Assembly (NCBI RefSeq): GCF_964213995.1
Contig: NC_135808.1
Coordinates: forward strand, 23,374,001-23,438,000
DNA: 64,000 nucleotides
Source: Mustelus asterias
Lineage: Eukaryota
Reading direction: 5' to 3'
The notes beneath the pieces were generated by a model. The model was not told where the DNA came from. It was given only the letters and a program-made list of their open reading frames with translations, and searched no databases. The translations under genes and the position numbers were made by a program. Each line of letters starts with the position of its first letter. Positions within the stretch are counted from its first letter, which is position 1. This document shows, in pieces, positions 1 through 64,000 of the stretch.

Positions 1-1000
1 ACCATGGATTGAAAAGAGAAGGGGCAATCTGAGTAATTATACACCAGTTAGTGTAACTTCGGCAGTGGGAACATTGTTGGAACCAATTATGGGGAACGGT
101 ACAAACCTTCATCGAGAAAGGCACAGATTAGTCGAGGAAAGTTAGCGTGGATTTAAGGGGAGCTCATCTCAAGCTTTCTGACTGAAAATTTGGAAGAGGT
201 GAGAAGGAGGGTTGATGAGGGCAGTGAGGTGGACATGGTCAACATGCATTTTAATCATGCTTTGGACAAGGTCCCACATGGCAGGCTGGTCAGAAATGTA
301 AAACTCATCGAGATCCAAGAGACATTGACAAATCAGACCCCAAATTAGCTCAGTGGCAGGAAGCAAAGGGTTAAGGGGTTGATTGCGACTAGAATGATGT
401 CCATGATGTGGAGATGCCGGCGTTGGACTGACCATCACTCATCTGACGAAGGAGCAGTTCTCCGAAAGCTCGTGATTCCGAGTTGGATTTTACCCTGATG
501 TTGAGAGACTTCTCAGACCTAAACAAGACTTCTTGTTACCAGTGGGGGTTCCACAGGACCCAGCACTCACGCCTCACTTTTTGTAGTTCATGTGAATCAT
601 TTAGATTCAAATGCAGCAGGAATGATAAAGAAGTTGACAGAGGTACAAATATTATCTGTGTTGGTTTTTAGTGAAGAGGAAAGCTTCAGACTGTAGGAAG
701 ACAGAGATGGTCTGGGCAGTTGGGAAGAACATTGGAAAATGGAATTCAGTCCGGAGCAGTGAGAGGTGATGGATTTCGGGAGGATGAACAAGGCAAAGGG
801 AATCCCCAATAACTGGGAGGATAATGAGTAATGTGGAGGAACAGAGGGATCCAGGAGTGCGTGTCCACAGATTGGGAAAGTTTTCAGGACAGATTAATTA
901 CATGGTAAAGAAGGTACATAACATGCTTTTCTTTCATCAGTTGAGACAGACAGCAGAATGGTTTTGCTAGAATTGTAACAACACCAGACAGATGACAGCT
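1..1000 (+). mobile_element. Old degraded CR1-like LINE RT remnant, interrupted by a short Penelope-like 3' end fragment (~404-520)
   Basis: Decayed RT motifs (NYTPVSVTSAVG, DKVPHGRLV, MEFSPEQ) with many stops; inverted copy at about 44950-45952. Confidence 0.6.
439..475 (+). ncRNA. Minimal hammerhead ribozyme motif in a Penelope remnant (inverted copy at 45478..45514)
   Basis: TCAT CTGACGA A GGAG CAGTT CTCC GAAA GC TC GTGA. Confidence 0.5.
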
Positions 1001-1296
1001 GAAGCACTGTCTGAAAGGATGGTAGACGCAGAAACTCTCACCACATTGAATCAATTCTTGGACGTCGAGTTGAAGAGCTGTGATCGACAGAGCTACAGAT
1101 CAAGTACATGAGGTGAGATTAAGCAGGAGAGTTCTTCATGAACAGGAAGGGATATGATGGGCTGAATGGCCTCGCTCTCAATCATAAATATTCTATCCTT
1201 CAACATTCCAACCACACACCAGCAGCAAATCCCATCAGACCTCCAAACACCAGCTAAACCCAGCAGACCCCTAACACGAGCAAAACCCATCAGACC

Positions 1297-2212
1297 AAGA
1301 TTGGTGGCATGGTGGACAGTGAGGAAGGTTATCTCCAATTGCAGCGGGATCTTGATCAATTGGGCCAGTGGGCTGACGAATGGCAGATGGAGTTTAATTT
1401 AGACAACTGCGAGGTGATGCATTTTGGTAGATTGAACCAGGGTAGCAGTTACTCAGTTAATGGTCGGGCATTGGGGAGAGTTACAGAACAAAGAGATCTA
1501 GGGGTACATGTTCATAGCTCCTTGAAAGTGGAGTCACAGGTGGACAGAGTGGTGAAGAAGGCATTCGGCATGCTTGGTTTCATCGGTCAGAACATTGAAT
1601 ACAGGAGTTGGGACGTCTTGTTGAAGTTGTACAAGGAATTGGTAAGGCCACACTTGGAATGCTGTATGCAATTCTGGTGACCCTATTATAGAAAGGATAT
1701 TATTAAACTAGAAAGAGTGCCGAAAAGATTTACTAGGATGGTACCGGGACTTGATGGATTGAGTTATGAGGAGGGGCTGAATAGACTGGGACTTTTTTCT
1801 CTGGAGTGTAGGAGGCTAAGGGGTGACCTTATAGAGGTCTATAAAATAATGAGGGGCATAGACAAGGTAGAGAGGCAATATCTTTTCCCAAAGGTCGGGG
1901 AGTCTAAAACTAGAGGGCATAGGTTTAAGGTGAGAGGGGAGAGATATAAAAGTGTCCAGGAGGTGCAATTTTTTCACACAGAGGATAGTGAGTGTCTGGA
2001 ACAAGCTGCCAGAGATAGTAGTAGAGGCGGGTACTATTTTATCTTTTAAAAAGCATTTAGATAGTTACATGGGTACGATGCGTATAGAGGGATATGGGCC
2101 AAATGCGGGCAATTGGGATTAGTTTCGGGGTTTTAAAAAAAATATAAGGGCGGCATGGACAAGTTGGACCGAAGGGCCTGTTTCCATGCTGTAAACCTCT
2201 ATGACTCTGTGA
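1297..2212 (+). mobile_element. CR1-family LINE, 5'-truncated 3' end
   Basis: ORFs LQRDLDQLGQWADEWQMEFN, LVRPHLE, RRLRGDLIEVYKIM; CTATGACT-type 3' tail; inserted in the satellite. Confidence 0.88.
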
Positions 2213-2673
2213 GCACAAACACCAGCAAAACCCATCAGACCCCCAAATACCAGCAAAACCCATCAAACCCCCGAAACACCAGCTAAACCCACAAGAGCCC
2301 CAAACACCAGCTAAACCCAACAGAGCCCCACACACCAGCTAAACCCATCAGAGCCCCAAACACCAGCTAAACCCATCAGATCCCCAAACACCAGCTAAAC
2401 CCATCAGACCCTCAAACACCAGTAAAACCCAGCAGATCCCCAAACACCAGCTAAACCCATCAGAGCCCTAAACACCAGCTAAACCCATCATAATTCCAAA
2501 CACCAGCAAAAACCATCAGAGCCCCAAACACCAGCCAATCCCATCAGACCACAAATACCAGCAAAATCCATCTGACCCCCAAACACCAGCGAAACACATC
2601 AGACTCCCTAACACGAGTTAAACACATCAGACCCCCAAACACCAGCAAAACCCATCGGAGCCCCAAACACCAG
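2213..2673. repeat. ~29-bp satellite (AAACACCAGCTAAACCCATCAGACCCC)n
   Basis: Directly visible tandem array. Confidence 0.9.
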
Positions 2674-4750
2674 TCTTTTAAGGAACAGTTGTTAGGGCTA
2701 CAGGACAGGCATGTGCCTGTAAAAAAGGATAGGAAGGGTAGGATTCGAGAACCGTGGATAACCAGGGAAATTGAGGGACTAGTCAAAAAGAAAAGAGAGG
2801 CGTATGTTAGGTCCAGGCAGCTAAAAACGGAGGGAGCTCTGGAGGAGTACAAAGCAAGTAGGAAAGAACTCAAATGGGGAATTAGAAGGTCAAAAATGGG
2901 TCACGAAATGTCCTTGGCAGACAGGATTAAGGAGAATCCCAAGGCATTTTATTCATACGTTAGCAACAAAAGGGTTGTCAGGGAAGAAATCGGACCTCTC
3001 AGGGACAAAAGTGGGGAATTATGCTTGGAGCCCAAAGAAGTAGGGGAGATCCTAAATGAATACTTTGCGTCAGTATTCACAAAGGAGAGGGATGTGTTGA
3101 TTGGGAGTGTCTAGGAGGGGAATGTTGAACCATTAGAGAAAATCTCCATTATAAGGGAGGAAGTGTTCGGTTTGTTAGAGAATATAAAGACTGACAAATC
3201 CCCAGGGCCTGATGGAATCTATCCAAGGCTGCTCAGGGAGACAAGCGATGAAATCGCTGGGCCTCTGACGCAAATCTTTGTCTCGTCACTGGACGTAGGT
3301 GAGGTCCCAGAGGATTGGAGGATAGCTAATGTGGTCCCATTATTTAAGAAGGGTCGGAAGGATAACCCGGGTAATTATAGGCCGGTGAGCTTGACGTCCG
3401 TGGTGGGGAAGTTGTTGGAGAAGATTCTTAGAGATAGGATGTATGCCCATTTAGAAAGGAATAAACTCATTAATGATAGTCAGCATGGTTTTGTGAGAGG
3501 GAGGTCATGCCTCACTAACCTGGCGGAGTTTTTTGAAGAAGTGACCAGAATGGTTGACGAGGGAAGGGCCGTGGATATGGTCTATATGGACTTTAGTAAA
3601 GCGTTTAACAAAATCCCTCATGATAGGCTGGTGAAAAAGGTTGGATCTCATGGGATAAAGGGGGCGGTGGCTAGATGGGTGGAGAACTGGCTTGGTCACA
3701 GAAGACAGAGGGTGGTAGTGGAAGGGTCTTTTTCCGGCTGGAGGCCTGTGACTCGTGGTGTTCCGCAGGGCTCTGTCTGGGGACCTCTGCTATTTGTGAT
3801 TTATATAAACGATCTGGAAGAAGGTGTAACTGGGGTGATCAGTAAGTTTGCGGACGACACAAAGTTGGCAGGACTTGCAGATAGTGAGGAGCATTGTCAG
3901 AAGCAACAGAAGGATATAGATAGCTGGAAATTTGGGCAAAGAAATGGCAGATAGAGTTCAATCCTGATGAATGTGAAGTGATGAATTTTGGTAGAAATAA
4001 TGTAGGGAGGAGCTATACGATAAATGGCAGAACCATAAAGGGTGTAGATACGCAGAGGGACCTGGGTGTGCAAGTCCACAGATCCTTGAAGGTGACGTCA
4101 CAGGTGGAGAAGGTGGTGAAGAAGACATATGGCATGCTTGCCTTTATAGGACGGGTCATAGAGTATAAAAGTTGGGGTCTGATGTTGCAGATGTATAAAA
4201 CGTTGGTTCGGCCACATTTGGAATACTGCATCCAGTTCTGGTCGCCACACTACCAGAAGGACGTGGAGGCTTTGGAGAGAGTGCAGAGGAGGTTTACCAG
4301 GATGTTGCCTGGTATGGAGGGGCTTAGTTATGAGGAGAGATTGGGTAAACTGGGGTTGTTCTCCCTGGAAAGACGGAGGATGAGGGGAGACTTAATAGAG
4401 GTGTATAAAATTATGAAAGGCATAGATAGGGTGAACGGTGGGAAGGTTTTCCCCAGGTCGGTGGTGACGTTCACGAGGGGTCATAGGTTCAAGGTGAAGG
4501 GGGGGGGGGGAGGTTTAACACAGATATCAGAAGGACATATTTTACACAGAGGGTGGTGGAGGCCTGGAATGCGCTGCCAGGCAAGGTGGTGGAGGCGGAC
4601 ACACTGGGAATGTTTAAGACTTATCTAGATAGCCATATGAACGGAGTGGGAATGGAGGGATACAAAAGAATGGTCTAGTTTGGACCAGGGAGCGGCACGG
4701 GCTTGGAGGGCCGAAGGGCCTGTTCCTGTGCTTTATTGTTCTTTGTTCTT
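2674..4750 (+). mobile_element. CR1-family LINE ORF2 (reverse transcriptase), 5'-truncated and disrupted
   Basis: KSPGPDGIYPRLL, NYRPVSLTS, QHGF, GVPQGS, FADDTK; stops and frameshifts; 3' UTR tail. Confidence 0.92.
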
Positions 4751-5290
4751 AAAACCTATCAGACCCCCAAACACCAGCAAAACCCATCAGATCCCCAAAC
4801 ACCAGCTAAACCCATCAGACTCCTTAACATCAGTTAAACCCATCAGACCCCCAAACACCAGCAAAACCCATCAGACCCCCAAACAACAGCTAAACCCATC
4901 AGAATCCCAAACACCAGCTCAACCCATCAGGACCCCAAACACCAGCTAACCCCATCAGAGCCGCAAACACCAGCTAAACCCAATAGAGCACCAAACACCA
5001 GCTAATCCCATCAGACCACCAAACACCAGCTTAAATCATCAGACCCCCAAACACCAGCAAAACCCATCAGACCCCCAAACACAAGCTAAACCCATCAGAC
5101 CCCCAAACACCAGCAAAACCCATCAGACCCCCAAACAACAGCTAAACCCATCAGAACCCCAAACACCAGCTAAATCCATCAGGACCCCAAACACCAGCTA
5201 AACCCATCAGAGCCGCAAACACCAGCTAAACCCAATAGAGCACCAAACACCAGCTAATCCCATCAGACCACCAAACACCAGCTTAACTCC
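4751..5290. repeat. ~29-bp satellite downstream of gene A
   Basis: Continuation of the same array after the CR1 insertion. Confidence 0.9.
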
Positions 5291-5713
5291 TAAACTCTAC
5301 TGCACACCCCAAGCATCCAGCTAATGATCAGACTCATCACAAAACACGACTAAAATAAAAACCTGTGGGAGCGGCACAGCTCAGTGACCAACTTCAGGGA
5401 AAAGTCTGGGAGTTACCAATTCCTTCAGGAAATTGAGCAGCTCAGAGGAGGCTGTCCAGGGTGAGATGTTTCCGGATGTCTCTACAGGTCAAAACCCACA
5501 ATGTCTCCACCCTCAGACTGTACAGGAGCAGCCGTCTCCAGAAGGCCAGTCTCAAAGCTCAGTGTTGGATTGGATGAGCTGCTCTTTAGTGACGATGCAG
5601 CGAGAGACAGACACTGAGCTCACATCCCACCCACCCGATTGTACAGCTAAATCCAGCGGGAATATCCCAGTTAGAAGGATCAGCTCCCAATATTTATCAA
5701 CACAGTTCATACC

Positions 5714-8700
5714 TCAGGTACTTGTGGAGGGTCTGGGTGAGGAATCCCCATCATCAGAAGCTGTTAAAGGAAGAAGAGGTGTTAAAACATTGTTCAACAT
5801 CAGAGAGACAGAGGCAGAGACTGTGGATATGATAAAGAGAGAATGAGAGAGACAAAGACAGACAGACACAGAGGAAGAGGTTCTCACACACCCATACTAA
5901 CGGTGACACACAGAAGCCCACACACCCACACACAAACGCACGATGCACGCACACGCGCACACACACACACACGCTATATTTGAAACAGAATGAACAATAA
6001 TGTACACAGTGGCACAGGGACAATGTTTGATGATCAGCTTACTATTTGCAGGATTGTAGTCACTCTTCCCTCTCCCTGTAAAACATGGAATGCTCAGTGA
6101 GTGACGAGACTGAGAGAAAATCAGAGACAGAGGCTGGAACTCTCGCTCGTACTGAGCCCCTACAACACAATTCTGAACCCTCACTCCCACCACAACCCGA
6201 GACCCTCACTCCCACCCTGACCCTGGACCCTCACTCCCACCCTGACCCTAGACCCTCACTCTTAGCTGAGCCCTCACTGATACCCTGAACTCCTCATCCA
6301 ATTTGAGACCCTTCCCACAATTCTGACACTCCCCCTTTATCATGAGCTCCTAACTGTCCCTGTCCCCACCCTGCAGCTCTTCCACCCACCCACCACCCCC
6401 CCCTCCCCACCCCCACACCAACCTGCGACCCACAGCCTGAGCCACCGACACCCTGGAATACTCTCCCAGAATCCCTGCCCCCAGTGAACTGTCATCCGGT
6501 GGATCTGACATCCATCATTATGAAATGATTCGAAAGGCTAGTCATGGCACGAATCAATTCCAGCCTCCCGGACTGCCTGGATCCACTACAGTTCACCCAC
6601 CGCTCTTTTCCCTCCAATTCCTACCTTTCTTGTTGTAGATGACGACAGCCACAATGATGAGAGTGATGAGCACGAGGACCCCGACCACAATCCCGACAGT
6701 AACAGCAACCTGGGAGCGAGACTTTGGTTCTGTTAGAGAGAGAGAATCAGAGAGACTGAGTGAATCAGGGAGAGGGAAAAGTGAGAATCAGAGAGAGAGA
6801 ATGTGAGAGACTGAGTGAATCAGGGAGAGGGATAAGTGTACATCAGAGGGAGACAGAGTGGGAGAGAATAGGAGACAGTGGGAGAGATAGGAAGAGAAGA
6901 GTGGAAGAGAATACGAGAGCGATGGAGAGAGAATGAATCGGAGAGAAAGAAAAAAATCAGAGAGCGAGAGAGAGAATTAGGAAACACAGGATATACGACA
7001 CAGAAAACAACCTTTCAGCCCATCCAGCTGATGCTGGTGTTAATGTTCCACCTGAACCTCTTCCCGTCTTTCCACATCTAATTCCACCATCTTAACTACC
7101 TATTCCCTTCTCCCTCAGTGACTTGTCTATCTTCCCCTTAAACTATACTGTTCAGTTCAGCCACTCCCTGTGGCAGCGAGCCCCACATTCTCATCACTCT
7201 TTGGGTGAAGAGGTTTCATGAATTCCCCACTGGGTTTCTTGGTGAGTATCTTGTATTGATGACCTCTTGTTACGATCTTCCCACAAGAGGAGACATTATC
7301 TCTGTATCCTGTCTATGAAAACCTTTCAGAATTTTAAATCCTCGATTAGGTCAACCCTCAGCCTTCTGTTTTCCCGTGAGCAGAGACCCAGCCGGTCAAT
7401 CCTTTCCTGAGATGTCCACCCACTCATTTCTGGAATCATCTCTGTAAATCTTCTCGACACTCTCTCCCCTGACTCTATATCCTTTGTATGAAATGGTGAC
7501 TGGAACTGCACACAATCTCTAAATGTGGTCTAACCAATTTTGATAAAGGTTTAGCAATAACTTACAATTGTACAAATTGTAATTACTAATGTACAATTCT
7601 ATCGCTCGAGAAATGAAACCTGGTTTTCTGTTTGTTTTGTTTATAGCCTTGTCTAACCTGTTACTGATTGGTGTATTTATCCACCCAGATCCCTTTGTTC
7701 CTCAATCCCATCCAGACTGACACCTTCCTCGTAATAAGTGACCTCCTTATCCATCCTTAACAGAAAACTACCTCACGTTTATCTGTGCTGAACTCCAGAC
7801 ACCAATTATTTGCCCATTCTACAATTTTATTAATGTCCTACGAATTACCTGCAGTTCTCCTCAATATCAAATAATTCCCCCAATTTGGTGCCATCTGCAA
7901 ATTAAGAAATGGTATTTTTGATTCCAATATCCAAGTTATGGAGTGTAAGTTGTGAACAGCGATGATCCCAGCACTGATCCTTGTGGGACACCATTTCCCA
8001 CCTTCCGTCACTCTGAATAACTCCCTTTACTCACACTCTCTGCTTTCTGTCTCAAAGTCAGTGAGTGATCCATTCTGTTACTTATCCCTAACTCCACATT
8101 CTCTGACCTTATCCATTCGTCTATCACCAGTCACCTTATCGATTTCATTTGAAAAATCATATTAAATTACATCCATTACATTACCATTGACTCCTCCCTC
8201 TGTTACATCCTCACAAAATTCACAAAGTGGAGTAAAATAAGATTTTCCATTTCAAAATCCATGCTGATGATTCATTGTTATGTTATTTGATTTCTAGATT
8301 TTCATGAATTCTCTCCAATAGAAGGAGTTCCATTATTTTTCTGAAACTCTGATTTAATCTGACTGAAGTAAACTTCCAGGATGCACTGGGCTTTGTTGTA
8401 CTGTAATATCCCAGGATGCACCGGGCACTGTTGTACTGTAATAATGATGTGGAGCTGCCAGTGTTGGACTGGGGTAAGCACAGTAAGAAGTCTCACAACA
8501 CCAGGTTAAAGTCCAACAGGTAGCAGAAGCCACAAGCTTTCGGAGCACTGCCCCTTCATCAGGTGAGTGGGAGTTTTGTTCACAAACAGGGCATATAAAG
8601 ACACAAACTCAATTTACAAAATAATGGTTGGAATGCAAGTCTTTACAGCTAATCAAGTCTTAAAGGTACAGACAATGTGAGTGGAGAGAGGGTTAAGCAC

Positions 8701-11700
8701 AGGTTAAAGAGATGTGTATTGTCTCCAGCCAGGACAGTTAGTGAGATTTTGCAAGCCCAGGCAAGTCGTGGGGGTCACAGATAGTGTGACATGAACCCAA
8801 AGTCCTGGTTGAGGCTGTCCTCATATGTGAGGAACTTGGCTATCAGTTTTTGCTCAGCGATTCTGCGTTGTCATGTGTTGTGAAGGCCGCCTTGGAGAAC
8901 GCTTACTCGAAGATCGGAGGCTGAATGCCCGTGACTGCTGAAGTGTTCCCCAACAGGAAGAGAATACTCCTGCCTGGTGATTCTCGAGTGGTGTTCATTC
9001 ATCTGTTATCGTACCGTCTGCATGGTCTCCCCAATGTACCATGTCTCGAGACATCCTTTCCTGCAATGTATCAGGTAGACAACGTTGGCCGAGTTGCAAG
9101 TGTATGTACCGCGTACCTGGTGGATGATGTTCTCACGTGAGATGATGGCATCCGTGTCGATGATCCGGCACATCTTGCAGAGATTGCTGTGGCAGGGTTG
9201 TGTGGTGTCGTGGTCACTGTTCTCCTGAAGGCTGGGTAGTTTGCTGCGGACAATGGTCTGTTTGAGGTTGTGCAGTTGTTTGAAGGCAACTGAGCAGACC
9301 CTGTGTATATGGAGGGCCTGTCTGTAGGGGATGGCTTCTTTAACGTGTTTAGGGTGGAAGCTGGGGAAGTGGAGCATCGTGAGGTTATCCGTGGGCTTGC
9401 GGTACAGTGAAGTGCTGAGGTGACCGTCCTTGATGGAGATGCGTGTGTCCAAGAGTGCAAGCAATTCTGGAGAGAAGTCCATGGTGAGTCTGATGGTGGG
9501 ATAGAACTTGTTGATGACATCATATCGTTGTTTCAGTGACTGTTCGCCATGAGTCCAAAGGAAGAAAATGTCATCGATGTATTTAGTGTATAGCGTTGGT
9601 TGAAGGTCCTGAGCATTCCACGATGCTCCACTTCTCCAGCTTCCACCCTAAACACGTTAAAGCAGCCATCCCCTCTGGACAAGCCCTCCGTATTCACAGG
9701 ATCTGCTCAGATGAGGAGGATCGCAACAGACACCTCCAGACGCTGAAAGATGCCCTCATAAGGATAGGATATGGTGCTCGACTAATTGATCGACAGTTCC
9801 GATGCGCCACAGCGAAAAACCGCACCGACCTCCTCAGAAGACAAACACGGGACACGGCGGACAAAGTATCCTTCGTCGTCCAGTACTTCCCCGGAGTGGA
9901 GAAGCTACGACATCTTCTCCGGAGCCTTCAACATGTCATCGATGAAGACGAACATCTTGCCAAGGCCATCCCCACACCCCCACTTCTTGCCTTCAAACAA
10001 CCACACAACCTCAAACAGACCATTGTCCGCATCAAACTACCCAGCCTTCAGGAGAACAGTGACCACGACACCACACAACCCTGCCACAGCACCTCTGCAA
10101 GATGCGGATGCCATCATCTCACGTGAGAACACCATCCACCAGGTACACGGTACATACACTTTCAACTCGGCCAATGTTGTCTACCTGATACGTTGCAGGA
10201 AAGGATGTCCCGAGGCATGGTACATTGGGGAAACCATGCAGACACTGCGACAACAGATGAATGAACACCGCTCGACAATCACCAGGCAAGAGTGTTCTCT
10301 TCCTGTTGGGGAACACTTCAGCAGTCACGGGCATTCTGCCTCTGATATTCGGGTAAGCGTTCTCCAAGGCGGCCTTCACGACACACGACAACGCAGAATT
10401 GCTGAGCACAGACTGATAGCCAAGTTCCGCACACATGAGGACGGCCTCAACCGGGACCTTGGGTTCATGTCACACTATCTGTGAGCCCCACGACTTGCCT
10501 GGGCTTGCAAAATCTCATTAACTGTCCTGGCTGGAGACAATACACATCCCTTTAACCTGTGCTTAACACTCTCTCCACTCAAATTGTCTGTACCTTTAAG
10601 ATTTGATTACCTGTAAAGACTCGCATTTCAACCATTATTTTGTAAATTGAGTTTCTGTCTTTATATGCCCTGTTTGTGAACAGAACTCCCACTCACCTGG
10701 CGAAGGAGCAGTGCTCTGAAAGCAAGTGGCTTCTGCTACCAAATAAACCTGTTGGACTTTAACCTGGTGTTGTGAGACTTCTTACTGTGTTTACCCCAGT
10801 CCAACACCGGCATCTCCACATCATGACTACCGTAATATCCCATGATACACTGTATTATACTGTGATATCCCAGGTTACTCTGGGCCTTGTCATTCTGTAG
10901 TTTCCCAGGACTCAATGGGGCATGTTTCATATCAAATCCTCGACGTACAATTAATTTGCACTAATGGCCATTGTATATTATGCATGGAAAATTAATATTT
11001 ATTTCCCTCTCTCTGTATCTGGGCTGACAGCTCAGCACTGACCCTCCCCTCCTGTGATCCTGGTCTGAGGCTGGGTCCTCTCTAACAGTGAGAAACAGTC
11101 TTACCGTAAATCACCACCAGTGTCTCCTTCACCCCGCTGTGTTCCACCCGACAGGAATACTCGGCCTGGTCCTCTGGATCAAACTCGACCCATTTCCGGA
11201 TCTGGTAGGTGCTGTCGGGATTGGGTAAGATCCCACTGGACAGAGTCTCATCAATCACCACTCCGTCTCTCCACAGATTCACCTCGATGGGTTGAGGGTA
11301 AAACCCGGTGACGGCACAGGACAGCCGGGTAGAATCACCCAGACGGGTAAAGGACACGACGGGGGCAACTGAGAGAGAAAGAAAGAGGAGTCAGTACAGG
11401 AACCTCGAGATAGAGAGTCCCGGCATCACCCCCTTCACCGACTCTCACCCCCCCCTCACTCACCGATTCTCACACCCCCCCTCACTCACCGACTCTCACT
11501 CCCCCCTCACTCACCGACTCTCACTCCCCCCTCACTCACCGACTCTCACTCCCCCCTCACTCACCGACTCTCACTCCCCCCTCACTCACCGACTCTCACT
11601 CCCCCTCACTCACCGACTCTCACTCCCCCCTCACTCACCGACTCTCCCTCCCCCTCACTCACCGACTCTCACTCCCCCCTCACTCACCGACTCTCACTCC

Positions 11701-14700
11701 CCCCTCACTCAGCGACTCTCACTCCCCCCTCACTCACCGACTCTCCCTCCCCCTCACTCACCGACTCTCCCTCCCCCTCACTCACCGACTCTCACTCCCT
11801 CCTCACTCACCGACTCTCAGTAGTTTTTGTCCATATTTCAGATATTTCCTCAGCCATTCGATACACTCCCCCTCCAGGTAATGTTTAAATCGCCTTTTGA
11901 CGATGACATCCTGATCCCAGATGTTTTTGATGCTCTCCCCCCAGGGGACCGGAGTCACCCACACCATGTGATCCTTGTCGAAGCTGATAAAATCTTGTCC
12001 ATTCCACGCGTACTGGTTGAATCCACTTGTGGTCCCATCATCGCTCAGTTCACAGCCAGTCATCATCTGGAAGACATGGATCCCTGTGGATCAGAAAAAA
12101 CAAACAGCCAATCAGTGCCAGTCCCAATGGGAGATCCCACCTCCACAGCCAATCATAGCCAGTCCCACTGATTGGCCCCACCCTCTGTAGAAACAGCGAA
12201 TCAAATCCAGCTACACTGAGAGGCGCTTCCCACTCGATAGTAGACTGCCAATCAGAGCCAGTTACACAGAGCGGGCCCATGTCCGACATGCACATCCAAT
12301 CAGAGCCAGTCTCACTTGGACATAATCCCTCCACACACACACACACACACAGCCAATCGCATTTACTGTCACATCTCCAATCGCAGCCAATCAGCCTCTG
12401 GCTCCCAGCTCCTGATCCACTCTGGGTTTCTCTTCATTACAAGCTGGACGCCGAGAGCCAGGTCTGACAAAGTGTCATCCAGACCTGAAAGGTTAGCTCT
12501 GTTCTCTCTCCACAGATGCTGTCAGACCTGCTGAGGTTTTCCAGCATTTTCTGTTTTGGATTCAGATTCCAGCATCCGCAGTATTCTGCTTTTATATATG
12601 GGGCAGAGTGAGGACTCACCTCCTGTCTGGTTGGTCCGGGACATGAGGGTCGGAATACTAGTTTTGAAATGCATCTCCCCCTCCCGTACGAGCATCATCT
12701 TCTGCTCCCAAAACTCAGACCCATCGCCCTCCACCATCCACCGCTCCGGGTGAATCACCTCCTTCCGATCACTGTCATATGTCACAAACTGGATATCGTC
12801 CACATAACCGACAACCACAAACTCCGGGAAACCCGGGATCGGAGTCATTCCCGTGAGGAAATACCGGAGAGAGTGAGAGCCTGAAATATAGAGAAAGAGA
12901 GAGACATCAGGGTGTGAACCCCAAAACACCAACACCCAGAGAGAGAGAGACATCAGGGTGTGAACCCCAACATACCAACACCCAGAGAGTGAGAGACATC
13001 AGGGTGTGAACCCAAAACACCAACACCCAGAGGGAGAGACATCAGGGTGTGAACCCCAAAACCCAACACCCAGAGAGAGAGAGAGAGACATCAGGGTGTG
13101 AACCCCAAAACACCAACACCCAGAGAGAGAGAGAGAGACATCAGGGTGTGAACCCCAAAACACCAACACCCAGAGAGAAAGAGAGAGACATCAGGGTGTG
13201 AACACCAGAACCAGAGCGTTGTGCCCCATTGACCTGGTAAAATCCACCTCACTGATATTTGTGTCAAAATTGGAGAACTCTTCAACAATCTGGTGAAGCA
13301 ACAGTCTGACAGAGTTATACTCACTGTGACACACGATGTGAAAGGTCGCAACCACCCTCCCCATCCCTGGTTATGGCCTATCTCACTGGCAGGGTGAACC
13401 CGGGGATGACCTGTCTCAGTGGCAGGCTGTTTCCAGGGATGACCTGTCTCACTGGCAGCGTGTATCCGGGGATGACCTGTCTCACTGGCAGCGTGTATCC
13501 GGGAATGATCTGTCTCACTGGCAGGGTGTATCCGGGGATGACCTGTCTCACTGGCAGGGTGGATCTGGGTGTGACCTGTCTCACTGACATGGTGTTTCCG
13601 GGGATGACCTGTCAAAGTGGCAGGGTGGATCTGGGTGTGAGCTGTCTCACTGGCAGGGTGTATCCGGGAATGACCTGTCAAAGTGGCAGGGTGGATCTGG
13701 GTGTGAGCTGTCTCACTGGCAGGGTGTATCCGGGGATGACCTGTCTCACTGGCAGGGTGGATCTGGGTGTGAGCTGTCTCACTGGCAGTGTGTATCCGGG
13801 GATGACCTGTCTCACTGGCAGGGTGGATCTGGGTATGACCTGTCTCACTGGCAGGGTGGACCCACCACATGCTTTGGCACAGTAATCTTCACTGGGAATG
13901 GCGTTCCCCTTAGAAACGTTTCTGGACCCGATGAGGTCTCAGGTATTCAGTCAAACTTCGGCAGCAAAACCTCTATTTGATTGTTACCGAAAATCCTCCC
14001 CCAGCTGAGGAATCAGTATCTCTCCATGTTCAACACTCCTTGGAAAAAACACTAAGGGAGATGAGGACTCAGACTCTACTCTGGGTGGGGCTTGAATGTC
14101 CTTCCCTCAGAGTGACTCAGTAATATAACTGCAGACTGAGCAGTCCGAGTCCGGAATGATACATCTGTGACTTAGCCTGTGGCCTTTCCTGTGAAAATAA
14201 GGAGTGTGATGCCTCTGTAGTTGTCGCAGGCTCCTCGATTAGTCTTCTCTGCAGCATATTTTCTGTAAACAGTGTGATGGAACTCAGTCTATTTTCCAGC
14301 AGAGGGAGCTGCTCATAAAGGTGTGGGAATTGATGGCTCTTTTCCTGCTGGGATTCCATTCTTGCCAAGAGCCTTTCCGTTCACTAAGCAGCCTAACCAG
14401 CCTTCTCAAGCTCAAGTGGTGAAATCAAGTGAACACTATTCCTTGAGCTGTCAACAAAAGTGAGGTTAGCACTGCTGCCTCACAGCGCCAGGGACCCAGT
14501 TTCAATTCTGGCCTTGGGTGACTGTCCCTGTGGAGTTTGCACATTCTCTCCGTGGGTGTGGTTAAGATATTCTGTCAGAGGGTTGGTGGAGACTCAATGG
14601 GTTCCTTCTGCACTGTCGGGATTCTCTGATTCTTCCTCTAACTCATTCACCACAGGAAACTGTGGGAGAATATCTAGGGGGTGGACTGGGAGATGGACTG

Positions 14701-15082
14701 GGAGCAACTTTGGTGAGGGCAGAGACATGAACCTTCTTGATCCTTCCTGCACAGCTCACAGGTTGCTATTGTCACAGGAAGTTTAGATTTCTTGATGCAC
14801 GTGGTGTATTCCTCCAAACCCTCCCTCTCTCGGTCTCTCTCTTAACTCTCCAGCCTCATGTCCCTGCCCTTATTTCCCTCACAATCTACAATTTTGCTCC
14901 TTCTACAGACCCAGTACCCAGTCAGATATTGTTCCTCTCACACCCCATCACTCACTGACCCAGGGTTAATGCTCCAGTACCCAGCCTGGCATTGCCCCTC
15001 TCACACCACATCGCTCACCTGCAGACACCTCTCCACACAGAAGGACCAACTCTATCAGTCCAATCATTGTTGCTTCCCTCAT
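5714..15082 (-). CDS. MHC class I heavy chain, probably non-classical (gene A); exons complement(15019..15082 leader, 12620..12880 alpha1, 11811..12083 alpha2, 11105..11368 alpha3, 6625..6729 TM, 6043..6075 cyt1, 5714..5760 cyt2)
   Basis: Leader MREATMIGLIELVLLCGEVSA; alpha1 GSHSLRYFLTGMTPIPGFPEF...SRTNQTG with the N86 glycosylation site; alpha2 with the C101/C164 pair (TGCELS...ECIEWL); Ig-C1 alpha3 (LSCAVTGFYPQ...YSCRVEH); hydrophobic TM; tail with YNPA. All introns are GT-AG phase 1; 1047 nt with no internal stop. Confidence 0.93.
6492..6602 (+). mobile_element. 111-bp internal RT fragment of a Rex1/Babar-like LINE in intron 5 of gene A (also 41466..41576 and 58580..58690 on the minus strand)
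   Basis: Translates to PV(A/D)LTSIIMK*FERLVMARINSSLPDCLDPLQF; absent at the equivalent site in gene B. Confidence 0.65.
6980..8330 (-). mobile_element. Ancient degraded CR1-like LINE in intron 4 (shared by all four genes: ~23220-24520, ~39770-41050, ~56940-58220 on the plus strand)
   Basis: Remnant motifs SQHGF, VPQGSVLG, FADDTKLG, RRLRVDLIE. Confidence 0.7.
8446..10823. mobile_element. Penelope-like retroelement insertion: two inverted copies (8446..~9595 minus, ~9617..10823 plus) in intron 4 of gene A
   Basis: GIY-YIG endonuclease NVVYLIRCRKGCPEAWYIGET...RMNEH, RT thumb LYRKPTD...HPKHVK, outward-facing 3' ends (TGATGTGG... / ...CCACATCA). Confidence 0.88.
8531..8565 (-). ncRNA. Minimal type I hammerhead ribozyme in a Penelope-like 3' repeat
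   Basis: Minus strand CAC CTGATGA A GGGGC AGT GCTCC GAAA GC TT GTG: core CUGANGA/GAAA, stem II, short stem I, palindromic AGCT stem III. Confidence 0.6.
11435..11819. repeat. ~25-bp G-rich (sense strand) minisatellite in intron 3 of gene A
   Basis: (GTGAGAGTCGGTGAGTGAGGGGGGA)n on the minus strand, about 15 units. Confidence 0.92.
12895..13205. repeat. ~45-bp minisatellite at the 3' end of gene A intron 1
   Basis: (GA)n-GACATCAGGGTGTGAACCCCAAAACACCAACACCCA repeated about 7 times. Confidence 0.88.
13373..13862. repeat. 33-bp minisatellite in gene A intron 1
   Basis: TGACCTGTCTCACTGGCAGGGTGTATCCGGGGA, about 15 copies; produces the 11-aa periodic ORFs. Confidence 0.9.
14463..14613 (+). mobile_element. 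tRNA-derived SINE (HE1/V-SINE-like), internally deleted
   Basis: GGTTAGCACTGCTGCCTCACAGCGCCAGGGACCC...TGGAGTTTGCACATTCTC. Confidence 0.7.
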
Positions 15083-15189
15083 GTTGGGAGAAACATTTGG
15101 AGGAAACTCTTTTTCAAAGAAAGGCCATTTTCCCAACTCACTCCTTCTGTCTTTTCCTGTTTGCACTGAGCCTCAATCCTATTTTGGAG

Positions 15190-15256
15190 CCAATCAGAAT
15201 AAAGAGATTCAGTGAGTCATCAGTCTCCGGCAGAAAACAATTTCTCAAACAAGCTG
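15190..15256 (-). promoter_or_regulatory. MHC SXY promoter module of gene A
   Basis: Minus strand CCGGAGACTGATGACTCA (X1/X2) followed 15 nt later by CTGATTGG (Y box), about 110 nt upstream of the ATG; conserved in all four genes. Confidence 0.7.
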
Positions 15257-15366
15257 CCTCAATTACATTGTCCAATCAGGTAAATACAGCTGATGACATC
15301 ATGAGTTGCCGGGTAGAATCAGCTAAAAGAAATTTGATACAGTGACAGAGGGAAGGACATCAAGTC

Positions 15367-16270
15367 CCGGTAGCATCCGAGTAAATCTCTTCTGCACTCT
15401 TTCTAGTTTAATAATATCCTTTCTATAATAGGGTGACCAGAACTGTACACAGTATTCCAAGTGTGGTCTTACCAATGTCTTGTAGAACTTTAGCAAGTCC
15501 AAAGATGTGCGGGTTAGGTTGATTGGCCATGCTAAAATTGCCCCTTAGTGTCCTGAGATGTGTAGGTTAGAGGGATTAGTGGGTAAATATGTAGGGATAT
15601 GGGGGCAGGGCCTGGGTGGGATTGTGGTCAGTGCAGAATCGATGGGCCGAATGGCCTCCTTCTGCACTGTAGGATTTCTTTGATTTCTATGACATCACAA
15701 CTCCTGTATTCAATATTCTGACCGATGAAACCAAGCATGCCGAATGTCTTTTCACCACTAGGTCCACCTGTGACTTCACTTTCAAGGAGCTATGAACATG
15801 TACCCCCAGATCTCTTTGTTCTGTAACTCTCCCCAACGCCCTACCATTAACTGACTAAGTCCTGCCCTGGTTCGATCGACCAAAATGCATCACTGGCATT
15901 TATCTAAATTAAACTCCATCTGCCAATCATCAGCCCACTGGCCCAATTGATCAAGATCCCGCTGCAATCCTAGATAACCTTCTTCACTGTCCACTATGCC
16001 ACCAATCTTGGTGTCATCTGCAAACTTATTAACCATGCCTACTAAATTCTCATCCAAATCATTGATATAAATGACAAATAACAGTGGACCCAACACCGAT
16101 CCCTGAGGCACATCACTGGTCACAGGCGTCCAGTTTGAAAAACAACCCTCTACAACTACCCTCTGTCTTCTGTCATCAAGCCAATTTTGTATCCATTTGG
16201 CTCCCTCACCCTGGATGCCGTGAGATTTAACCTTATGCAATAACCTACTGTGTGGTACCTTGTCAATGGC
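15367..16270 (-). mobile_element. CR1 LINE fragment with a nested SINE 3' half (~15497-15692, plus strand)
   Basis: DKVPHSRLL...PQGSVLGPLLF...FADDTKIG on the minus strand. Confidence 0.85.
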
Positions 16271-16986
16271 CTGAAGGATGGACATGTATCAATTTAAAGG
16301 CCTTCTGGCAGGCTGGGCTCAGCAGAGTGATGTCTGTATGGGCCAGTGTGAATGCGCAGAAGGCCATATTGTGTTGGCAGGAGACAAAGTGTAACCCCAC
16401 ACTGACCCCCGTTACACCCCATCTGCCACCTTGCAGCCCATCCGGTTAACTTGTCCTAATCTCTTTGCAGCTGTCTATGTTCTCCATACAGTTTGCATTA
16501 TTCCTCATATGTAAATCCCTCAGACCCGGGATCAATCGAGTGAACATGTTCTGGACTGCCTTCAACACCAGTACATCTTTCCTTATATAAGGGGACCAAA
16601 AATATTCACAGTATTCCAGATGTGGTGTAACTAGTCTTTAGCAAGACTTCCCTATTTTATACTCCATTCCCTTTGAAATAAAGGCAAACATTCCATTTAT
16701 CTTCCCTCATATCTGCTGAATTGGCGTGCTGGCTTTCTGTGATTTATGTATGAAGGCTCCGACATTCTTCTGTGCTGCTCCTTTCTCCCTTCAAATTAAA
16801 TTCAGCTCCTTTATTCTTCGTACCAAATGAATAACTTTACATTTTCTGACAGGATATTTCACCCGCCAAATTTTTGCCCACTCACTGAACCTGATCCAGA
16901 CTCGAAATGTTGGCTCACACTGAAGCAGGATTAGGAGAATTCATCAAGATCCCTATTAGTCATCACCCGAATATAATCAGCAGCAT

Positions 16987-18183
16987 GGATGAGATTCTCC
17001 AAAAAAAAAGTGTCGAATTCACAATTTTTTCAGTGGGACTTTGGAAATGAATCTCCCACACTCTGCATCACGGAGTACACGAGTGCGAATCTCGCTAAAA
17101 ATCAGTGGGCAGGGACTATTCTCGCTGGAGAGGCCGGCAGCAGAGTGTTGAGCAGGCCACTGTGCATGCACGATCTCTCAGTGCCGAGATTGGCACATGC
17201 GCAGTAGCCCCGCACTGCGAACCTCCCGATCGCTGGCCAACTCATTCGCTGGCCAACTCATTTGGCTTTTGCTACCAAATAAACCTGTTGGACTTTAACC
17301 TGGTGTTGTTAAACTTCTTACTGTGTTTACCCCAGTCCAACGCCGGCATCTCCACATCACAACTCATTCGCTGGCCAGCCCCACGACCCTGACATCGCTG
17401 CCCCTCCAACTCCCCCATGGACCGATCACTGGCACCCCGGACGTGTCTGGGCCAACATTGCCCATCCTCCCCACCCCTCCAGTCCACCTCAATCTCCCGC
17501 CAGCAGTCCCAATCTCCCCCACAGTCCTGAACCCCCACCCCACAGCCCCGACCTTTCCCACACCCTACCCCCTGACAGACGGACCTTCCCCCTCTTGTGG
17601 CCAGCCCCGATCGCTGTCCTCCCTCCCTCTGTCACTCAGCCCAAGTGCAGAGTGGCAGCGGGACACCCCACCCCCCCAATCCATCAATCAACATCCCCCC
17701 CCCCCAGACACCCTGCCCCCATCAGGCCATGCTACATTAGGCCCCACCCCTTGACATTGCCCAATGCCCCCCCCCCCCATTGGGCAGTGCCAAGTTGCCC
17801 CAACTGGGCATTGGCACCTTGCCCCTTGGGCAGTGCTGGGGGGCCAGGCTGGCACTGACAAGCTGGCAATGCCCAGGAGGGGGAACCCTTTCTACCCCCG
17901 CCCCCTTCACTCCACTGGGGTCAGGCCGCCAGCAAGTGGGGATCTGTTGTGAACCCGACTGGGGTGAAACACTCCTGGCGGGACGCGGGGGTGGAGACGC
18001 TGGCGGGCCCGGAGAATTCCGTCCCAGGCCCGCTAATTAGATTGAAATCATGATTTAAATAAATGATACAGCTCCGCGCCGGAAATCCGGCGTGCAGCGG
18101 GAAGCTCGCCGCACGGCCCCCGCTATAGTCTCCGTGCACCCTGCGCTGCTAAAGTAGCACAATGCGCTGGGAGAATCGCAACA
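16987..18183. mobile_element. Putative degraded non-autonomous DNA transposon (GC-rich, imperfect TIRs) carrying a ~100-bp Penelope 3' end at 17262..17359
   Basis: Ends GATGAGATTCTCC / GGAGAATCGCAAC are imperfect inverted repeats; the Penelope end is flanked by an 18-bp direct repeat CAACTCATTCGCTGGCCA. Confidence 0.45.
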
Positions 18184-18208
18184 CATTTCTTGACCACAAT
18201 TAAACACA

Positions 18209-18284
18209 AAGTTTGTTTCCCAATCAGCTTTGTGTCTATTCTGCCGGAGACTAATGACTCACACAATGTTTTTATTCTGATTGG
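18209..18284 (+). promoter_or_regulatory. MHC SXY promoter module of gene B with an ISRE-like element
   Basis: AAGTTTGTTTCC (ISRE-like), CCGGAGACTAATGACTCA (X1/X2), CTGATTGG at 18277-18284. Confidence 0.68.
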
Positions 18285-18321
18285 TGCAATTGTATTTTAA
18301 GTCCAATCAGTTTGCAGTAAG

Positions 18322-18351
18322 TTACCGGAACAGGAACACCTTTTCCTGGAA
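18322..18351 (+). promoter_or_regulatory. Paired GAS/STAT-like sites specific to gene B
   Basis: TTACCGGAA (18322-18330) and TTCCTGGAA (18343-18351) between the Y box and the ATG. Confidence 0.4.
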
Positions 18352-18398
18352 ATACAGGACACAGCTAACGGGCTGAGAACTCCAAATGTTTCCCCAAC

Positions 18399-21300
18399 AT
18401 GAGGGAAGCAGCAATGATTGGACTGATCGAGCTGGTCCTTCTGTGTGGAGAGGTGTCTGCAGGTGAGTGATGGGATGTGAGAGGGGCAATGCCAGACTGG
18501 GTACTGGAGCATTAACCCTGGGTCAGTGAGTGATGGGGTGTGAGAGGGGCAATGCCAGGCTGGGTACTGGAGCATTAACCCTGGGTCAGTGAGTGATGGG
18601 GTGTGAGAGGGGCAATGCCAGGCTGGGTACTGGAGCATTAACCCTGGGTCAGTGAGTGATGGGGTGTGAGAGGGGCAATGCCAGGCTGGGTACTGGAGCA
18701 TTAACCCTGGGTCAGTGAGTGATGGGGTGTGAGAGGGGCAATGCCAGACTGGGTACTGGGGCATTAACCCTGGGTCAGTGAGTGATGGGGTGTGAGAGGG
18801 GCAATGTCAGGCTGGGTACTGGGTTTCTTAAAGGAGGGAAACTGGGATGTGAGGGAACTGAGAGCAGGGATGTGGGATTGGAGATCGAGGAGAGAGACAG
18901 AGAGAGGGAGAGGTTGAAGGATTGCAGGAACAGGAGGGGAATAATCTAAACTCCATTTTCTGCATCCCCACAAAAATCCATCTCAATTTTGAAAGCTGCA
19001 ATTGATCCACAACAGCTGCAGCTTCTTGCAGGAAAGAGGATTTCAGATTTCCACAACCATTTTGGTGAGGAGGTTCCTGGCTAAAGACAGCAGGCAGCAA
19101 CCAGGAAAGAGAGAGTGAGTGTAGATGAATAGCAGAGACTGGTTCAAGGCTTCAGCAACAGTGCACGATTAGAGAGAGAGAGAGAGAGCAGCAGAAGTAT
19201 AGTGTCATAGAATCCCTGCAGTGCAAAAGAAGGCTATTTAGCCCATCGAATCTGCACTGAGAACAATCCCACCTGGGCCCTATTCCCGTAACCCCATGTA
19301 TTCATCCTACTAATCATCTTGACACTAAGGGGCAATTTAGCATGGCCCATCAACCGAACCCGCACATCTTTTGAATGTGGGAAGAAACCGGAGAACCTGG
19401 AGGAAACCTACGGGGAGAACGTACAAACTCCACGCAGACAGTCACCCGAGGCCGGAATTGAACCCGGGTCCCTGGTGCTATGAGGCAGCAGTGCTAACCA
19501 CTCTGCCACCGTGCTACCCATATAATCAGACCCAGTAAAAGACTCCCAGCAGCAATGCATGAATAGCGAGAGAGTGTGTGTAAAGGAATAGCACAGGCCT
19601 AGTTAGGGACTCCAGCAGCAATGCACAATTGGAGAGTGATGGGGAGGGAGGAGAAATCAGACCTGGCTGGAGACTCCAGCATTTCTACAATTCCTTAGCT
19701 GATGTCCTGAGGAAGATTCTGGATGACTGGAGTCTTTTCAGCCTAAGTGACTTCAACAATGTGTTGAGACAGACAGTGATCATGGCCATTGTGCCTCGGT
19801 CATCACGGTGTGGGCAAGATCATCGATAATTATATTTGACCGAATGCATGGGACTTCGGTGCTGAGGACTCTCAGGGGAACTGTATTGTGGAAGCACATC
19901 ACTGCACCAATACCTCTGGTGGGCCTGTTGTGTGAGTCAGACAGTTATATCCAGCTTCTAAGCACCTTCTGGAGCTTTGCCATCTGAATGAACTCTCCAT
20001 CACCAACACTTACCCCCAGGGCAAACATTGCCTCAAAGTATCGTGGCATCGCTCAAGGTGTAACCCTGGCACCAACTAGACCTGCGTAATCAAGAGGAGA
20101 CACAATCTGCCCAGCTTTCTCCACACCCACACCAAGCACAGAGCAGATTGTGATAGTGCCCACTGTCCTGTCCGTCGCAGTGTGAAACTGCATCCCTGAA
20201 TAATTCACAGTCCCAAACACCATGGCCTGTCGCGTGTTAATGGGTTCGTACCCTGATGTCCCTCTCTGTGTGGGTGTTGATGGTTAGGGGTTCAAACCCT
20301 GATATCTGTGTGTCAGCGTTTTTAGGGTGCATATCCTGAATTTCTCTCCCTCTCTGTTTTTCAGGCTCTCACTCTCTGCGGTATTTCCTCTCGGGAATGA
20401 CCCCGGTCCCCGGTTTCCCGGAGTTTGTAGCTGTCGGTTATGTGGACGATGTCCAGTTTGTTGTGTACGACAGTGATCGGAGGGAACTAATCCCCCGGGA
20501 GCAGTGGATGGTGGAGAGCGAGGGGCTTGAGTCCTGGGAGCGGAAGAAGATGCTTGTACAGGAGCAGGAACGGTATTCCAAAGCCGATATTCCGCTCTTC
20601 ATGTCTCGGGCCAACCAGTCAGGAGGTGAGTGCTCACTCTCCCACAACTCTGGGATCAAGTTGGTCAATGTGGCTCCTCCCAGTGTAGTTGGCATTGATT
20701 GGCTGTGTGTGTGGTGCTCCCAAGTGACACTGTCTCTGATTGGTTGTTTGTGTTTCTGATCCACAGGGATCCATGTCTACCAGACGATGACTGGCTGTGA
20801 CCTGAGGGATGATGGGACCACGAGTGGATTCAACCAGTTTGGGTGGGACGGAAAAGATTTTATCAGCTTTGACAAGGATCACATGGTGTGGGTGACCCCG
20901 ATCACATGGGGAGAGATCATCAAAAACAATTTGGACAGGGACATAGCCAACAGCAAGGGATGGAAAAGTTACCTAGAGGGAGAGTGTATCGAGTGGCTGA
21001 AGAAATATCTGGAGTATGGACAGAGAGAACTGAGAGTTGGTGAGTTGGTAAGTGAGAGATGAGATGCCCGGGACTCTCTATCTCAAGGTTCCTGTACTGA
21101 CTCCTCTTTCTTTCTCTCTCAGTTGCCCCCGTCGTGTCCTTTACCCGCCTGGGTGATTCTAACCAGCTGTCCTGTGCCGTCACCGGGTTTTACCCTCAAG
21201 CCATCGAGGTGAATCTGTGGAGAGACGGAGTGGTGATTGATGAGACTCTGTCCACTGGGATCTTACCCAATCACGACAGCACCTACCAGATCCGGAAATG

Positions 21301-24300
21301 GGTAGAGTTTGATCCAGAGGACCAGGCCGAGTATTCCTGTCGGGTGGAACACAGCGGGATGAAGGAGACACTGGTGGTGATTTACGGTAAGACTGTTTCT
21401 CACTGTTAGAGAGGACACAGCCTCAGGCCAGGATCACAAGATGGAGGGTCAGTGCTGAGCCTGAGACCCAGGATACAGAGAATGGGAAATAAATATTAAT
21501 CTTCAATACTTTATTTATCATGGCGCTACCTTTAGAGGACAGTAATTGTGTGTCCAGGGATTTAATGTGAAATGTGCCCCTATTATTTGGCTACTAATTC
21601 AAACTCTTTGCAAACATTTCAGTTTAGTCGGACAAAGGACAGAAGCCGAGTCTATTCCTCTTAATAATCTATTTAACACTTTAAGTACCAAACTCAAACT
21701 TACAACAGTTGCAACATTTTAACTCTTTTTGTGGACATTAATTCTTTAACTGAACATTAATTCTAATTCCTTAACTGCAAACAGATATTCTAATCCTTTA
21801 ACTGGAAATAGATATGACCTGGTTTAGAGCAAAATGTCTGTTCCCGATGTAGAACTGTCCTCAGCGTCTTTCTCTGAAGATGTTCTGCAGGGTACACTTC
21901 TTGCGATGGTTGATCTCTGGAGTTATTGCTGGAAACAAAGGGCTGACGTGTGCCTTTACCCCCAAAACTGTTCTCACTTTCCAGAAAATTCTGTAACACC
22001 CAGCCAATGGTGTAACCGGGAACTGATCATGTTGCTCGACCAAGCCAATGAATTACTTGCAACCGATTCCACAATGCTCACTCAAGCCTGCATGCAGGAC
22101 ACATAGTTTATCCTCTGTCGGTGCCATCAGGTCTAACTCAAAGTAAACAACTTCCCATATTTGGTCAGTACAGGAACTAGAACAAGGAACAGGCCCTTCG
22201 GCCCTCCAAGCCTGCACTGACCATGCTGCCCAACTTAACTAAAACCCCCTACCCTTCCGGGGACCATATCCCTCTATTCCCAAAGAACAGTGTCAGGTCA
22301 CAGTTCACCGGGCAGACCACATCAAGAACAGCTTTACGACCTGCATCTGTTTTTAAATATAAGTTGACCAAAAATCTCAGCATGCTTAACCCTCTGCCAG
22401 AATCACACTTAGCGCCATTATTGTTGTTAAAGAACAACTGCAATAATGATTTTATCTGTCTGCACCCCATTGTATCCTGGGATATTACAGGTGAAAGGGC
22501 ACAGAGTATCCTGGGATATTACGGTGCAACAGATTCCAGTGTATCCTGGGAAATTATAGTACGTCACACTGCAGTGTATCCTGGGAAATTACAGGAGGGG
22601 TAGGGCCCAGAGTATCCTGGGACATTACAGTGCAACACAATCCAGTCGATCCTGGTGTATTACAGTGCGCCAGGATCCAGTGACTCGTGAGATATTTCAG
22701 GAGGGATGGGGCTTGGTGTATCCTGGAATATTACAGCATGACAGGGCCCAGTGCATCCTGGGAAATAACAGGAAGCACAGGAACCATTGTATCGATGGAT
22801 ATTACAGTAAGACAGGGCTGTGTATCATGAGCTATTATAGTTGGTCAGGGTGCAGTATATCTGGGATATTACAGCCTGACAGGACATGGAGTATCCTGGG
22901 ATGTTACAGTATGACAGGATGCAGTGTATCCTGGGATATTACTGGATGACGGGACTCAATGTCTGTTGGAATTTTAGAGAAGGGACATGGCCTGGTGTGC
23001 TTGGGATTTCAGAGGAGGGATAGGACCTGGTGTATTGGGATATTGCAGGATGGCAGGGCCCAGTGTCTGCTGTGATATTACAACCTAAGAGGACCCAGTG
23101 TGCCCTGGGATGTTATATTAGGACAAGGCCCAGTGTATCCTGGGATATTGCAGTAGGATAGGACCCAGTGCATCCTGGGAGTTTACTTCAGTCAGCTTCA
23201 GATCAGAGTTCAGAAAAATAACTCCTTCTATTGGAGAGAATTCATGAAAATCTAGAAATCAAAAAATATAACAATGAATAGTCAGCATGGATGTTGAAAT
23301 GGAAAATCTTGCTTTTCTCCACTGAGTGGATTTTTTGAGGATGTAACAGAGGGAGGAGACAATGTAATAGATATAATTTAATATGATTTTTCAAATGTAA
23401 TCGATAACATAACTCATGGTAGATTAATGAATCGGGTCAAAGAATGTGGATTTAGACGATAAGTGACAGAATGGATTGCTCGTTGACTTTGAGACAGAAA
23501 GCAGAGAGTGTGAGTAAAGGGAGTTATTCAGAGTGATGGAAGGTGTTCCACAAGGATCAGTGCTGAGATTACTGCTCTTCATGCTTTACACTCACTGATT
23601 TGGACATTGGAATCAAAATAAAATTGATCAATTTGCAGATGACACCAAATTGGGGGAATTATTTAATACTAAGGAGAACTTCAAGAAATTAATAGGACGT
23701 TAATAAACTTGTCGAATGAGCAAATAATTGGTGAATGGAGTTCAGCACAGATGAATAAGACGTAGTTTTCTGTTAAGTGACCTCCCGATACATCCTTATT
23801 ACGAGGAAGGTGCAGGTCTGGATGAGGTTGAGGAGCAAAGGTGTACAAATACACCAATTAGACACAGGTTAGACAAGGCCATAAACAAACCAAACGGAAA
23901 ACCAGGTTTCATTTCTTGATGGATAGGATTGTCAAATATGGACGTTATTTGTAAACCTGTATGAAACCTACATTATAGCACATTTAGAGTACCATGTGCA
24001 GTTCCAGTCACCATCTCATACAAAGGATATAGAGTCAGGGGAGAGAGTGTGGAGAAGATTTACAGAGATGATTCCAGAAATGAGTGGGTGGAAATCTCAG
24101 GAAAGGATTGACCGGCTGGGTCTCTGCTCTCGGGAAAACAGAAGGCTGAGGGTTGATCTAATCGAGGTCTTTAAATTTATGAAAGATGTTTTATAGATCA
24201 GACACATGGAGAATGTTTCCTCTTGTGGAAAGATCATAACAAGGTCATCAATACAAGACAGTCACCAAAAAATCCAATGGGCAATTCAGGAGAAACCTCT

Positions 24301-25814
24301 TTACCCAGAGTGGTGAGAATGTGAGCTCACTACCACAGGGAGTGGCTGAACTGAACAGTATAGTTTAAGGGGAAGATAGACAAGCAAATGAGGGAGAAGG
24401 GAATAGAGTTAAAATGGTTGTTTTAGATGAGGAAAGATGGGAGGAGGCTCAAGTGGAACATAAATACCAGCATCAACTGGATGGGCTGAATGGCTGGTTT
24501 CTGTGTTGTATATCCTGTGTTTCCTGATTCTCTCTCTCTCTAATTCATTCTGTCTCATTTTTCTTTCCCGTTTTATGGGCGGCACAGTAGCACAGGGGTT
24601 AGCACTGCTGCCTCACAGCACCAGGGACACAGGTTCGATTCCCGGCTTGGTCACTGTCTGGATGGAGTTTGCATGTTCTCCCCGTGTCTGCGTGGGTTTC
24701 CTCCGGGTGCTCTGCTTTCCTCCCACAGTTCAAAGATCCACTGGTTAGGTGGATTGGCCGTGCTAAATTGCCCCTTAGTGTCAGGGGGTTTGCAGGTTAA
24801 ATACATGTTACAGGGATAGGGCATAGATGGGATTGTTGTCAGTGCAGACCTGATGGGCCGAATGGCCTCCGTCTGCACTGTCGGGATTCTATGATTCACT
24901 CTCACATTCTCTGCCTCTCTCATTCTCTTTCTCCCCCTCTCTGCTTCTCACTTTTCCCTCTCCCTGATTCACTCAGTCTCTCTGATTCTCTCTCTCTAAC
25001 AGAACCAAAGTCTCGCTCCCAGGTTGCTGTTACTGTCGGGATTGTGGTCGGGGTCCTCGTGCTCATCGCTCTCATCATTGTGGCTGTCGTCATCTACAAC
25101 AAGAAAGGTAGGAATTGGAGGGAAAAGAGCAGCTCCTCACTGGGGGGAGGGATTGTGGGAGAGTATTCCAGGGTGGGGGTGGCTCAGGCTGTGGGTCTCA
25201 GGTTGGTGTGGGGGGGGGCACAGAGTGGGTGGAAGAGCTGCAGGGTTGGGATAGGAAGGGTAAGGGGCTCATGATAAAGAGGGAGTGTCTGAGAATTGTG
25301 GGAAGAGTCTCAGATTGGATGAGGAGCTCAGGGTATCAGTGAGGGGCTGAGGTCAGTGTGGGAGTGAGGGTCTAGGGCAGAGAGAGGGTCACTGGCAAGG
25401 GCAAAGTGAGGGTCTTAGGTTGTGGTGGGAGTGAAGGTTCAGAATTGTGTTGTCGGGGCTCAGTGCGAGCGAGAGTTCCAGCCTCTGTCTCTGATTTTCT
25501 CTCAGTCTCGTCACTCAATGAACATTCCATGTTTTACAGGGAGAGGGAAGAGTGACTACAATCCTGCAAAGAGTAAGCTGATCATCAAACATCATCTGTA
25601 TCTCTGTGTAATGTGTGAATCATTGTTCATTCTGTGTCAAATATACTCAACCAAATGGTGTGTGTATGTATGTGTGTGTGTCTCTTTCTCTATGTATCTA
25701 TATCTTGTGCACAGTCTCTGTCTCTCTGATAATGAACAGTTTTTAATGTCTCTCCCTCCTTTAACAGCTTCTGATGGTGGGGATTCCTCATCCAGCTCCT
25801 CCACGCGTTCCTGA
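18399..25814 (+). CDS. MHC class I heavy chain, probably non-classical (gene B); exons 18399..18462, 20365..20625, 20767..21039, 21123..21386, 25003..25107, 25540..25572, 25768..25814
   Basis: Same exon sizes (64/261/273/264/105/33/47) and phase-1 GT-AG junctions; GSHSLRYF start of alpha1, NQS site, alpha2 and alpha3 cysteine pairs, TM VAVTVGIVVGVLVLIALIIVAVVIY, tail GRGKSDYNPAKTSDGGDSSSSSTRS*. Confidence 0.93.
18463..18822. repeat. 63-bp tandem repeat starting at the intron 1 donor of gene B (5 full units plus a partial)
   Basis: GTGAGTGATGGGGTGTGAGAGGGGCAATGCCAGGCTGGGTACTGGAGCATTAACCCTGGGTCA. Confidence 0.92.
19203..19518 (-). mobile_element. tRNA-derived SINE (HE1/V-SINE-like)
   Basis: Reverse complement has A/B boxes, the GGAGTTTG..TTCTCCCC core and a CR1-like tail. 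Confidence 0.82.
22465..23180. repeat. Degenerate ~39-bp tandem repeat in intron 4 (also ~39290-39735 and ~56460-56905)
   Basis: Recurrent CCCAGTGTATCCTGGGATATTACAG motif. Confidence 0.75.
24577..24897 (+). mobile_element. Full-length tRNA-derived SINE (HE1/V-SINE-like) in gene B intron 4
   Basis: GGCGGCACAGTAGCACAGGGGTTAGCACTGCTGCCTCACAGC (A box), GGTTCGATTCCC (B box), V-like core, GATTCTATGATTC tail. Confidence 0.85.
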
Positions 25815-26183
25815 GGTATGAACTGTGTTGATAAATATTGGGAGCTGATCCTTCTAACTTGGATATTCCCGCTGGATTTAGCTGTACAATCTGGTGGGTG
25901 GGATGTGAGCTCAGTGTCTGTCTCTCGCTGTATAGTCACTAAAGAGCAGCCCATCCAATCCAACACTGAGCTTTGAGACTGGCCTTCTGGAGACGGCTGC
26001 TCCTGTACAGTCTGAGGGTGGAGACATTGTGGGTGTTGAGGTATAGAGACATCCGGAAACGTCTCACCCTGGACAGCCTCCTCTCAGCTGCTCAATTTCT
26101 TTCAGGAAGTCGTAATTCCCTGAGATTTCCCTGAAGTTGGTCACTGGGCTGTGCCACTCCCACAGGATTTAACATCAGTCTTG

Positions 26184-26427
26184 TTTTGTCTGTGTGGAGT
26201 TTGCACATTCTCCCCGTGTCTGCGTGGGTTTCCTCTGGGTGCTCCGGTTTCCTCCCACACTCCAAAGATGTACAGGTTATGTTGATTGGCTGTGCTAAAT
26301 TACCCCTTACTGTGAGGGGGATTAACAGGATAAATACATGGGGTTACAGGAATAGGCCCTGGGTGGGATTGTTGTCGGTTCAGGCTCGATGGGCTGAATG
26401 GCCTCCTGTGCTGTAGGGATTCTGTGA
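26184..26427 (+). mobile_element. 5'-truncated HE1/V-SINE-like SINE
   Basis: TGTCTGTGTGGAGTTTGCACATTCTCCCCGTG...GGGATTCTGTGA. Confidence 0.8.
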
Positions 26428-26449
26428 CACATGATGGGTCTGTTCTTTC

Positions 26450-26605
26450 ACTGGATGTTTGGGGTTCGGAGTGGATCTTAGGGGTTTAGCTGGCATTTGG
26501 GGCTCTGATGGGTTTAGCTGGCGTTTCGGGCTCTGATGGGTTTAGCTGGCGTTTGGGGCTCTGATGGGTTTAGCTGGCGTTTGGGGCTCTGAGGGGTTTA
26601 GCTCG
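26450..26605. repeat. Short ~29-bp satellite downstream of gene B
   Basis: CTGATGGGTTTAGCTGGCGTTTGGGGCT, about 4-5 copies. Confidence 0.8.
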
Positions 26606-27112
26606 TGGTGCGTGGTTGGAATGTTGAATGATAGAAAATGTATGTTTGAGAGCGAGGCCATTCAGCCCATCATGTCCCTGCCTGTTAATGAAGAGCTCTC
26701 CAGCCTCATCTCACCTTCCTGTACTCGGCCTGCAGCTCTGTAGATCACAGCTCTTCAACTCGACATCCAAGAATTGACTCAATGTGGTGTGAGTTTCTGC
26801 CTCTACCATCCTTTTAGACCGTGAGTCCCGGGTCCCTCCCACCCTCTGGGTGAAAAACTCTTTCCTCATTTCCACTCTGATCTTTCTACCAATTACTTTA
26901 AATCTGTGCCCTCTGGTTTTTGACCCTCTGTGAGGGTAAATGTGTCATCTCTATTTACCATGGCTCCTCATAATTATATCCACCCCAATTAAATCTCCCC
27001 TCGGCCTCCTCTATTCTACAGAATCCTATTCCAGCCTATCCGCTCTTTCCTCACAGTGAACATTCTCCAGTCCTGTCCACATTAAACACTCTCCTCTGCA
27101 TTCTTTCCAGTA

Positions 27113-28050
27113 CATAGAAACCAGAAGCAGGAGTAGGCCATTTGGCCCTTCAAACCTGCTCTACACTGAGGGAGAATTTAGCATGGCCAATGCACCTAAC
27201 CAGCACGTCTCTCAGACTGTGGGAGGAAACCGGAACATCTGGAGGAAACCCACGCAGACACGGGGAGAACGTGCAGATTCTGCACAGACAGTGACCTAAG
27301 TTGGAAATCGAACCCGGGCCCCTGGCGCTGTGAGACAGCAGTTCCAATCATCAAATTCAATATGCTGATCCACCCTTCCTCCCATATCCCTTGATCTCTT
27401 TAGCCCCAAGAGCTACATCTAATTTCTTCTTGAAATCAGACGTTTTTGCTTCAACTACATTGTGTGGTAGTGAATTCCACATATTCACCACCCTCTGGGT
27501 GAAGAAATTTCCCCACACCTTAGTTCTAAATGTTTTACCCCTTATACACAAACTATGGCCCCTCGTCCTGGACTCCCCCTCCATTGGGAACATCTTTTCT
27601 GAATCTACCCGCTCTAATCCTGTTAGAATTTTATAATTTCTATGAGATCCCCTCTCACTCTTCTAAACTCCAGTGAATATAATCCTAACTGACTTTGTCC
27701 TGCCATCCCAGGAACCAGCCTGGTATACCTTCATTGTACTCCCTCCATAGCAAGGACATCCTTCCTCAGATAAGGATACCAAAACTGCACACAATACTCC
27801 AGGGGTGGCTTCACTAATGCCCTATACAATTGCAGTAAAACATCCCTATTATTATGTTCAAATCCTCTCGCTCTGAAGGCCAGCAGACCATTTGCCTTCT
27901 TTATTGCTTGCTGTACTTTACTTTCAGCGACTGATGCATGAGGACATCAAGGTCTCGCTGAGTATCCACCTCTCTCCATTGACACCCATTCAAATAATAA
28001 TCTGTCTTCCTATTATTGCTACCAAAGTGGATAACCTCATATTCATCGAC
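27113..28050 (-). mobile_element. CR1 LINE 3' fragment with a nested SINE (~27160-27342)
   Basis: MFPMEGESRTRGHSL...FFTQRVVNMWNSLP on the minus strand; SINE core on the minus strand. Confidence 0.8.
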
Positions 28051-30787
28051 ATTATATAATATTTTTTGTGTAATGTGCTGACCAGACTGTTTGCAGTGCT
28101 TCAGCTGTCGTCTATCTGGTATTGTTTACAGTTTTCGCAAAACCACTCTGCTCTGTGCCTTGGCTAATAAAGGAAAGCATGTTATATACCACCTTTACCT
28201 CATTTATTAACCTGTCCTGACACCTTTCCCAGTCTGTGGACATACACTCCTGGGTGCCTCTCTTCCTCCACATTATTCATTATCCTCCCATTTATTGGGG
28301 ATTCCCTTTGCCTTGTTAATCCTCCCAAAACCCATCACATTCTCCACCCTCTCAAACAGACTATTTTATTTATTTTTTTATCATTTAGGGCACAGACTAT
28401 TTTATTGGTCTCCAAAATGCTCTACTTTCCTTATCCTTTTCTCTTCAGGGACTGATAGGACATCCTTGGAGGTGCCTTGATTTTTCTTTCCAGTATTTTG
28501 TCGTGCCCCCTCTTTTCTTTCCTAATCTTCCTCTCTCTGTATCTCTTCCAGGTTTCTGCATTATTAGGCGTGAGGGGTCAGATGGATTTTGCTGCTGGTA
28601 GATGTGGGAGTTGGATGGATCTGATGGGTTTTGTTGGGGGGGCGACGGGGCGGTTTCCAGCTCTGCTGGCTTTGCCTCACTCTATAGTGATGTATTTCTT
28701 TCTCGTCTCCAGTGCATTCCAGGGTTTGTAATCCAGGAACACCAGTTCCCAAACATAGTAGCAGGAGTGGATGAGAGAATCAGGGAAGATGTGATTTCAT
28801 CAAGGTGACAGCGACTGACTGATTCAAGCTCCACATATGTGATTCTGTTTAAATGGAACTGTGGTGATGGTTTGGAAGTAATTGCTATATCTGGAGCTGC
28901 ACTTTAAGCTATTCTGATCTGATCTGTTTATCCTGCACAGACGTGAGAGGGCGATCTTGCAAAAAATATTCTCAGTCCAGAAAGAGTATGAAAACGAGAG
29001 AGTTTCTGATCCGTCTTTTTGGTGAATCCAATTCTGCAATCTTATGCACTTAGAGCAGAAAAGAACCCCTAATCTGTTTCTTGCCTGTAGGGGGAGTGGG
29101 CAGGGCTTAAATCACCAGAATGCTGCCTGACAACAGCAGAGGACACCATTGTGCATGTGCAGGTCCCTCTGCTCTGAGCAACAGAGAAACCTGTCACTCA
29201 ACCTCTGCTGCTTTCACCAGGCCTCCATGGCCTAAACACGGACCTCCCCAGCTGCCACGGCGGTCTGTGGCCTCATGCGACCCCTGATGGTCGGACCAAT
29301 TGCCCCCGTGACACCCCACCTGCCCGGACAGATCAAACCTCGTGATCCCACCGCTCGGGCCGATTTCCCCTCCCAATCGCAATGCAGTAGGCCCCACTGC
29401 TTCCCCTCACCAAAGGCAAATACTGAGTGGCAGTCGCCTTCCCCCCCCCCCCCGCCGCCAAATTGCAAATGCAGAGTGTGCGGCACATCCCCTCCCATCA
29501 CCACTGATATTCCCACCACGGTTTGCTCCCCCAACAAATCAGGCTCCACACCCTTCACACTGCCAGAGTACCAGGCTTGGCACTGTCCACAAGGCACTCC
29601 CCCCCCCCCCCCCCGCCTCCCCACCCGCCAACTTCTCGGGATGGCTTCAACAGCCTCTGGATCCACTAGTGAGGCTATCGGGTTTTGCCCCGTTGTGATT
29701 CTCGCTGGAGTGAACCTCTCCCGTGAGGCCACAGAGACGAGAGCCCAGATGATTGCGCCGCGGGCTCGCTCATTTTGTTCAAAACAGGTTTTAAATGTAG
29801 TCAAGTATTTTATTCAGCCTCGCGCCGCAATGTGTGAGAAATCGGGAGCGAATCTCATCTGTATTGAACTCATGAATTCCAATATCTTCTGCCCTTTCCT
29901 GATTTTTTTCTTTTAATGTCTGCTTGTCATTGGTGAGTGTGTTTATGTCACATCCCCCATTCCCAAGCACTCTGTCTGGGGAAATAACAAACATTATTGA
30001 AATATCAGAGCTTTTGTATCAAACTGTCATCTGCAACTCCAAATGTCAAATCGCGGTAAATTTCCAATTCTTGTCACTGTTGGAAATATTGTTACACTTT
30101 GCAGTATTGGACACAATTGTTACCTGTGTGTGTGCGTGTGTTATTAAAACAACAGAAAAGGTTTATTCTGCTTGGAGCTGAATGGGTTAATTCTAAATTA
30201 GAACACGTTCGGTGAAGGAATTCACTGTCACCGCGATTTCAGAAAGAGACTGGGTTACAATGTTCTCAGAGTAATGGCGGTTTCAGCAGAACAAAGATAT
30301 TTCTTCAAGTCTTGTGGATTCACCATTTCAAACTGGATATTTCCGAATAAAAACCTTGGAGCAAAATGGATTAGAAGATAAAGTCCCAATTGTTCCCCAG
30401 GGTTGTTTTTAAATGGAGATTTTAAAAACAAGAATAATCCATGAACAATCACCTTCAATTAATTCCTGAATTTGAAATTACACTATTAAAGCTTAAAAAA
30501 AAACGACCCCACTCTGACAGATGTGAATTCGTATCTGGATTAGAGATCCCACATGTTTCACCCGTTTCAACAGAGTTTCATTGTAGCGGCAACAAGCTCC
30601 CAGTTTCAAAACTTTTAAACTGTTCTCCGCCTTTAGACCTCACCATTTTGAGGAAAACACAGAGTTGGAGCTGGTCTGAAGGAACAGCAACACAGAGCAT
30701 TCACACAGCCTTTTCTCATTCACTAACAGGAAGTTTACACACACACATCTGTCCACACAATTCTTTCTCACATCACTTCAAGTTTCA

Positions 30788-31670
30788 CATTTGGAGGAAA
30801 ATGTAACTGGATTGATTAGTCAGTTTGCGGACGACACAAAGGTTGGTGGATTTGCGGACAGCGATGAGGACCATCAGAGGATGCAGCAAGATATAGATCA
30901 GTTGGAGACTTGGGTGGAGAGATGGCAGGTGAAGTTTAATCCAGACAAATGTGAGGCAATGCATTTTGGAAGGTCTAATACAGATAGGAAATATACAGTA
31001 AATGGCAGAACCCTTCAGAGTATTGATAGCAAAGGGATCTGGGTGTACAGGTACACAGGTCACTGAAAGTGGCAATGCAGGTGGAGAAGGTAGTCAAGGC
31101 GGCATATGGCATGCTTACCTTAATTGGCTCTTGGAATATCGTGTTCCATTCTGGTCGCCACACTACCAGAAGGATGTGGAGACTTTGGAGAGAGTACAGA
31201 AAATATTTACCAGGATGTTGCCTGGTATGGAGGGCATTAGCTATGAGGAGAGGTTGGAGAAACTTGGTTTGTTCTCACTGGAGCGACGGAGGTTGAGGGG
31301 AGGCCTGATAGAAGTCGACAAGATTATGAGGGGCATGGACAGAGTGGATAGTCAGAAGTTTTTTCCCAGGGTGGAAGAGTCAATTACTAGGAGGCACAGG
31401 TTTAAGGTGCGAGGGGCAAGGTTTAAAGGAGATGTACGAGGCAGATTTTTTTTAAAAACAAAGAGTAGTGGGTGCCTGGAATTCGTGGCCAGGGGAGGGA
31501 GTGGAAGCGGGTATGGCAGTGACTTTTAAGGGGCGTCTTGACAAGTACATGAATGGGATGGGAATAGAGGGATATGATTCCCGGAAGGGTCGGGGGTTTT
31601 AGTTAAGTCAGGCAGCATGGTTGGTGCAGGCTTGGAGGGCCGAAGGGCCTGTTCCTGTGCTGTAATTTTC
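30788..31670 (+). mobile_element. CR1 LINE 3' fragment (duplicate at 48618..49500)
   Basis: FADDTKVGG, WQVKFNPDKC, RRRLRGGLIEV and a CR1 3' UTR. Confidence 0.87.
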
Positions 31671-32339
31671 TTGGCATATATTCCTATTCTCATGAAAGAG
31701 CATCTTATCCAAACTGACAGTTGGCCAAGGCCGGAATTGAACCCGCGTCCCTGGTACTGTGAGGCAGCAGCACTAACCACTGCCACTGTGTCACCCACTT
31801 GGACACAGGTTGCTTCACATCCTTTAGATCTGTGCACAGAACGGAGACATATTCATAAAGTAAAAGGAACGGTTGTTTGTTTGCAAATCAGGATATCTCT
31901 GAACATAAACAACCCGGTTGTTCACACAGTATTTTAAACTTTACTGTGAGTTTCTTTAATTGCTTTTTTCTAACCTGCTTCTGATATTCCACCAACCAGA
32001 CATCAACAGCCCATTTCTGAAAAGCAGCGAGATCCATTTCTTCATCCTGATTCAATAATCTAATCTTTGGCCTCACATCTCCGTGATCTCTCACTATTTG
32101 TTCCTTCCTGTCGACTTTCTCCCAAACATTCCAATCTCCCGACTCTGATCCAAGCATCAAATCTCCAAATACTGTTTCTTTGTGCACCATTTGACCTTTC
32201 AATTTAACTCTGCTCGATCAACTGTCCACTTTCCCAAATCACTTCCTTCCTGAACAAACACAGTAACTTCTCAAACAAGGCTCGGCAAGCTGAGACCTAT
32301 TTTTATCGTGATTGCTTCAATGGTACAAGGTTTAATATA

Positions 32340-32625
32340 AGTACAGGACACAGCTCACACACTGAGAGGGACAGTATCAGTACAGGACACAGCTCACAGA
32401 CTGAGAGGGACAGTATCAGTACAGGACACAGCTCACACACTGAGAGGGACAGTATCAGTACAGGACACAGCTCACAGACTGAGAGGGACAGTATCAGTAC
32501 AGGACACAGCTCACACACTGAGAGGGACAGTATCAGTACAGGACACAGCTCACAGACTGAGAGGGACAGTATCAGTATCAGTACAGCACAGCGCTCACAC
32601 ACTGAGAGGGACGCTATCAGTGCAG
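32340..32625. repeat. 39-bp minisatellite (about 7 units; about 5 units in the paralog at 50171..50370)
   Basis: AGTACAGGACACAGCTCACACACTGAGAGGGACAGTATC. Confidence 0.9.
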
Positions 32626-32637
32626 AACTGTGACCGG

Positions 32638-34820
32638 GATGCAGAATGATCTGGACAGGTTGAGTGAGTGGACAAATTGATGGCAGATGCAGTATAATTT
32701 GCATAAATGTGAGGTTATTCACTTTGGAAGCAAAAAAAAGGCAGATTACTATCTGAATGGTGTAAATTGGGGGATGGGAGTGTGAAGTAGGATTTGGGTG
32801 TCCTTGTGCATCAGTCACTGAAGGTAGGCACGCAGGTGCAGCAGGCGGTAAAGAAGGCAAATGGCATGTTCGCCTTCACTGCGAGAGGTTTTGAGTGCAG
32901 GGGCAAGGATGTGTTGTTGCAATTAAACAGGGCCTTGGTGAGGCCACACCTAGGGTATTGTGTGCAGTTTTGGTCTTTGTTTACTTGCAACAATGATGTG
33001 GAGATGCCGACGTTGGACTGGGGTAAACACAGTCAGAATTTTAACAACACCAGGTGAAGGTCCAACAGGTTTATTTAATGGCAAATGCCATCAGCTTTTA
33101 GGTGTCTGTTGCGATCCTCCTCCAGACGCTGAAAGATGCCTTCATAAGAGCAGGATATGGCGCTCGACTCATTGATCGACAGTTCCGACGCACCACAGCG
33201 AAAAACCGCACCGACCTCCTCAGAAGACAAACACGGGACTCGGTGGACAGAATACCCTTCGTCGTCCAGTAGTTCCCGGAGCGGAGAAGCTACGGCATCT
33301 CCTCCGGAGCCTTCAACATGTCATTGATGAAGATGAACATCTCGCCAAGGCCATCCCCACACCCCCACTTCTTGCCTTCAAACAACCACGCAACCTCAAA
33401 CAGATCATTGTCCGCAGCAAACTACCCAGCCTTCAGGAGAACAGTGACCATGACACCACACAACCCTGCCACAGCAACCTCTGCAAGACATGCCGGATCA
33501 TCGACACGGATGCCATCATCTCACGTGAGAACACCATCCACCAGGTACACGGTACATACTCTTGCAACTTGGCCAACGTTGTCTACCTGATACGCTGCAG
33601 GAAAGGATGTCCTGAGGCATGGTACATTGGGGAAACCATGCAGGTGCTACGACAACGGATGGATGAACACCGCTCGACAATCACCAGGCAAGACTGTTCT
33701 CTTCCTGTGGGGGAGCACTTCAGCGGTCACGGGCATTCAGCCTCTGATGTTCGGGTAAGCATTCTCCAAGGCGGCCTTCACGACACACGACAGCGCAGAG
33801 TCGCTGAGCAGAAACTGAGAGCCAAGTTCCGCACACATGAGGACGGCCTAAACCAGGATGTTGGGTTATGTCACACTATCAGTAACCCCCACAGCTTGCC
33901 TCCTGGACTTGCAGAATCTCACTGGTTGTCCTGTCTGGAGACAATACACATGTCTTTAACCTGTGCTTAATGCTCCCTCCACTCACATTGTCTGTATCTT
34001 TAAGACCTGGTTGGCTGTAGAGATTCGCATTCTAATCAGTATTCTGTAACTTGATTTTGTGTCTCTGAATGCCCTGTTTGAGAGCAGATTTCCACTCTGA
34101 CGAAGGAGCAGCGCTCCGAAAGCTAATGGCATTTGCTACCAAATAAACATGTTGGACTTTAACCTGGTGTCGTTAAAACTCTTATTGTGTTTACCCCAGT
34201 CCAACGCCGGCATCTCCACATTATTGTTGCAAGTAAACAGGGCCTTGGTGAGGCCACACCTCGAATATTGTGTGCAGTTTTGGTCTCCTTTTCTGAGGAA
34301 GGATGTTCTTGCTCTCGAGGGAGTGCAGCAAAATTACCAGGCTGATTCCGGGGATGGCGGGACTGATGTATGAGAAGAGATTGACTAGGTTAGGATTGTT
34401 TTCGCTGGAGTTCAGACGAATGAGGAGGGATCTCATAGAGACTTATAAAATTCTAACAGGACTAGAAAGGGTAAATGCAGGGAGGATATTCCCAATGGTG
34501 GGGGAGTCCCAAACCAGGGATCACAGCCTGAGGATTCAGGGTGGACCATTTAGGATTGAGGTGAGGAGACATTTCTTCACCCAAAGTGTGGTGAGCCTGT
34601 GGAATTCATTACCACAGGAAGTAGCTGATGCTAAAACATTGAATGTATTCAAGACGCAACTGGATAAAGCACTTGGCGAATGGGATCAAAGGTTATGGAG
34701 AAAAAGCAGGATTAGGCTATTGGATTGGATGATCAGCATGATTGTAATGAATGGCGGAGCAGACTCGAAAGGTCAAATGGCCTCCTCCTGCTCCTATCTT
34801 CTATGTTTCTGTGTTTCTAT
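32638..34820 (+). mobile_element. CR1 LINE 3' fragment interrupted by a Penelope-like element
   Basis: LVRPHL(G/E)YCVQFWS on both sides of the insertion; FRRMRRDLIETYKIL; TTCTATG tail. Confidence 0.85.
32994..34223 (+). mobile_element. Penelope-like element (GIY-YIG), 5'-truncated, with an inverted 3'-end copy at its 5' junction
   Basis: VVYLIRCRKGCPEAWYIGET; ends TGATGTGGAGATGCCG / CGGCATCTCCACATTA. Confidence 0.88.
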
Positions 34821-34984
34821 GGACCAATTCTTCCTGTTTCAGCTTTGCAGGTCCAAAATGCAGAGAGGTTACACTCAGATGAGGATTCTCTGGCAGCAGG
34901 TTGTTAACCAGACACAACTTGAGGCAAGACAGAGAGAGAATCAGGTTGCGTTGCCTTCATTTTCCAACTTTTTGCCCAAAGAGA

Positions 34985-35280
34985 CTCATGGAATGCCTAC
35001 AGAGCAGAAGAGGCCATTCAGCCCATTGAACCTGCACCAACAACAATCCCATCCAGGCCCTATTCCTGTAACCTCACATATATACCCTGTTAAACCCCCT
35101 GACATTAAGGGGCAATTTAGCATCACTAATCCACCTAACCAGCACATCTTTGGACTGTGGGAGGAAACCAGAGAACCCAGAGGAAACCCATGCAGACACA
35201 ATCAGTCACCCAAAGGTGGAATTGAATCTGGCTCCCTGGCACGGTGAGGCAGCAGTGCTGACCACTGTGCCATCATGGCA
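34985..35280 (-). mobile_element. HE1/V-SINE-like SINE (duplicate at ~52842..53137)
   Basis: tRNA-like head and core on the minus strand. Confidence 0.78.
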
Positions 35281-36244
35281 CCCCAATTCAATTCAAACCA
35301 GCAGTTTCAAAACTTAAAGTTTCTCCCTGCCATGTGATTTCCAGAACACCACGAGACTTTGCTTTTCAGTTTTATTACCCAGCAATTAAAGTGAATCCAG
35401 TTCAAAACTAGCAAACAACTCTTCCTCAAGTACCATACAGGTCAGGTGAAGGCAGGCTGGCTCCCTGTCCAAGGGGTATTTATGGCCCTCTTTTGAGAAA
35501 AAAACTCCAAGTCAGTATCAACTATCCGGACAATGCAATATGTTTCCATGTTTTATGAAAGATATGCGTTTCCCAACACATTGAATTGTCCCAGTGTCAT
35601 TCAGAAGTCCCTTATCTCCAATAATATTCCAGCAAATCTCCTCTGCACCCTCTCTAATACGTTGATATTCCTCCTAAAACACTATGACCAGAAGTGGGGT
35701 CAATTCTCCAGCTGGGATCTAATCAATATTTTATCAATGTTCAGCGTGATCTCCTTGCTTTTGTACTCTGTGCCTCTATTTATAAAGCAATGGGGTCCAG
35801 ATGCTTCTTTCACAGTCTCATCACACCTTCCTGCCAGCCTCATACTCACTCAGGTCTCTCTGTTCCTGCAATCCCTTTATAACTGTACCAATCAGTTTAC
35901 ATTACCTCTGTACATTCTTCTGCTCAAACTGCATCACTTCAAATACTTCACTGGATTGTATATCAGCTGCCCTGTGTCTGCCCATTTCACCAACCTGTCT
36001 AATGGAACATTGATTGTGTCTGGATGGGAGACAAAGTGATGGAAGTGAAGCTTCAGTTTCACAGAGTCTTTGTTCAGAGCCTGTCTGAAGTAACTGTGTT
36101 CAGTTCTGGACACCGCACCTCAGGAAGGGGAGATTGGTGTTGGAGAGGGTTCCGATCACCAGAATAATAAAAGGAGGTTAAATGAAAGAGGTTTTTATCC
36201 CCCAGAGTTTATCTGATTGGACAGTTCTCATTGAGGCAGTTTCT

Positions 36245-36307
36245 CAACCTGTTTGTTTCTATTCTGCCGGAGACTGATGACTCACTGAATCTCTTTATTC
36301 TGATTGG
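36245..36307 (+). promoter_or_regulatory. MHC SXY promoter module of gene C
   Basis: CAACCT (class I-type S box), CCGGAGACTGATGACTCA (X1/X2), CTGATTGG (Y). Confidence 0.72.
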
Positions 36308-36430
36308 TTTAAATCCTATTTTGTGTCCAATCAGATTGAGGCTCAGTGTAAACAGGGAAAGACAGAAGGAGTGAGTTGAGAAAATGGCCTTTTGTTTGAA
36401 AAAGAGTTTCCTCCAAATGTTTCTCCCAAC

Positions 36431-39400
36431 ATGAGGGAAGCAGCAATGATTGGACTGATAGAGCTGGTCCTTCTGTGTGGAGAGGTGTCTGCAGGTGAGT
36501 GATGGGGTGTGAGAGGGGCAATGCCAGGCTGGGTACTGGGGCATTAACCCTGGGTCAGTGAGTGATGGGGTGTGAGAGGGGCAAAGCCAGGCTGGGTACT
36601 GGGGCATTAACCCTGGGTCAGTGAGTGATGGGGTGTGAGAGGGGCAATGCCAGGCTGGGTACTGGGGCATTAACCCTGGGTCAGTGAGTGATGGGGTGTG
36701 AGAGGGGCAATGCCAGGCTGGGTACTGGGGCATTAACCCTGGGTCACTGAGTGATGGGGTGTGAGAGGGGCAATGTCAGGCTGGGTGGAGGCCTTGCTCT
36801 CGGTTTGGAATCAGTGTTTTGGGGTTCATGCCCTGATCTCTGTGTGTGTGTGTGTGTGTGTGTGAGGGTGTTGGTGTTTTTAGGGTGTCTATCCTGAATT
36901 CTCTCTCTCTCTATTCCAGGCTCTCACTCTCTCCGGTATTTCTTCACGGGAATGACTCCGATCCCGGGTTTCCCGGAGTTTGTGGCTGTCGGTTATGTGG
37001 ACGGTGTCCAGTTTGTTTTGTACGACAGCGATCGGAGGGAGCTGATCCCCCGGGAGCAGTGGATGGTGGAGAGCGAGGGTCCGGCAGCCTGGGAGCGGAA
37101 GAAGGATCTCGCACAGGAGCAGGAGATGTACTCCAAACTTACTATTCCACTGCTCATGACCCGCACCAACCAGACAGGAGGTGAGTGCTCACTCTCCCAG
37201 CACCCGGGGATCCAGGTGGGAATGAGGAGAAACCCAGAGTGGATCAGGAACCGGGAGCCAGAGGCTGATTGGCTGCGATTGGAGATGTGACAGGAAATGT
37301 GATTGGCTGTGAATGTGTGGAGGGATTGTTTCCAGGGAGGTCTGGCTCTGATTGGCTGTGTGTGAGGGGGGGGGGGGCAGAGTACTTGATGTTGATTGGC
37401 TGGTAGGATGAGATCGCCCAGTGAGACTAGTTCTGATTGGCTGTGCAGGTGGGATCGCCCATTGGGACTGTCTCTGATTGGCTGTTTGTGTTTCTGATCC
37501 TTAGGGATCCATGTTTACCAGCTGATGACTGGCTGTGACCTGAGGGATGATGGGACCACGAGTGGATTCAACCAAAGGGGATGGGACGGAGATGATTTTA
37601 TCAGCTTCGACAAGGATCACATGGTGTGGGTGACCCCGGTGCCCTGGGGAGAGATCACCAAAAACAAGTTGGACAGGAGCACAGTCGACATTCAGCGATG
37701 GAAACATTACCTGGAGGTGGAGTGTATCGAGTGGCTGAGGAAATACCTGGAGTACGGACAGAAAGAATTGAGAGTCTGTGAGTGAGGGGGGAGTGAGAGT
37801 TGGTGAGTGAGGGGGGGGAGTGAGAGTCGGTGAGTGAGGGGTGAGTGAAAGTCGGTGAGTGAGGGGGGGAGTGAGAGGCGGTGAGTGAGGGGGGAGTGAG
37901 AGTCGGTGAGTGAGGGGGGAGTGAGAGTCGGTGAGGGAGGGAGGGAGCGAGAGTCGGTGAGTGAGGGGGGAGTGAGAGTCGGTGAGTGAGGGGAGTGAGA
38001 GTCGGTGAGTGAGGGGGGAGTGAGAGTCAGTGAGTGAGGGGGGAGTGAGAGTCGGTGAGTGAGGGGGGAGTGAGAGTCGGTGAGTGAGGGGGGAGTGAGA
38101 GTCGGTGAGTGAGGGGGGAGTGAGAGTCGGTGAGTGAGAGGGGAGTGAGAGTCGGTGAGTGAGGGGGGAGTGAGAGTCGGTGAGTGAGGGGGGAGTGAGA
38201 GTCGGTGAGTGAGGGGGGAGTGAGAGTCGGTGAGTGAGGGGGGAGTGAGAGTCGGGGAGTGAGAGTCGGTGAGTGAGGGGGGAGTGAGAGTCGGTGAGTG
38301 AGGGGGGAGTGAGAGTCGGTGAGTGAGGGGGGGTGAGAGTCGGTGAGTGAGGGGGGAGTGAGAGTCGGTGAGTGAGGGAGGAGTGAGAGTCGGGGAGTGA
38401 GAGTCGGTGAGTGAGGGGGGAGTGAGAGTCGGTGAGTGAGGGGGGAGTGAGAGTCGGTGAGTGAGGGGAGTGAGAGTCGGTGAGTGAGGGGGGAGTGAGA
38501 GTCGGTGAGTGAGGGGGGGTGAGAGTCGGTGAGTGAGGGGGGAGTGAGAGTCGGTGAGTGAGGGGGGAGTGAGAGTCGGTGAGTGAGGGGGGAGTGAGAG
38601 TCGGTGAGTGAGGGGGGAGTGAGAGTCGGTGAGTGAGAGTCGGTGAGTGAGAGTCGGTGAGTGAGGGGGGAGTGAGAGTCGGTGAGTGAGGGGAGTGAGA
38701 GTCGGTGAGTGAGGGGGGAGTGAGAGTCGGTGAGTGGGGGGGGGTGAGAGTCGGTGAGTGAGGGGGGAGTGAGAGTCGGTGAGTGAGGGGGAGTGAGAGT
38801 CGGTGAAGGGGGTGATGCCGGGACTCTTATCTCGAGGTTCCTGTACTGACTCCTCTTTCTTTCTCTCTCAGTTGCCCCCGTCGTGTCCTTTACCCGTCTG
38901 GGTGATTCTAACCGGCTGTCCTGTGCCGTCACCGGGTTTTACCCTCAAGCCATCGAGGTGAATGTGTGGAGAAACGGAGTGATGATTGATGAGACTCTGT
39001 CCAGTGGGATCTTACCCAATCACGACAGCTCCTACCAGATCCGGAAATGGGTCGAGTTTGATCCAGAGGACCAGGCCGAGTATTCCTGTCGGGTGGAACA
39101 CAGCGGGATGAAGGAGACACTGGTGGTGATTTACGGTAAGACTGTTTCTCACTGTTAGAGAGGACCCAGCCTCAGACCAGGATCACAGGAGGGAGGGTCA
39201 GTGCTGAGCTGTCAACCCAGGATATATAGAGAGGGAAATAAATCTTATTCAATGCGTTATATATCATGGTTCCACAGTGCAACGTGATACAGCGTATCAT
39301 TGGATATTGGGATCGCACTGGACCTGGTGTAACATTGGACACAAGAGTAGGTCTGGGCCTGGTGTATTCTGGGATATTACAGTATGGTGGGGCCCAGTGA

Positions 39401-42378
39401 ACCCTGGGATATTGCAGTAGTACAGACCGTGGTATATCCTGAGATACTCTCGTAGGACACATCCCAGTGAACCCTGGGATATTGCAGTGGTACAGACCGT
39501 GGTGTATCCTGAGATATTCTCGTAGGACAAAAACCAGTGTATCCTGGGATGTTGCAGTGTGTCAGGGTCTGGTGTATCCTGGGATATTACAGGAGGTTGG
39601 GCACCGTGGAATATCAGAGGATGGAGAGAGCCTGGTGTATCCAAGAAACAATGCTTTTCACTGTGTACCAATACATGTGACAATAATAAATCACATCAAA
39701 TATTACAGTAGGACTGGACCCAGTGCATCCTGGAAGTTTGCTTCAGTCAGATTAAGATCAGTATTCAGAGAAATAATGGAATTCCTTCTATTGGAGACAA
39801 TTCATGAAAATCTAGAATCAAATACTATAACAATGAATATTCAGCATGGATTTTGAAATGGAAAATCTTGTTTTACTCCAATTAGTGGATTTTTTGAGGA
39901 TGTAACAAAGGGAATAGACAATGGTAATGTAATAGATATAATATCATATAATTTTTTTAATGTAATAGAAAAGGGGGTTCGTGATGGACTGATTGACAAG
40001 GTGAAAGCATGTGGAGTTAGGGGATGAGTGACAGAATGGATCACTCACTGACTTTGGGACAGAAAACAGAGAGTGTGAGTAAAGGGTGTTTCAGAGTTAC
40101 AGAAAGTGTTCCACAAGGATCAGTGCTGGGATCACCGCTGTTCACAAGTTACACTCCATAACTTGGATATTGGAATCAAAAATACCATTTCTTAATTTGC
40201 AGATAACATCAAATTGGGAGAATTATTTGATTTTGAGGAGAACTGGAATAAATTAATAGGACATGAATAAACTTGAACAAATAGTTGGTAAATAAAGTTC
40301 AGCACAGTTAAACGTGAGGTATTTTTCAGTTAACGATGAATAGGGAGGGTTGAGGAACAAAGGGATCTTGATGTACAAATACACCAATCAGTAAACATAG
40401 AGTTACAGGTTAGACAATAAACAAAATACAATCGAAAACCAGGTTTGATTTCTCCAGGGATAGAATTGTAAAGTAGTGATTTTATTGCTAAATCTGTATC
40501 AAACCTTGGTTAGACCACATTTAAAGACCGTGTGCAGTTCCGGTCACCATTTCATAAAAAGGATATAGAGTCAGGGGAGAGAGTGTGGAGAAGATTTACA
40601 GAGATGATTCCAGAAATGAGTGGGTGGACATCTCAGGAAAGGATTGACCGGCTGGGTCTCTGCTCTCGGGAAAACAGAAGGCTGAGGGTTGACCGAATCG
40701 AGGATTTAAAATTAGGAAAGTTTTTTTTATAGGCCAGACACATCGAGAGTGTTCCTCTTGTGGGAAGAGCATATCCAGTGGCCATCAATACAAGAAACCC
40801 AATGGGGAATTCATGAGAAACCTCTTCACCCAAAGAGTGATGAGAATGTGGAGCTCGCTGCCACAGGGGGTGGCTGAACTGAACAGTATAGTTTAAGGGG
40901 AGGATAGACAAGCAAATGAGGGAAAGGGGAATAGAGTTAAAATGGTTGAATTAGATGAGGAATGATGGGAGAAGGCTCAAGTGGAACATAAATACCAGTA
41001 TCAACTAGATGGGCCGGAAGGCCATTTTCTATGTTGTATATCCTGTGTTTCCTGATTCACTCTCACTCTGATTCTCTCTCACATTTCTCTTTCTTTCACT
41101 CTGATTCACTCTTTCATTCTGTCTCTCTGATCTTTCTCTGTCTCTCATTCTCTCTCTTCCTCACTCTTAGTTGCTCATCCTCTCTCTCATTCTCTCCCAC
41201 TCGCTCACATTCTATTTCTCTCTGAGTCTCACTGTTCCCTCTCCCTGATTCACTCAGTCTCTCACATTCTGTCTCTCTGATTCTCACTTTTTTCTCTCCC
41301 TGACTCACTCAGTCTCTCTGATTCTCTCTCTCTAACAGAACCAAAGTCTCGCTCCCAGGTTGCTGTTACTGTCGGGATTGTGGTCGGGGTCCTCGTGCTC
41401 ATCGCTCTCATCATTGTGGCTGTCGTCATCTACAACAAGAAAGGTAGGAATTGGAGGGAAAAGAGCGGTGGGTGAACTGTAGTGGATCCAGGCAGTCCGG
41501 GAGGCTGGAATTGATTCGTGCCATGACTAGCTTTTCGAATCATTTCATAACGATGGATGTCAGAGCCACCGGATGACAGCTCACTGGGGGCAGGGATTCT
41601 GGGAGAGTATTCCAGGGTGGCGGTGGCTCAGGCTGTGGATCTCAGATTGGTGTGGGGGCGGGGATGGGGGGCTGGTGGTTGTACAGAGTGGGTGGAAGAG
41701 CTGCAGGTTTGGGATAGGGATGGTAAGGGGCTCATGATAAAGGATGAGTGTCTGAGAATTGTGGGAAGGGCCTCAAATTGGGTGAGGAGTTCAGGGTATC
41801 AGTGAGGGCTCAGCTAAGAGTGAGGGTCTAGGGACAGGACGGGAGTGATGGTCCAGGGTCAGGGTGGGAGTGAGGGTCTTGTGTCAGGATGGGAGTGAGG
41901 GTCTCTGGTTGTGGTGGGAGTGAGGGTTCAGAATTGTGTTGTTGGGGCTCAGTGCGAGTGAGAGTTCCAGCCTCTGTCTCTGATTTTCTCTCAGTCTCGT
42001 CACTCACTGAGCATTCCATGTTTTACAGGGAGAGGGAAGAGCAACTACAATCCTGCAAATAGTAAGCTGATCATCAAACATTGTCCCTGTGCAACTGTGT
42101 ACATCATTGTTCATTCTGTTTCAACGTTAGTTTGTGTGTGTGTGTGTGCGTGCATCGTGCGTTTCTGTGTGGGTGTGTGGGCTTCTGTGTGTCGCCGTTA
42201 GTATGGGTGTGTGAGAACCTCTTTCTCTGTGTCTCTCTGTCTCTCTCATTCTCTCTTTATCATATTCACAGTCTCTGCCTCTGTCTCTCTGATGTTGAAC
42301 AATGTTTTAACACCTCTTCTTCCTTTAACAGCTTCTGATGATGGGGATTCCTCATCCAGATCCTCCACAAGTACCTGA
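36431..42378 (+). CDS. MHC class I heavy chain, probably non-classical (gene C); exons 36431..36494, 36920..37180, 37505..37777, 38872..39135, 41339..41443, 42029..42061, 42332..42378
   Basis: Same 7-exon structure and sizes, open frame, canonical class I motifs and cysteines. Confidence 0.93.
36495..36786. repeat. 63-bp tandem repeat in intron 1 of gene C (4 full units plus a partial)
   Basis: Same unit as 18463..18822. Confidence 0.9.
37778..38806. repeat. ~25-bp G-rich minisatellite filling intron 3 of gene C (about 40 units)
   Basis: (GTGAGAGTCGGTGAGTGAGGGGGGA)n. Confidence 0.95.
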
Positions 42379-42769
42379 GGTATGAACTGTGTTGATAAAT
42401 ATTGGGAGCTGATCCTTCTAACTGGGATATTCCCGCTGGATTTAGCTGTACAATCTGGTGGGTGGGCTGTGAGCTCAGTGTCTGTCTCTCGCTCTATAGT
42501 CACTAAAGAGCAGCTCATCCAATCCAACACTGAGCTTTGAGACTGGCCTTCTGGAGACGGCTGTTCCTGTACAGTCTGAGGGTGGAGACATTGTGGGTGT
42601 TGAGGTGTCGAGACATCCGGAAACATCTCACCCTGGACAGCCTCCTCTGAGCTGCTCAATTTCCTGAAGGAATTTGTAACTCCCAGACTTTTCCCTGAAG
42701 TTGGTCACTGAGCTGTGCCGCTCCCACAGGTTTTTATTTTAGTCGTGTTTTGTGATGAGTCTGATCATT

Positions 42770-43744
42770 AGCTGGATGTTTGGGGCGTGGAGTAGAGTTT
42801 AGGAGTTAAGCTGGTGATTGGTGGTCTGATGGGTTTCGCTGGTGTTTTGTATTCTATTGGGTTTTGCTGGTGTTTGGGGCTCTGATGGGTTTAGCTGGTG
42901 TTTGGGGTCCTGATGGGTTTAGCTGGTGTTTGGGGATCTGATGGGTTTTGCTGGTGTTTGGGGGTCTGATGGGTTTTGCTGGTGTTTGGGGCTCCGATGG
43001 GTTTTGCTGGTGTTTGGGGCTCTGATATGTTTTGCTGGTGTTTGGGGGTCTGATGGGTTTAACTGGTGTCAGGGAGTCTGATGGGTTTAGCTGGTGTTTG
43101 GGGCTCTGATGGGTGTAGCTGGTGTTTGGGTTTCTGCTGGGTTATCTGGTGTTTGGAGGTCTGATGGATTGAGCTGGTGTTTGGGGCTCTGATGGGTTAG
43201 CTGATGCTTGGGGTCTGATGGGTTTTGCTGGCGTTTGGGGGTCTGATGGGTTTTGCTGGTGTTTGGGGTCTGATGGGATTTGCTGGTGTTTGGGGCTCTG
43301 ATGGGTTGAGCTGGTGTTTGGGGCTCTGATGGGTTCAGCTGGTGTTTGGGGCTCTGATGGGTTTCGCTCGTGTTTGGGGCTCTAATGGGTTTTGCTGGTG
43401 TTTGAGGGTCCGATGGGTTTCGCTGGTGTTTGGGGATCTGATGGGTTTTGTTGGTGTTTGGGGCTCTGATGGGTTTAGCTGGTGTTTGGAGGTCTGATGG
43501 GTTTTGCTGGTGTTTGGGGCTCTGATGGGTTTAGCTGGTGATTGGTGCTCTGATGGTTTAGCTGGTGTTTGGGGCTCTGATGGGTTTAACTGGTGTTTAG
43601 GGCTCTTGTGGGTTTTGCTGGTGTTTGGGGCTCCGAAGGGTGTTGCTGGTGTTAGGGGCTTTTGTGGGTTTAGCTGCTGTTTGGGGCTCTGATGGGTTTC
43701 GCTGGTGTTTCGGGGGTCTGATGGGTTTTGCTGGTGTTTGTGGT
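42770..43744. repeat. ~29-bp satellite downstream of gene C (uninterrupted)
   Basis: (CTGATGGGTTTAGCTGGTGTTTGGGGCT)n. Confidence 0.92.
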
Positions 43745-44652
43745 CATAGAGTCATAGAGGTTTATAGCATGGAAACAGGCCCTTCGACCCAACTTGTCCA
43801 TGCCGCCCTTATATGTTTTTAAAAACCCCTAAACTAATCCCAATTGCTCGCATTTGGCCCATATCCCTCTATACCCATCGTACCCATGTAACTATCTAAA
43901 TGCTTTTGAAAAGATAAAATTGTACCTGCCTCTACTACTACCTCTGGCAGCTTGTTCCAGACACTCACTATCCTCTGTGTGAAAAAATTGCGCCTCTGGA
44001 CAGTTTTGCATCTCTCCCCTCTCACCTTAAACCTATGCCCTCTAGTTTTAGACTCCCCGACCTTTGGGAAAAGATATTGACTATCTACCTTGTCTATGCC
44101 CCTCATTATTTTATAGACCTCTAGAAGGTCACCCCTTAGCCTCCTACACTCCAGAGAAAAAGTCCCAGTCTATTCAGCCTCTCCTCAAAACTCAATCCAT
44201 CAAGTCCCGGTACCATCCTAGTAAATCTTTTCTGCACTCTTTCTAGTTTAATAATATCCTTTCTATATTAGGGTCGACAGAATTGCACACAGCATTCCAA
44301 GTGTGGCCTTACCAATTCCGTGTACAACTTCAACAAGACGTCCCAACTCCTGTATTCAATGTTCTGACCAATGAAACCAAGCATGCCGAATGCCTTCTTC
44401 ACCACTCTGTCCACCTGTGACTCCACTTTCAAGGAGTTATGAACATGCACTCCGAGATCTCTTTGTTCTGTAACTCTCCCCAACGCCCGACCATTAACTG
44501 AGTAACTCCTGCCCTGGTTCAATCTACCAAAATGCATTACCTCGCATTTGTCGAAATGAAACTCCATCTGCCATTCGCCGGCCCACTGGCCCAATTGATC
44601 AAGATCCCGCTGCAATTGGAGATAACCTTCCTCACTGTCCACCATGCCACAA
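43745..44652 (-). mobile_element. CR1 LINE 3' fragment (same insertion as 1297..2212 and 62806..63720)
   Basis: ORF 44268..44645 nearly identical to 1309..1680. Confidence 0.87.
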
Positions 44653-47600
44653 ATCTGGGTCTGATGGGTTTTGCTAGTGTTTGGGGTCTGCTGGGTTTAG
44701 CTGGTGTTTGGAGGTCTGATGGGATTTGCTGGTGGTGTGTGGTTGGAATGTTGAAGGAAATAATATTTATGATTGAGAGCGAGGCCATTCAGCCCATCAT
44801 ATCCCTTCCTGTTCATGAAGAACTCTCCTGCTTAATATCACCTCCTGTACTCGATCTGTAGCTCTGTCGATCACAGCTCTTCAACTCGACGTCCAAGAAT
44901 GGATTCAATGTGGTGAGAGTTTCTGCGTCTACCATCCTTTCAGACAGTGCTTCAGCTGTCGTCTATCTGGTGTTGTTACAATTCTAGCAAAACCATTCTG
45001 CTGTCTGTCTCAACTGATGAAAGAAAAGCATGTTATGTACCTTCTTTACCATGTAATTAACCTGTCCTGAAAACTTTCCCAATCTGTGGACATGCACTCC
45101 TGGATCCCTCTGATCCTCCACATTACTCATTATCCTCCCATTTACTGGGGAATCCCTTTGCCTTGTTCATCCTCCCGAAATCCATCACCTCTCACTGCTC
45201 CAGATTGAATTCCATTTTCCAATGCTTTTCCCAACTGCTCAGGCCATCTCTATCTTCCTGCAATCTGAAGCTTTCCTCTTCACTGACACCTACACAGATA
45301 ATATTTGTACCTCTGTAAACTCTTTATCATTCCCGCTGCATTTGAATCTAAATGATTCACATGAACTACAAAAAGTGAGGGTGTGAGTGCTGGGTCCTGT
45401 GGAACCCCCACTGGTAACAAGAAGTCTTGTTTAGGTCTGAGAAGTCTCTCAACATCAGGTTAAAATCCAATTCGGAATCACGAGCTTTCGGAGAACTGCT
45501 CCTTCGTCAGATGAGTGATGGTCAGTCCAACGCCGGCATCTCCACATCATGGGCATCATTCTAGTCGCAATCAACCCCTTACCCCTTTGCTTCCTGCCAC
45601 TGAGCTAATTTGGGGTCTGATTTGTCAATGTCTCTTGGATCTCGATGAGTTTTACATTTCTGACCAGCCTGCCATGTGGGACCTTGTCCAAAGCATTATT
45701 AAAATGCATGTTGACCTTGTCCACCTCACTGCCCTCATCAACCCTCCTTCTCACCTCTTCCAAATTTTCAGTCAGAAAGCTTGAGATGAGCTCCCCTTAA
45801 ATCCACGCTAACTTCCCTCGACTAATCTGTGCCTTTCTCGATGAAGGTTTGTACCGTTCCTCATAATTGGTTCCAACAATGTTCCCACTGCCGAAGTTAC
45901 ACTAACTGGTGTATAATTACTCAGATTGCCCCTTCTCTTTTCAATCCATGGTGTAATGTTGGCAGTCATTTAATCTTCTTCCACACTCCTGTAGCCCGGG
46001 AGGAATGATTCTGATGATCAGAGCCTCTGCAATTCCCTCCTTTGCTTCTTTTAACCCGGTGATTTACCATCTTTCAAAGTTATAAAATCCCTGAATACAT
46101 CATCTCTTACAGTGTTTATCTGATGCAGTAATTCACACACTTCTTCTTTAACTGCAATGTCAGCATTGCTCCCTGTTTCCCAAAGACAGTGGCAATGTAT
46201 TTATTCACAACCTCAACACATTCTCCCTCCTCTCTCACAGACTATCTTATTGGTGTCCACCAGGCCTTACTCTTTCCTTATCCTTTTCTCTTCAGGTACT
46301 TAAAGAACATCCTTGGAGGTTCCTTGATTTTTCTTGCCAGTATTTTGTCGTGCCCCCTCTCCTTTCCCAGTATTCCTCTCTCAGTATCTCTTCCAGGTTT
46401 CTGCATTGTTAGGCGTGAGGGGTCTGATGGATTTTGCTGCTGGTTTTTGTGGGGGTCTGATGGGTTTTGTTGGGTGTGTTCCAGCTCTGCTGGCTTTGCC
46501 TCAGTTTTTCTTTCTCATCCCCAGTGCCCTCCAGTGCATTCCAGGGTTTGTAATCTAGGAACACCAGTTCCCAAGAACAGCAGCGGGAGAGGATGAGAGA
46601 ATGAGGGAAGATGTGATTTCATCAAGGTGACAGCGACCGACTGATTCAAGCTCCACATATGTGATTCTGTTTAAATGGAACTGTGATGATGGTTTGGAAG
46701 TAATTGCTATATCTGGAGCTGCACTTTCTGAGCTATTCTGATCTGAGCTGCTTATTCTGCACAGACACTAGAGGGCGATCTTATGAAAAATATTCTCTGT
46801 CCAGAAAGAGCATGAAAATGGGAGAGTTTCTGATCCGTGTTTCAGGCGTATCCAAATCTACAATCTTATGCACTTGTTTCTCACCCTTGTAGGGGGAGGG
46901 GGCAGGTCTTAAATAACCAGAATGCTGCCTGAAAGCAGCAGAGGACACCATTGCGCATCTGCAGGTCCCTCTGCTCTGAGCTGCAGAGAGACCTGTCACT
47001 CAGCCTCTGCTGCTTTCACCAGACCTCCATGGCCTAAACACGGACTCCCCAGCTGCCACGGCGGTCCGTGGCCTAATGCAACCCCTGATGGTCGGACCAA
47101 TTGACCCCGTGACACCCTACATGTCCGGACAGACCAAACCGCGCCTCTGGGACAGATTGAACCCCGTGACCCCCCTCCCCCTAATTCGGACCGACTTTCC
47201 CTGTCCATCCCACCACCGATCGCAATGCAGTAGCCCCCGCTACTTCTCTCACTGATGGCAAATACTCAGTGGCAGTAGCCCCCCCACACCCCAAATTGCA
47301 AATGCATAGCGTGCAGCGCCCCGCCCCCATCACCACAGGTTGGTCCCACCCCAGTAGAGCCCCCCTCCAAATAATCAGGCTCCACACCCTTCCCACTCCC
47401 ACTGCCTGGTGCGCACTTCGAAGATACCAGGCTGGCACTGCCCGCAAGGCACTCCCCCCAACCTCTCGGGGTGGCTTCAATGGCTTCTGGATCCACGAGC
47501 GAGGCATCGGGTCTGGTCCCTGTTGTGATTCTCGCTGGAGTGAACCTCTCCCGTGAGGCCACAGAGACGAGAGCCCAGATGATTGCGCCGCGGGCTCGCT

Positions 47601-50600
47601 CATTTTGTTCAAAACAGGTTTTAAATGTAGTCAAGTATTTTATTCAGCCTCGCGCCGCAATGTGTGAGAAATCGGGTGCGAATCTCATCTGTATTGAACT
47701 CATGAATTCCAATATCTTCTGCCCTTTCCTGATTTTTTCTCTTCATGTCTGTTATTCATTGGTGAGTGTGTTTGTGTCACATCTCCCATTCCCAAGCACT
47801 CTGTCTGGGGAAATAACAAACATTATTGAAATATCAGAGCTTTTGTATCAAACTGTCATCTGCAACTCCAAATGTCAGATCGCGGTAAATTTCGAATTCT
47901 TGTCACTGTTGGAAATATTGTTACACTTTGCAGTATTGGACACAATTGTTACCTGTATGTGTGTGTGTGTGTTATTAAAACAACAGAAAAGGTTTATTCT
48001 GCTCGGAGCTGAATGGGTTAATTCTAAATTAAAACACGTTTGGTGAAGGAATTCACTGTCACCGCGATTTCAGAAAGTGACTGGGTTACAATGTTCTCAG
48101 AGTAATGGCGGTTTCAGCAGAACAAAGATATTTCTTCATCTCTTGTGGATTCACCAATTCAAACTGGATACTTCCGAATAAAAACCTTGGAGCAAAATGG
48201 ATTAGAAGATAAAGTCCCAATTGTTCCCCAGGGTTGTTTTTAAATGGAGATTTTAAAAACAAGAATAATCCATGAACAATCACCTTCAATTCATTCCTGA
48301 ATTTGAAATTACACCATTAAAGCTTAAAAAAAATGACCCCACTCTGACAGATGTGAATTTGTATCTGGATTAGAGATCCCACATGTTTCACCCATTTCAA
48401 CAGAGTTTCATTGTAACGGCAACAAGCTCCCAGTTTAAAAACTTTTAAACTGTTCTCCCCCTTTAGACCTCACCATTTTGAGGAAAACACAGAGTTGGAG
48501 CTGGTCTGAAGGAACAGCAACACAGAGCATTCACACAGCCTTTTCTCATTCACTAACAGGAAGTTTACACACACACATCTGTCCACACAATTCTTTCTCA
48601 CATCACTTCAAGTTTCACATTTGGAGGAAAATGTAACTGGATTGATTAGTCAGTTTGCGGACGACACAAAGGTTGGTGGATTTGCGGACAGCGATGAGGA
48701 CCATCAGAGGATGCAGCAAGATGTAGATCAGTTGGAGACTTGGGTGGAGAGATGGCAGGTGAAGTTTAATCCAGACAAATGTGAAGCAATGCATTTTGGA
48801 AGGTCTAATACAGATAGGAAATATACAGTAAATGGCAGAACCCTTCAGAGTATTGATAGCAAAGGGATCTGGGTGTACAGGTACACAGGTCACTGAAAGT
48901 GGCAATGCAGGTGGAGAAGGTAGTCAAGGCGGCATATGGCATGCTTACCTTAATTGGCTCTTGGAATATCGTGTTCCATTCTGGTCGCCACACTACCAGA
49001 AGGATGTGGAGACTTTGGAGAGAGTACAGAAAATATTTACCAGGATGTTGCCTGGTATGGAGGGCATTAGCTATGGGGAGAGGTTGGAGAAATTTGGTTT
49101 GTTCTCACTGGAGCGACGGAGGTTGAGGGGAGGCCTGATAGAAGTCGACAAGATTATGAGGGGCACGGACAGAGTGGATAGTCAGAAGTTTTTTCCCAGG
49201 GTGGAAGAGTCAATTACTAGGGGGCACAGGTTTAAGGTGCGAGGGGCAAGGTTTAAAGGAGATGTACAAGGCAGATTTTTTTTAAAAACAAAGAGTAGTG
49301 GGTGCCTGGAATTCGTGGCCGGGGGGAGGGAGTGGAAGCGGGTATGGCAGTGACTTTTAAGGGGCATCTTGACAAGTACATGAATAGGATGGGAATAGAG
49401 GGATATGTTTCCCGGAAGAGTAGGGGGTTTTAGTTAAGTTAGGCAGCATGGTTGGTGCAGGCTTGGAGGGCCGAAGGGCCTGTTCCTGTGCTGTAATTTT
49501 CTTGGCATATATTCCTATTCTCATGAAAGAGCATCTTATCCAAACTGAAAGTTGGCCAAGGCCGGAATTGAACCCGCGTCCCTGGTACTGTGAGGCAGCA
49601 GCGCTAACCACTGTGCCAGCGTGTCACCCACTTGGACACAGGTTGCTTCACATCCTTTAGATCTGTGCACAGAACGGAGACATATTCATAAAGTAAAAGG
49701 AACAGTTGTTTGTTTACAAATCAGGATATCTCTGAACATAAACAACCCGGTTGTTCACACAGTATTTTAAACTTTACTGTGAGTTTCTTTAATTGCTTTT
49801 TTCTAACCTGCTTCTGATATTCCACCAACCAGACATCAACAGCCCATTTCTGAAAAGCAGCGAGATCCATTTCTTCATCCTGATTCAATAATCTAATCTT
49901 TGGCCTCACATCTCCGTGATCTCTCACTATTTGTTTCTTCCCGTCGATTTTCTCCCAAACATTCCAATTTCCCTACTCTGATCCAAGCATCCAATCACCA
50001 AATACTGTTTCTTTGTGCACCATTTGACCTTTCAATTTAACTCTGCTCGATCAACTGTCCACTTTCTCAAATCACTTCCTTCCTGAACAAACACTAACTT
50101 CTCAAACAAGGCTCGGCAAGCTGAGACCTATTTTTATCGTGATTGCTTCAATGGTACAAGGTTTAATATAAGTACAGGACACAGCTCACACACTGAGAGG
50201 GACAGTATCAGTACAGGACACAGCTCACACACTGAGAGGGACAGTATCAGAACAGGACACAGCTCACACACTGAGAGGGACAGTATCAGTAATGGACACA
50301 GCTCACACACTGAGAGGGACAGTATCAGTAAAGCACAGCGCTCACACACTGAGAGGGATGCTATCAGTGCAGAACTGTGACCGGGATGCAGAATGATCTG
50401 GACAGGTTGAGTGAGTGGGCAAATTGATGGCCGATGCAGTATAATTTGCATAAATGTGAGGTTATTCACTTTGGAAGCAAAAAAAAGGCAGATTACTATC
50501 TGAATGGTGTAAATTGGGAGAAGGGAGTGTGCAGTAGGACTTGGGTGTCCTTGTGCATCAGTCACTGAAGGTAGGCACGCAGGTGCAGCAGGCGGTAAAG

Positions 50601-50740
50601 AAGGCAAATGGCATGTTCGCCTTCACTGCGAGAGGTTTTGAGTGCAGGGGCAAGGATGTGTTGTTGCAATTAAACAGGGCCTTGGTGAGGCCACACCTAG
50701 GGTATTGTGTGCAGTTTTGGTCTTTGTTTACTTGCAACAA

Positions 50741-51976
50741 TGATGTGGAGATGCCGACGTTGGACAGGGGTAAACACAGTCAGAATTTTAACAACACCAG
50801 GTGAAGGTCCAACAGGTTTATTTGATGGCAAATGCCATTAGCTTTTAGGTGTCTGTTGCGATCCTCCTCCAGACGCTGAAAGATGCCCTCATAAGAACAG
50901 GATATGGCGCTCGACTCATTGATCAACATTTCCGACGCGCCACAGCAAAAAACCGCACCGACCTCCTCAGAAGACAAACACGCGACACGGTGGACAGAAT
51001 ACCCTTCGTCGTCCAGTACTTTCCCGGAGCGGAGAAGCTACGGCATCTCCTCCGGAGCATTCAACATGTCATTGATGAAGATGAACATCTCGCCAAGGCC
51101 ATCCCCACACCCCCACTTCTTGCCTTCAAACAACCGCACAACCTCAAACAGATCATTGTCCGCAGCAAACTACCCAGCCTTCAGGAGAACAGTGACCATG
51201 ACACCACACAACCCTGCCACAGCAACCTCTGCAAGACGTGCCGGATCATCGACACGGATGCCATCATCTCACGTGAGAACACCATCCACCAGGTACACGG
51301 TACATACTCTTGCAACTTGGCCAACGTTGTCTACCTGATACGCTGCAGGAAAGGATGTCCTGAGGCATGGTACATTGGAGAAACCATGCAGGCGCTACGA
51401 CAACGGATGAATGAACACCGCTTGACAATCACCAGGCAAGACTGTTGTCTTCCTGTTGGGGAGCACTTCAGCGGTCACGGGCATTCAGCCTCTGATGTTC
51501 GGGTAAGCATTCTCCAAGGCGGCCTTCACGACACACGACAGCGCAGAGTCGCTGAGCAGAAACTGAGAGCCAAGTTCCGCACACATGAGGACGGCCTAAA
51601 CCGGGATGTTGGGTTTATGTCACACTATCAGTAACCCCCACAGCTTGCCTCCTGGACTTGCAGAATCTCACTGGTTGTCCTGTCTGGAGACAATACACAT
51701 CTCTTTAACCTGTGCTTAATGCTCCCTCCACTCACATTGTCTGTATCTTTAAGACCTGGTTGGCTGTAGAGATTCGCATTCTAATCAGTATTCTGTAACT
51801 TGATTTTGTGTCTCTGTATGCCCTGTTTGAGAGCAGATTTCCACTCCATCTGACGAAGGAGCAGCGCTCCGAAAGCTAATGGCATTTGCTACCAAATAAA
51901 CATGTTGGACTTTAACCTGGTGTCGTTAAAACTCTTATTGTGTTTACCCCAGTCCAACGCCGGCATCTCCACATTA
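50741..51976 (+). mobile_element. Penelope-like element with an uninterrupted C-terminal ORF (RT thumb, linker, GIY-YIG)
   Basis: 261-aa ORF 50849..51634 with the CHSNLCKTC linker and the GIY-YIG motif. Confidence 0.9.
51846..51882 (+). ncRNA. Minimal type I hammerhead ribozyme in a Penelope 3' repeat
   Basis: CCAT CTGACGA A GGAGC AGC GCTCC GAAA GC TA ATGG: perfect stems I and II, palindromic AGCT stem III. Confidence 0.68.
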
Positions 51977-54101
51977 TTGTTGCAAGTAAACAGGGCCTTG
52001 GTGAGGCCACACCTCGAATATTGTGTGCAGTTTTGGTCTCCTTTTCTGAGGAAGGATGTTCTTGCTCTCGAGGGAGTGCAGCAAAAGTTTACCAGGCTGA
52101 TTCCGGGGATGGCGGGACTGATGTATGAGAAGAGATTGACTAGGTTAGGATTGTTTTCGCTGGAGTTCAGACGAATGAGGGGGGATCTCATAGAGACGTA
52201 TAAAATTCTAACAGGACTAGAAAGGGTAAGTGCAGGGAGGATATTCCCAATGGAGTTCGCTGGAGTTCAGACGAATGAGGGGGGATCTCATAGAGACTTA
52301 TAAAATTCTAACAGGACTAGAAAGGGTAAGTGCAGGGAGGATATTCCCAATGGTGGGGGAGTCCCAAACCAGGGATCACAGCCTGAGGATTCAGGGTGCA
52401 TCATTTAGGATGGAGGTGAGGAGACATTTCTTCACCCAAAGTGTGGTGAGCCTGTGGAATTCATTACCACAGGAAGTAGCTGATGCCAAAACATTGAATG
52501 TATTCAAGAGGCAACTGGATAAAGCACTTGGGGCGAATGGGATCAAAGGTTATGGAGAAAAAGCAGGATTCGGCTATTGAATTGGATGATCAGCATGATT
52601 GTAATGAATGGCGGAGCAGACTCGAAAGGTCAAATGGCCTCCTCCTGCTCCTATCTTCTATGTTTCTGTGTTTCTATGGACCAATTCTTCCTGTTTCAGT
52701 CTTGCAGGTCCAAAATGCAGAGAGGTTACACTCAGATGAGGATTCTCTGGCAGCAGGTTGTGAACCAGACACAACTTGAGGCAAGGCAGAGAGAGAATCA
52801 GGTTGCGTTGCCTTCATTTTCCAACTTTTTGCCCAGAGAGACTCGTGGAATGGCTACAGTGCAGAAGAGGCCATTCAGCCCATTGAACCTGCACCAACAA
52901 CAATCCCATCCAGGCCCTATTCCTGTCACCCAACATATATACCCTGTTAAACCCCCTGACATTAAGGGGCAATTTAGCATCGCTAATCCACCTAACCAGC
53001 ACATCTTTGGACTGTGGGAGGAAACCAGAGAACCCAGAGGAAACCCATGCAGACACAATCAGTCACCCAAAGGTGGAATTGAGTCTGGGTCCCTGGCACG
53101 GTGAGGGAGCAGTGCTGACCGCTGTGCCATCATGGCACCCCAATTCAATTCAAACCAGCAGTTTCAAAACTTAAAGTTTCTCCCTGCCGTGTGATTTCCA
53201 GAACACCACGAGACTTTGCTTTTCAGTTTTATTACCCAGCAATTAAAGTGAATCCAGTTCAAAACTAGCAAACAACTCTTCCTCAAGTACCATACAGGTC
53301 AGGTGAAGGCAGGCTGGCTCTCAGTCCAAGGAGTATTTATGGCCCTCTTTTGAGAAAAAAACTCCAAGTCAGTATCAACTATCCGGACAGTGCAATATGT
53401 TTCCATGTTTTATGAAAGATATGCGTTTCCCAACACATTGAATTGTCCCAGTGTCATTCAGAAGTCCCTTATCTCCAATAATATTCCAGCAAATCTCCTC
53501 TGCACCCTCTCTAATACGTTGATATTCCTCCTAAAACAGTATGACCAGAGGTGGGGTCAATTCTCCAGCTGGGATCTAATCAATATTTTATCAATGTTCA
53601 GCGTGACCTCCTTGCTTTTGTACTCTGTGCCTCTATTTATAAAGCAATGGGGTCCAGATGCTTCTTTCACAGTCTCATCACACCTTCCTGCCAGCCTCAT
53701 ACTCACTCAGGTCTCTCTGTTCCTGCAATCCCTTTATAACTGTACCATTCAGTTTACATTCCCTCTGTCCATTCTTCTGTTCAAACTGCATCACTTCAAA
53801 TACCTCACTGGATTGTATTTCACCTGCCCTGTGTCTGCCCATTTCACCAACCTGTCTAATGGAACATTGATTGTGTCTGGATGGGAGACAAAGTGATGGA
53901 AGTGAAGCTTCAGTTTCACAGAGTCTTTGTTCAGAGCCTGTCTGGAGTAACTGTGTTCAGTTCTGGACACCGCACCTCAGGAAGGGGAGATTGGTCTTGG
54001 AGAGGGTTCTGATCACCAGAATAATAAAAGGAGGTTAAATGAAAGGGGTTTTTTTCCCACAGAGTTTATCTGATTGGACAGTTCTCATTGAGGCAGTTTC
54101 T

Positions 54102-54164
54102 CAACCTGTTTGTGTCTATTCTGCCGGAGACTGATGACTCACTGAATCTCTTTATTCTGATTGG
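54102..54164 (+). promoter_or_regulatory. MHC SXY promoter module of gene D
   Basis: CAACCT, CCGGAGACTGATGACTCA and CTGATTGG with the same spacing as gene C. Confidence 0.72.
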
Positions 54165-54286
54165 TTTAAATCCTATTTTGTGTCCAATCAGATTGAGGCT
54201 CAGTGTCAACAGGGAAAGACAGAAGGAGTGAGTTGAGAAGATCACCTTTCTTTGAAAAAGAGTTTCCTCCAAATGTTTCCCCCAAC

Positions 54287-54566
54287 ATGAGGGAAGCAGC
54301 AATGATTGGACTGATAGAGCTGGTCCTTCTGTGTGGAGAGGTGTCTGCAGGTGAGTGATGGGGTGTGAGAGGGGCAATGCCAGGCTGGGTAATGGGGCAT
54401 TAACCCTGGGTCAGTGAGTGATGGGATGTGAGAGGGGCAATGCCAGGCTGGGTACTGGGGCGTTAACCCTGGGTCAGTGAGTGATGGGGTGTGAGAGAGG
54501 CAATGCCAGGCTGGGTGGAGGTCTTGCTCTCGGTTTGGAATCAGTGTTTGGGGTTCATGCCCTGAT

Positions 54567-54600
<34 letters not shown>

Positions 54601-57600
54601 GTGTTGGTGTTTTTAGGGTGTCTATCCTGAATTCTCTCTCTCTCTATTTCAGGCTCTCACTCTCTCCGGTATTTCTTCACGGGAATGACTCCGATCCCGG
54701 GTTTCCCGGAGTTTGTGGTTGTCGGTTCTGTGGACGGTGTCCAGTTTGTTGTGTACGACAGCGATCGGAGGGAGCTGATCCCCCGGGAGCAGTGGATGGT
54801 GGAGAGCGAGGGTCGGGCAGCCTGGGAGCGGAAGAAGATCTTCGCACAGGAGCGGGCGATGCGTTTCAAACGTGCATTTCCACTGCTCATGTCCGACACC
54901 AACCAGACAGGAGGTGAGTGCTCACTCTCCCAGCACCAGGGGATCCAGGTGGGAATGAGGAGAAACCCAGAGTGGATCAGGAACCGAGAGCCAGAGGCTG
55001 ATTGGCTGCGATTGGAGATGTGACAGGAAATGTGATTGGCTGTGAATGTGTGGAAGGATTGTTTCCAGGGAGACTGGCTCTGATTGGCTGTGTGTGAGTG
55101 GAGGAGGTGGGGGGTGCGGGGGCGAGGGGCGGGAGCAGTTGACGGTGATTGGCTGTTAGGATGAGATTGCCCAGTGAGACTGGTTCTGATTGGCTGTTTG
55201 TGTTTCTGATCCACAGGGATCCATGTCTGCCAGATAGTGACTGGCTGTGACCTGAGCGATGATGGGACCATGAGTGGATTCAGCCAGTACGGGTGGGATG
55301 GACATGATGTTCTCAGCTTCGACAAGGATCACATGGTGTGGGTGACCCCGGTCACATGGGGGAAGAGCATCAAAAACTGGTGCAACCGGCAGACTGGCAA
55401 CATTCAGCAATGGAAACATTACCTGGAGGTGGAGTGTATCGAGTGGCTGAGAAAATACCTGGAGTATGGACAGAGAGAATTGAGAGTCTGTGAGTGAGGG
55501 GGGAGTGAGAGTCGGTGAGTGAGGGGGGAGTGAGAGTCGGTGAGTGAGGGGGGGAGTGAGAGTCGGTGAGTGAGGGGGGAGTGAGTCGGTGAGTGAGGGG
55601 GGAGTGAGTGAGAGGGGAGTGAGAGTCGGTGAGTGAGGGGGGAGTGAGAGTCGGTGAGTGAGGGGGGGAGCGAGTGTGGGGAGAGCGAGTGTGGGGGGGG
55701 GTGAGTGTGAGCGAGGGTGGGGGGAGCGAGTGTGGGTGAGGGTGGGGGGAGCGAGTGTGGGCGAGTGTGGGGGGAGCGGGTGTGGGCGAGGGTGGCGGGC
55801 GGGTGTGGGCAAGGGTGGGGGAAGCGGGTGGGGGCGAGGGTGGGGGGGCGAGGGTGGGGGGAGCGAGAGTCGGTGAGTGAGGGGGGATTGAGAGTCGGTG
55901 AGTGAGGGGGGAGTGAGAGTCGGTGAGTGAGGGGGGAGTGAGAGTCGGTGAGTGAGGGGGGAGTGAGAGTTGGTGAAGGGGGTGATGCCGGGACTCTTAT
56001 CTCGAGGTTCCTGTACTGACTCCTCTTTCTTTCTCTCTCAGTTGGCCCCGTCGTGTCCTTTACCCGTCTGGGTGATTCTAACCGGCTGTCCTGTGCCGTC
56101 ACCGGGTTTTACCCTCAGGCCATCGAGGTGAATGTGTGGAGAGACGGAGTGGTGATTGATGAGACTCTGTCCAGTGGGATCTTACCCAATCACGACAGCA
56201 CCTACCAGATCCGGAAATGGGTAGAGTTTGATCCAGAGGACCAGGCCGAATATTCCTGTCGGGTGGAACACAGCGGGATGAAGGAGACACTGGTGGTGAT
56301 TTACGGTAAGACTGTTTCTCACTGTTAGAGAGGACCCAGCCTCAGACCAGGATCACAGGAGTGAGGGTCAGTGCTGAGCTGTCAACCCAGGATATCGAGA
56401 GAGGGAAATAAATATTATTCAATGCGTTATATATCATGGTTCCACAGTGCAACATGATACAGCGGATCATTGGATATTGGGATCGCACTGGGCCTGGTGT
56501 AACATTGGACACGAGTGTCGGTCTGGGCCTGGGGTATTCTGGGATATTGCAGTATAGTGGGGCCCAGTGAATCCTGGGATATTGCAGTAGTTCAGAACAT
56601 GGTGTATCCTGAGATACTCTCGTAGGACACATCCCAGTGAATCCTGGGATGTTGCAGTAGTACAGACCGTGGTGTATCCTGAGATATTCTCGTAGGACAC
56701 ATCCCAGTGTATCCTGGGATATTGCAGCCTGTCAGGGCCTGGTGAATCCTGGGATATTACAGGAGGTTGGGCACCGTGGAATATCAGAGGATGGAGAGAG
56801 CCTGGTGTTTCCAAGAAACAATGCTTTTCACTGTGTCCCAATACATGTGACAATAATAAATCATATCAAATATTACAGTAGGACAGGACCCAGTGCATCC
56901 TGGAAGTTTACTTCAGTCAGATTAAGATCAGTATTCAGAGAAATAATGGAATTCCTTCTATTGGAGACAATTCATGAAAATCTAGAATCAAATACTATAA
57001 CAATGAATATTCAGCATGGATTTTGAAATGGAAAATCTTGTTTTACTCCACTTAGTGAATTTTTTGAGGATGTAACAGAGGGAATAGACAATGGAAATGT
57101 AATAGATATAATATCATATAATTTTTTTAATGTAATAGAAAAGGGGGTTCGTGATGGACTGATTGACAAGGTGAAAGCATGTGGAGTTAGGGGATGAGTG
57201 ACAGAATGGATCACTCACTGACTTTGGGAGAGAAAGCAGAGAGTGTGAGTAAAGGGTGTTTCAGAGTTACAGAAAGTGTTCCACAAGGATCAGTGCTGGG
57301 ATCACCGCTGTTCACAAGTTACACTCCATAACTTGGATATTGGAATCAAAAATACCATTTCTTAATTTGCAGATAACACCAAATTGGGGGAATTATTTGA
57401 TATTGAGGAGAAGTGTATTAAATTAATAGGACATGAATAAACTTGAACAAATAGTTGGTGAATAAAGTTCAGCACAGATAAACGTGAAGTATTTTTCAGT
57501 TAATGATGAATAGGGAGGGTTGAGGAACAAAGGGATCTTGATGTACAAATACACCAATCAGTAAACATAGAGTTACAGGTTAGACAATAAACAAAATACA

Positions 57601-59488
57601 ATCGAAAACCAGGGTTGATTTCTCGAGGGATAGAATTGTAAAGTAGGGATTTTATTGCTAAACCTGCATCAAACCTTGGTTAGACCACATTTAAAGACCG
57701 AGTGCAGTTCCGGTCACCATTTCATACAAAGGATATAGAGTCAGGGGAGAGAGTGTCGAGAAGATTTACAGAGATTATTCCAGAAATGAGTGGGTGGACA
57801 TCTCAGGAAAGGATTCACCGGCTGGGTCTCTGCTCTCGGGAAAACAGAAGGCTGAGGGTTGATTTAATCGAGGATTTAAAATTAGGGAAGTTTTTTTTAT
57901 AGAGCGGACACATCGAGAGTGTTCCTCTTGTGGGAAGAGCATATCCAGTGGCCATCAATACAAGAAACCCAATGGGGAATTCATGAGAAACCTCTTCACC
58001 CAAAGAGTGATGAGAATGTGGAGCTCGCTGCTACAGGGAGTGGCTGAACTGAACAGTATAGTTTAAGGGGAGGATAGACAAGCAAATGAGGGAGAGGGGA
58101 ATAGAGTTAAAATGGTCGAATTAGATGAGGAATAATGGGAGGAGCCTCAGGTGGAACATTAACACCAGCATCAATAGATGGGCTGAAAGGCCATTTTCTA
58201 TGTTGTATATCCTGTGTTTCCTGATTCACTCTCTCTCTGATTCACTCCCACATTTCTCTTTCTTTCTCTCTGATTCACTCTCTCATTCTGTCTCTCTGAT
58301 CTTTCTCTGTCTCTCATTCTCTCTCTTCCTCACTCTTAGTTGCTCATCCTCTCTCTCATTCTCTCCCACTCGCTCACATTCTATTTCACTCTGATTCTCA
58401 CTTTTCCCTCTCCCTGATTCACTCAGTCTCTCTGATTCTCTCTCTCTAACAGAACCAAAGTCTCGCTCCCAGGTTGCTGTTACTGTCGGGATTGTGGTCG
58501 GGGTCCTCGTGCTCATCGCTCTCATCATTGTGGCTGTCGTCATCTACAACAAGAAAGGTAGGAATTGGAGGGAAAAGAGCGGTGGGTGAACTGTAGTGGA
58601 TCCAGGCAGTCCGGGAGGCTGGAATTGATTCGTGCCATGACTAGCCTTTCGAATCATTTCATAATGATGGATGTCAGAGCCACCGGATGACAGCTCACTG
58701 GGGGCAGGGATTCTGGGAGAGTATTCCAGGGTGGCGGTGGCTCAGGCTGTGGGTCTCAGGTTGGTGTGGGGGTGGGGAGGGGGTGGGTGGGCGGGTGGAA
58801 GAGTTGCAGGGTTGGGATAGGGACAGTAAGGGGCTCATGATAAAGGGGGAGTGTCTGAGAATTGTGGGAAGGGCCACAAATTGGATGAGGACTTCAGCGT
58901 ATCAGTGAGGGCTCAGGTAACAGTGAGGGTCTAGGGACAGGAACCGGAGTGTGGGTCCAGGGTCAGCGTGTGAGTGAGGGTCCAGGGTCAGGGTGGGAGT
59001 GAGGGTCTCTGGTTGTGGTGGGAGTGAGGGTTCAGAGTTGTGTTGTAGGGGCTCAGTGCGAGTGAGAGTTCCAGCCTCTGTCTCTGATTTTCTCTCAGTC
59101 TCGTCTCTCACTGAGCATTCCATGTTTTACAGGGAGAGGGAAGAGCAACTACAATCCTGCAAATAGTAAGCTGATCATCAAACATTGTCCCTGTGCAACT
59201 GTGTACATGATTGTTCATTCTGTTTCAAATATAGTGTGTGCGTGTGCGTGTGCGTGCATCGTGCGTTTCTGTGTGGGTGTGTGGGCTTCTGTGTGTCGCC
59301 GTTAGTATGGGTGTGTGAGAACCTCTTTCTCTGTGTCTGTCTGTCTATGTCTCTCTCATTCTCTCATTATCATATCCACAGTCTCTGCCTCTGTCTCTCT
59401 GATGTTGAACAATGTTTTAACACCTCTTCTTCCTTTAACAGCTTCTGATGATGGGGATTCCTCATCCAGATCCTCCACAAGTACCTGA
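54287..59488 (+). CDS. MHC class I heavy chain, probably non-classical (gene D); exons 54287..54350, 54653..54913, 55217..55489, 56042..56305, 58453..58557, 59133..59165, 59442..59488
   Basis: Same 7-exon structure and sizes, open frame; two extra cysteines in alpha2 (IHVCQ, KNWCN). Confidence 0.93.
54351..54516. repeat. 63-bp tandem repeat in intron 1 of gene D (2 full units plus a partial)
   Basis: Same unit as in genes B and C. Confidence 0.88.
55490..55976. repeat. ~25-bp G-rich minisatellite in intron 3 of gene D with a degenerate, very G-rich core
   Basis: Regular units at both ends, irregular G-runs at about 55660-55865. Confidence 0.9.
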
Positions 59489-59879
59489 GGTATGAACTGT
59501 GTTGATAAATATTGGGAGCTGATCCTTCTAACTGGGATATTCCCGCTGGATTTAGCTGTACAATCTGGTGGGTGGGCTGTGAGCTCAGTGTCTGTCTCTC
59601 ACTCTATAGTCACTAAAGAGCAGCTCATCCAATCCAACACTGAGCTTTGAGACTGGCCTTCTGGAGACGGCTGTTCCTGTACAGTCTGAGGGTGGAGACA
59701 TTGTGTGTTTTAACCTGTAGAGACATCCGGAAACATCTCACCCTGGACAGCCTCCTCTGAGCTGCTCAATTTCCTGAAGGAATTTGTAACTCCCAGACTT
59801 TTCCCTGAAGTTGGTCACTGAGCTGTGCCGCTCCCACAGGTTTTTATTTTAGTCGTGTTTTGTGATTTGTCTGATCATT

Positions 59880-60282
59880 AGCTGGATGTTTGGGGTGTAC
59901 AGTAGAGTTTAGGAGTTAAGCTGGTGATTGGTGGTCTGATGGGTTTAGCTGGTGTTTGGTGCTCTATTGGGTTTAGCTGGTGTTTGCGGCTCTGATGAGT
60001 TTAACTGATGTTAAGGAGTCTGATGGGTTTAGCTGGTGTTTGGGGATCTGATGGGTTTAGCTGGTGTTTGGGGGTCTGATGGGTTTAACTGATGTTAAGG
60101 AGTCTGATGGGTTTAGCTGGTGTTTGGGGATCTGATGGGTTTAGCTGGTGTTTGGGGGTCTGATGAGTTTAACTGATGTTAAGGAGTCTGATGGGTTTTG
60201 CTGGTGTTTGGGTATCTGATGGGTTTTGCTGGTGTTTGGGGATCTGATGGGTTTTGCTGGTGTTTGGGGGTCTGATGGGTTT
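59880..60282. repeat. ~29-bp satellite downstream of gene D (continues at 62373..62805)
   Basis: Visible tandem array split by a CR1 insertion. Confidence 0.9.
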
Positions 60283-62372
60283 TAAGAAGAAAGAATAAAG
60301 AGCAATACAGCACAGGAACAGGCCCTTCGGCCCTCCAAGCCCGTGCCGCTCCCTGGTCCAAACTCGACCATTCTTTTCTATCCCTCCATTCCCACTCCGT
60401 TCATATGGCTATCTAGATAAGTCTTAAACATTCCCAGTGTGTCCGCCTCCACCACCTTGCCTGGCAGCGCATTCCAGGCCCCCACCACCCTCTGTGTAAA
60501 ATATGTCCTTCTGATATCTGTGTTAAACCTCCCCCCCTGCCTTCACCTTGAACCTATAACCCCTCGTGAACGTCACCACCGACCTGGGGAAAAGCTTCCC
60601 ACCGTTCACCCTATCTATGCCTTTCATAATTTTATACACCTCTATTAAGTCTCCCCTCATCCTCCGTCTTTCCAGGGAGAACAACCCCAGTTTACCCAAT
60701 CTCTCCTCATAACTAAGCCCCTCCATACCAGGCAACATCCTGGTAAACCTCCTCTGCAGGCTCTCCAAAGCCTCCACGTCCTTCTGGTAGTGTAGTGTGG
60801 CGACCAGAACGGGACGCAGTATTCCAAATGTGGCCGAACCAACGTTCTATACATCTGCAACATCAGACGCCAACTTTTATACTCTATGCCCCGTCCTATA
60901 AAGGCAAGCATGCCATATGCCTTCTTCACCACCTTCTCCACCTGTGACGTCACCTTCAAGGATCTGTGGACTTGCACACCCAGGTCCCTCTGCGTATCTA
61001 CACCCTTTATGGTTCTGCCATTTATTGTATAGCTCCTCCCTACATTATTTCTACCAAAATGCGTCACTTCGCATTCATCAGGATTGAACTCCATCTGCCA
61101 TTTCTTGGCCCAAATTTCCAGCCTATCTATATCCTTCTGTTGCTTCTGACAATGCTCCTCACTATCTGCAAGTCCTGCCAACTTTGTGTCGTCCGCAAAC
61201 TTACTGATCACCCCAGTTACACCTTCTTCCAGATCGTTTATATAAATCACAAACAGCAGAGGTCCCAATACAGAGCCCTGCCGAACACCACTAGTCACAG
61301 GCCTCCAGCCAGAAAAAGACCCTTCCACTACCACCCTCTGTCTTCTGTGACCAAGCCAGTTCTCCACCCATCTAGCCACCGCCCCCTTTATCCCATGAGA
61401 TCCAACCTTTTTCACCAGCCTATCATGAGGGATTTTTTAAAACGCTTTACTAAAGTCCATATAGACCACATCCACGGCCCTTCCCTCGTCAACCATTCTG
61501 GTCACTCCTTCAAAAAACTCCACCAGGTTAGTGAGGCATGACCTCCCTCTCACAAAACCATGCTGACTATCATTAATGAGTTTATTCCTTTCTAAATGCG
61601 CATACATACTATCTCTAAGAATCTTCTCCAACAACTTCCCCACCACGGACGTCAAGCTCACCGGCCTATAGTTACCCGAGTTATCCTTCCTACCCTTCTT
61701 AAATAATGGGACCACATTAGCTATCCTCCAATCCTCTGGGACCTCACCTGCGTCCAGTGACGAGACAAAGATTTTCGTCAGAGGCCCAGCGATTTCATCT
61801 CTTGTCTCCCTGAGCAGCCTTGGATAGATTCCATCAGGCCCTGGGGATTTGTCTGTCTTTATATTCTCCAACAAACCTCACACTTCCTCCCTTATAATGG
61901 AGATTTTCTCTAACGGTTCAACATTCCGCTCCGAGACACTCCCAGTCAACACATCCCTCTCCTTTGTGAATACCGACGCAAAGTATTCATTTAGGATCTC
62001 CCCTACTTCTTTGGGCTCCAAGCATAATTCCCCACTTTTGTCCCTGAGAGGTCCGATTTTTTTCCTGACAACCCTTTTGTTCCTAACGTATGAATAAAAT
62101 GCCTTGGGATTCTCCTTAATCCTGTCTGCCAAGGACATTTCGTGACCCCTTTTTGCCCTTATAATTCCCCGTTTGAGTTCTTTCCTACTTTCTTTGTACT
62201 CCTCCAGAGCTCCCTCCGTTTTTAGCTACCTGGACCTAACATACGCCTCTCTTTTCTTTTTGACCAGTCCCTCAATTTCCCTGGTTATCCACGGTTCTCG
62301 AATCCTACCCTTCCTATCCTTTTTTACAGGCACATGCCTGTCCTGTAGCCCTAACAACTGTTCCTTAAAAGA
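60283..62372 (-). mobile_element. CR1 LINE ORF2 fragment (same insertion as 2674..4750)
   Basis: RT motifs on the minus strand; identical junctions in the satellite. Confidence 0.92.
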
Positions 62373-62805
62373 CTGGTGTTTGGGGCTCCGATGGGTTTTG
62401 CTGGTGTTTGGGGGTCAGATGGATTTTGCTGGTGTTTGGGGTCTGATGGGATTGGCTGGTGTTTGGGGCTCTGATGGTTTTTGCTGGTGTTTGGAATTAT
62501 GATGGGTTTAACTGGTGTTTGGGGCTCTGATGGGTTCAGCGGGTGTTTGGGGCTCTGATGGGTTTAGCTGGTGTTTGGGGCTCTGATGGGTTTAGCTGGT
62601 GTTTGGGGATCTGATGGGTTTTGCTGGTGTTTGGGGCTGTGATGGGTTTAGCTGGTGTTTGGGGCTCTGATGGGTTTAGCTGGTGTTTGGGGGTCTGATG
62701 GGTTTTGCTGGTGTTTGGGGCTCTTGTGCGTTTAGCTGGTGTTTTGGGGGTTTGATGGGTTTTGCTGGTGTTTGGGGGTCTGATGGGTTTTGCTGGTGTT
62801 TGTGG

Positions 62806-63720
62806 TCACAGAGTCATAGAGGTTTACAGCATGGAAACAGGCCCTTCGGTCCAACTTGTCCATGCAGCCCTTATATTTTTTTAAACACCCCGAAACTAAT
62901 CCCAATTGCCCGCATTTGGCCCATATCCCTCTATGCGCATCGTACCCATGTAACTATCTAAATGCTTTTTAAAATATAAAATTGGACCCGCCTCTACTAC
63001 TATCTCTGGCAGCTTGTTCCAGACACTCCCTATCCTCTGTGTGAAAAAATTGCACCTCCTGGACACTTTTATATCTCTCCCCTCTCACCTTAAACCTATG
63101 CCCTCGAGTTTTAGACTCCCCGACCTTTGGGAAAAGATATTGCCTCTCTACCTTGTCTATGCCCCTCATTATTTTATAGACCTCTATAAGGTCACCCCTT
63201 AGCCTCCTACACTCCAGAGAAAAAAGTCCCAGTCTATTCAGCCCCTCCTCATAACTCAATCCATCAAGTCCCGGTACCATCCTAGTAAATCTTTTCGGCA
63301 CTCTTTCTAGTTTAATAATATCCTTTCTATAATAGGGTCACCAGAATTGCATACAGCATTCCAAGTGTGGCCTTACCAATTCCTTGTACAACTTCAACAA
63401 GACGTCCCAACTCCGTATTCAATGTTCTGACCAATGAAACCAAGCATGCCGAACGCCTTCTTCACCACTCTGTCCACCTGTGACTCCACTTTCAAGGAGC
63501 TATGAACATGTACCCCTAGATCTCTTTGTTCTGTAACTCTCCCCAATGCCCGACCATTAACTGAGTAACTGCTGCCCTGGTTCAATCTACCAAAATGCAT
63601 CACCTCGCAGTTGTCTAAATTAAACTCCATCTGCCATTTGTCAGCCCACTGGCCCAATTGATCAAGATCCCGCTGCAATTGGAGATAACCTTCCTCACTG
63701 TCCACCATGCCACCAATCTT
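62806..63720 (-). mobile_element. CR1 LINE 3' fragment
   Basis: ORFs 62969..63301 and 63394..63708 mirror 1717..2049 and 1309..1680. Confidence 0.88.
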
Positions 63721-64000
63721 GGTCTGATGGGTTTTGCTCGTGTTTGGGGTCTGCTGGGTTTAGCTGGTGTTTGGAGGTCTGATGGAATTTGCTGCTGGTG
63801 TGTGGTTGGAATGTTGAAGGATAGAATATTTATGACTGAGAGCGAGGCCATTCAGCCCATCATATCCCTTCCTGTTCATGAAGAACTCTCCTGCTTAATC
63901 TCACCTCCTGTACTCGATCTGTAGCTCTGTCGATCACAGCTCTTCATATCGACGTCCAAGAATTGATTCAATGTGGTGAGAGTTTCTGCCTGTACCATCC

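Follow-up and report, generated by a model that had tools for sequence, protein, structure and literature searches.

A Constant Stalk beneath Divergent Grooves in Four UBA Class Ib Genes of the Shark Mustelus asterias

Introduction

A 64,000-nucleotide stretch of the Mustelus asterias genome (contig NC_135808.1, positions 23,374,001 to 23,438,000; hereafter the window) carries four MHC class I genes, A to D, with a nearly constant stalk and a groove that differs strongly from copy to copy. How did neighboring genes become so alike in one part and so unlike in another? A sequence-only reading attributed the contrast to diversifying selection acting on an invariant scaffold. The analysis reported here argues for another answer: in these UBA class Ib genes the stalk is probably kept uniform by gene conversion across the whole array, and the grooves remain separate and under selection.

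The family is known, and so is the mechanism in mammals; what is new is the quantification for UBA. No comparable analysis of UBA was found in the open literature, although the main UBA papers lie beyond that search and may state part of it. In the accessible parts of PMC10751288 and PMC12562908, silent sites, selection or twin pairs of UBA are not analyzed domain by domain, and those of PMC6795676 and PMC6523485 contain nothing on shark UBA.

Gene Structure and Promoters

All four genes are complete (Table 1) and intact, as the sequence-only reading had it. Each consists of seven exons whose lengths are the same in all copies (64/261/273/264/105/33/47 nt), with GT-AG splice sites and a 1047-nt coding sequence for 348 amino acids with no internal stop. 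The exon order leader-alpha1-alpha2-alpha3-TM-tail, in phase 1, is that of an MHC class I heavy chain, and the alpha2 and alpha3 disulfide pairs and the N86-equivalent sequon are present in every copy. The two extra cysteines in alpha2 of D could possibly form an additional disulfide. A single-sequence AlphaFold model of the database protein P0017 turned out to be unusable (mean pLDDT 37.6). Searching the window with tblastn (E ≤ 1) gave no further class I exon copies, and a scan of 14 of its longer open reading frames outside the MHC genes revealed no other gene apart from reverse-transcriptase fragments.

A promoter module that we take to resemble the X2-Y box occurs in 4/4 genes, as compared to 0.01 expected. 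Matches to an interferon-response-like motif 5' of C and D (4) are no more numerous than chance allows, since 11 of 100 shuffles gave as many.

Table 1. Coordinates of the class I genes, their exons and associated features in the window (position 1 is its first letter; TM, transmembrane segment).
Feature	Position	Strand	Remark
Gene A	15082-5714	-	complete
A exon 1, leader	15019..15082	-	
A exon 2, alpha1	12620..12880	-	groove same as M. asterias P0018
A exon 3, alpha2	11811..12083	-	
A exon 4, alpha3	11105..11368	-	homogenised
A exon 5, connecting peptide + TM	6625..6729	-	homogenised
A exon 6, cytoplasmic 1	6043..6075	-	
A exon 7, cytoplasmic 2 + stop	5714..5760	-	
Gene B	18399-25814	+	complete
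B exon 1, leader	18399..18462	+	
B exon 2, alpha1	20365..20625	+	groove vs. P0019: 1/178 differs
B exon 3, alpha2	20767..21039	+	
B exon 4, alpha3	21123..21386	+	
B exon 5, TM	25003..25107	+	
B exon 6, cytoplasmic 1	25540..25572	+	
B exon 7, cytoplasmic 2 + stop	25768..25814	+	
Gene C	36431-42378	+	complete
C exon 1, leader	36431..36494	+	
C exon 2, alpha1	36920..37180	+	nearest groove in database at 88%, hence no close twin
C exon 3, alpha2	37505..37777	+	
C exon 4, alpha3	38872..39135	+	
C exon 5, TM	41339..41443	+	
C exon 6, cytoplasmic 1	42029..42061	+	
C exon 7, cytoplasmic 2 + stop	42332..42378	+	
Gene D	54287-59488	+	complete
D exon 1, leader	54287..54350	+	
D exon 2, alpha1	54653..54913	+	groove same as P0017
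D exon 3, alpha2	55217..55489	+	2 additional Cys, also in P0013
D exon 4, alpha3	56042..56305	+	
D exon 5, TM	58453..58557	+	
D exon 6, cytoplasmic 1	59133..59165	+	
D exon 7, cytoplasmic 2 + stop	59442..59488	+	
A promoter, X2-Y-box-like module	15190..15219	-	
B promoter, X2-Y-box-like module	18255..18284	+	kept amid otherwise diverged promoter
C promoter, X2-Y-box-like module	36278..36307	+	
D promoter, X2-Y-box-like module	54135..54164	+	
25-bp G-rich minisatellite, intron 3 of A	11435..11819	-	15.5 units; tandem copies of exon 3 donor junction
25-bp G-rich minisatellite, intron 3 of C	37769..38806	+	41.5 units
25-bp G-rich minisatellite, intron 3 of D	55481..55982	+	partly degenerate
Tandem duplication unit with C	28391..46235	+	17.8 kb
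Tandem duplication unit with D	46236..64000	+	reaches window end

Assignment to the UBA Lineage

By their sequences, A-D are assigned to UBA, a class Ib lineage already known to be multicopy in elasmobranchs. The final groove and alpha3 trees comprised 44 chosen rows (39 UBA-clade shark, 5 UAA), with ray, sawshark, sevengill and the twins P0017-P0019 kept outside; the larger trees lost 2 (alpha3) and 7 (groove) of 99 rows that were too short or frameshifted. A-D group with P0053 in the 39-row clade against the five UAA rows, at 100/100 for the groove (alpha1 + alpha2) and 99/98 for alpha3, which gives a place to genes whose lineage had previously been left unassigned. The displayed domains of P0053 match the entry to which the PMC10751288 supplement gives the label Gcirratum_UBA_AAC60347. 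In alpha3, A-D share 65-72/86 residues with reference UBA and 46-51/87-88 with UAA; their closest relatives are Mustelus asterias proteins.

A-D have neither all eight peptide-end anchors of classical UAA nor a UAA-type alpha3, and joining them to houndshark UAA in alpha3 is rejected (AU p = 3e-5). The lineage-specific alpha1 and alpha3 sequences of UCA, UDA and UGA, compared by eye in the supplement alignments with rows outside the trees, were not matched. UEA was the initial guess and was given up after the trees and the supplement's UBA label; given the placement inside UBA, in trees that hold no UEA reference, membership appears unlikely. The label "UEA" has 0 hits in the PMC10751288 supplement.

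All of the window's class I genes (4/4) are UBA. The UBA and UAA proteins of M. asterias list the same length of longest contig, 140,552,254, which fits one chromosome. In their accessible parts, PMC10751288 (section 9) and PMC12562908 describe UBA as a multicopy cluster, and the former places it within the MHC, flanked by c4 and rxrb.

The earlier view of the genes as non-classical is borne out by the peptide-end anchors, scored on what we presume to be the appropriate list: 5/8 are kept in A, 4/8 in B, 6/8 in C and 3/8 in D. All four have lost Y59 and carry K at 63, and positions 143, 146 and 147 are variable.

Divergence of Groove and Stalk

C and D differ at 37/178 groove residues (15/87 in alpha1, 22/91 in alpha2), as compared to 4/88 in alpha3 and 0/35, 0/26 and 0/21 in TM, tail and leader; the counts made previously from the letters alone were reproduced exactly. 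The concentration in the alpha1 helix noticed then is equally real (12/15 of the alpha1 differences). Across A-D, 38/57 antigen-recognition-site codons vary vs. 36/121 other codons (P = 4e-6), with a site list and HLA numbering that we assume to apply to these genes.

Two other generalizations need correction. The tail is not near-identical in all paralogs, that of B differing from the others at 6-7/26 residues. The surrounding DNA is near-identical between C and D only (91/2142 or 4.2% differences in intron 4; 799/15581 or 5.1% over whole repeat units), whereas pairs with A or B have diverged by 17-24% in intron 2 and by 12-14% in the intron-4 core. Silent divergence (dS) is 0.14-0.36 in the groove exons vs. 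0.015-0.047 in the stalk.

Probable Gene Conversion of the Stalk

In pairs with A or B, silent sites differ by 0-3% in alpha3 + TM, against 12-14% in the intron between these exons and 9-27% at four-fold sites of the groove. In the five such pairs, 0-2 of 60-62 four-fold sites in alpha3 + TM differ (P 0.0004-0.011 vs. intron 4), and the mismatch rate jumps near the borders of the alpha3 and TM exons, within ~60-120 nt. Within alpha3, 13/45 column pairs fail the four-gamete test (14 rows). The constant stalk of these pairs is mostly a product of gene conversion, beyond constraint alone. Since its silent sites are homogenised far below intron 4 and alpha3 variants are shuffled among paralogs, the scaffold is not invariant, as had been proposed, but constant within the species by conversion. 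The stalk of C vs. D is at background divergence (P = 0.26-0.44), so stalk conversion is unnecessary for that pair. GC-biased conversion is not indicated (GC3 0.68-0.69 in alpha3, 0.65-0.70 in the groove).

A, B and D each have a twin in the database; these twins stand for 90% clusters, and recent paralogs may be among them instead of alleles. The three pairs show 1/534 differences in the groove vs. 9/264 in alpha3 (P = 3e-4): A/P0018 and D/P0017 each have 0/178 and 4/88, and B/P0019 has 1/178 and 1/88. In the zebra shark, a single groove clade is rejected (AU p = 5e-70), the grooves pairing with those of whale, nurse and epaulette sharks at 100/99-100; the alpha3 rows cluster by species, weakly (78/61), and a placement of zebra-shark P0036 alpha3 with nurse-shark UBA is not rejected (p = 0.13). 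Monophyly of the Mustelus grooves is likewise not rejected (AU p = 0.22), so a deep age of grooves is shown for carpet sharks and not for A-D.

Shuffling of cassettes, a process described in the classical U genes of teleosts, is an unlikely alternative. In this scheme unequal crossovers within introns 1 and 3, perhaps at the minisatellites that contain the splice donor, would place old groove cassettes on gene bodies of recent duplication. When A is compared with C or D, divergence does fall abruptly at intron 3, the site of the G-rich 25-bp repeat, and at their 3' ends these three genes have diverged by a mere 2-6%. However, a single crossover cannot produce the diverged intron 4 between two homogenised exons, and informative sites switch topology inside alpha2 (7/4/6 vs. 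120/5/8 in intron 4). In addition, alpha3 of B is homogenised without an intron-3 repeat, which also rules out the minisatellite as the general cause of alpha3 homogenisation.

The earlier explanation, in which recent duplicates keep the stalk by purifying selection and diversify the groove by point mutation and positive selection with no need of conversion, now looks quite improbable. It can draw on the alpha1 exon of C vs. D, where 18 replacement changes accompany 3 silent ones against a background of 4%, and on the significant site models described below. Nevertheless, constraint on the protein cannot equalise silent sites, and A and C differ at 0/94.7 silent sites in alpha3 + TM vs. 31.3/116.5 in the groove, with intron 4 at 12%. 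Even C and D have 11.8/56 silent differences in the alpha2 exon (P = 3e-6 vs. background). The twins are more different in alpha3 than in the groove, and alpha3 is 12-20% different between Mustelus and other sharks as compared to 7% within Mustelus. For pairs with A or B this explanation is largely refuted.

Selection on the Groove

Positive selection is supported for a minority of groove codons, as judged from site models. Groove-wide dN/dS is below 1 in 6/6 pairs (0.37-0.90); at recognition sites the pairwise values are 0.69-1.59, none significantly above 1, and at other sites 0.18-0.59, in keeping with retained function. Comparison of M1a and M2a, on four sequences with our own implementation and without multi-nucleotide changes, gives 2dL = 26.75 with omega 4.5 on 18.5% of codons. 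The statistic is halved (2dL = 14.05) once four separate segments have their own branch lengths. Mosaicism alone inflates the test (14/66 nulls exceed the nominal 5% cut-off), but the observed values are reached by 0/66 and 0/28 null simulations, and positive selection is supported for 5-19% of groove codons beyond the simulated mosaic nulls. In C vs. D, alpha1 recognition sites carry 14/68.5 replacements vs. the 4.2% intron rate, with silent changes at 3/62. With strictly four-fold sites, divergence of the groove is above that of intron 4 in just 3/6 pairs at P < 0.05. Diversifying selection thus survives for some codons, whereas selection alone does not explain the contrast with a stalk whose silent sites are homogenised.

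It is very unlikely that the grooves simply drift after loss of anchoring, as birth-and-death leftovers without distinct functions. Pairwise dN/dS near 1 at recognition sites would suit such relaxation, as would the truncated or frameshifted appearance of the M. asterias relatives P0014, P0057 and P0072. Against it stand the models with omega > 1 that beat neutral ones, the near-identical grooves of three twin pairs, the carpet-shark groove lineages kept across genera, and frames, splice sites and promoter modules intact in 4/4 genes. Finally, uncollapsed haplotypes of one classical locus, suggested by the adjoining 17.8-kb direct repeats of C and D, are next to impossible, since the two units differ by 5.1% and by indels, A is inverted, introns of A and B are 12-24% diverged, the genes are not UAA, and ~11 distinct UBA grooves are annotated in M. 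asterias, apparently on one contig; A-D are true paralogs.

Proposed Mechanism and Function

Stalk conversion and separately selected grooves fit together as follows. A-D appear to be old duplicates in which the exchange of short tracts among copies has overwritten the exons for alpha3, TM and leader. The alpha1 and alpha2 exons remain at or above background divergence, are patchworks of segments common to paralogs, and include a minority of codons under positive selection. Conversion probably runs across the whole array. Tracts over alpha3 and TM would be tolerated or favored because all copies presumably share beta2m, CD8 and loading partners, and groove-erasing tracts would be purged. Occasional micro-conversions or point changes may create new grooves that selection keeps.

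The grooves appear to be close to fixed in each copy and different between copies, as the twins suggest, and the earlier idea of a germline groove repertoire is a fair reading. There is about an even chance that the product of each gene is a membrane-bound heavy chain of class Ib whose single groove is near-monomorphic; this groove would most likely bind its own peptide set, with non-standard end anchoring, and present it to T or NK-type receptors. A bolder and rather doubtful proposal is that UBA is a germline repertoire of at least 12 fixed ligand-specific grooves, some kept across shark genera, with new ones arising by micro-conversion on a species-matched alpha3. Its N-terminal pocket (Y59 lost, K63) would be rebuilt to take ligands of a non-standard class, by which innate-like T cells are selected, and the intron-3 donor array would tune membrane-bound vs. 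truncated alpha1-alpha2 output per gene.

Within UBA, orthologs are definable by groove exons and not by alpha3 trees. Grooves that appear to behave as fixed loci allow specific proteins to be named for ligand elution. Concerted evolution of alpha3 is extended to the oldest MHC-bearing lineage.

Comparison with Known Systems

The elasmobranch UBA references (nurse shark AAC60347/O19479; horn shark O19480) fall in the same clade as A-D for both groove and alpha3. They have likewise partly lost the anchors (4/8 and 5/8), with K at 63, and A-D show species-level differences only.

Classical UAA (nurse shark 6LUP; Triakis O46821/O46836; M. asterias P0083) keeps 7-8/8 anchors, and both its alpha3 (52-59% identity) and its TM are distinct from those of A-D. 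6LUP is the best solved-structure match (alpha1 E 5e-28, alpha2 E 1e-33), and groove hydropathy is similar (-0.51 to 0.25 in A-D, -1.04 to 0.08 in UAA). UAA diversity is allelic, whereas that of A-D lies between loci. UBA is described as UAA-derived in the accessible part of PMC12562908.

In mammalian class I (HLA-E/Qa1), exon 4 is homogenised within species by conversion and the Ib binding regions retain their own ancestry; conversion links class Ia and Ib, and selection on the Ib groove is negative (Joly and Rouillon 2006, PMC1403747). A-D likewise have exon 4 homogenised and grooves separate. Unlike in mammals, the exchange is among Ib paralogs, UAA alpha3 is excluded in Mustelus, and positive selection acts between copies.

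Xenopus XNC is an expanded class Ib family, and UEA and XNC both form large germline sets with divergent grooves. Shark UEA is described, in the accessible text, as an expanded class Ib family (PMC12562908) and as a lineage of its own, older and located in a different cluster (PMC10751288, PMC12562908). Large germline class Ib sets with divergent grooves are common to UEA, XNC and UBA.

Gene Models and Lineage

The sequence-only reading had proposed four intact class I genes, and this was borne out: motif-guided gene building gives A–D seven exons of equal lengths, canonical splice sites and 348-residue products free of internal stops. The window holds a real, well-formed array of UBA, the multicopy class Ib lineage. 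Gene A runs in the inverted direction, head-to-head with B; genes C and D occupy two adjoining 17.8-kb direct repeats, one gene in each. No further class I exon appears in the window at E ≤ 1. When 14 other long window ORFs were compared with Pfam, two matched reverse transcriptase, one gave a sub-threshold mucin-like match on a repeat and 11 had no match. Downstream of A, several kb match the 3′ flanks of C and D at 92–95%, with LINE reverse-transcriptase fragments and a 28-bp satellite among the matching sequence; the 3′ side of A therefore has a recent history in common with the C/D unit.

Features of the class I array (window positions)
Feature	Gene	Strand	Position	GTRAGT donor-like sites
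Gene	A	-	15082-5714	
Gene	B	+	18399-25814	
Gene	C	+	36431-42378	
Gene	D	+	54287-59488	
Intron-3 25-bp minisatellite	A		11435-11819	14
Intron-3 25-bp minisatellite	C		37769-38806	41
Intron-3 25-bp minisatellite	D		55481-55982	14
Intron-1 63-bp repeat	B		18463-18822	
Intron-1 63-bp repeat	C		36495-36786	
Intron-1 63-bp repeat	D		54351-54516	
alpha2 exon	D		55217-55489	
3′ flank	A		1-5700	
3′ flank	C		42379-46000	
3′ flank	D		59489-64000	

The intron-3 minisatellite repeats the exon 3 donor junction in tandem; intron 3 of B has 83 nt and lacks it. The true exon 3 donor of C and D has T at −1, most minisatellite copies G. Splicing at any downstream intron-3 donor is predicted to place a stop right after alpha2. 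The 63-bp repeat opens intron 1 from its very first nucleotide, with one donor-like site per unit.

The best shark alpha3 matches are M. asterias proteins (90–94%), among them counterparts of A (P0018), B (P0019) and D (P0017). No such twin of C was found (best groove match 88%), which suggests another haplotype or individual whose gene content differs. The cluster of P0019 has 11 member sequences against 1–5 in other M. asterias clusters, reflecting either many isoforms or recent amplification of the B-type groove.

The lineage, previously left unassigned, is UBA. In trees of 44 chosen rows, A–D share a clade with O19479 (P0053) of nurse shark and O19480 of horn shark, separate from classical UAA (support 100/100 for grooves, 99/98 for alpha3); wider quick trees place them likewise. 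The supposed non-classical status also stands, since A, B, C and D keep only 5, 4, 6 and 3 of eight peptide-end anchors, whereas among six UAA-type references four keep 8/8 and two 7/8. In the anchor numbering, which we assume throughout, Y59 is missing from all four genes and position 63 is K. In the supplement of PMC10751288 the P0053 sequence carries the name Gcirratum_UBA_AAC60347; section 9 of that paper places a cluster consisting solely of multicopy UBA genes between c4 and rxrb, and a passage of the review PMC12562908 describes UBA as an expanded, UAA-derived family. Tree placement, these sources and anchor loss together mean that family, expansion and non-classical status are already known.

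Homogenization of the Stalk

The earlier C/D residue counts are exact: 37/178 in the groove (alpha1+alpha2), 4/88 in alpha3 and none in leader, TM or tail. The remaining five pairs, all involving A or B, differ at 35–58/178 and 5–9/88. Near-identity of flanking DNA holds for C/D (4–5% differences) and fails for pairs with A or B (intron 2, 17–24%; intron-4 core, 12–14%).

Silent divergence is 0.14–0.36 in groove exons vs. 0.015–0.047 in the stalk. In the five pairs with A or B, 0–2 of 60–62 four-fold sites of alpha3+TM differ, against 12–14% of the intron between these exons (P 0.0004–0.011) and 4/47 to 14/52 groove four-fold sites. Low-divergence islands stop within about 60–120 nt of the alpha3 and TM exon edges. 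Protein-level constraint does not reach silent sites, so their equality implies that the common ancestor of these exons is younger than that of the introns; in these pairs alpha3 and TM have evidently been homogenized by conversion between copies. Three further results agree. The three twin pairs differ at 1/534 groove vs. 9/264 alpha3 residues (P = 3e-4), the alpha3 changes being mostly variants present in other paralogs. The four-gamete test fails for 13/45 alpha3 column pairs (14 rows). Trees conflict: a single groove clade is rejected for zebra shark (AU p = 5e-70), whose grooves pair across genera, and epaulette shark (p = 7e-4), whereas alpha3 clusters by species (Mustelus 98/85; zebra shark weakly, 78/61). 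Weighing against this, the test does not reject a single clade of Mustelus grooves (p = 0.22), and the stalk of the young pair C/D is at background divergence.

Groove and alpha3 placements also conflict for three Heptranchias proteins (P0063, P0088, P0089) and for P0101 of Heterodontus; the grooves of P0063 and P0089 are sisters, yet their alpha3 domains fall in distant clades. This suggests domain swaps between class I lineages.

Selection and Mosaicism in the Groove

Diversifying selection between paralogs, as earlier claimed, is not seen groove-wide (dN/dS 0.37–0.90). At 57 codons which we take to be recognition sites dN/dS is 0.69–1.59, significantly above 1 in no pair, vs. 0.18–0.59 at other groove codons. 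Site models in our own implementation do detect selection (2dL 26.75 for M1a/M2a, 28.5 for M7/M8, 26.8 for M8a/M8), with omega 4.5 for about 19% of codons; most of them fall at helix positions 57–84 and 146–158 or at floor positions 97, 116 and 121. Separate trees for floors and helices lower 2dL to 14.05 (p = 9e-4; 4.6% of codons). Under mosaic null simulations the two-part test is inflated (14/66 above 5.99); none reached the observed values (0/66, maximum 15.8; 0/28, maximum 4.6). The same tests give no signal in alpha3+TM. These models show a minority of groove codons to be under positive selection.

Between C and D, alpha1 has 14/68.5 recognition-site replacements with silent sites at background, a pattern readable as selection or micro-conversion. 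Silent changes in alpha2 (11.8/56) far exceed background, a sign that sequence was imported from an older paralog. Of the residues at the 37 positions that differ, 34 in C and 26 in D also occur in another paralog (12 rows), and informative sites split 7/4/6 among three topologies in alpha2 vs. 120/5/8 in intron 4. The grooves are thus mosaics.

Proposed Mechanism and Function

The array shows duplication together with exon-limited homogenization of alpha3 and TM. Selection may filter conversion: tracts would be kept where every copy must fit common partners and removed where they would erase a groove, and each locus would hold one near-fixed groove.

Pocket-lining residues of A–D have UAA-like hydropathy; we therefore guess, at roughly even odds, that they bind peptides with altered end anchoring rather than lipids. 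Lipid or other non-peptide ligands would be more likely for an M. asterias UBA sublineage beyond the window (P0005 second half, P0021, P0022), with 0–1/8 anchors and a strongly hydrophobic groove (0.86–1.31 vs. −0.51 to 0.25 in A–D). The alpha2 exon of D encodes two additional cysteines, common to P0013, at mature 92 and 143 (HLA-equivalent 95, 147); an extra floor-to-helix disulfide is possible. All four genes carry an X2-Y-like promoter module (four matches vs. 0.01 expected, with presumed box sequences), which would indicate competence rather than expression. The SXY arrangement is described in PMC4374748.

Comparison with Known Systems

Genes A–D are new members of a known lineage, and their process of evolution is also known. 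Gene-segment transfer among shark class I genes was reportedly already proposed by Bartl in 1997. No conversion or selection analysis of UBA was found in the open-access literature searched. The additions here are the UBA lineage call, evidence that copies exchange alpha3 rather than the groove, and particular, putatively fixed grooves for testing. In medaka, the title of a reference cited in PMC6523485 indicates interlocus homogenization. The UBA mechanism would work like the alpha3 homogenization that Joly and Rouillon (PMC1403747) describe for mammalian class I.

Follow-up and report, generated by a model that had tools for sequence, protein, structure and literature searches.

A junction-spanning splice-donor minisatellite in intron 3 of nonclassical MHC class I genes of the shark Mustelus asterias

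Human F7 contains in intron 7 a 37-bp VNTR whose first unit spans the exon-intron boundary, with the donor reiterated in the units that follow (Borensztajn et al. 2006, PMC1557585). F7 minigenes used the most upstream site (consensus value 74) exclusively, against downstream sites with values of up to 91. Only perfect sites competed, donor choice was unchanged with 1 to 12 units, inactivation of the first site activated the second, and mutation of G triplets had no effect. The same paper cites junction-spanning minisatellites with 10 to 25 pseudo-donors in CBS intron 13, IFI6 (6-16) intron 2, LMNB2, and PDGF intron 4. Up to two of the next pseudo-sites are used in CBS and IFI6, and the first site only is used in LMNB2 and PDGF. 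Intron 18 of human ABCA7 carries a 25-bp VNTR with a unit that starts at the donor (De Roeck et al. 2018, PMC5954066). That report gives retention of one unit at 2 ± 1%, which is NMD sensitive, introduces a premature stop, and is independent of VNTR length, and skipping of exon 19, the next exon, which increased with length across alleles of up to about 10 kb. In mammalian work, runs of G enhance a donor when downstream of it and silence it when within the exon, and in TP53 intron 6 G-runs keep a weak donor in use despite a strong cryptic competitor.

We present here an analysis of a 64-kb stretch of the Mustelus asterias genome (the window), which contains four MHC class I heavy-chain genes, in tandem or inverted copies, named A, B, C, and D. 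The leader, alpha1, alpha2, alpha3 (C1-set), transmembrane, and two cytoplasmic exons have an open frame in all four. Exons 1 to 4 lie at 15082-11105 on the minus strand in gene A (exon 3 at 12083-11811) and, on the plus strand, at 18399-21386 in gene B, 36431-39135 in gene C, and 54287-56305 in gene D. Gene C comprises exon 1 (leader, 36431-36494), exon 2 (alpha1, 36920-37180), exon 3 (alpha2, 273 nt, 37505-37777), exon 4 (alpha3, 264 nt, 38872-39135), exon 5 (transmembrane, 41339-41443), exon 6 (cytoplasmic, 42029-42061), and exon 7 (cytoplasmic, with the normal stop, 42332-42379), all on the plus strand, followed by a 3′ UTR exon from about 42500. Its last intron (region 42380-42500) is in the 3′ UTR, and the normal stop ends one base ahead of that intron. 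Pfam assigned exons 2 and 3 of gene C to MHC_I (E values of 1.6e-18 and 1e-23, respectively) and exon 4 to C1-set (8.8e-16).

Judged by identities of 100% in exon 1, 100% in the intron 3 tail, and 96.7% in the intron 4 head, genes C and D are sister duplicates. They are located in tandem duplicated blocks (28391-36660 and 46236-54516, 92-97% identity), and the region downstream of gene A is an inverted copy (1-8409 against 39700-45952 and 56870-64000). Across the four genes, the alpha1 and alpha2 exons are 82-93% identical and the alpha3 and transmembrane exons 97-100%, a contrast which suggests that the groove is under diversifying selection or that alpha3 has been homogenized. The alpha2 domain of gene D has extra Cys residues.

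A PDB search with alpha2 of gene C placed 6LUP at the top (E value of 6e-33; runner-up, 2.8e-24), which we take to be the nurse shark classical class I molecule. Classical class Ia molecules anchor peptides through residues Y7, Y59, R84, T143, K146, W147, Y159, and Y171. When the translations were compared by eye with 6LUP, Y59 was found to be lost in all four genes, and W147 (L in gene C), T143, and K146 in three of the four. The conserved peptide anchors of classical class Ia (UAA) are only partly retained in genes A to D, which we class as nonclassical because several of these residues are lost. Two sources (PMC10751288, PMC12562908) describe UBA as a class Ib family of elasmobranchs that derives from UAA and is multicopy; UEA is likewise multicopy. 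Marks of UBA are grouping with named UBA sequences on a tree and a cluster with c4 and rxrb at its flanks. With four copies in 64 kb, 6LUP as the top match to alpha2, and anchors partly lost, the genes resemble the multicopy, UAA-like UBA cluster and are shark-type nonclassical class I genes, probably of the UBA lineage.

TRF returned 64 rows across the window, among them a 25-bp junction-spanning minisatellite in gene C at 37769-38806 on the plus strand (41.5 copies, 90% matches, score of 1532). This array begins 9 nt inside exon 3 and occupies most of the 1,094-nt intron 3. As the first-pass annotation had stated, the unit copies the exon 3 end and the donor; it contains the final 9 nt of the exon (in the gene A form, TGAGAGTCG). 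In 20,000 circular dinucleotide shuffles of the unit, the exon-end 9-mer followed by GT appeared in 0.24% and some G/GTRAGT (the slash marking the exon-intron boundary) in 12%. The rarity of the former identifies the unit as a true junction copy; the bare donor hexamer is within chance. Beyond the first donor, TCT/GTGAGT, gene C has 40 GTRAGT sites, 39 of them with G at -1; the context is TCG/ in 36 sites and TTG/, GGG/, GCG/, and TCA/ in one each. The intron contains 33 runs of at least five G, the length of the G-run differs among units, and short units of 14 nt are also present. A unique tail (38803-38871, plus strand) holds a degenerate last copy (TCG/GTGAAG), a pyrimidine tract, and the acceptor. 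With a first unit that lies over the exon-intron boundary (37769 versus 37777), and a donor in the repeated units, this is a junction-spanning splice-donor minisatellite of the F7/ABCA7/CBS type. Its copy number differs between paralogs. The literature searched, which took in few subscription papers and none of the primary work on shark class Ib, held no description of the shark array.

The array of gene A (11435-11819, minus strand) has 15.5 copies by TRF, 13 downstream donors, and TCG/GTGAGT as its first donor; that of gene D (55481-55982, plus strand) has 20.7 copies, 13 downstream donors, and TCT/GTGAGT. Earlier estimates of about 15 units in A and 40 in C agree with these counts. The figure of 20 for D matches the TRF value yet overstates the donors, because the TRF total includes a 172-nt degenerate G-rich segment, without an internal donor, that breaks the array. 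Gene B, with an intron 3 of 83 nt (21040-21122, plus strand), was correctly described as lacking the 25-mer array, but its count of extra donors is one rather than zero: an 8-nt junction duplication (21040-21055) gives a second GTRAGT donor, TTG/GTAAGT, at +9, behind an in-frame GTGAGT. This second donor is out of frame, and its use would shift the reading frame. A DNA-like contig from run X18 (depth of 6.17) is without the 8 nt of gene B. The arrays of A, C, and D contain 15 to 33 runs of at least five G, the first at +9 to +12, and no G-run lies within the 60 nt upstream of the first donor. The G4Hunter-type mean is 1.19-1.42 in A, C, and D and 0.0 in B. The intron 3 tails of the genes are 91-100% identical.

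Other repeats are found at intron 1. A second donor-initiated array, with 63-bp units, occupies the start of this intron in genes B (18463-18822, 5.7 copies), C (36495-36786, plus strand, 4.6 copies), and D (54351-54516, 2.6 copies), and gene A has one copy of this type at +63. These arrays contain weak TCA/GTGAGT copies; in gene C, the array starts at the donor and these pseudo-donors score 6/9 (by the score defined below). The end of gene A intron 1 (12890-13211, minus strand) carries, next to the acceptor, a 50-bp array of 6.8 copies that repeats a branch-like CTGAT and a pyrimidine tract, apparently without AG.

Donor strength was scored as the number of matches to MAG/GTRAGT (nine positions). 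The first donor of C and D scores 6/9, and most downstream copies, TCG/ or TTG/GTGAGT, score 7/9, which bears out the earlier observation that the copies match better; the exon 6 donors of these genes likewise score 6/9. The T at -1 is common to C and D and turns Val into Phe at the first alpha3 residue. It was probably acquired in one event, because C and D are sister genes with 100% identical intron 3 tails, and two independent donor drifts were rejected for the same sister relationship. The T may be allele specific.

Reading past the first donor in A, C, and D leads to an in-frame TGA at +6 (37783-37785, plus strand, in gene C), which precedes every downstream donor; it arises because the letters GTGAGTGA stand at a phase-1 intron. 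The stop proposed in the first pass is confirmed in these three genes, and gene B has a longer tail instead. Likewise, the ending with a free Cys is correct for C and D (V-C-E-stop), where the Cys codon exists only through the -1 T, and does not apply to A (V-G-E-stop) or B. Gly-Glu-stop likewise follows the donor of exon 1 in B, C, and D, for which reason the stop was rejected as a designed feature. Neither AATAAA nor ATTAAA occurs in intron 3 of any of the four genes, and intron 3 polyadenylation was rejected on this basis. Four introns lie downstream of the read-through stop. A stop located upstream of further introns marks a transcript for NMD. Because of the four downstream introns and the lack of an intron 3 poly(A) signal, a transcript spliced at a repeat donor is an expected NMD target, one of the two products originally envisaged, and is unlikely to yield the other, a secreted protein. 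Only by escaping NMD could such a transcript give a secreted alpha1-alpha2 protein.

Contigs of the gene family provided junctions for comparison. From 21 listed runs, four (X19, X21, X1, and X18) were compared with the repeat-free gene B (20300-21600, likeness of 80); X19 and X21 come from a single sample of organism G, and X1 is from organism A. As contigs rather than raw reads, they drop rare forms and carry no proportions, and the listing covers 24 of the 83 loose ends and 32 of the 266 pieces. X19, X21, and X1 were taken as RNA-like because exon-exon joints are present. They contain spliced joints, together with loose ends of the exon 1-2, 2-3, and 4-5 types, and X18 covers introns. Eight joints are listed, three of which end at exon 4. 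The joint from 21037 to 21122, with one letter between, has depths of 189.9 in X19 and 131.6 in X21, and the joint from 21035 to 21122, with three letters between, has a depth of 393 in X1; the cut is at the first donor in both. A joint from 20879 to 21122 accounts for 415 + 160 + 52 = 627 of 629 letters and fits, by length, a diverged paralog that would be normally spliced. An X21 loose end shows a C/D-like exon 3 end with G, cut at the first donor and joined at 21122.

Array letters appear in none of the eight joints listed, and none starts at the +9 donor of gene B. All first-donor junctions among the rows listed have G at -1, and the T/GT form of C and D in the window is not among them. 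Contigs of X21 and X19 include exon 3 letters that match gene C, and one X21 loose end is of the D type. None of the 24 loose ends listed joins exon 3 to exon 5. The zero depth of X19, X21, and X1 in the gene B intron 3 bin 21048-21091 reflects a part without cover and is not evidence of splicing.

Two features of X19 stand apart from these junctions. One loose end behind 21037 consists of the exon 3 end and 31 letters, with an in-frame stop within a few codons. The 31-letter tail has no match in the window with up to three mismatches allowed, and the form is possibly an alpha1-alpha2-only transcript of another paralog or an artifact. The loose ends at 20961 and 21035 belong to a contig, flanked by 255 letters, of a class I gene that is more distant and may be the classical one.

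We consider it most probable (roughly 75%) that the array is a near-neutral minisatellite born of slippage, with splicing at the first donor and any leak removed by NMD. The minisatellite would have grown by slippage at the boundary between exon 3 and intron 3 in a nonclassical class I gene and would have been inherited, or spread by conversion, among the paralogs A, C, and D. In these three genes, one TGAGA motif lies in the exon at -9 and another in the intron at +17, a spacing of 25 nt that equals the unit length; in gene B, the motif occurs at -9, +14, and +21. Slippage between such TGAGA repeats may have seeded the array and may continue to resize it. The low-complexity, GTGA-rich composition of the junction, together with its short repeats and the 14-nt units, would fit slippage. 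The 64 TRF rows of the window and the 63-bp arrays of intron 1 mark the region as prone to repeats of this sort.

Use of the first donor, as seen in the contigs for the G/GT form of the family, presumably extends to the T/GT form of C and D. The first donor would be favored because it is the most upstream functional site and because exon 3, already 273 nt, becomes longer with each unit. Mammalian work suggests a further reason, in that a G-run lies just upstream of every downstream copy and only downstream of the first donor; this step is unproven because mutation of G triplets in F7 was without effect. The G-runs had previously been cited as hnRNP H/F-type motifs; they are present, and in their downstream position they would, if active at all, favor the first donor. 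A small leak to the second donor would carry the stop at +6 and be directed to NMD, and the array would be close to neutral for protein output. The precedents for this explanation are mammalian.

Other explanations give the array a larger role. The G-to-T change at -1 in C and D could have made the first donor leaky, allowing the second or third copy (G/GTGAGT) to take a measurable share of splicing, with those transcripts degraded and surface class I lowered; the effect would depend more on the -1 allele than on copy number. The scores of 6/9 for the first donor and 7/9 for the copies are in line with this, as are the published cases in which CBS and IFI6 use the next pseudo-sites and the second F7 site is active once the first is inactivated; moreover, a C/D-like junction with G is among the rows listed and T/GT is not. 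However, that absence among the rows listed is no evidence, the F7 data show first-site use only despite a gap of 74 versus 91, exon 6 donors here also score 6/9, and the RNA-like contigs do include exon 3 letters of the C type. We give a leak of this kind a modest chance. Only a small chance is assigned to the joint proposition that the -1 change of C and D and array length set the surface level of nonclassical class I, with a real share of transcripts using repeat donors and being destroyed, and that the G form can be regained through recombination with the array, as the exon end of C/D type carrying G might suggest.

Alternatively, longer G-rich arrays may reduce expression or cause the next exon to be skipped more often, as is reported for ABCA7 exon 19 with increasing VNTR length. 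Loss of alpha3, whose 264 nt are flanked by phase-1 introns, would keep the reading frame and would give a membrane alpha1-alpha2 form like MR1B and HLA-G4, which are without alpha3 (PMC7508857, PMC5664004), and the G4Hunter-type means of A, C, and D, compared with 0.0 in B, are compatible with this route. We nevertheless regard it as very unlikely, given that no exon 3-to-exon 5 junction was seen among the loose ends listed and that the shark array is at most 1 kb, against ABCA7 alleles that reach about 10 kb. Highly improbable, finally, is the first-pass reading, in which the array is a selected dial for output of secreted alpha1-alpha2 protein bearing a free Cys. The Cys-Glu-stop ending of the C/D read-through is compatible with it, and MR1 has a putative soluble alpha1-alpha2 isoform, MR1C, but its expression was poor and it was inactive in the study concerned. 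A and B lack the Cys, which traces to a single shared change, exon 1 is followed by the same stop, and with no poly(A) signal in intron 3 and a stop four introns from the end, NMD is expected. The accompanying claim that copy number tunes membrane against soluble or degraded output finds no support here: the contigs show the first donor in use, and in F7 and ABCA7 donor choice was unaffected by length.

As a candidate route to soluble class I, intron 4 is more plausible than the intron 3 array and the better lead. The intron 4 head of gene C (39136-39275, plus strand) contains a read-through tail to a stop and an AATAAA at 39237-39242; the corresponding heads are at 21387-21530 in B, about 11104-10965 (minus strand) in A, and 56306-56445 in D. 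In all four genes, seven codons, the last of them Cys, are read through to the stop, and AATAAA is at +102. The first 108 nt are 87-97% identical in all six pairs, and identity after about +140 is 28-50%, C-D excepted; gene B is 51-71% identical to the other genes in introns 2, 5, and 6. This pattern fits candidate intronic polyadenylation that would yield a soluble alpha1-alpha2-alpha3 protein, HLA-G5-like in outcome. It fits equally a putative gene-conversion tract around the 97%-identical alpha3 exon, because the intron 3 tail is also 91-100% identical. An X21 contig ends approximately 15 nt past the intron 4 AATAAA, and cover of intron 2 is similarly low (depth of 8-29 versus 18-43); its end is no sign of an RNA end because contigs cannot show RNA ends.

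The repeat is of an already known kind, described in human F7, ABCA7, and CBS, and is found here in a shark MHC class Ib cluster. The four paralogs form a natural series in which exon 4 and its acceptor are near-identical and the number of extra donors is 1, 13, 13, or 40. The series has both strong (G) and weak (T) first donors and offers a test of position versus strength in donor choice outside mammals. If the weak form does leak in proportion to array length, it would constitute a heritable dial on class Ib expression, and the -1 allele and array length together would make expression mutable in this multigene family of the immune system.

Among class I molecules, MR1C, MR1B, and HLA-G4, -G5, -G6, and -G7 are forms from which alpha3 and/or the anchor is removed by alternative splicing or intron read-through, without donor arrays; HLA-G5 resembles the intron 4 lead and not the intron 3 array. 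As cited in the F7 paper, the minisatellites of CBS, IFI6, LMNB2, and PDGF are like the shark array in spanning a junction and in having many pseudo-donors. The array resembles that of ABCA7 in having a 25-bp unit at the donor and, by prediction in the shark, a premature stop and NMD upon use of the second donor; such use was measured in ABCA7 (about 2%), whereas the shark array is known from sequence and contigs. As in F7, the first unit spans the boundary and the donor is repeated. F7 has 5 to 9 units of 37 bp with identical donors, whereas the shark arrays have 13 to 40 copies of 25 bp, and the copies in C and D are stronger than the first donor. Unlike the F7 repeat, the shark array belongs to a multigene family whose paralogs differ in copy number.
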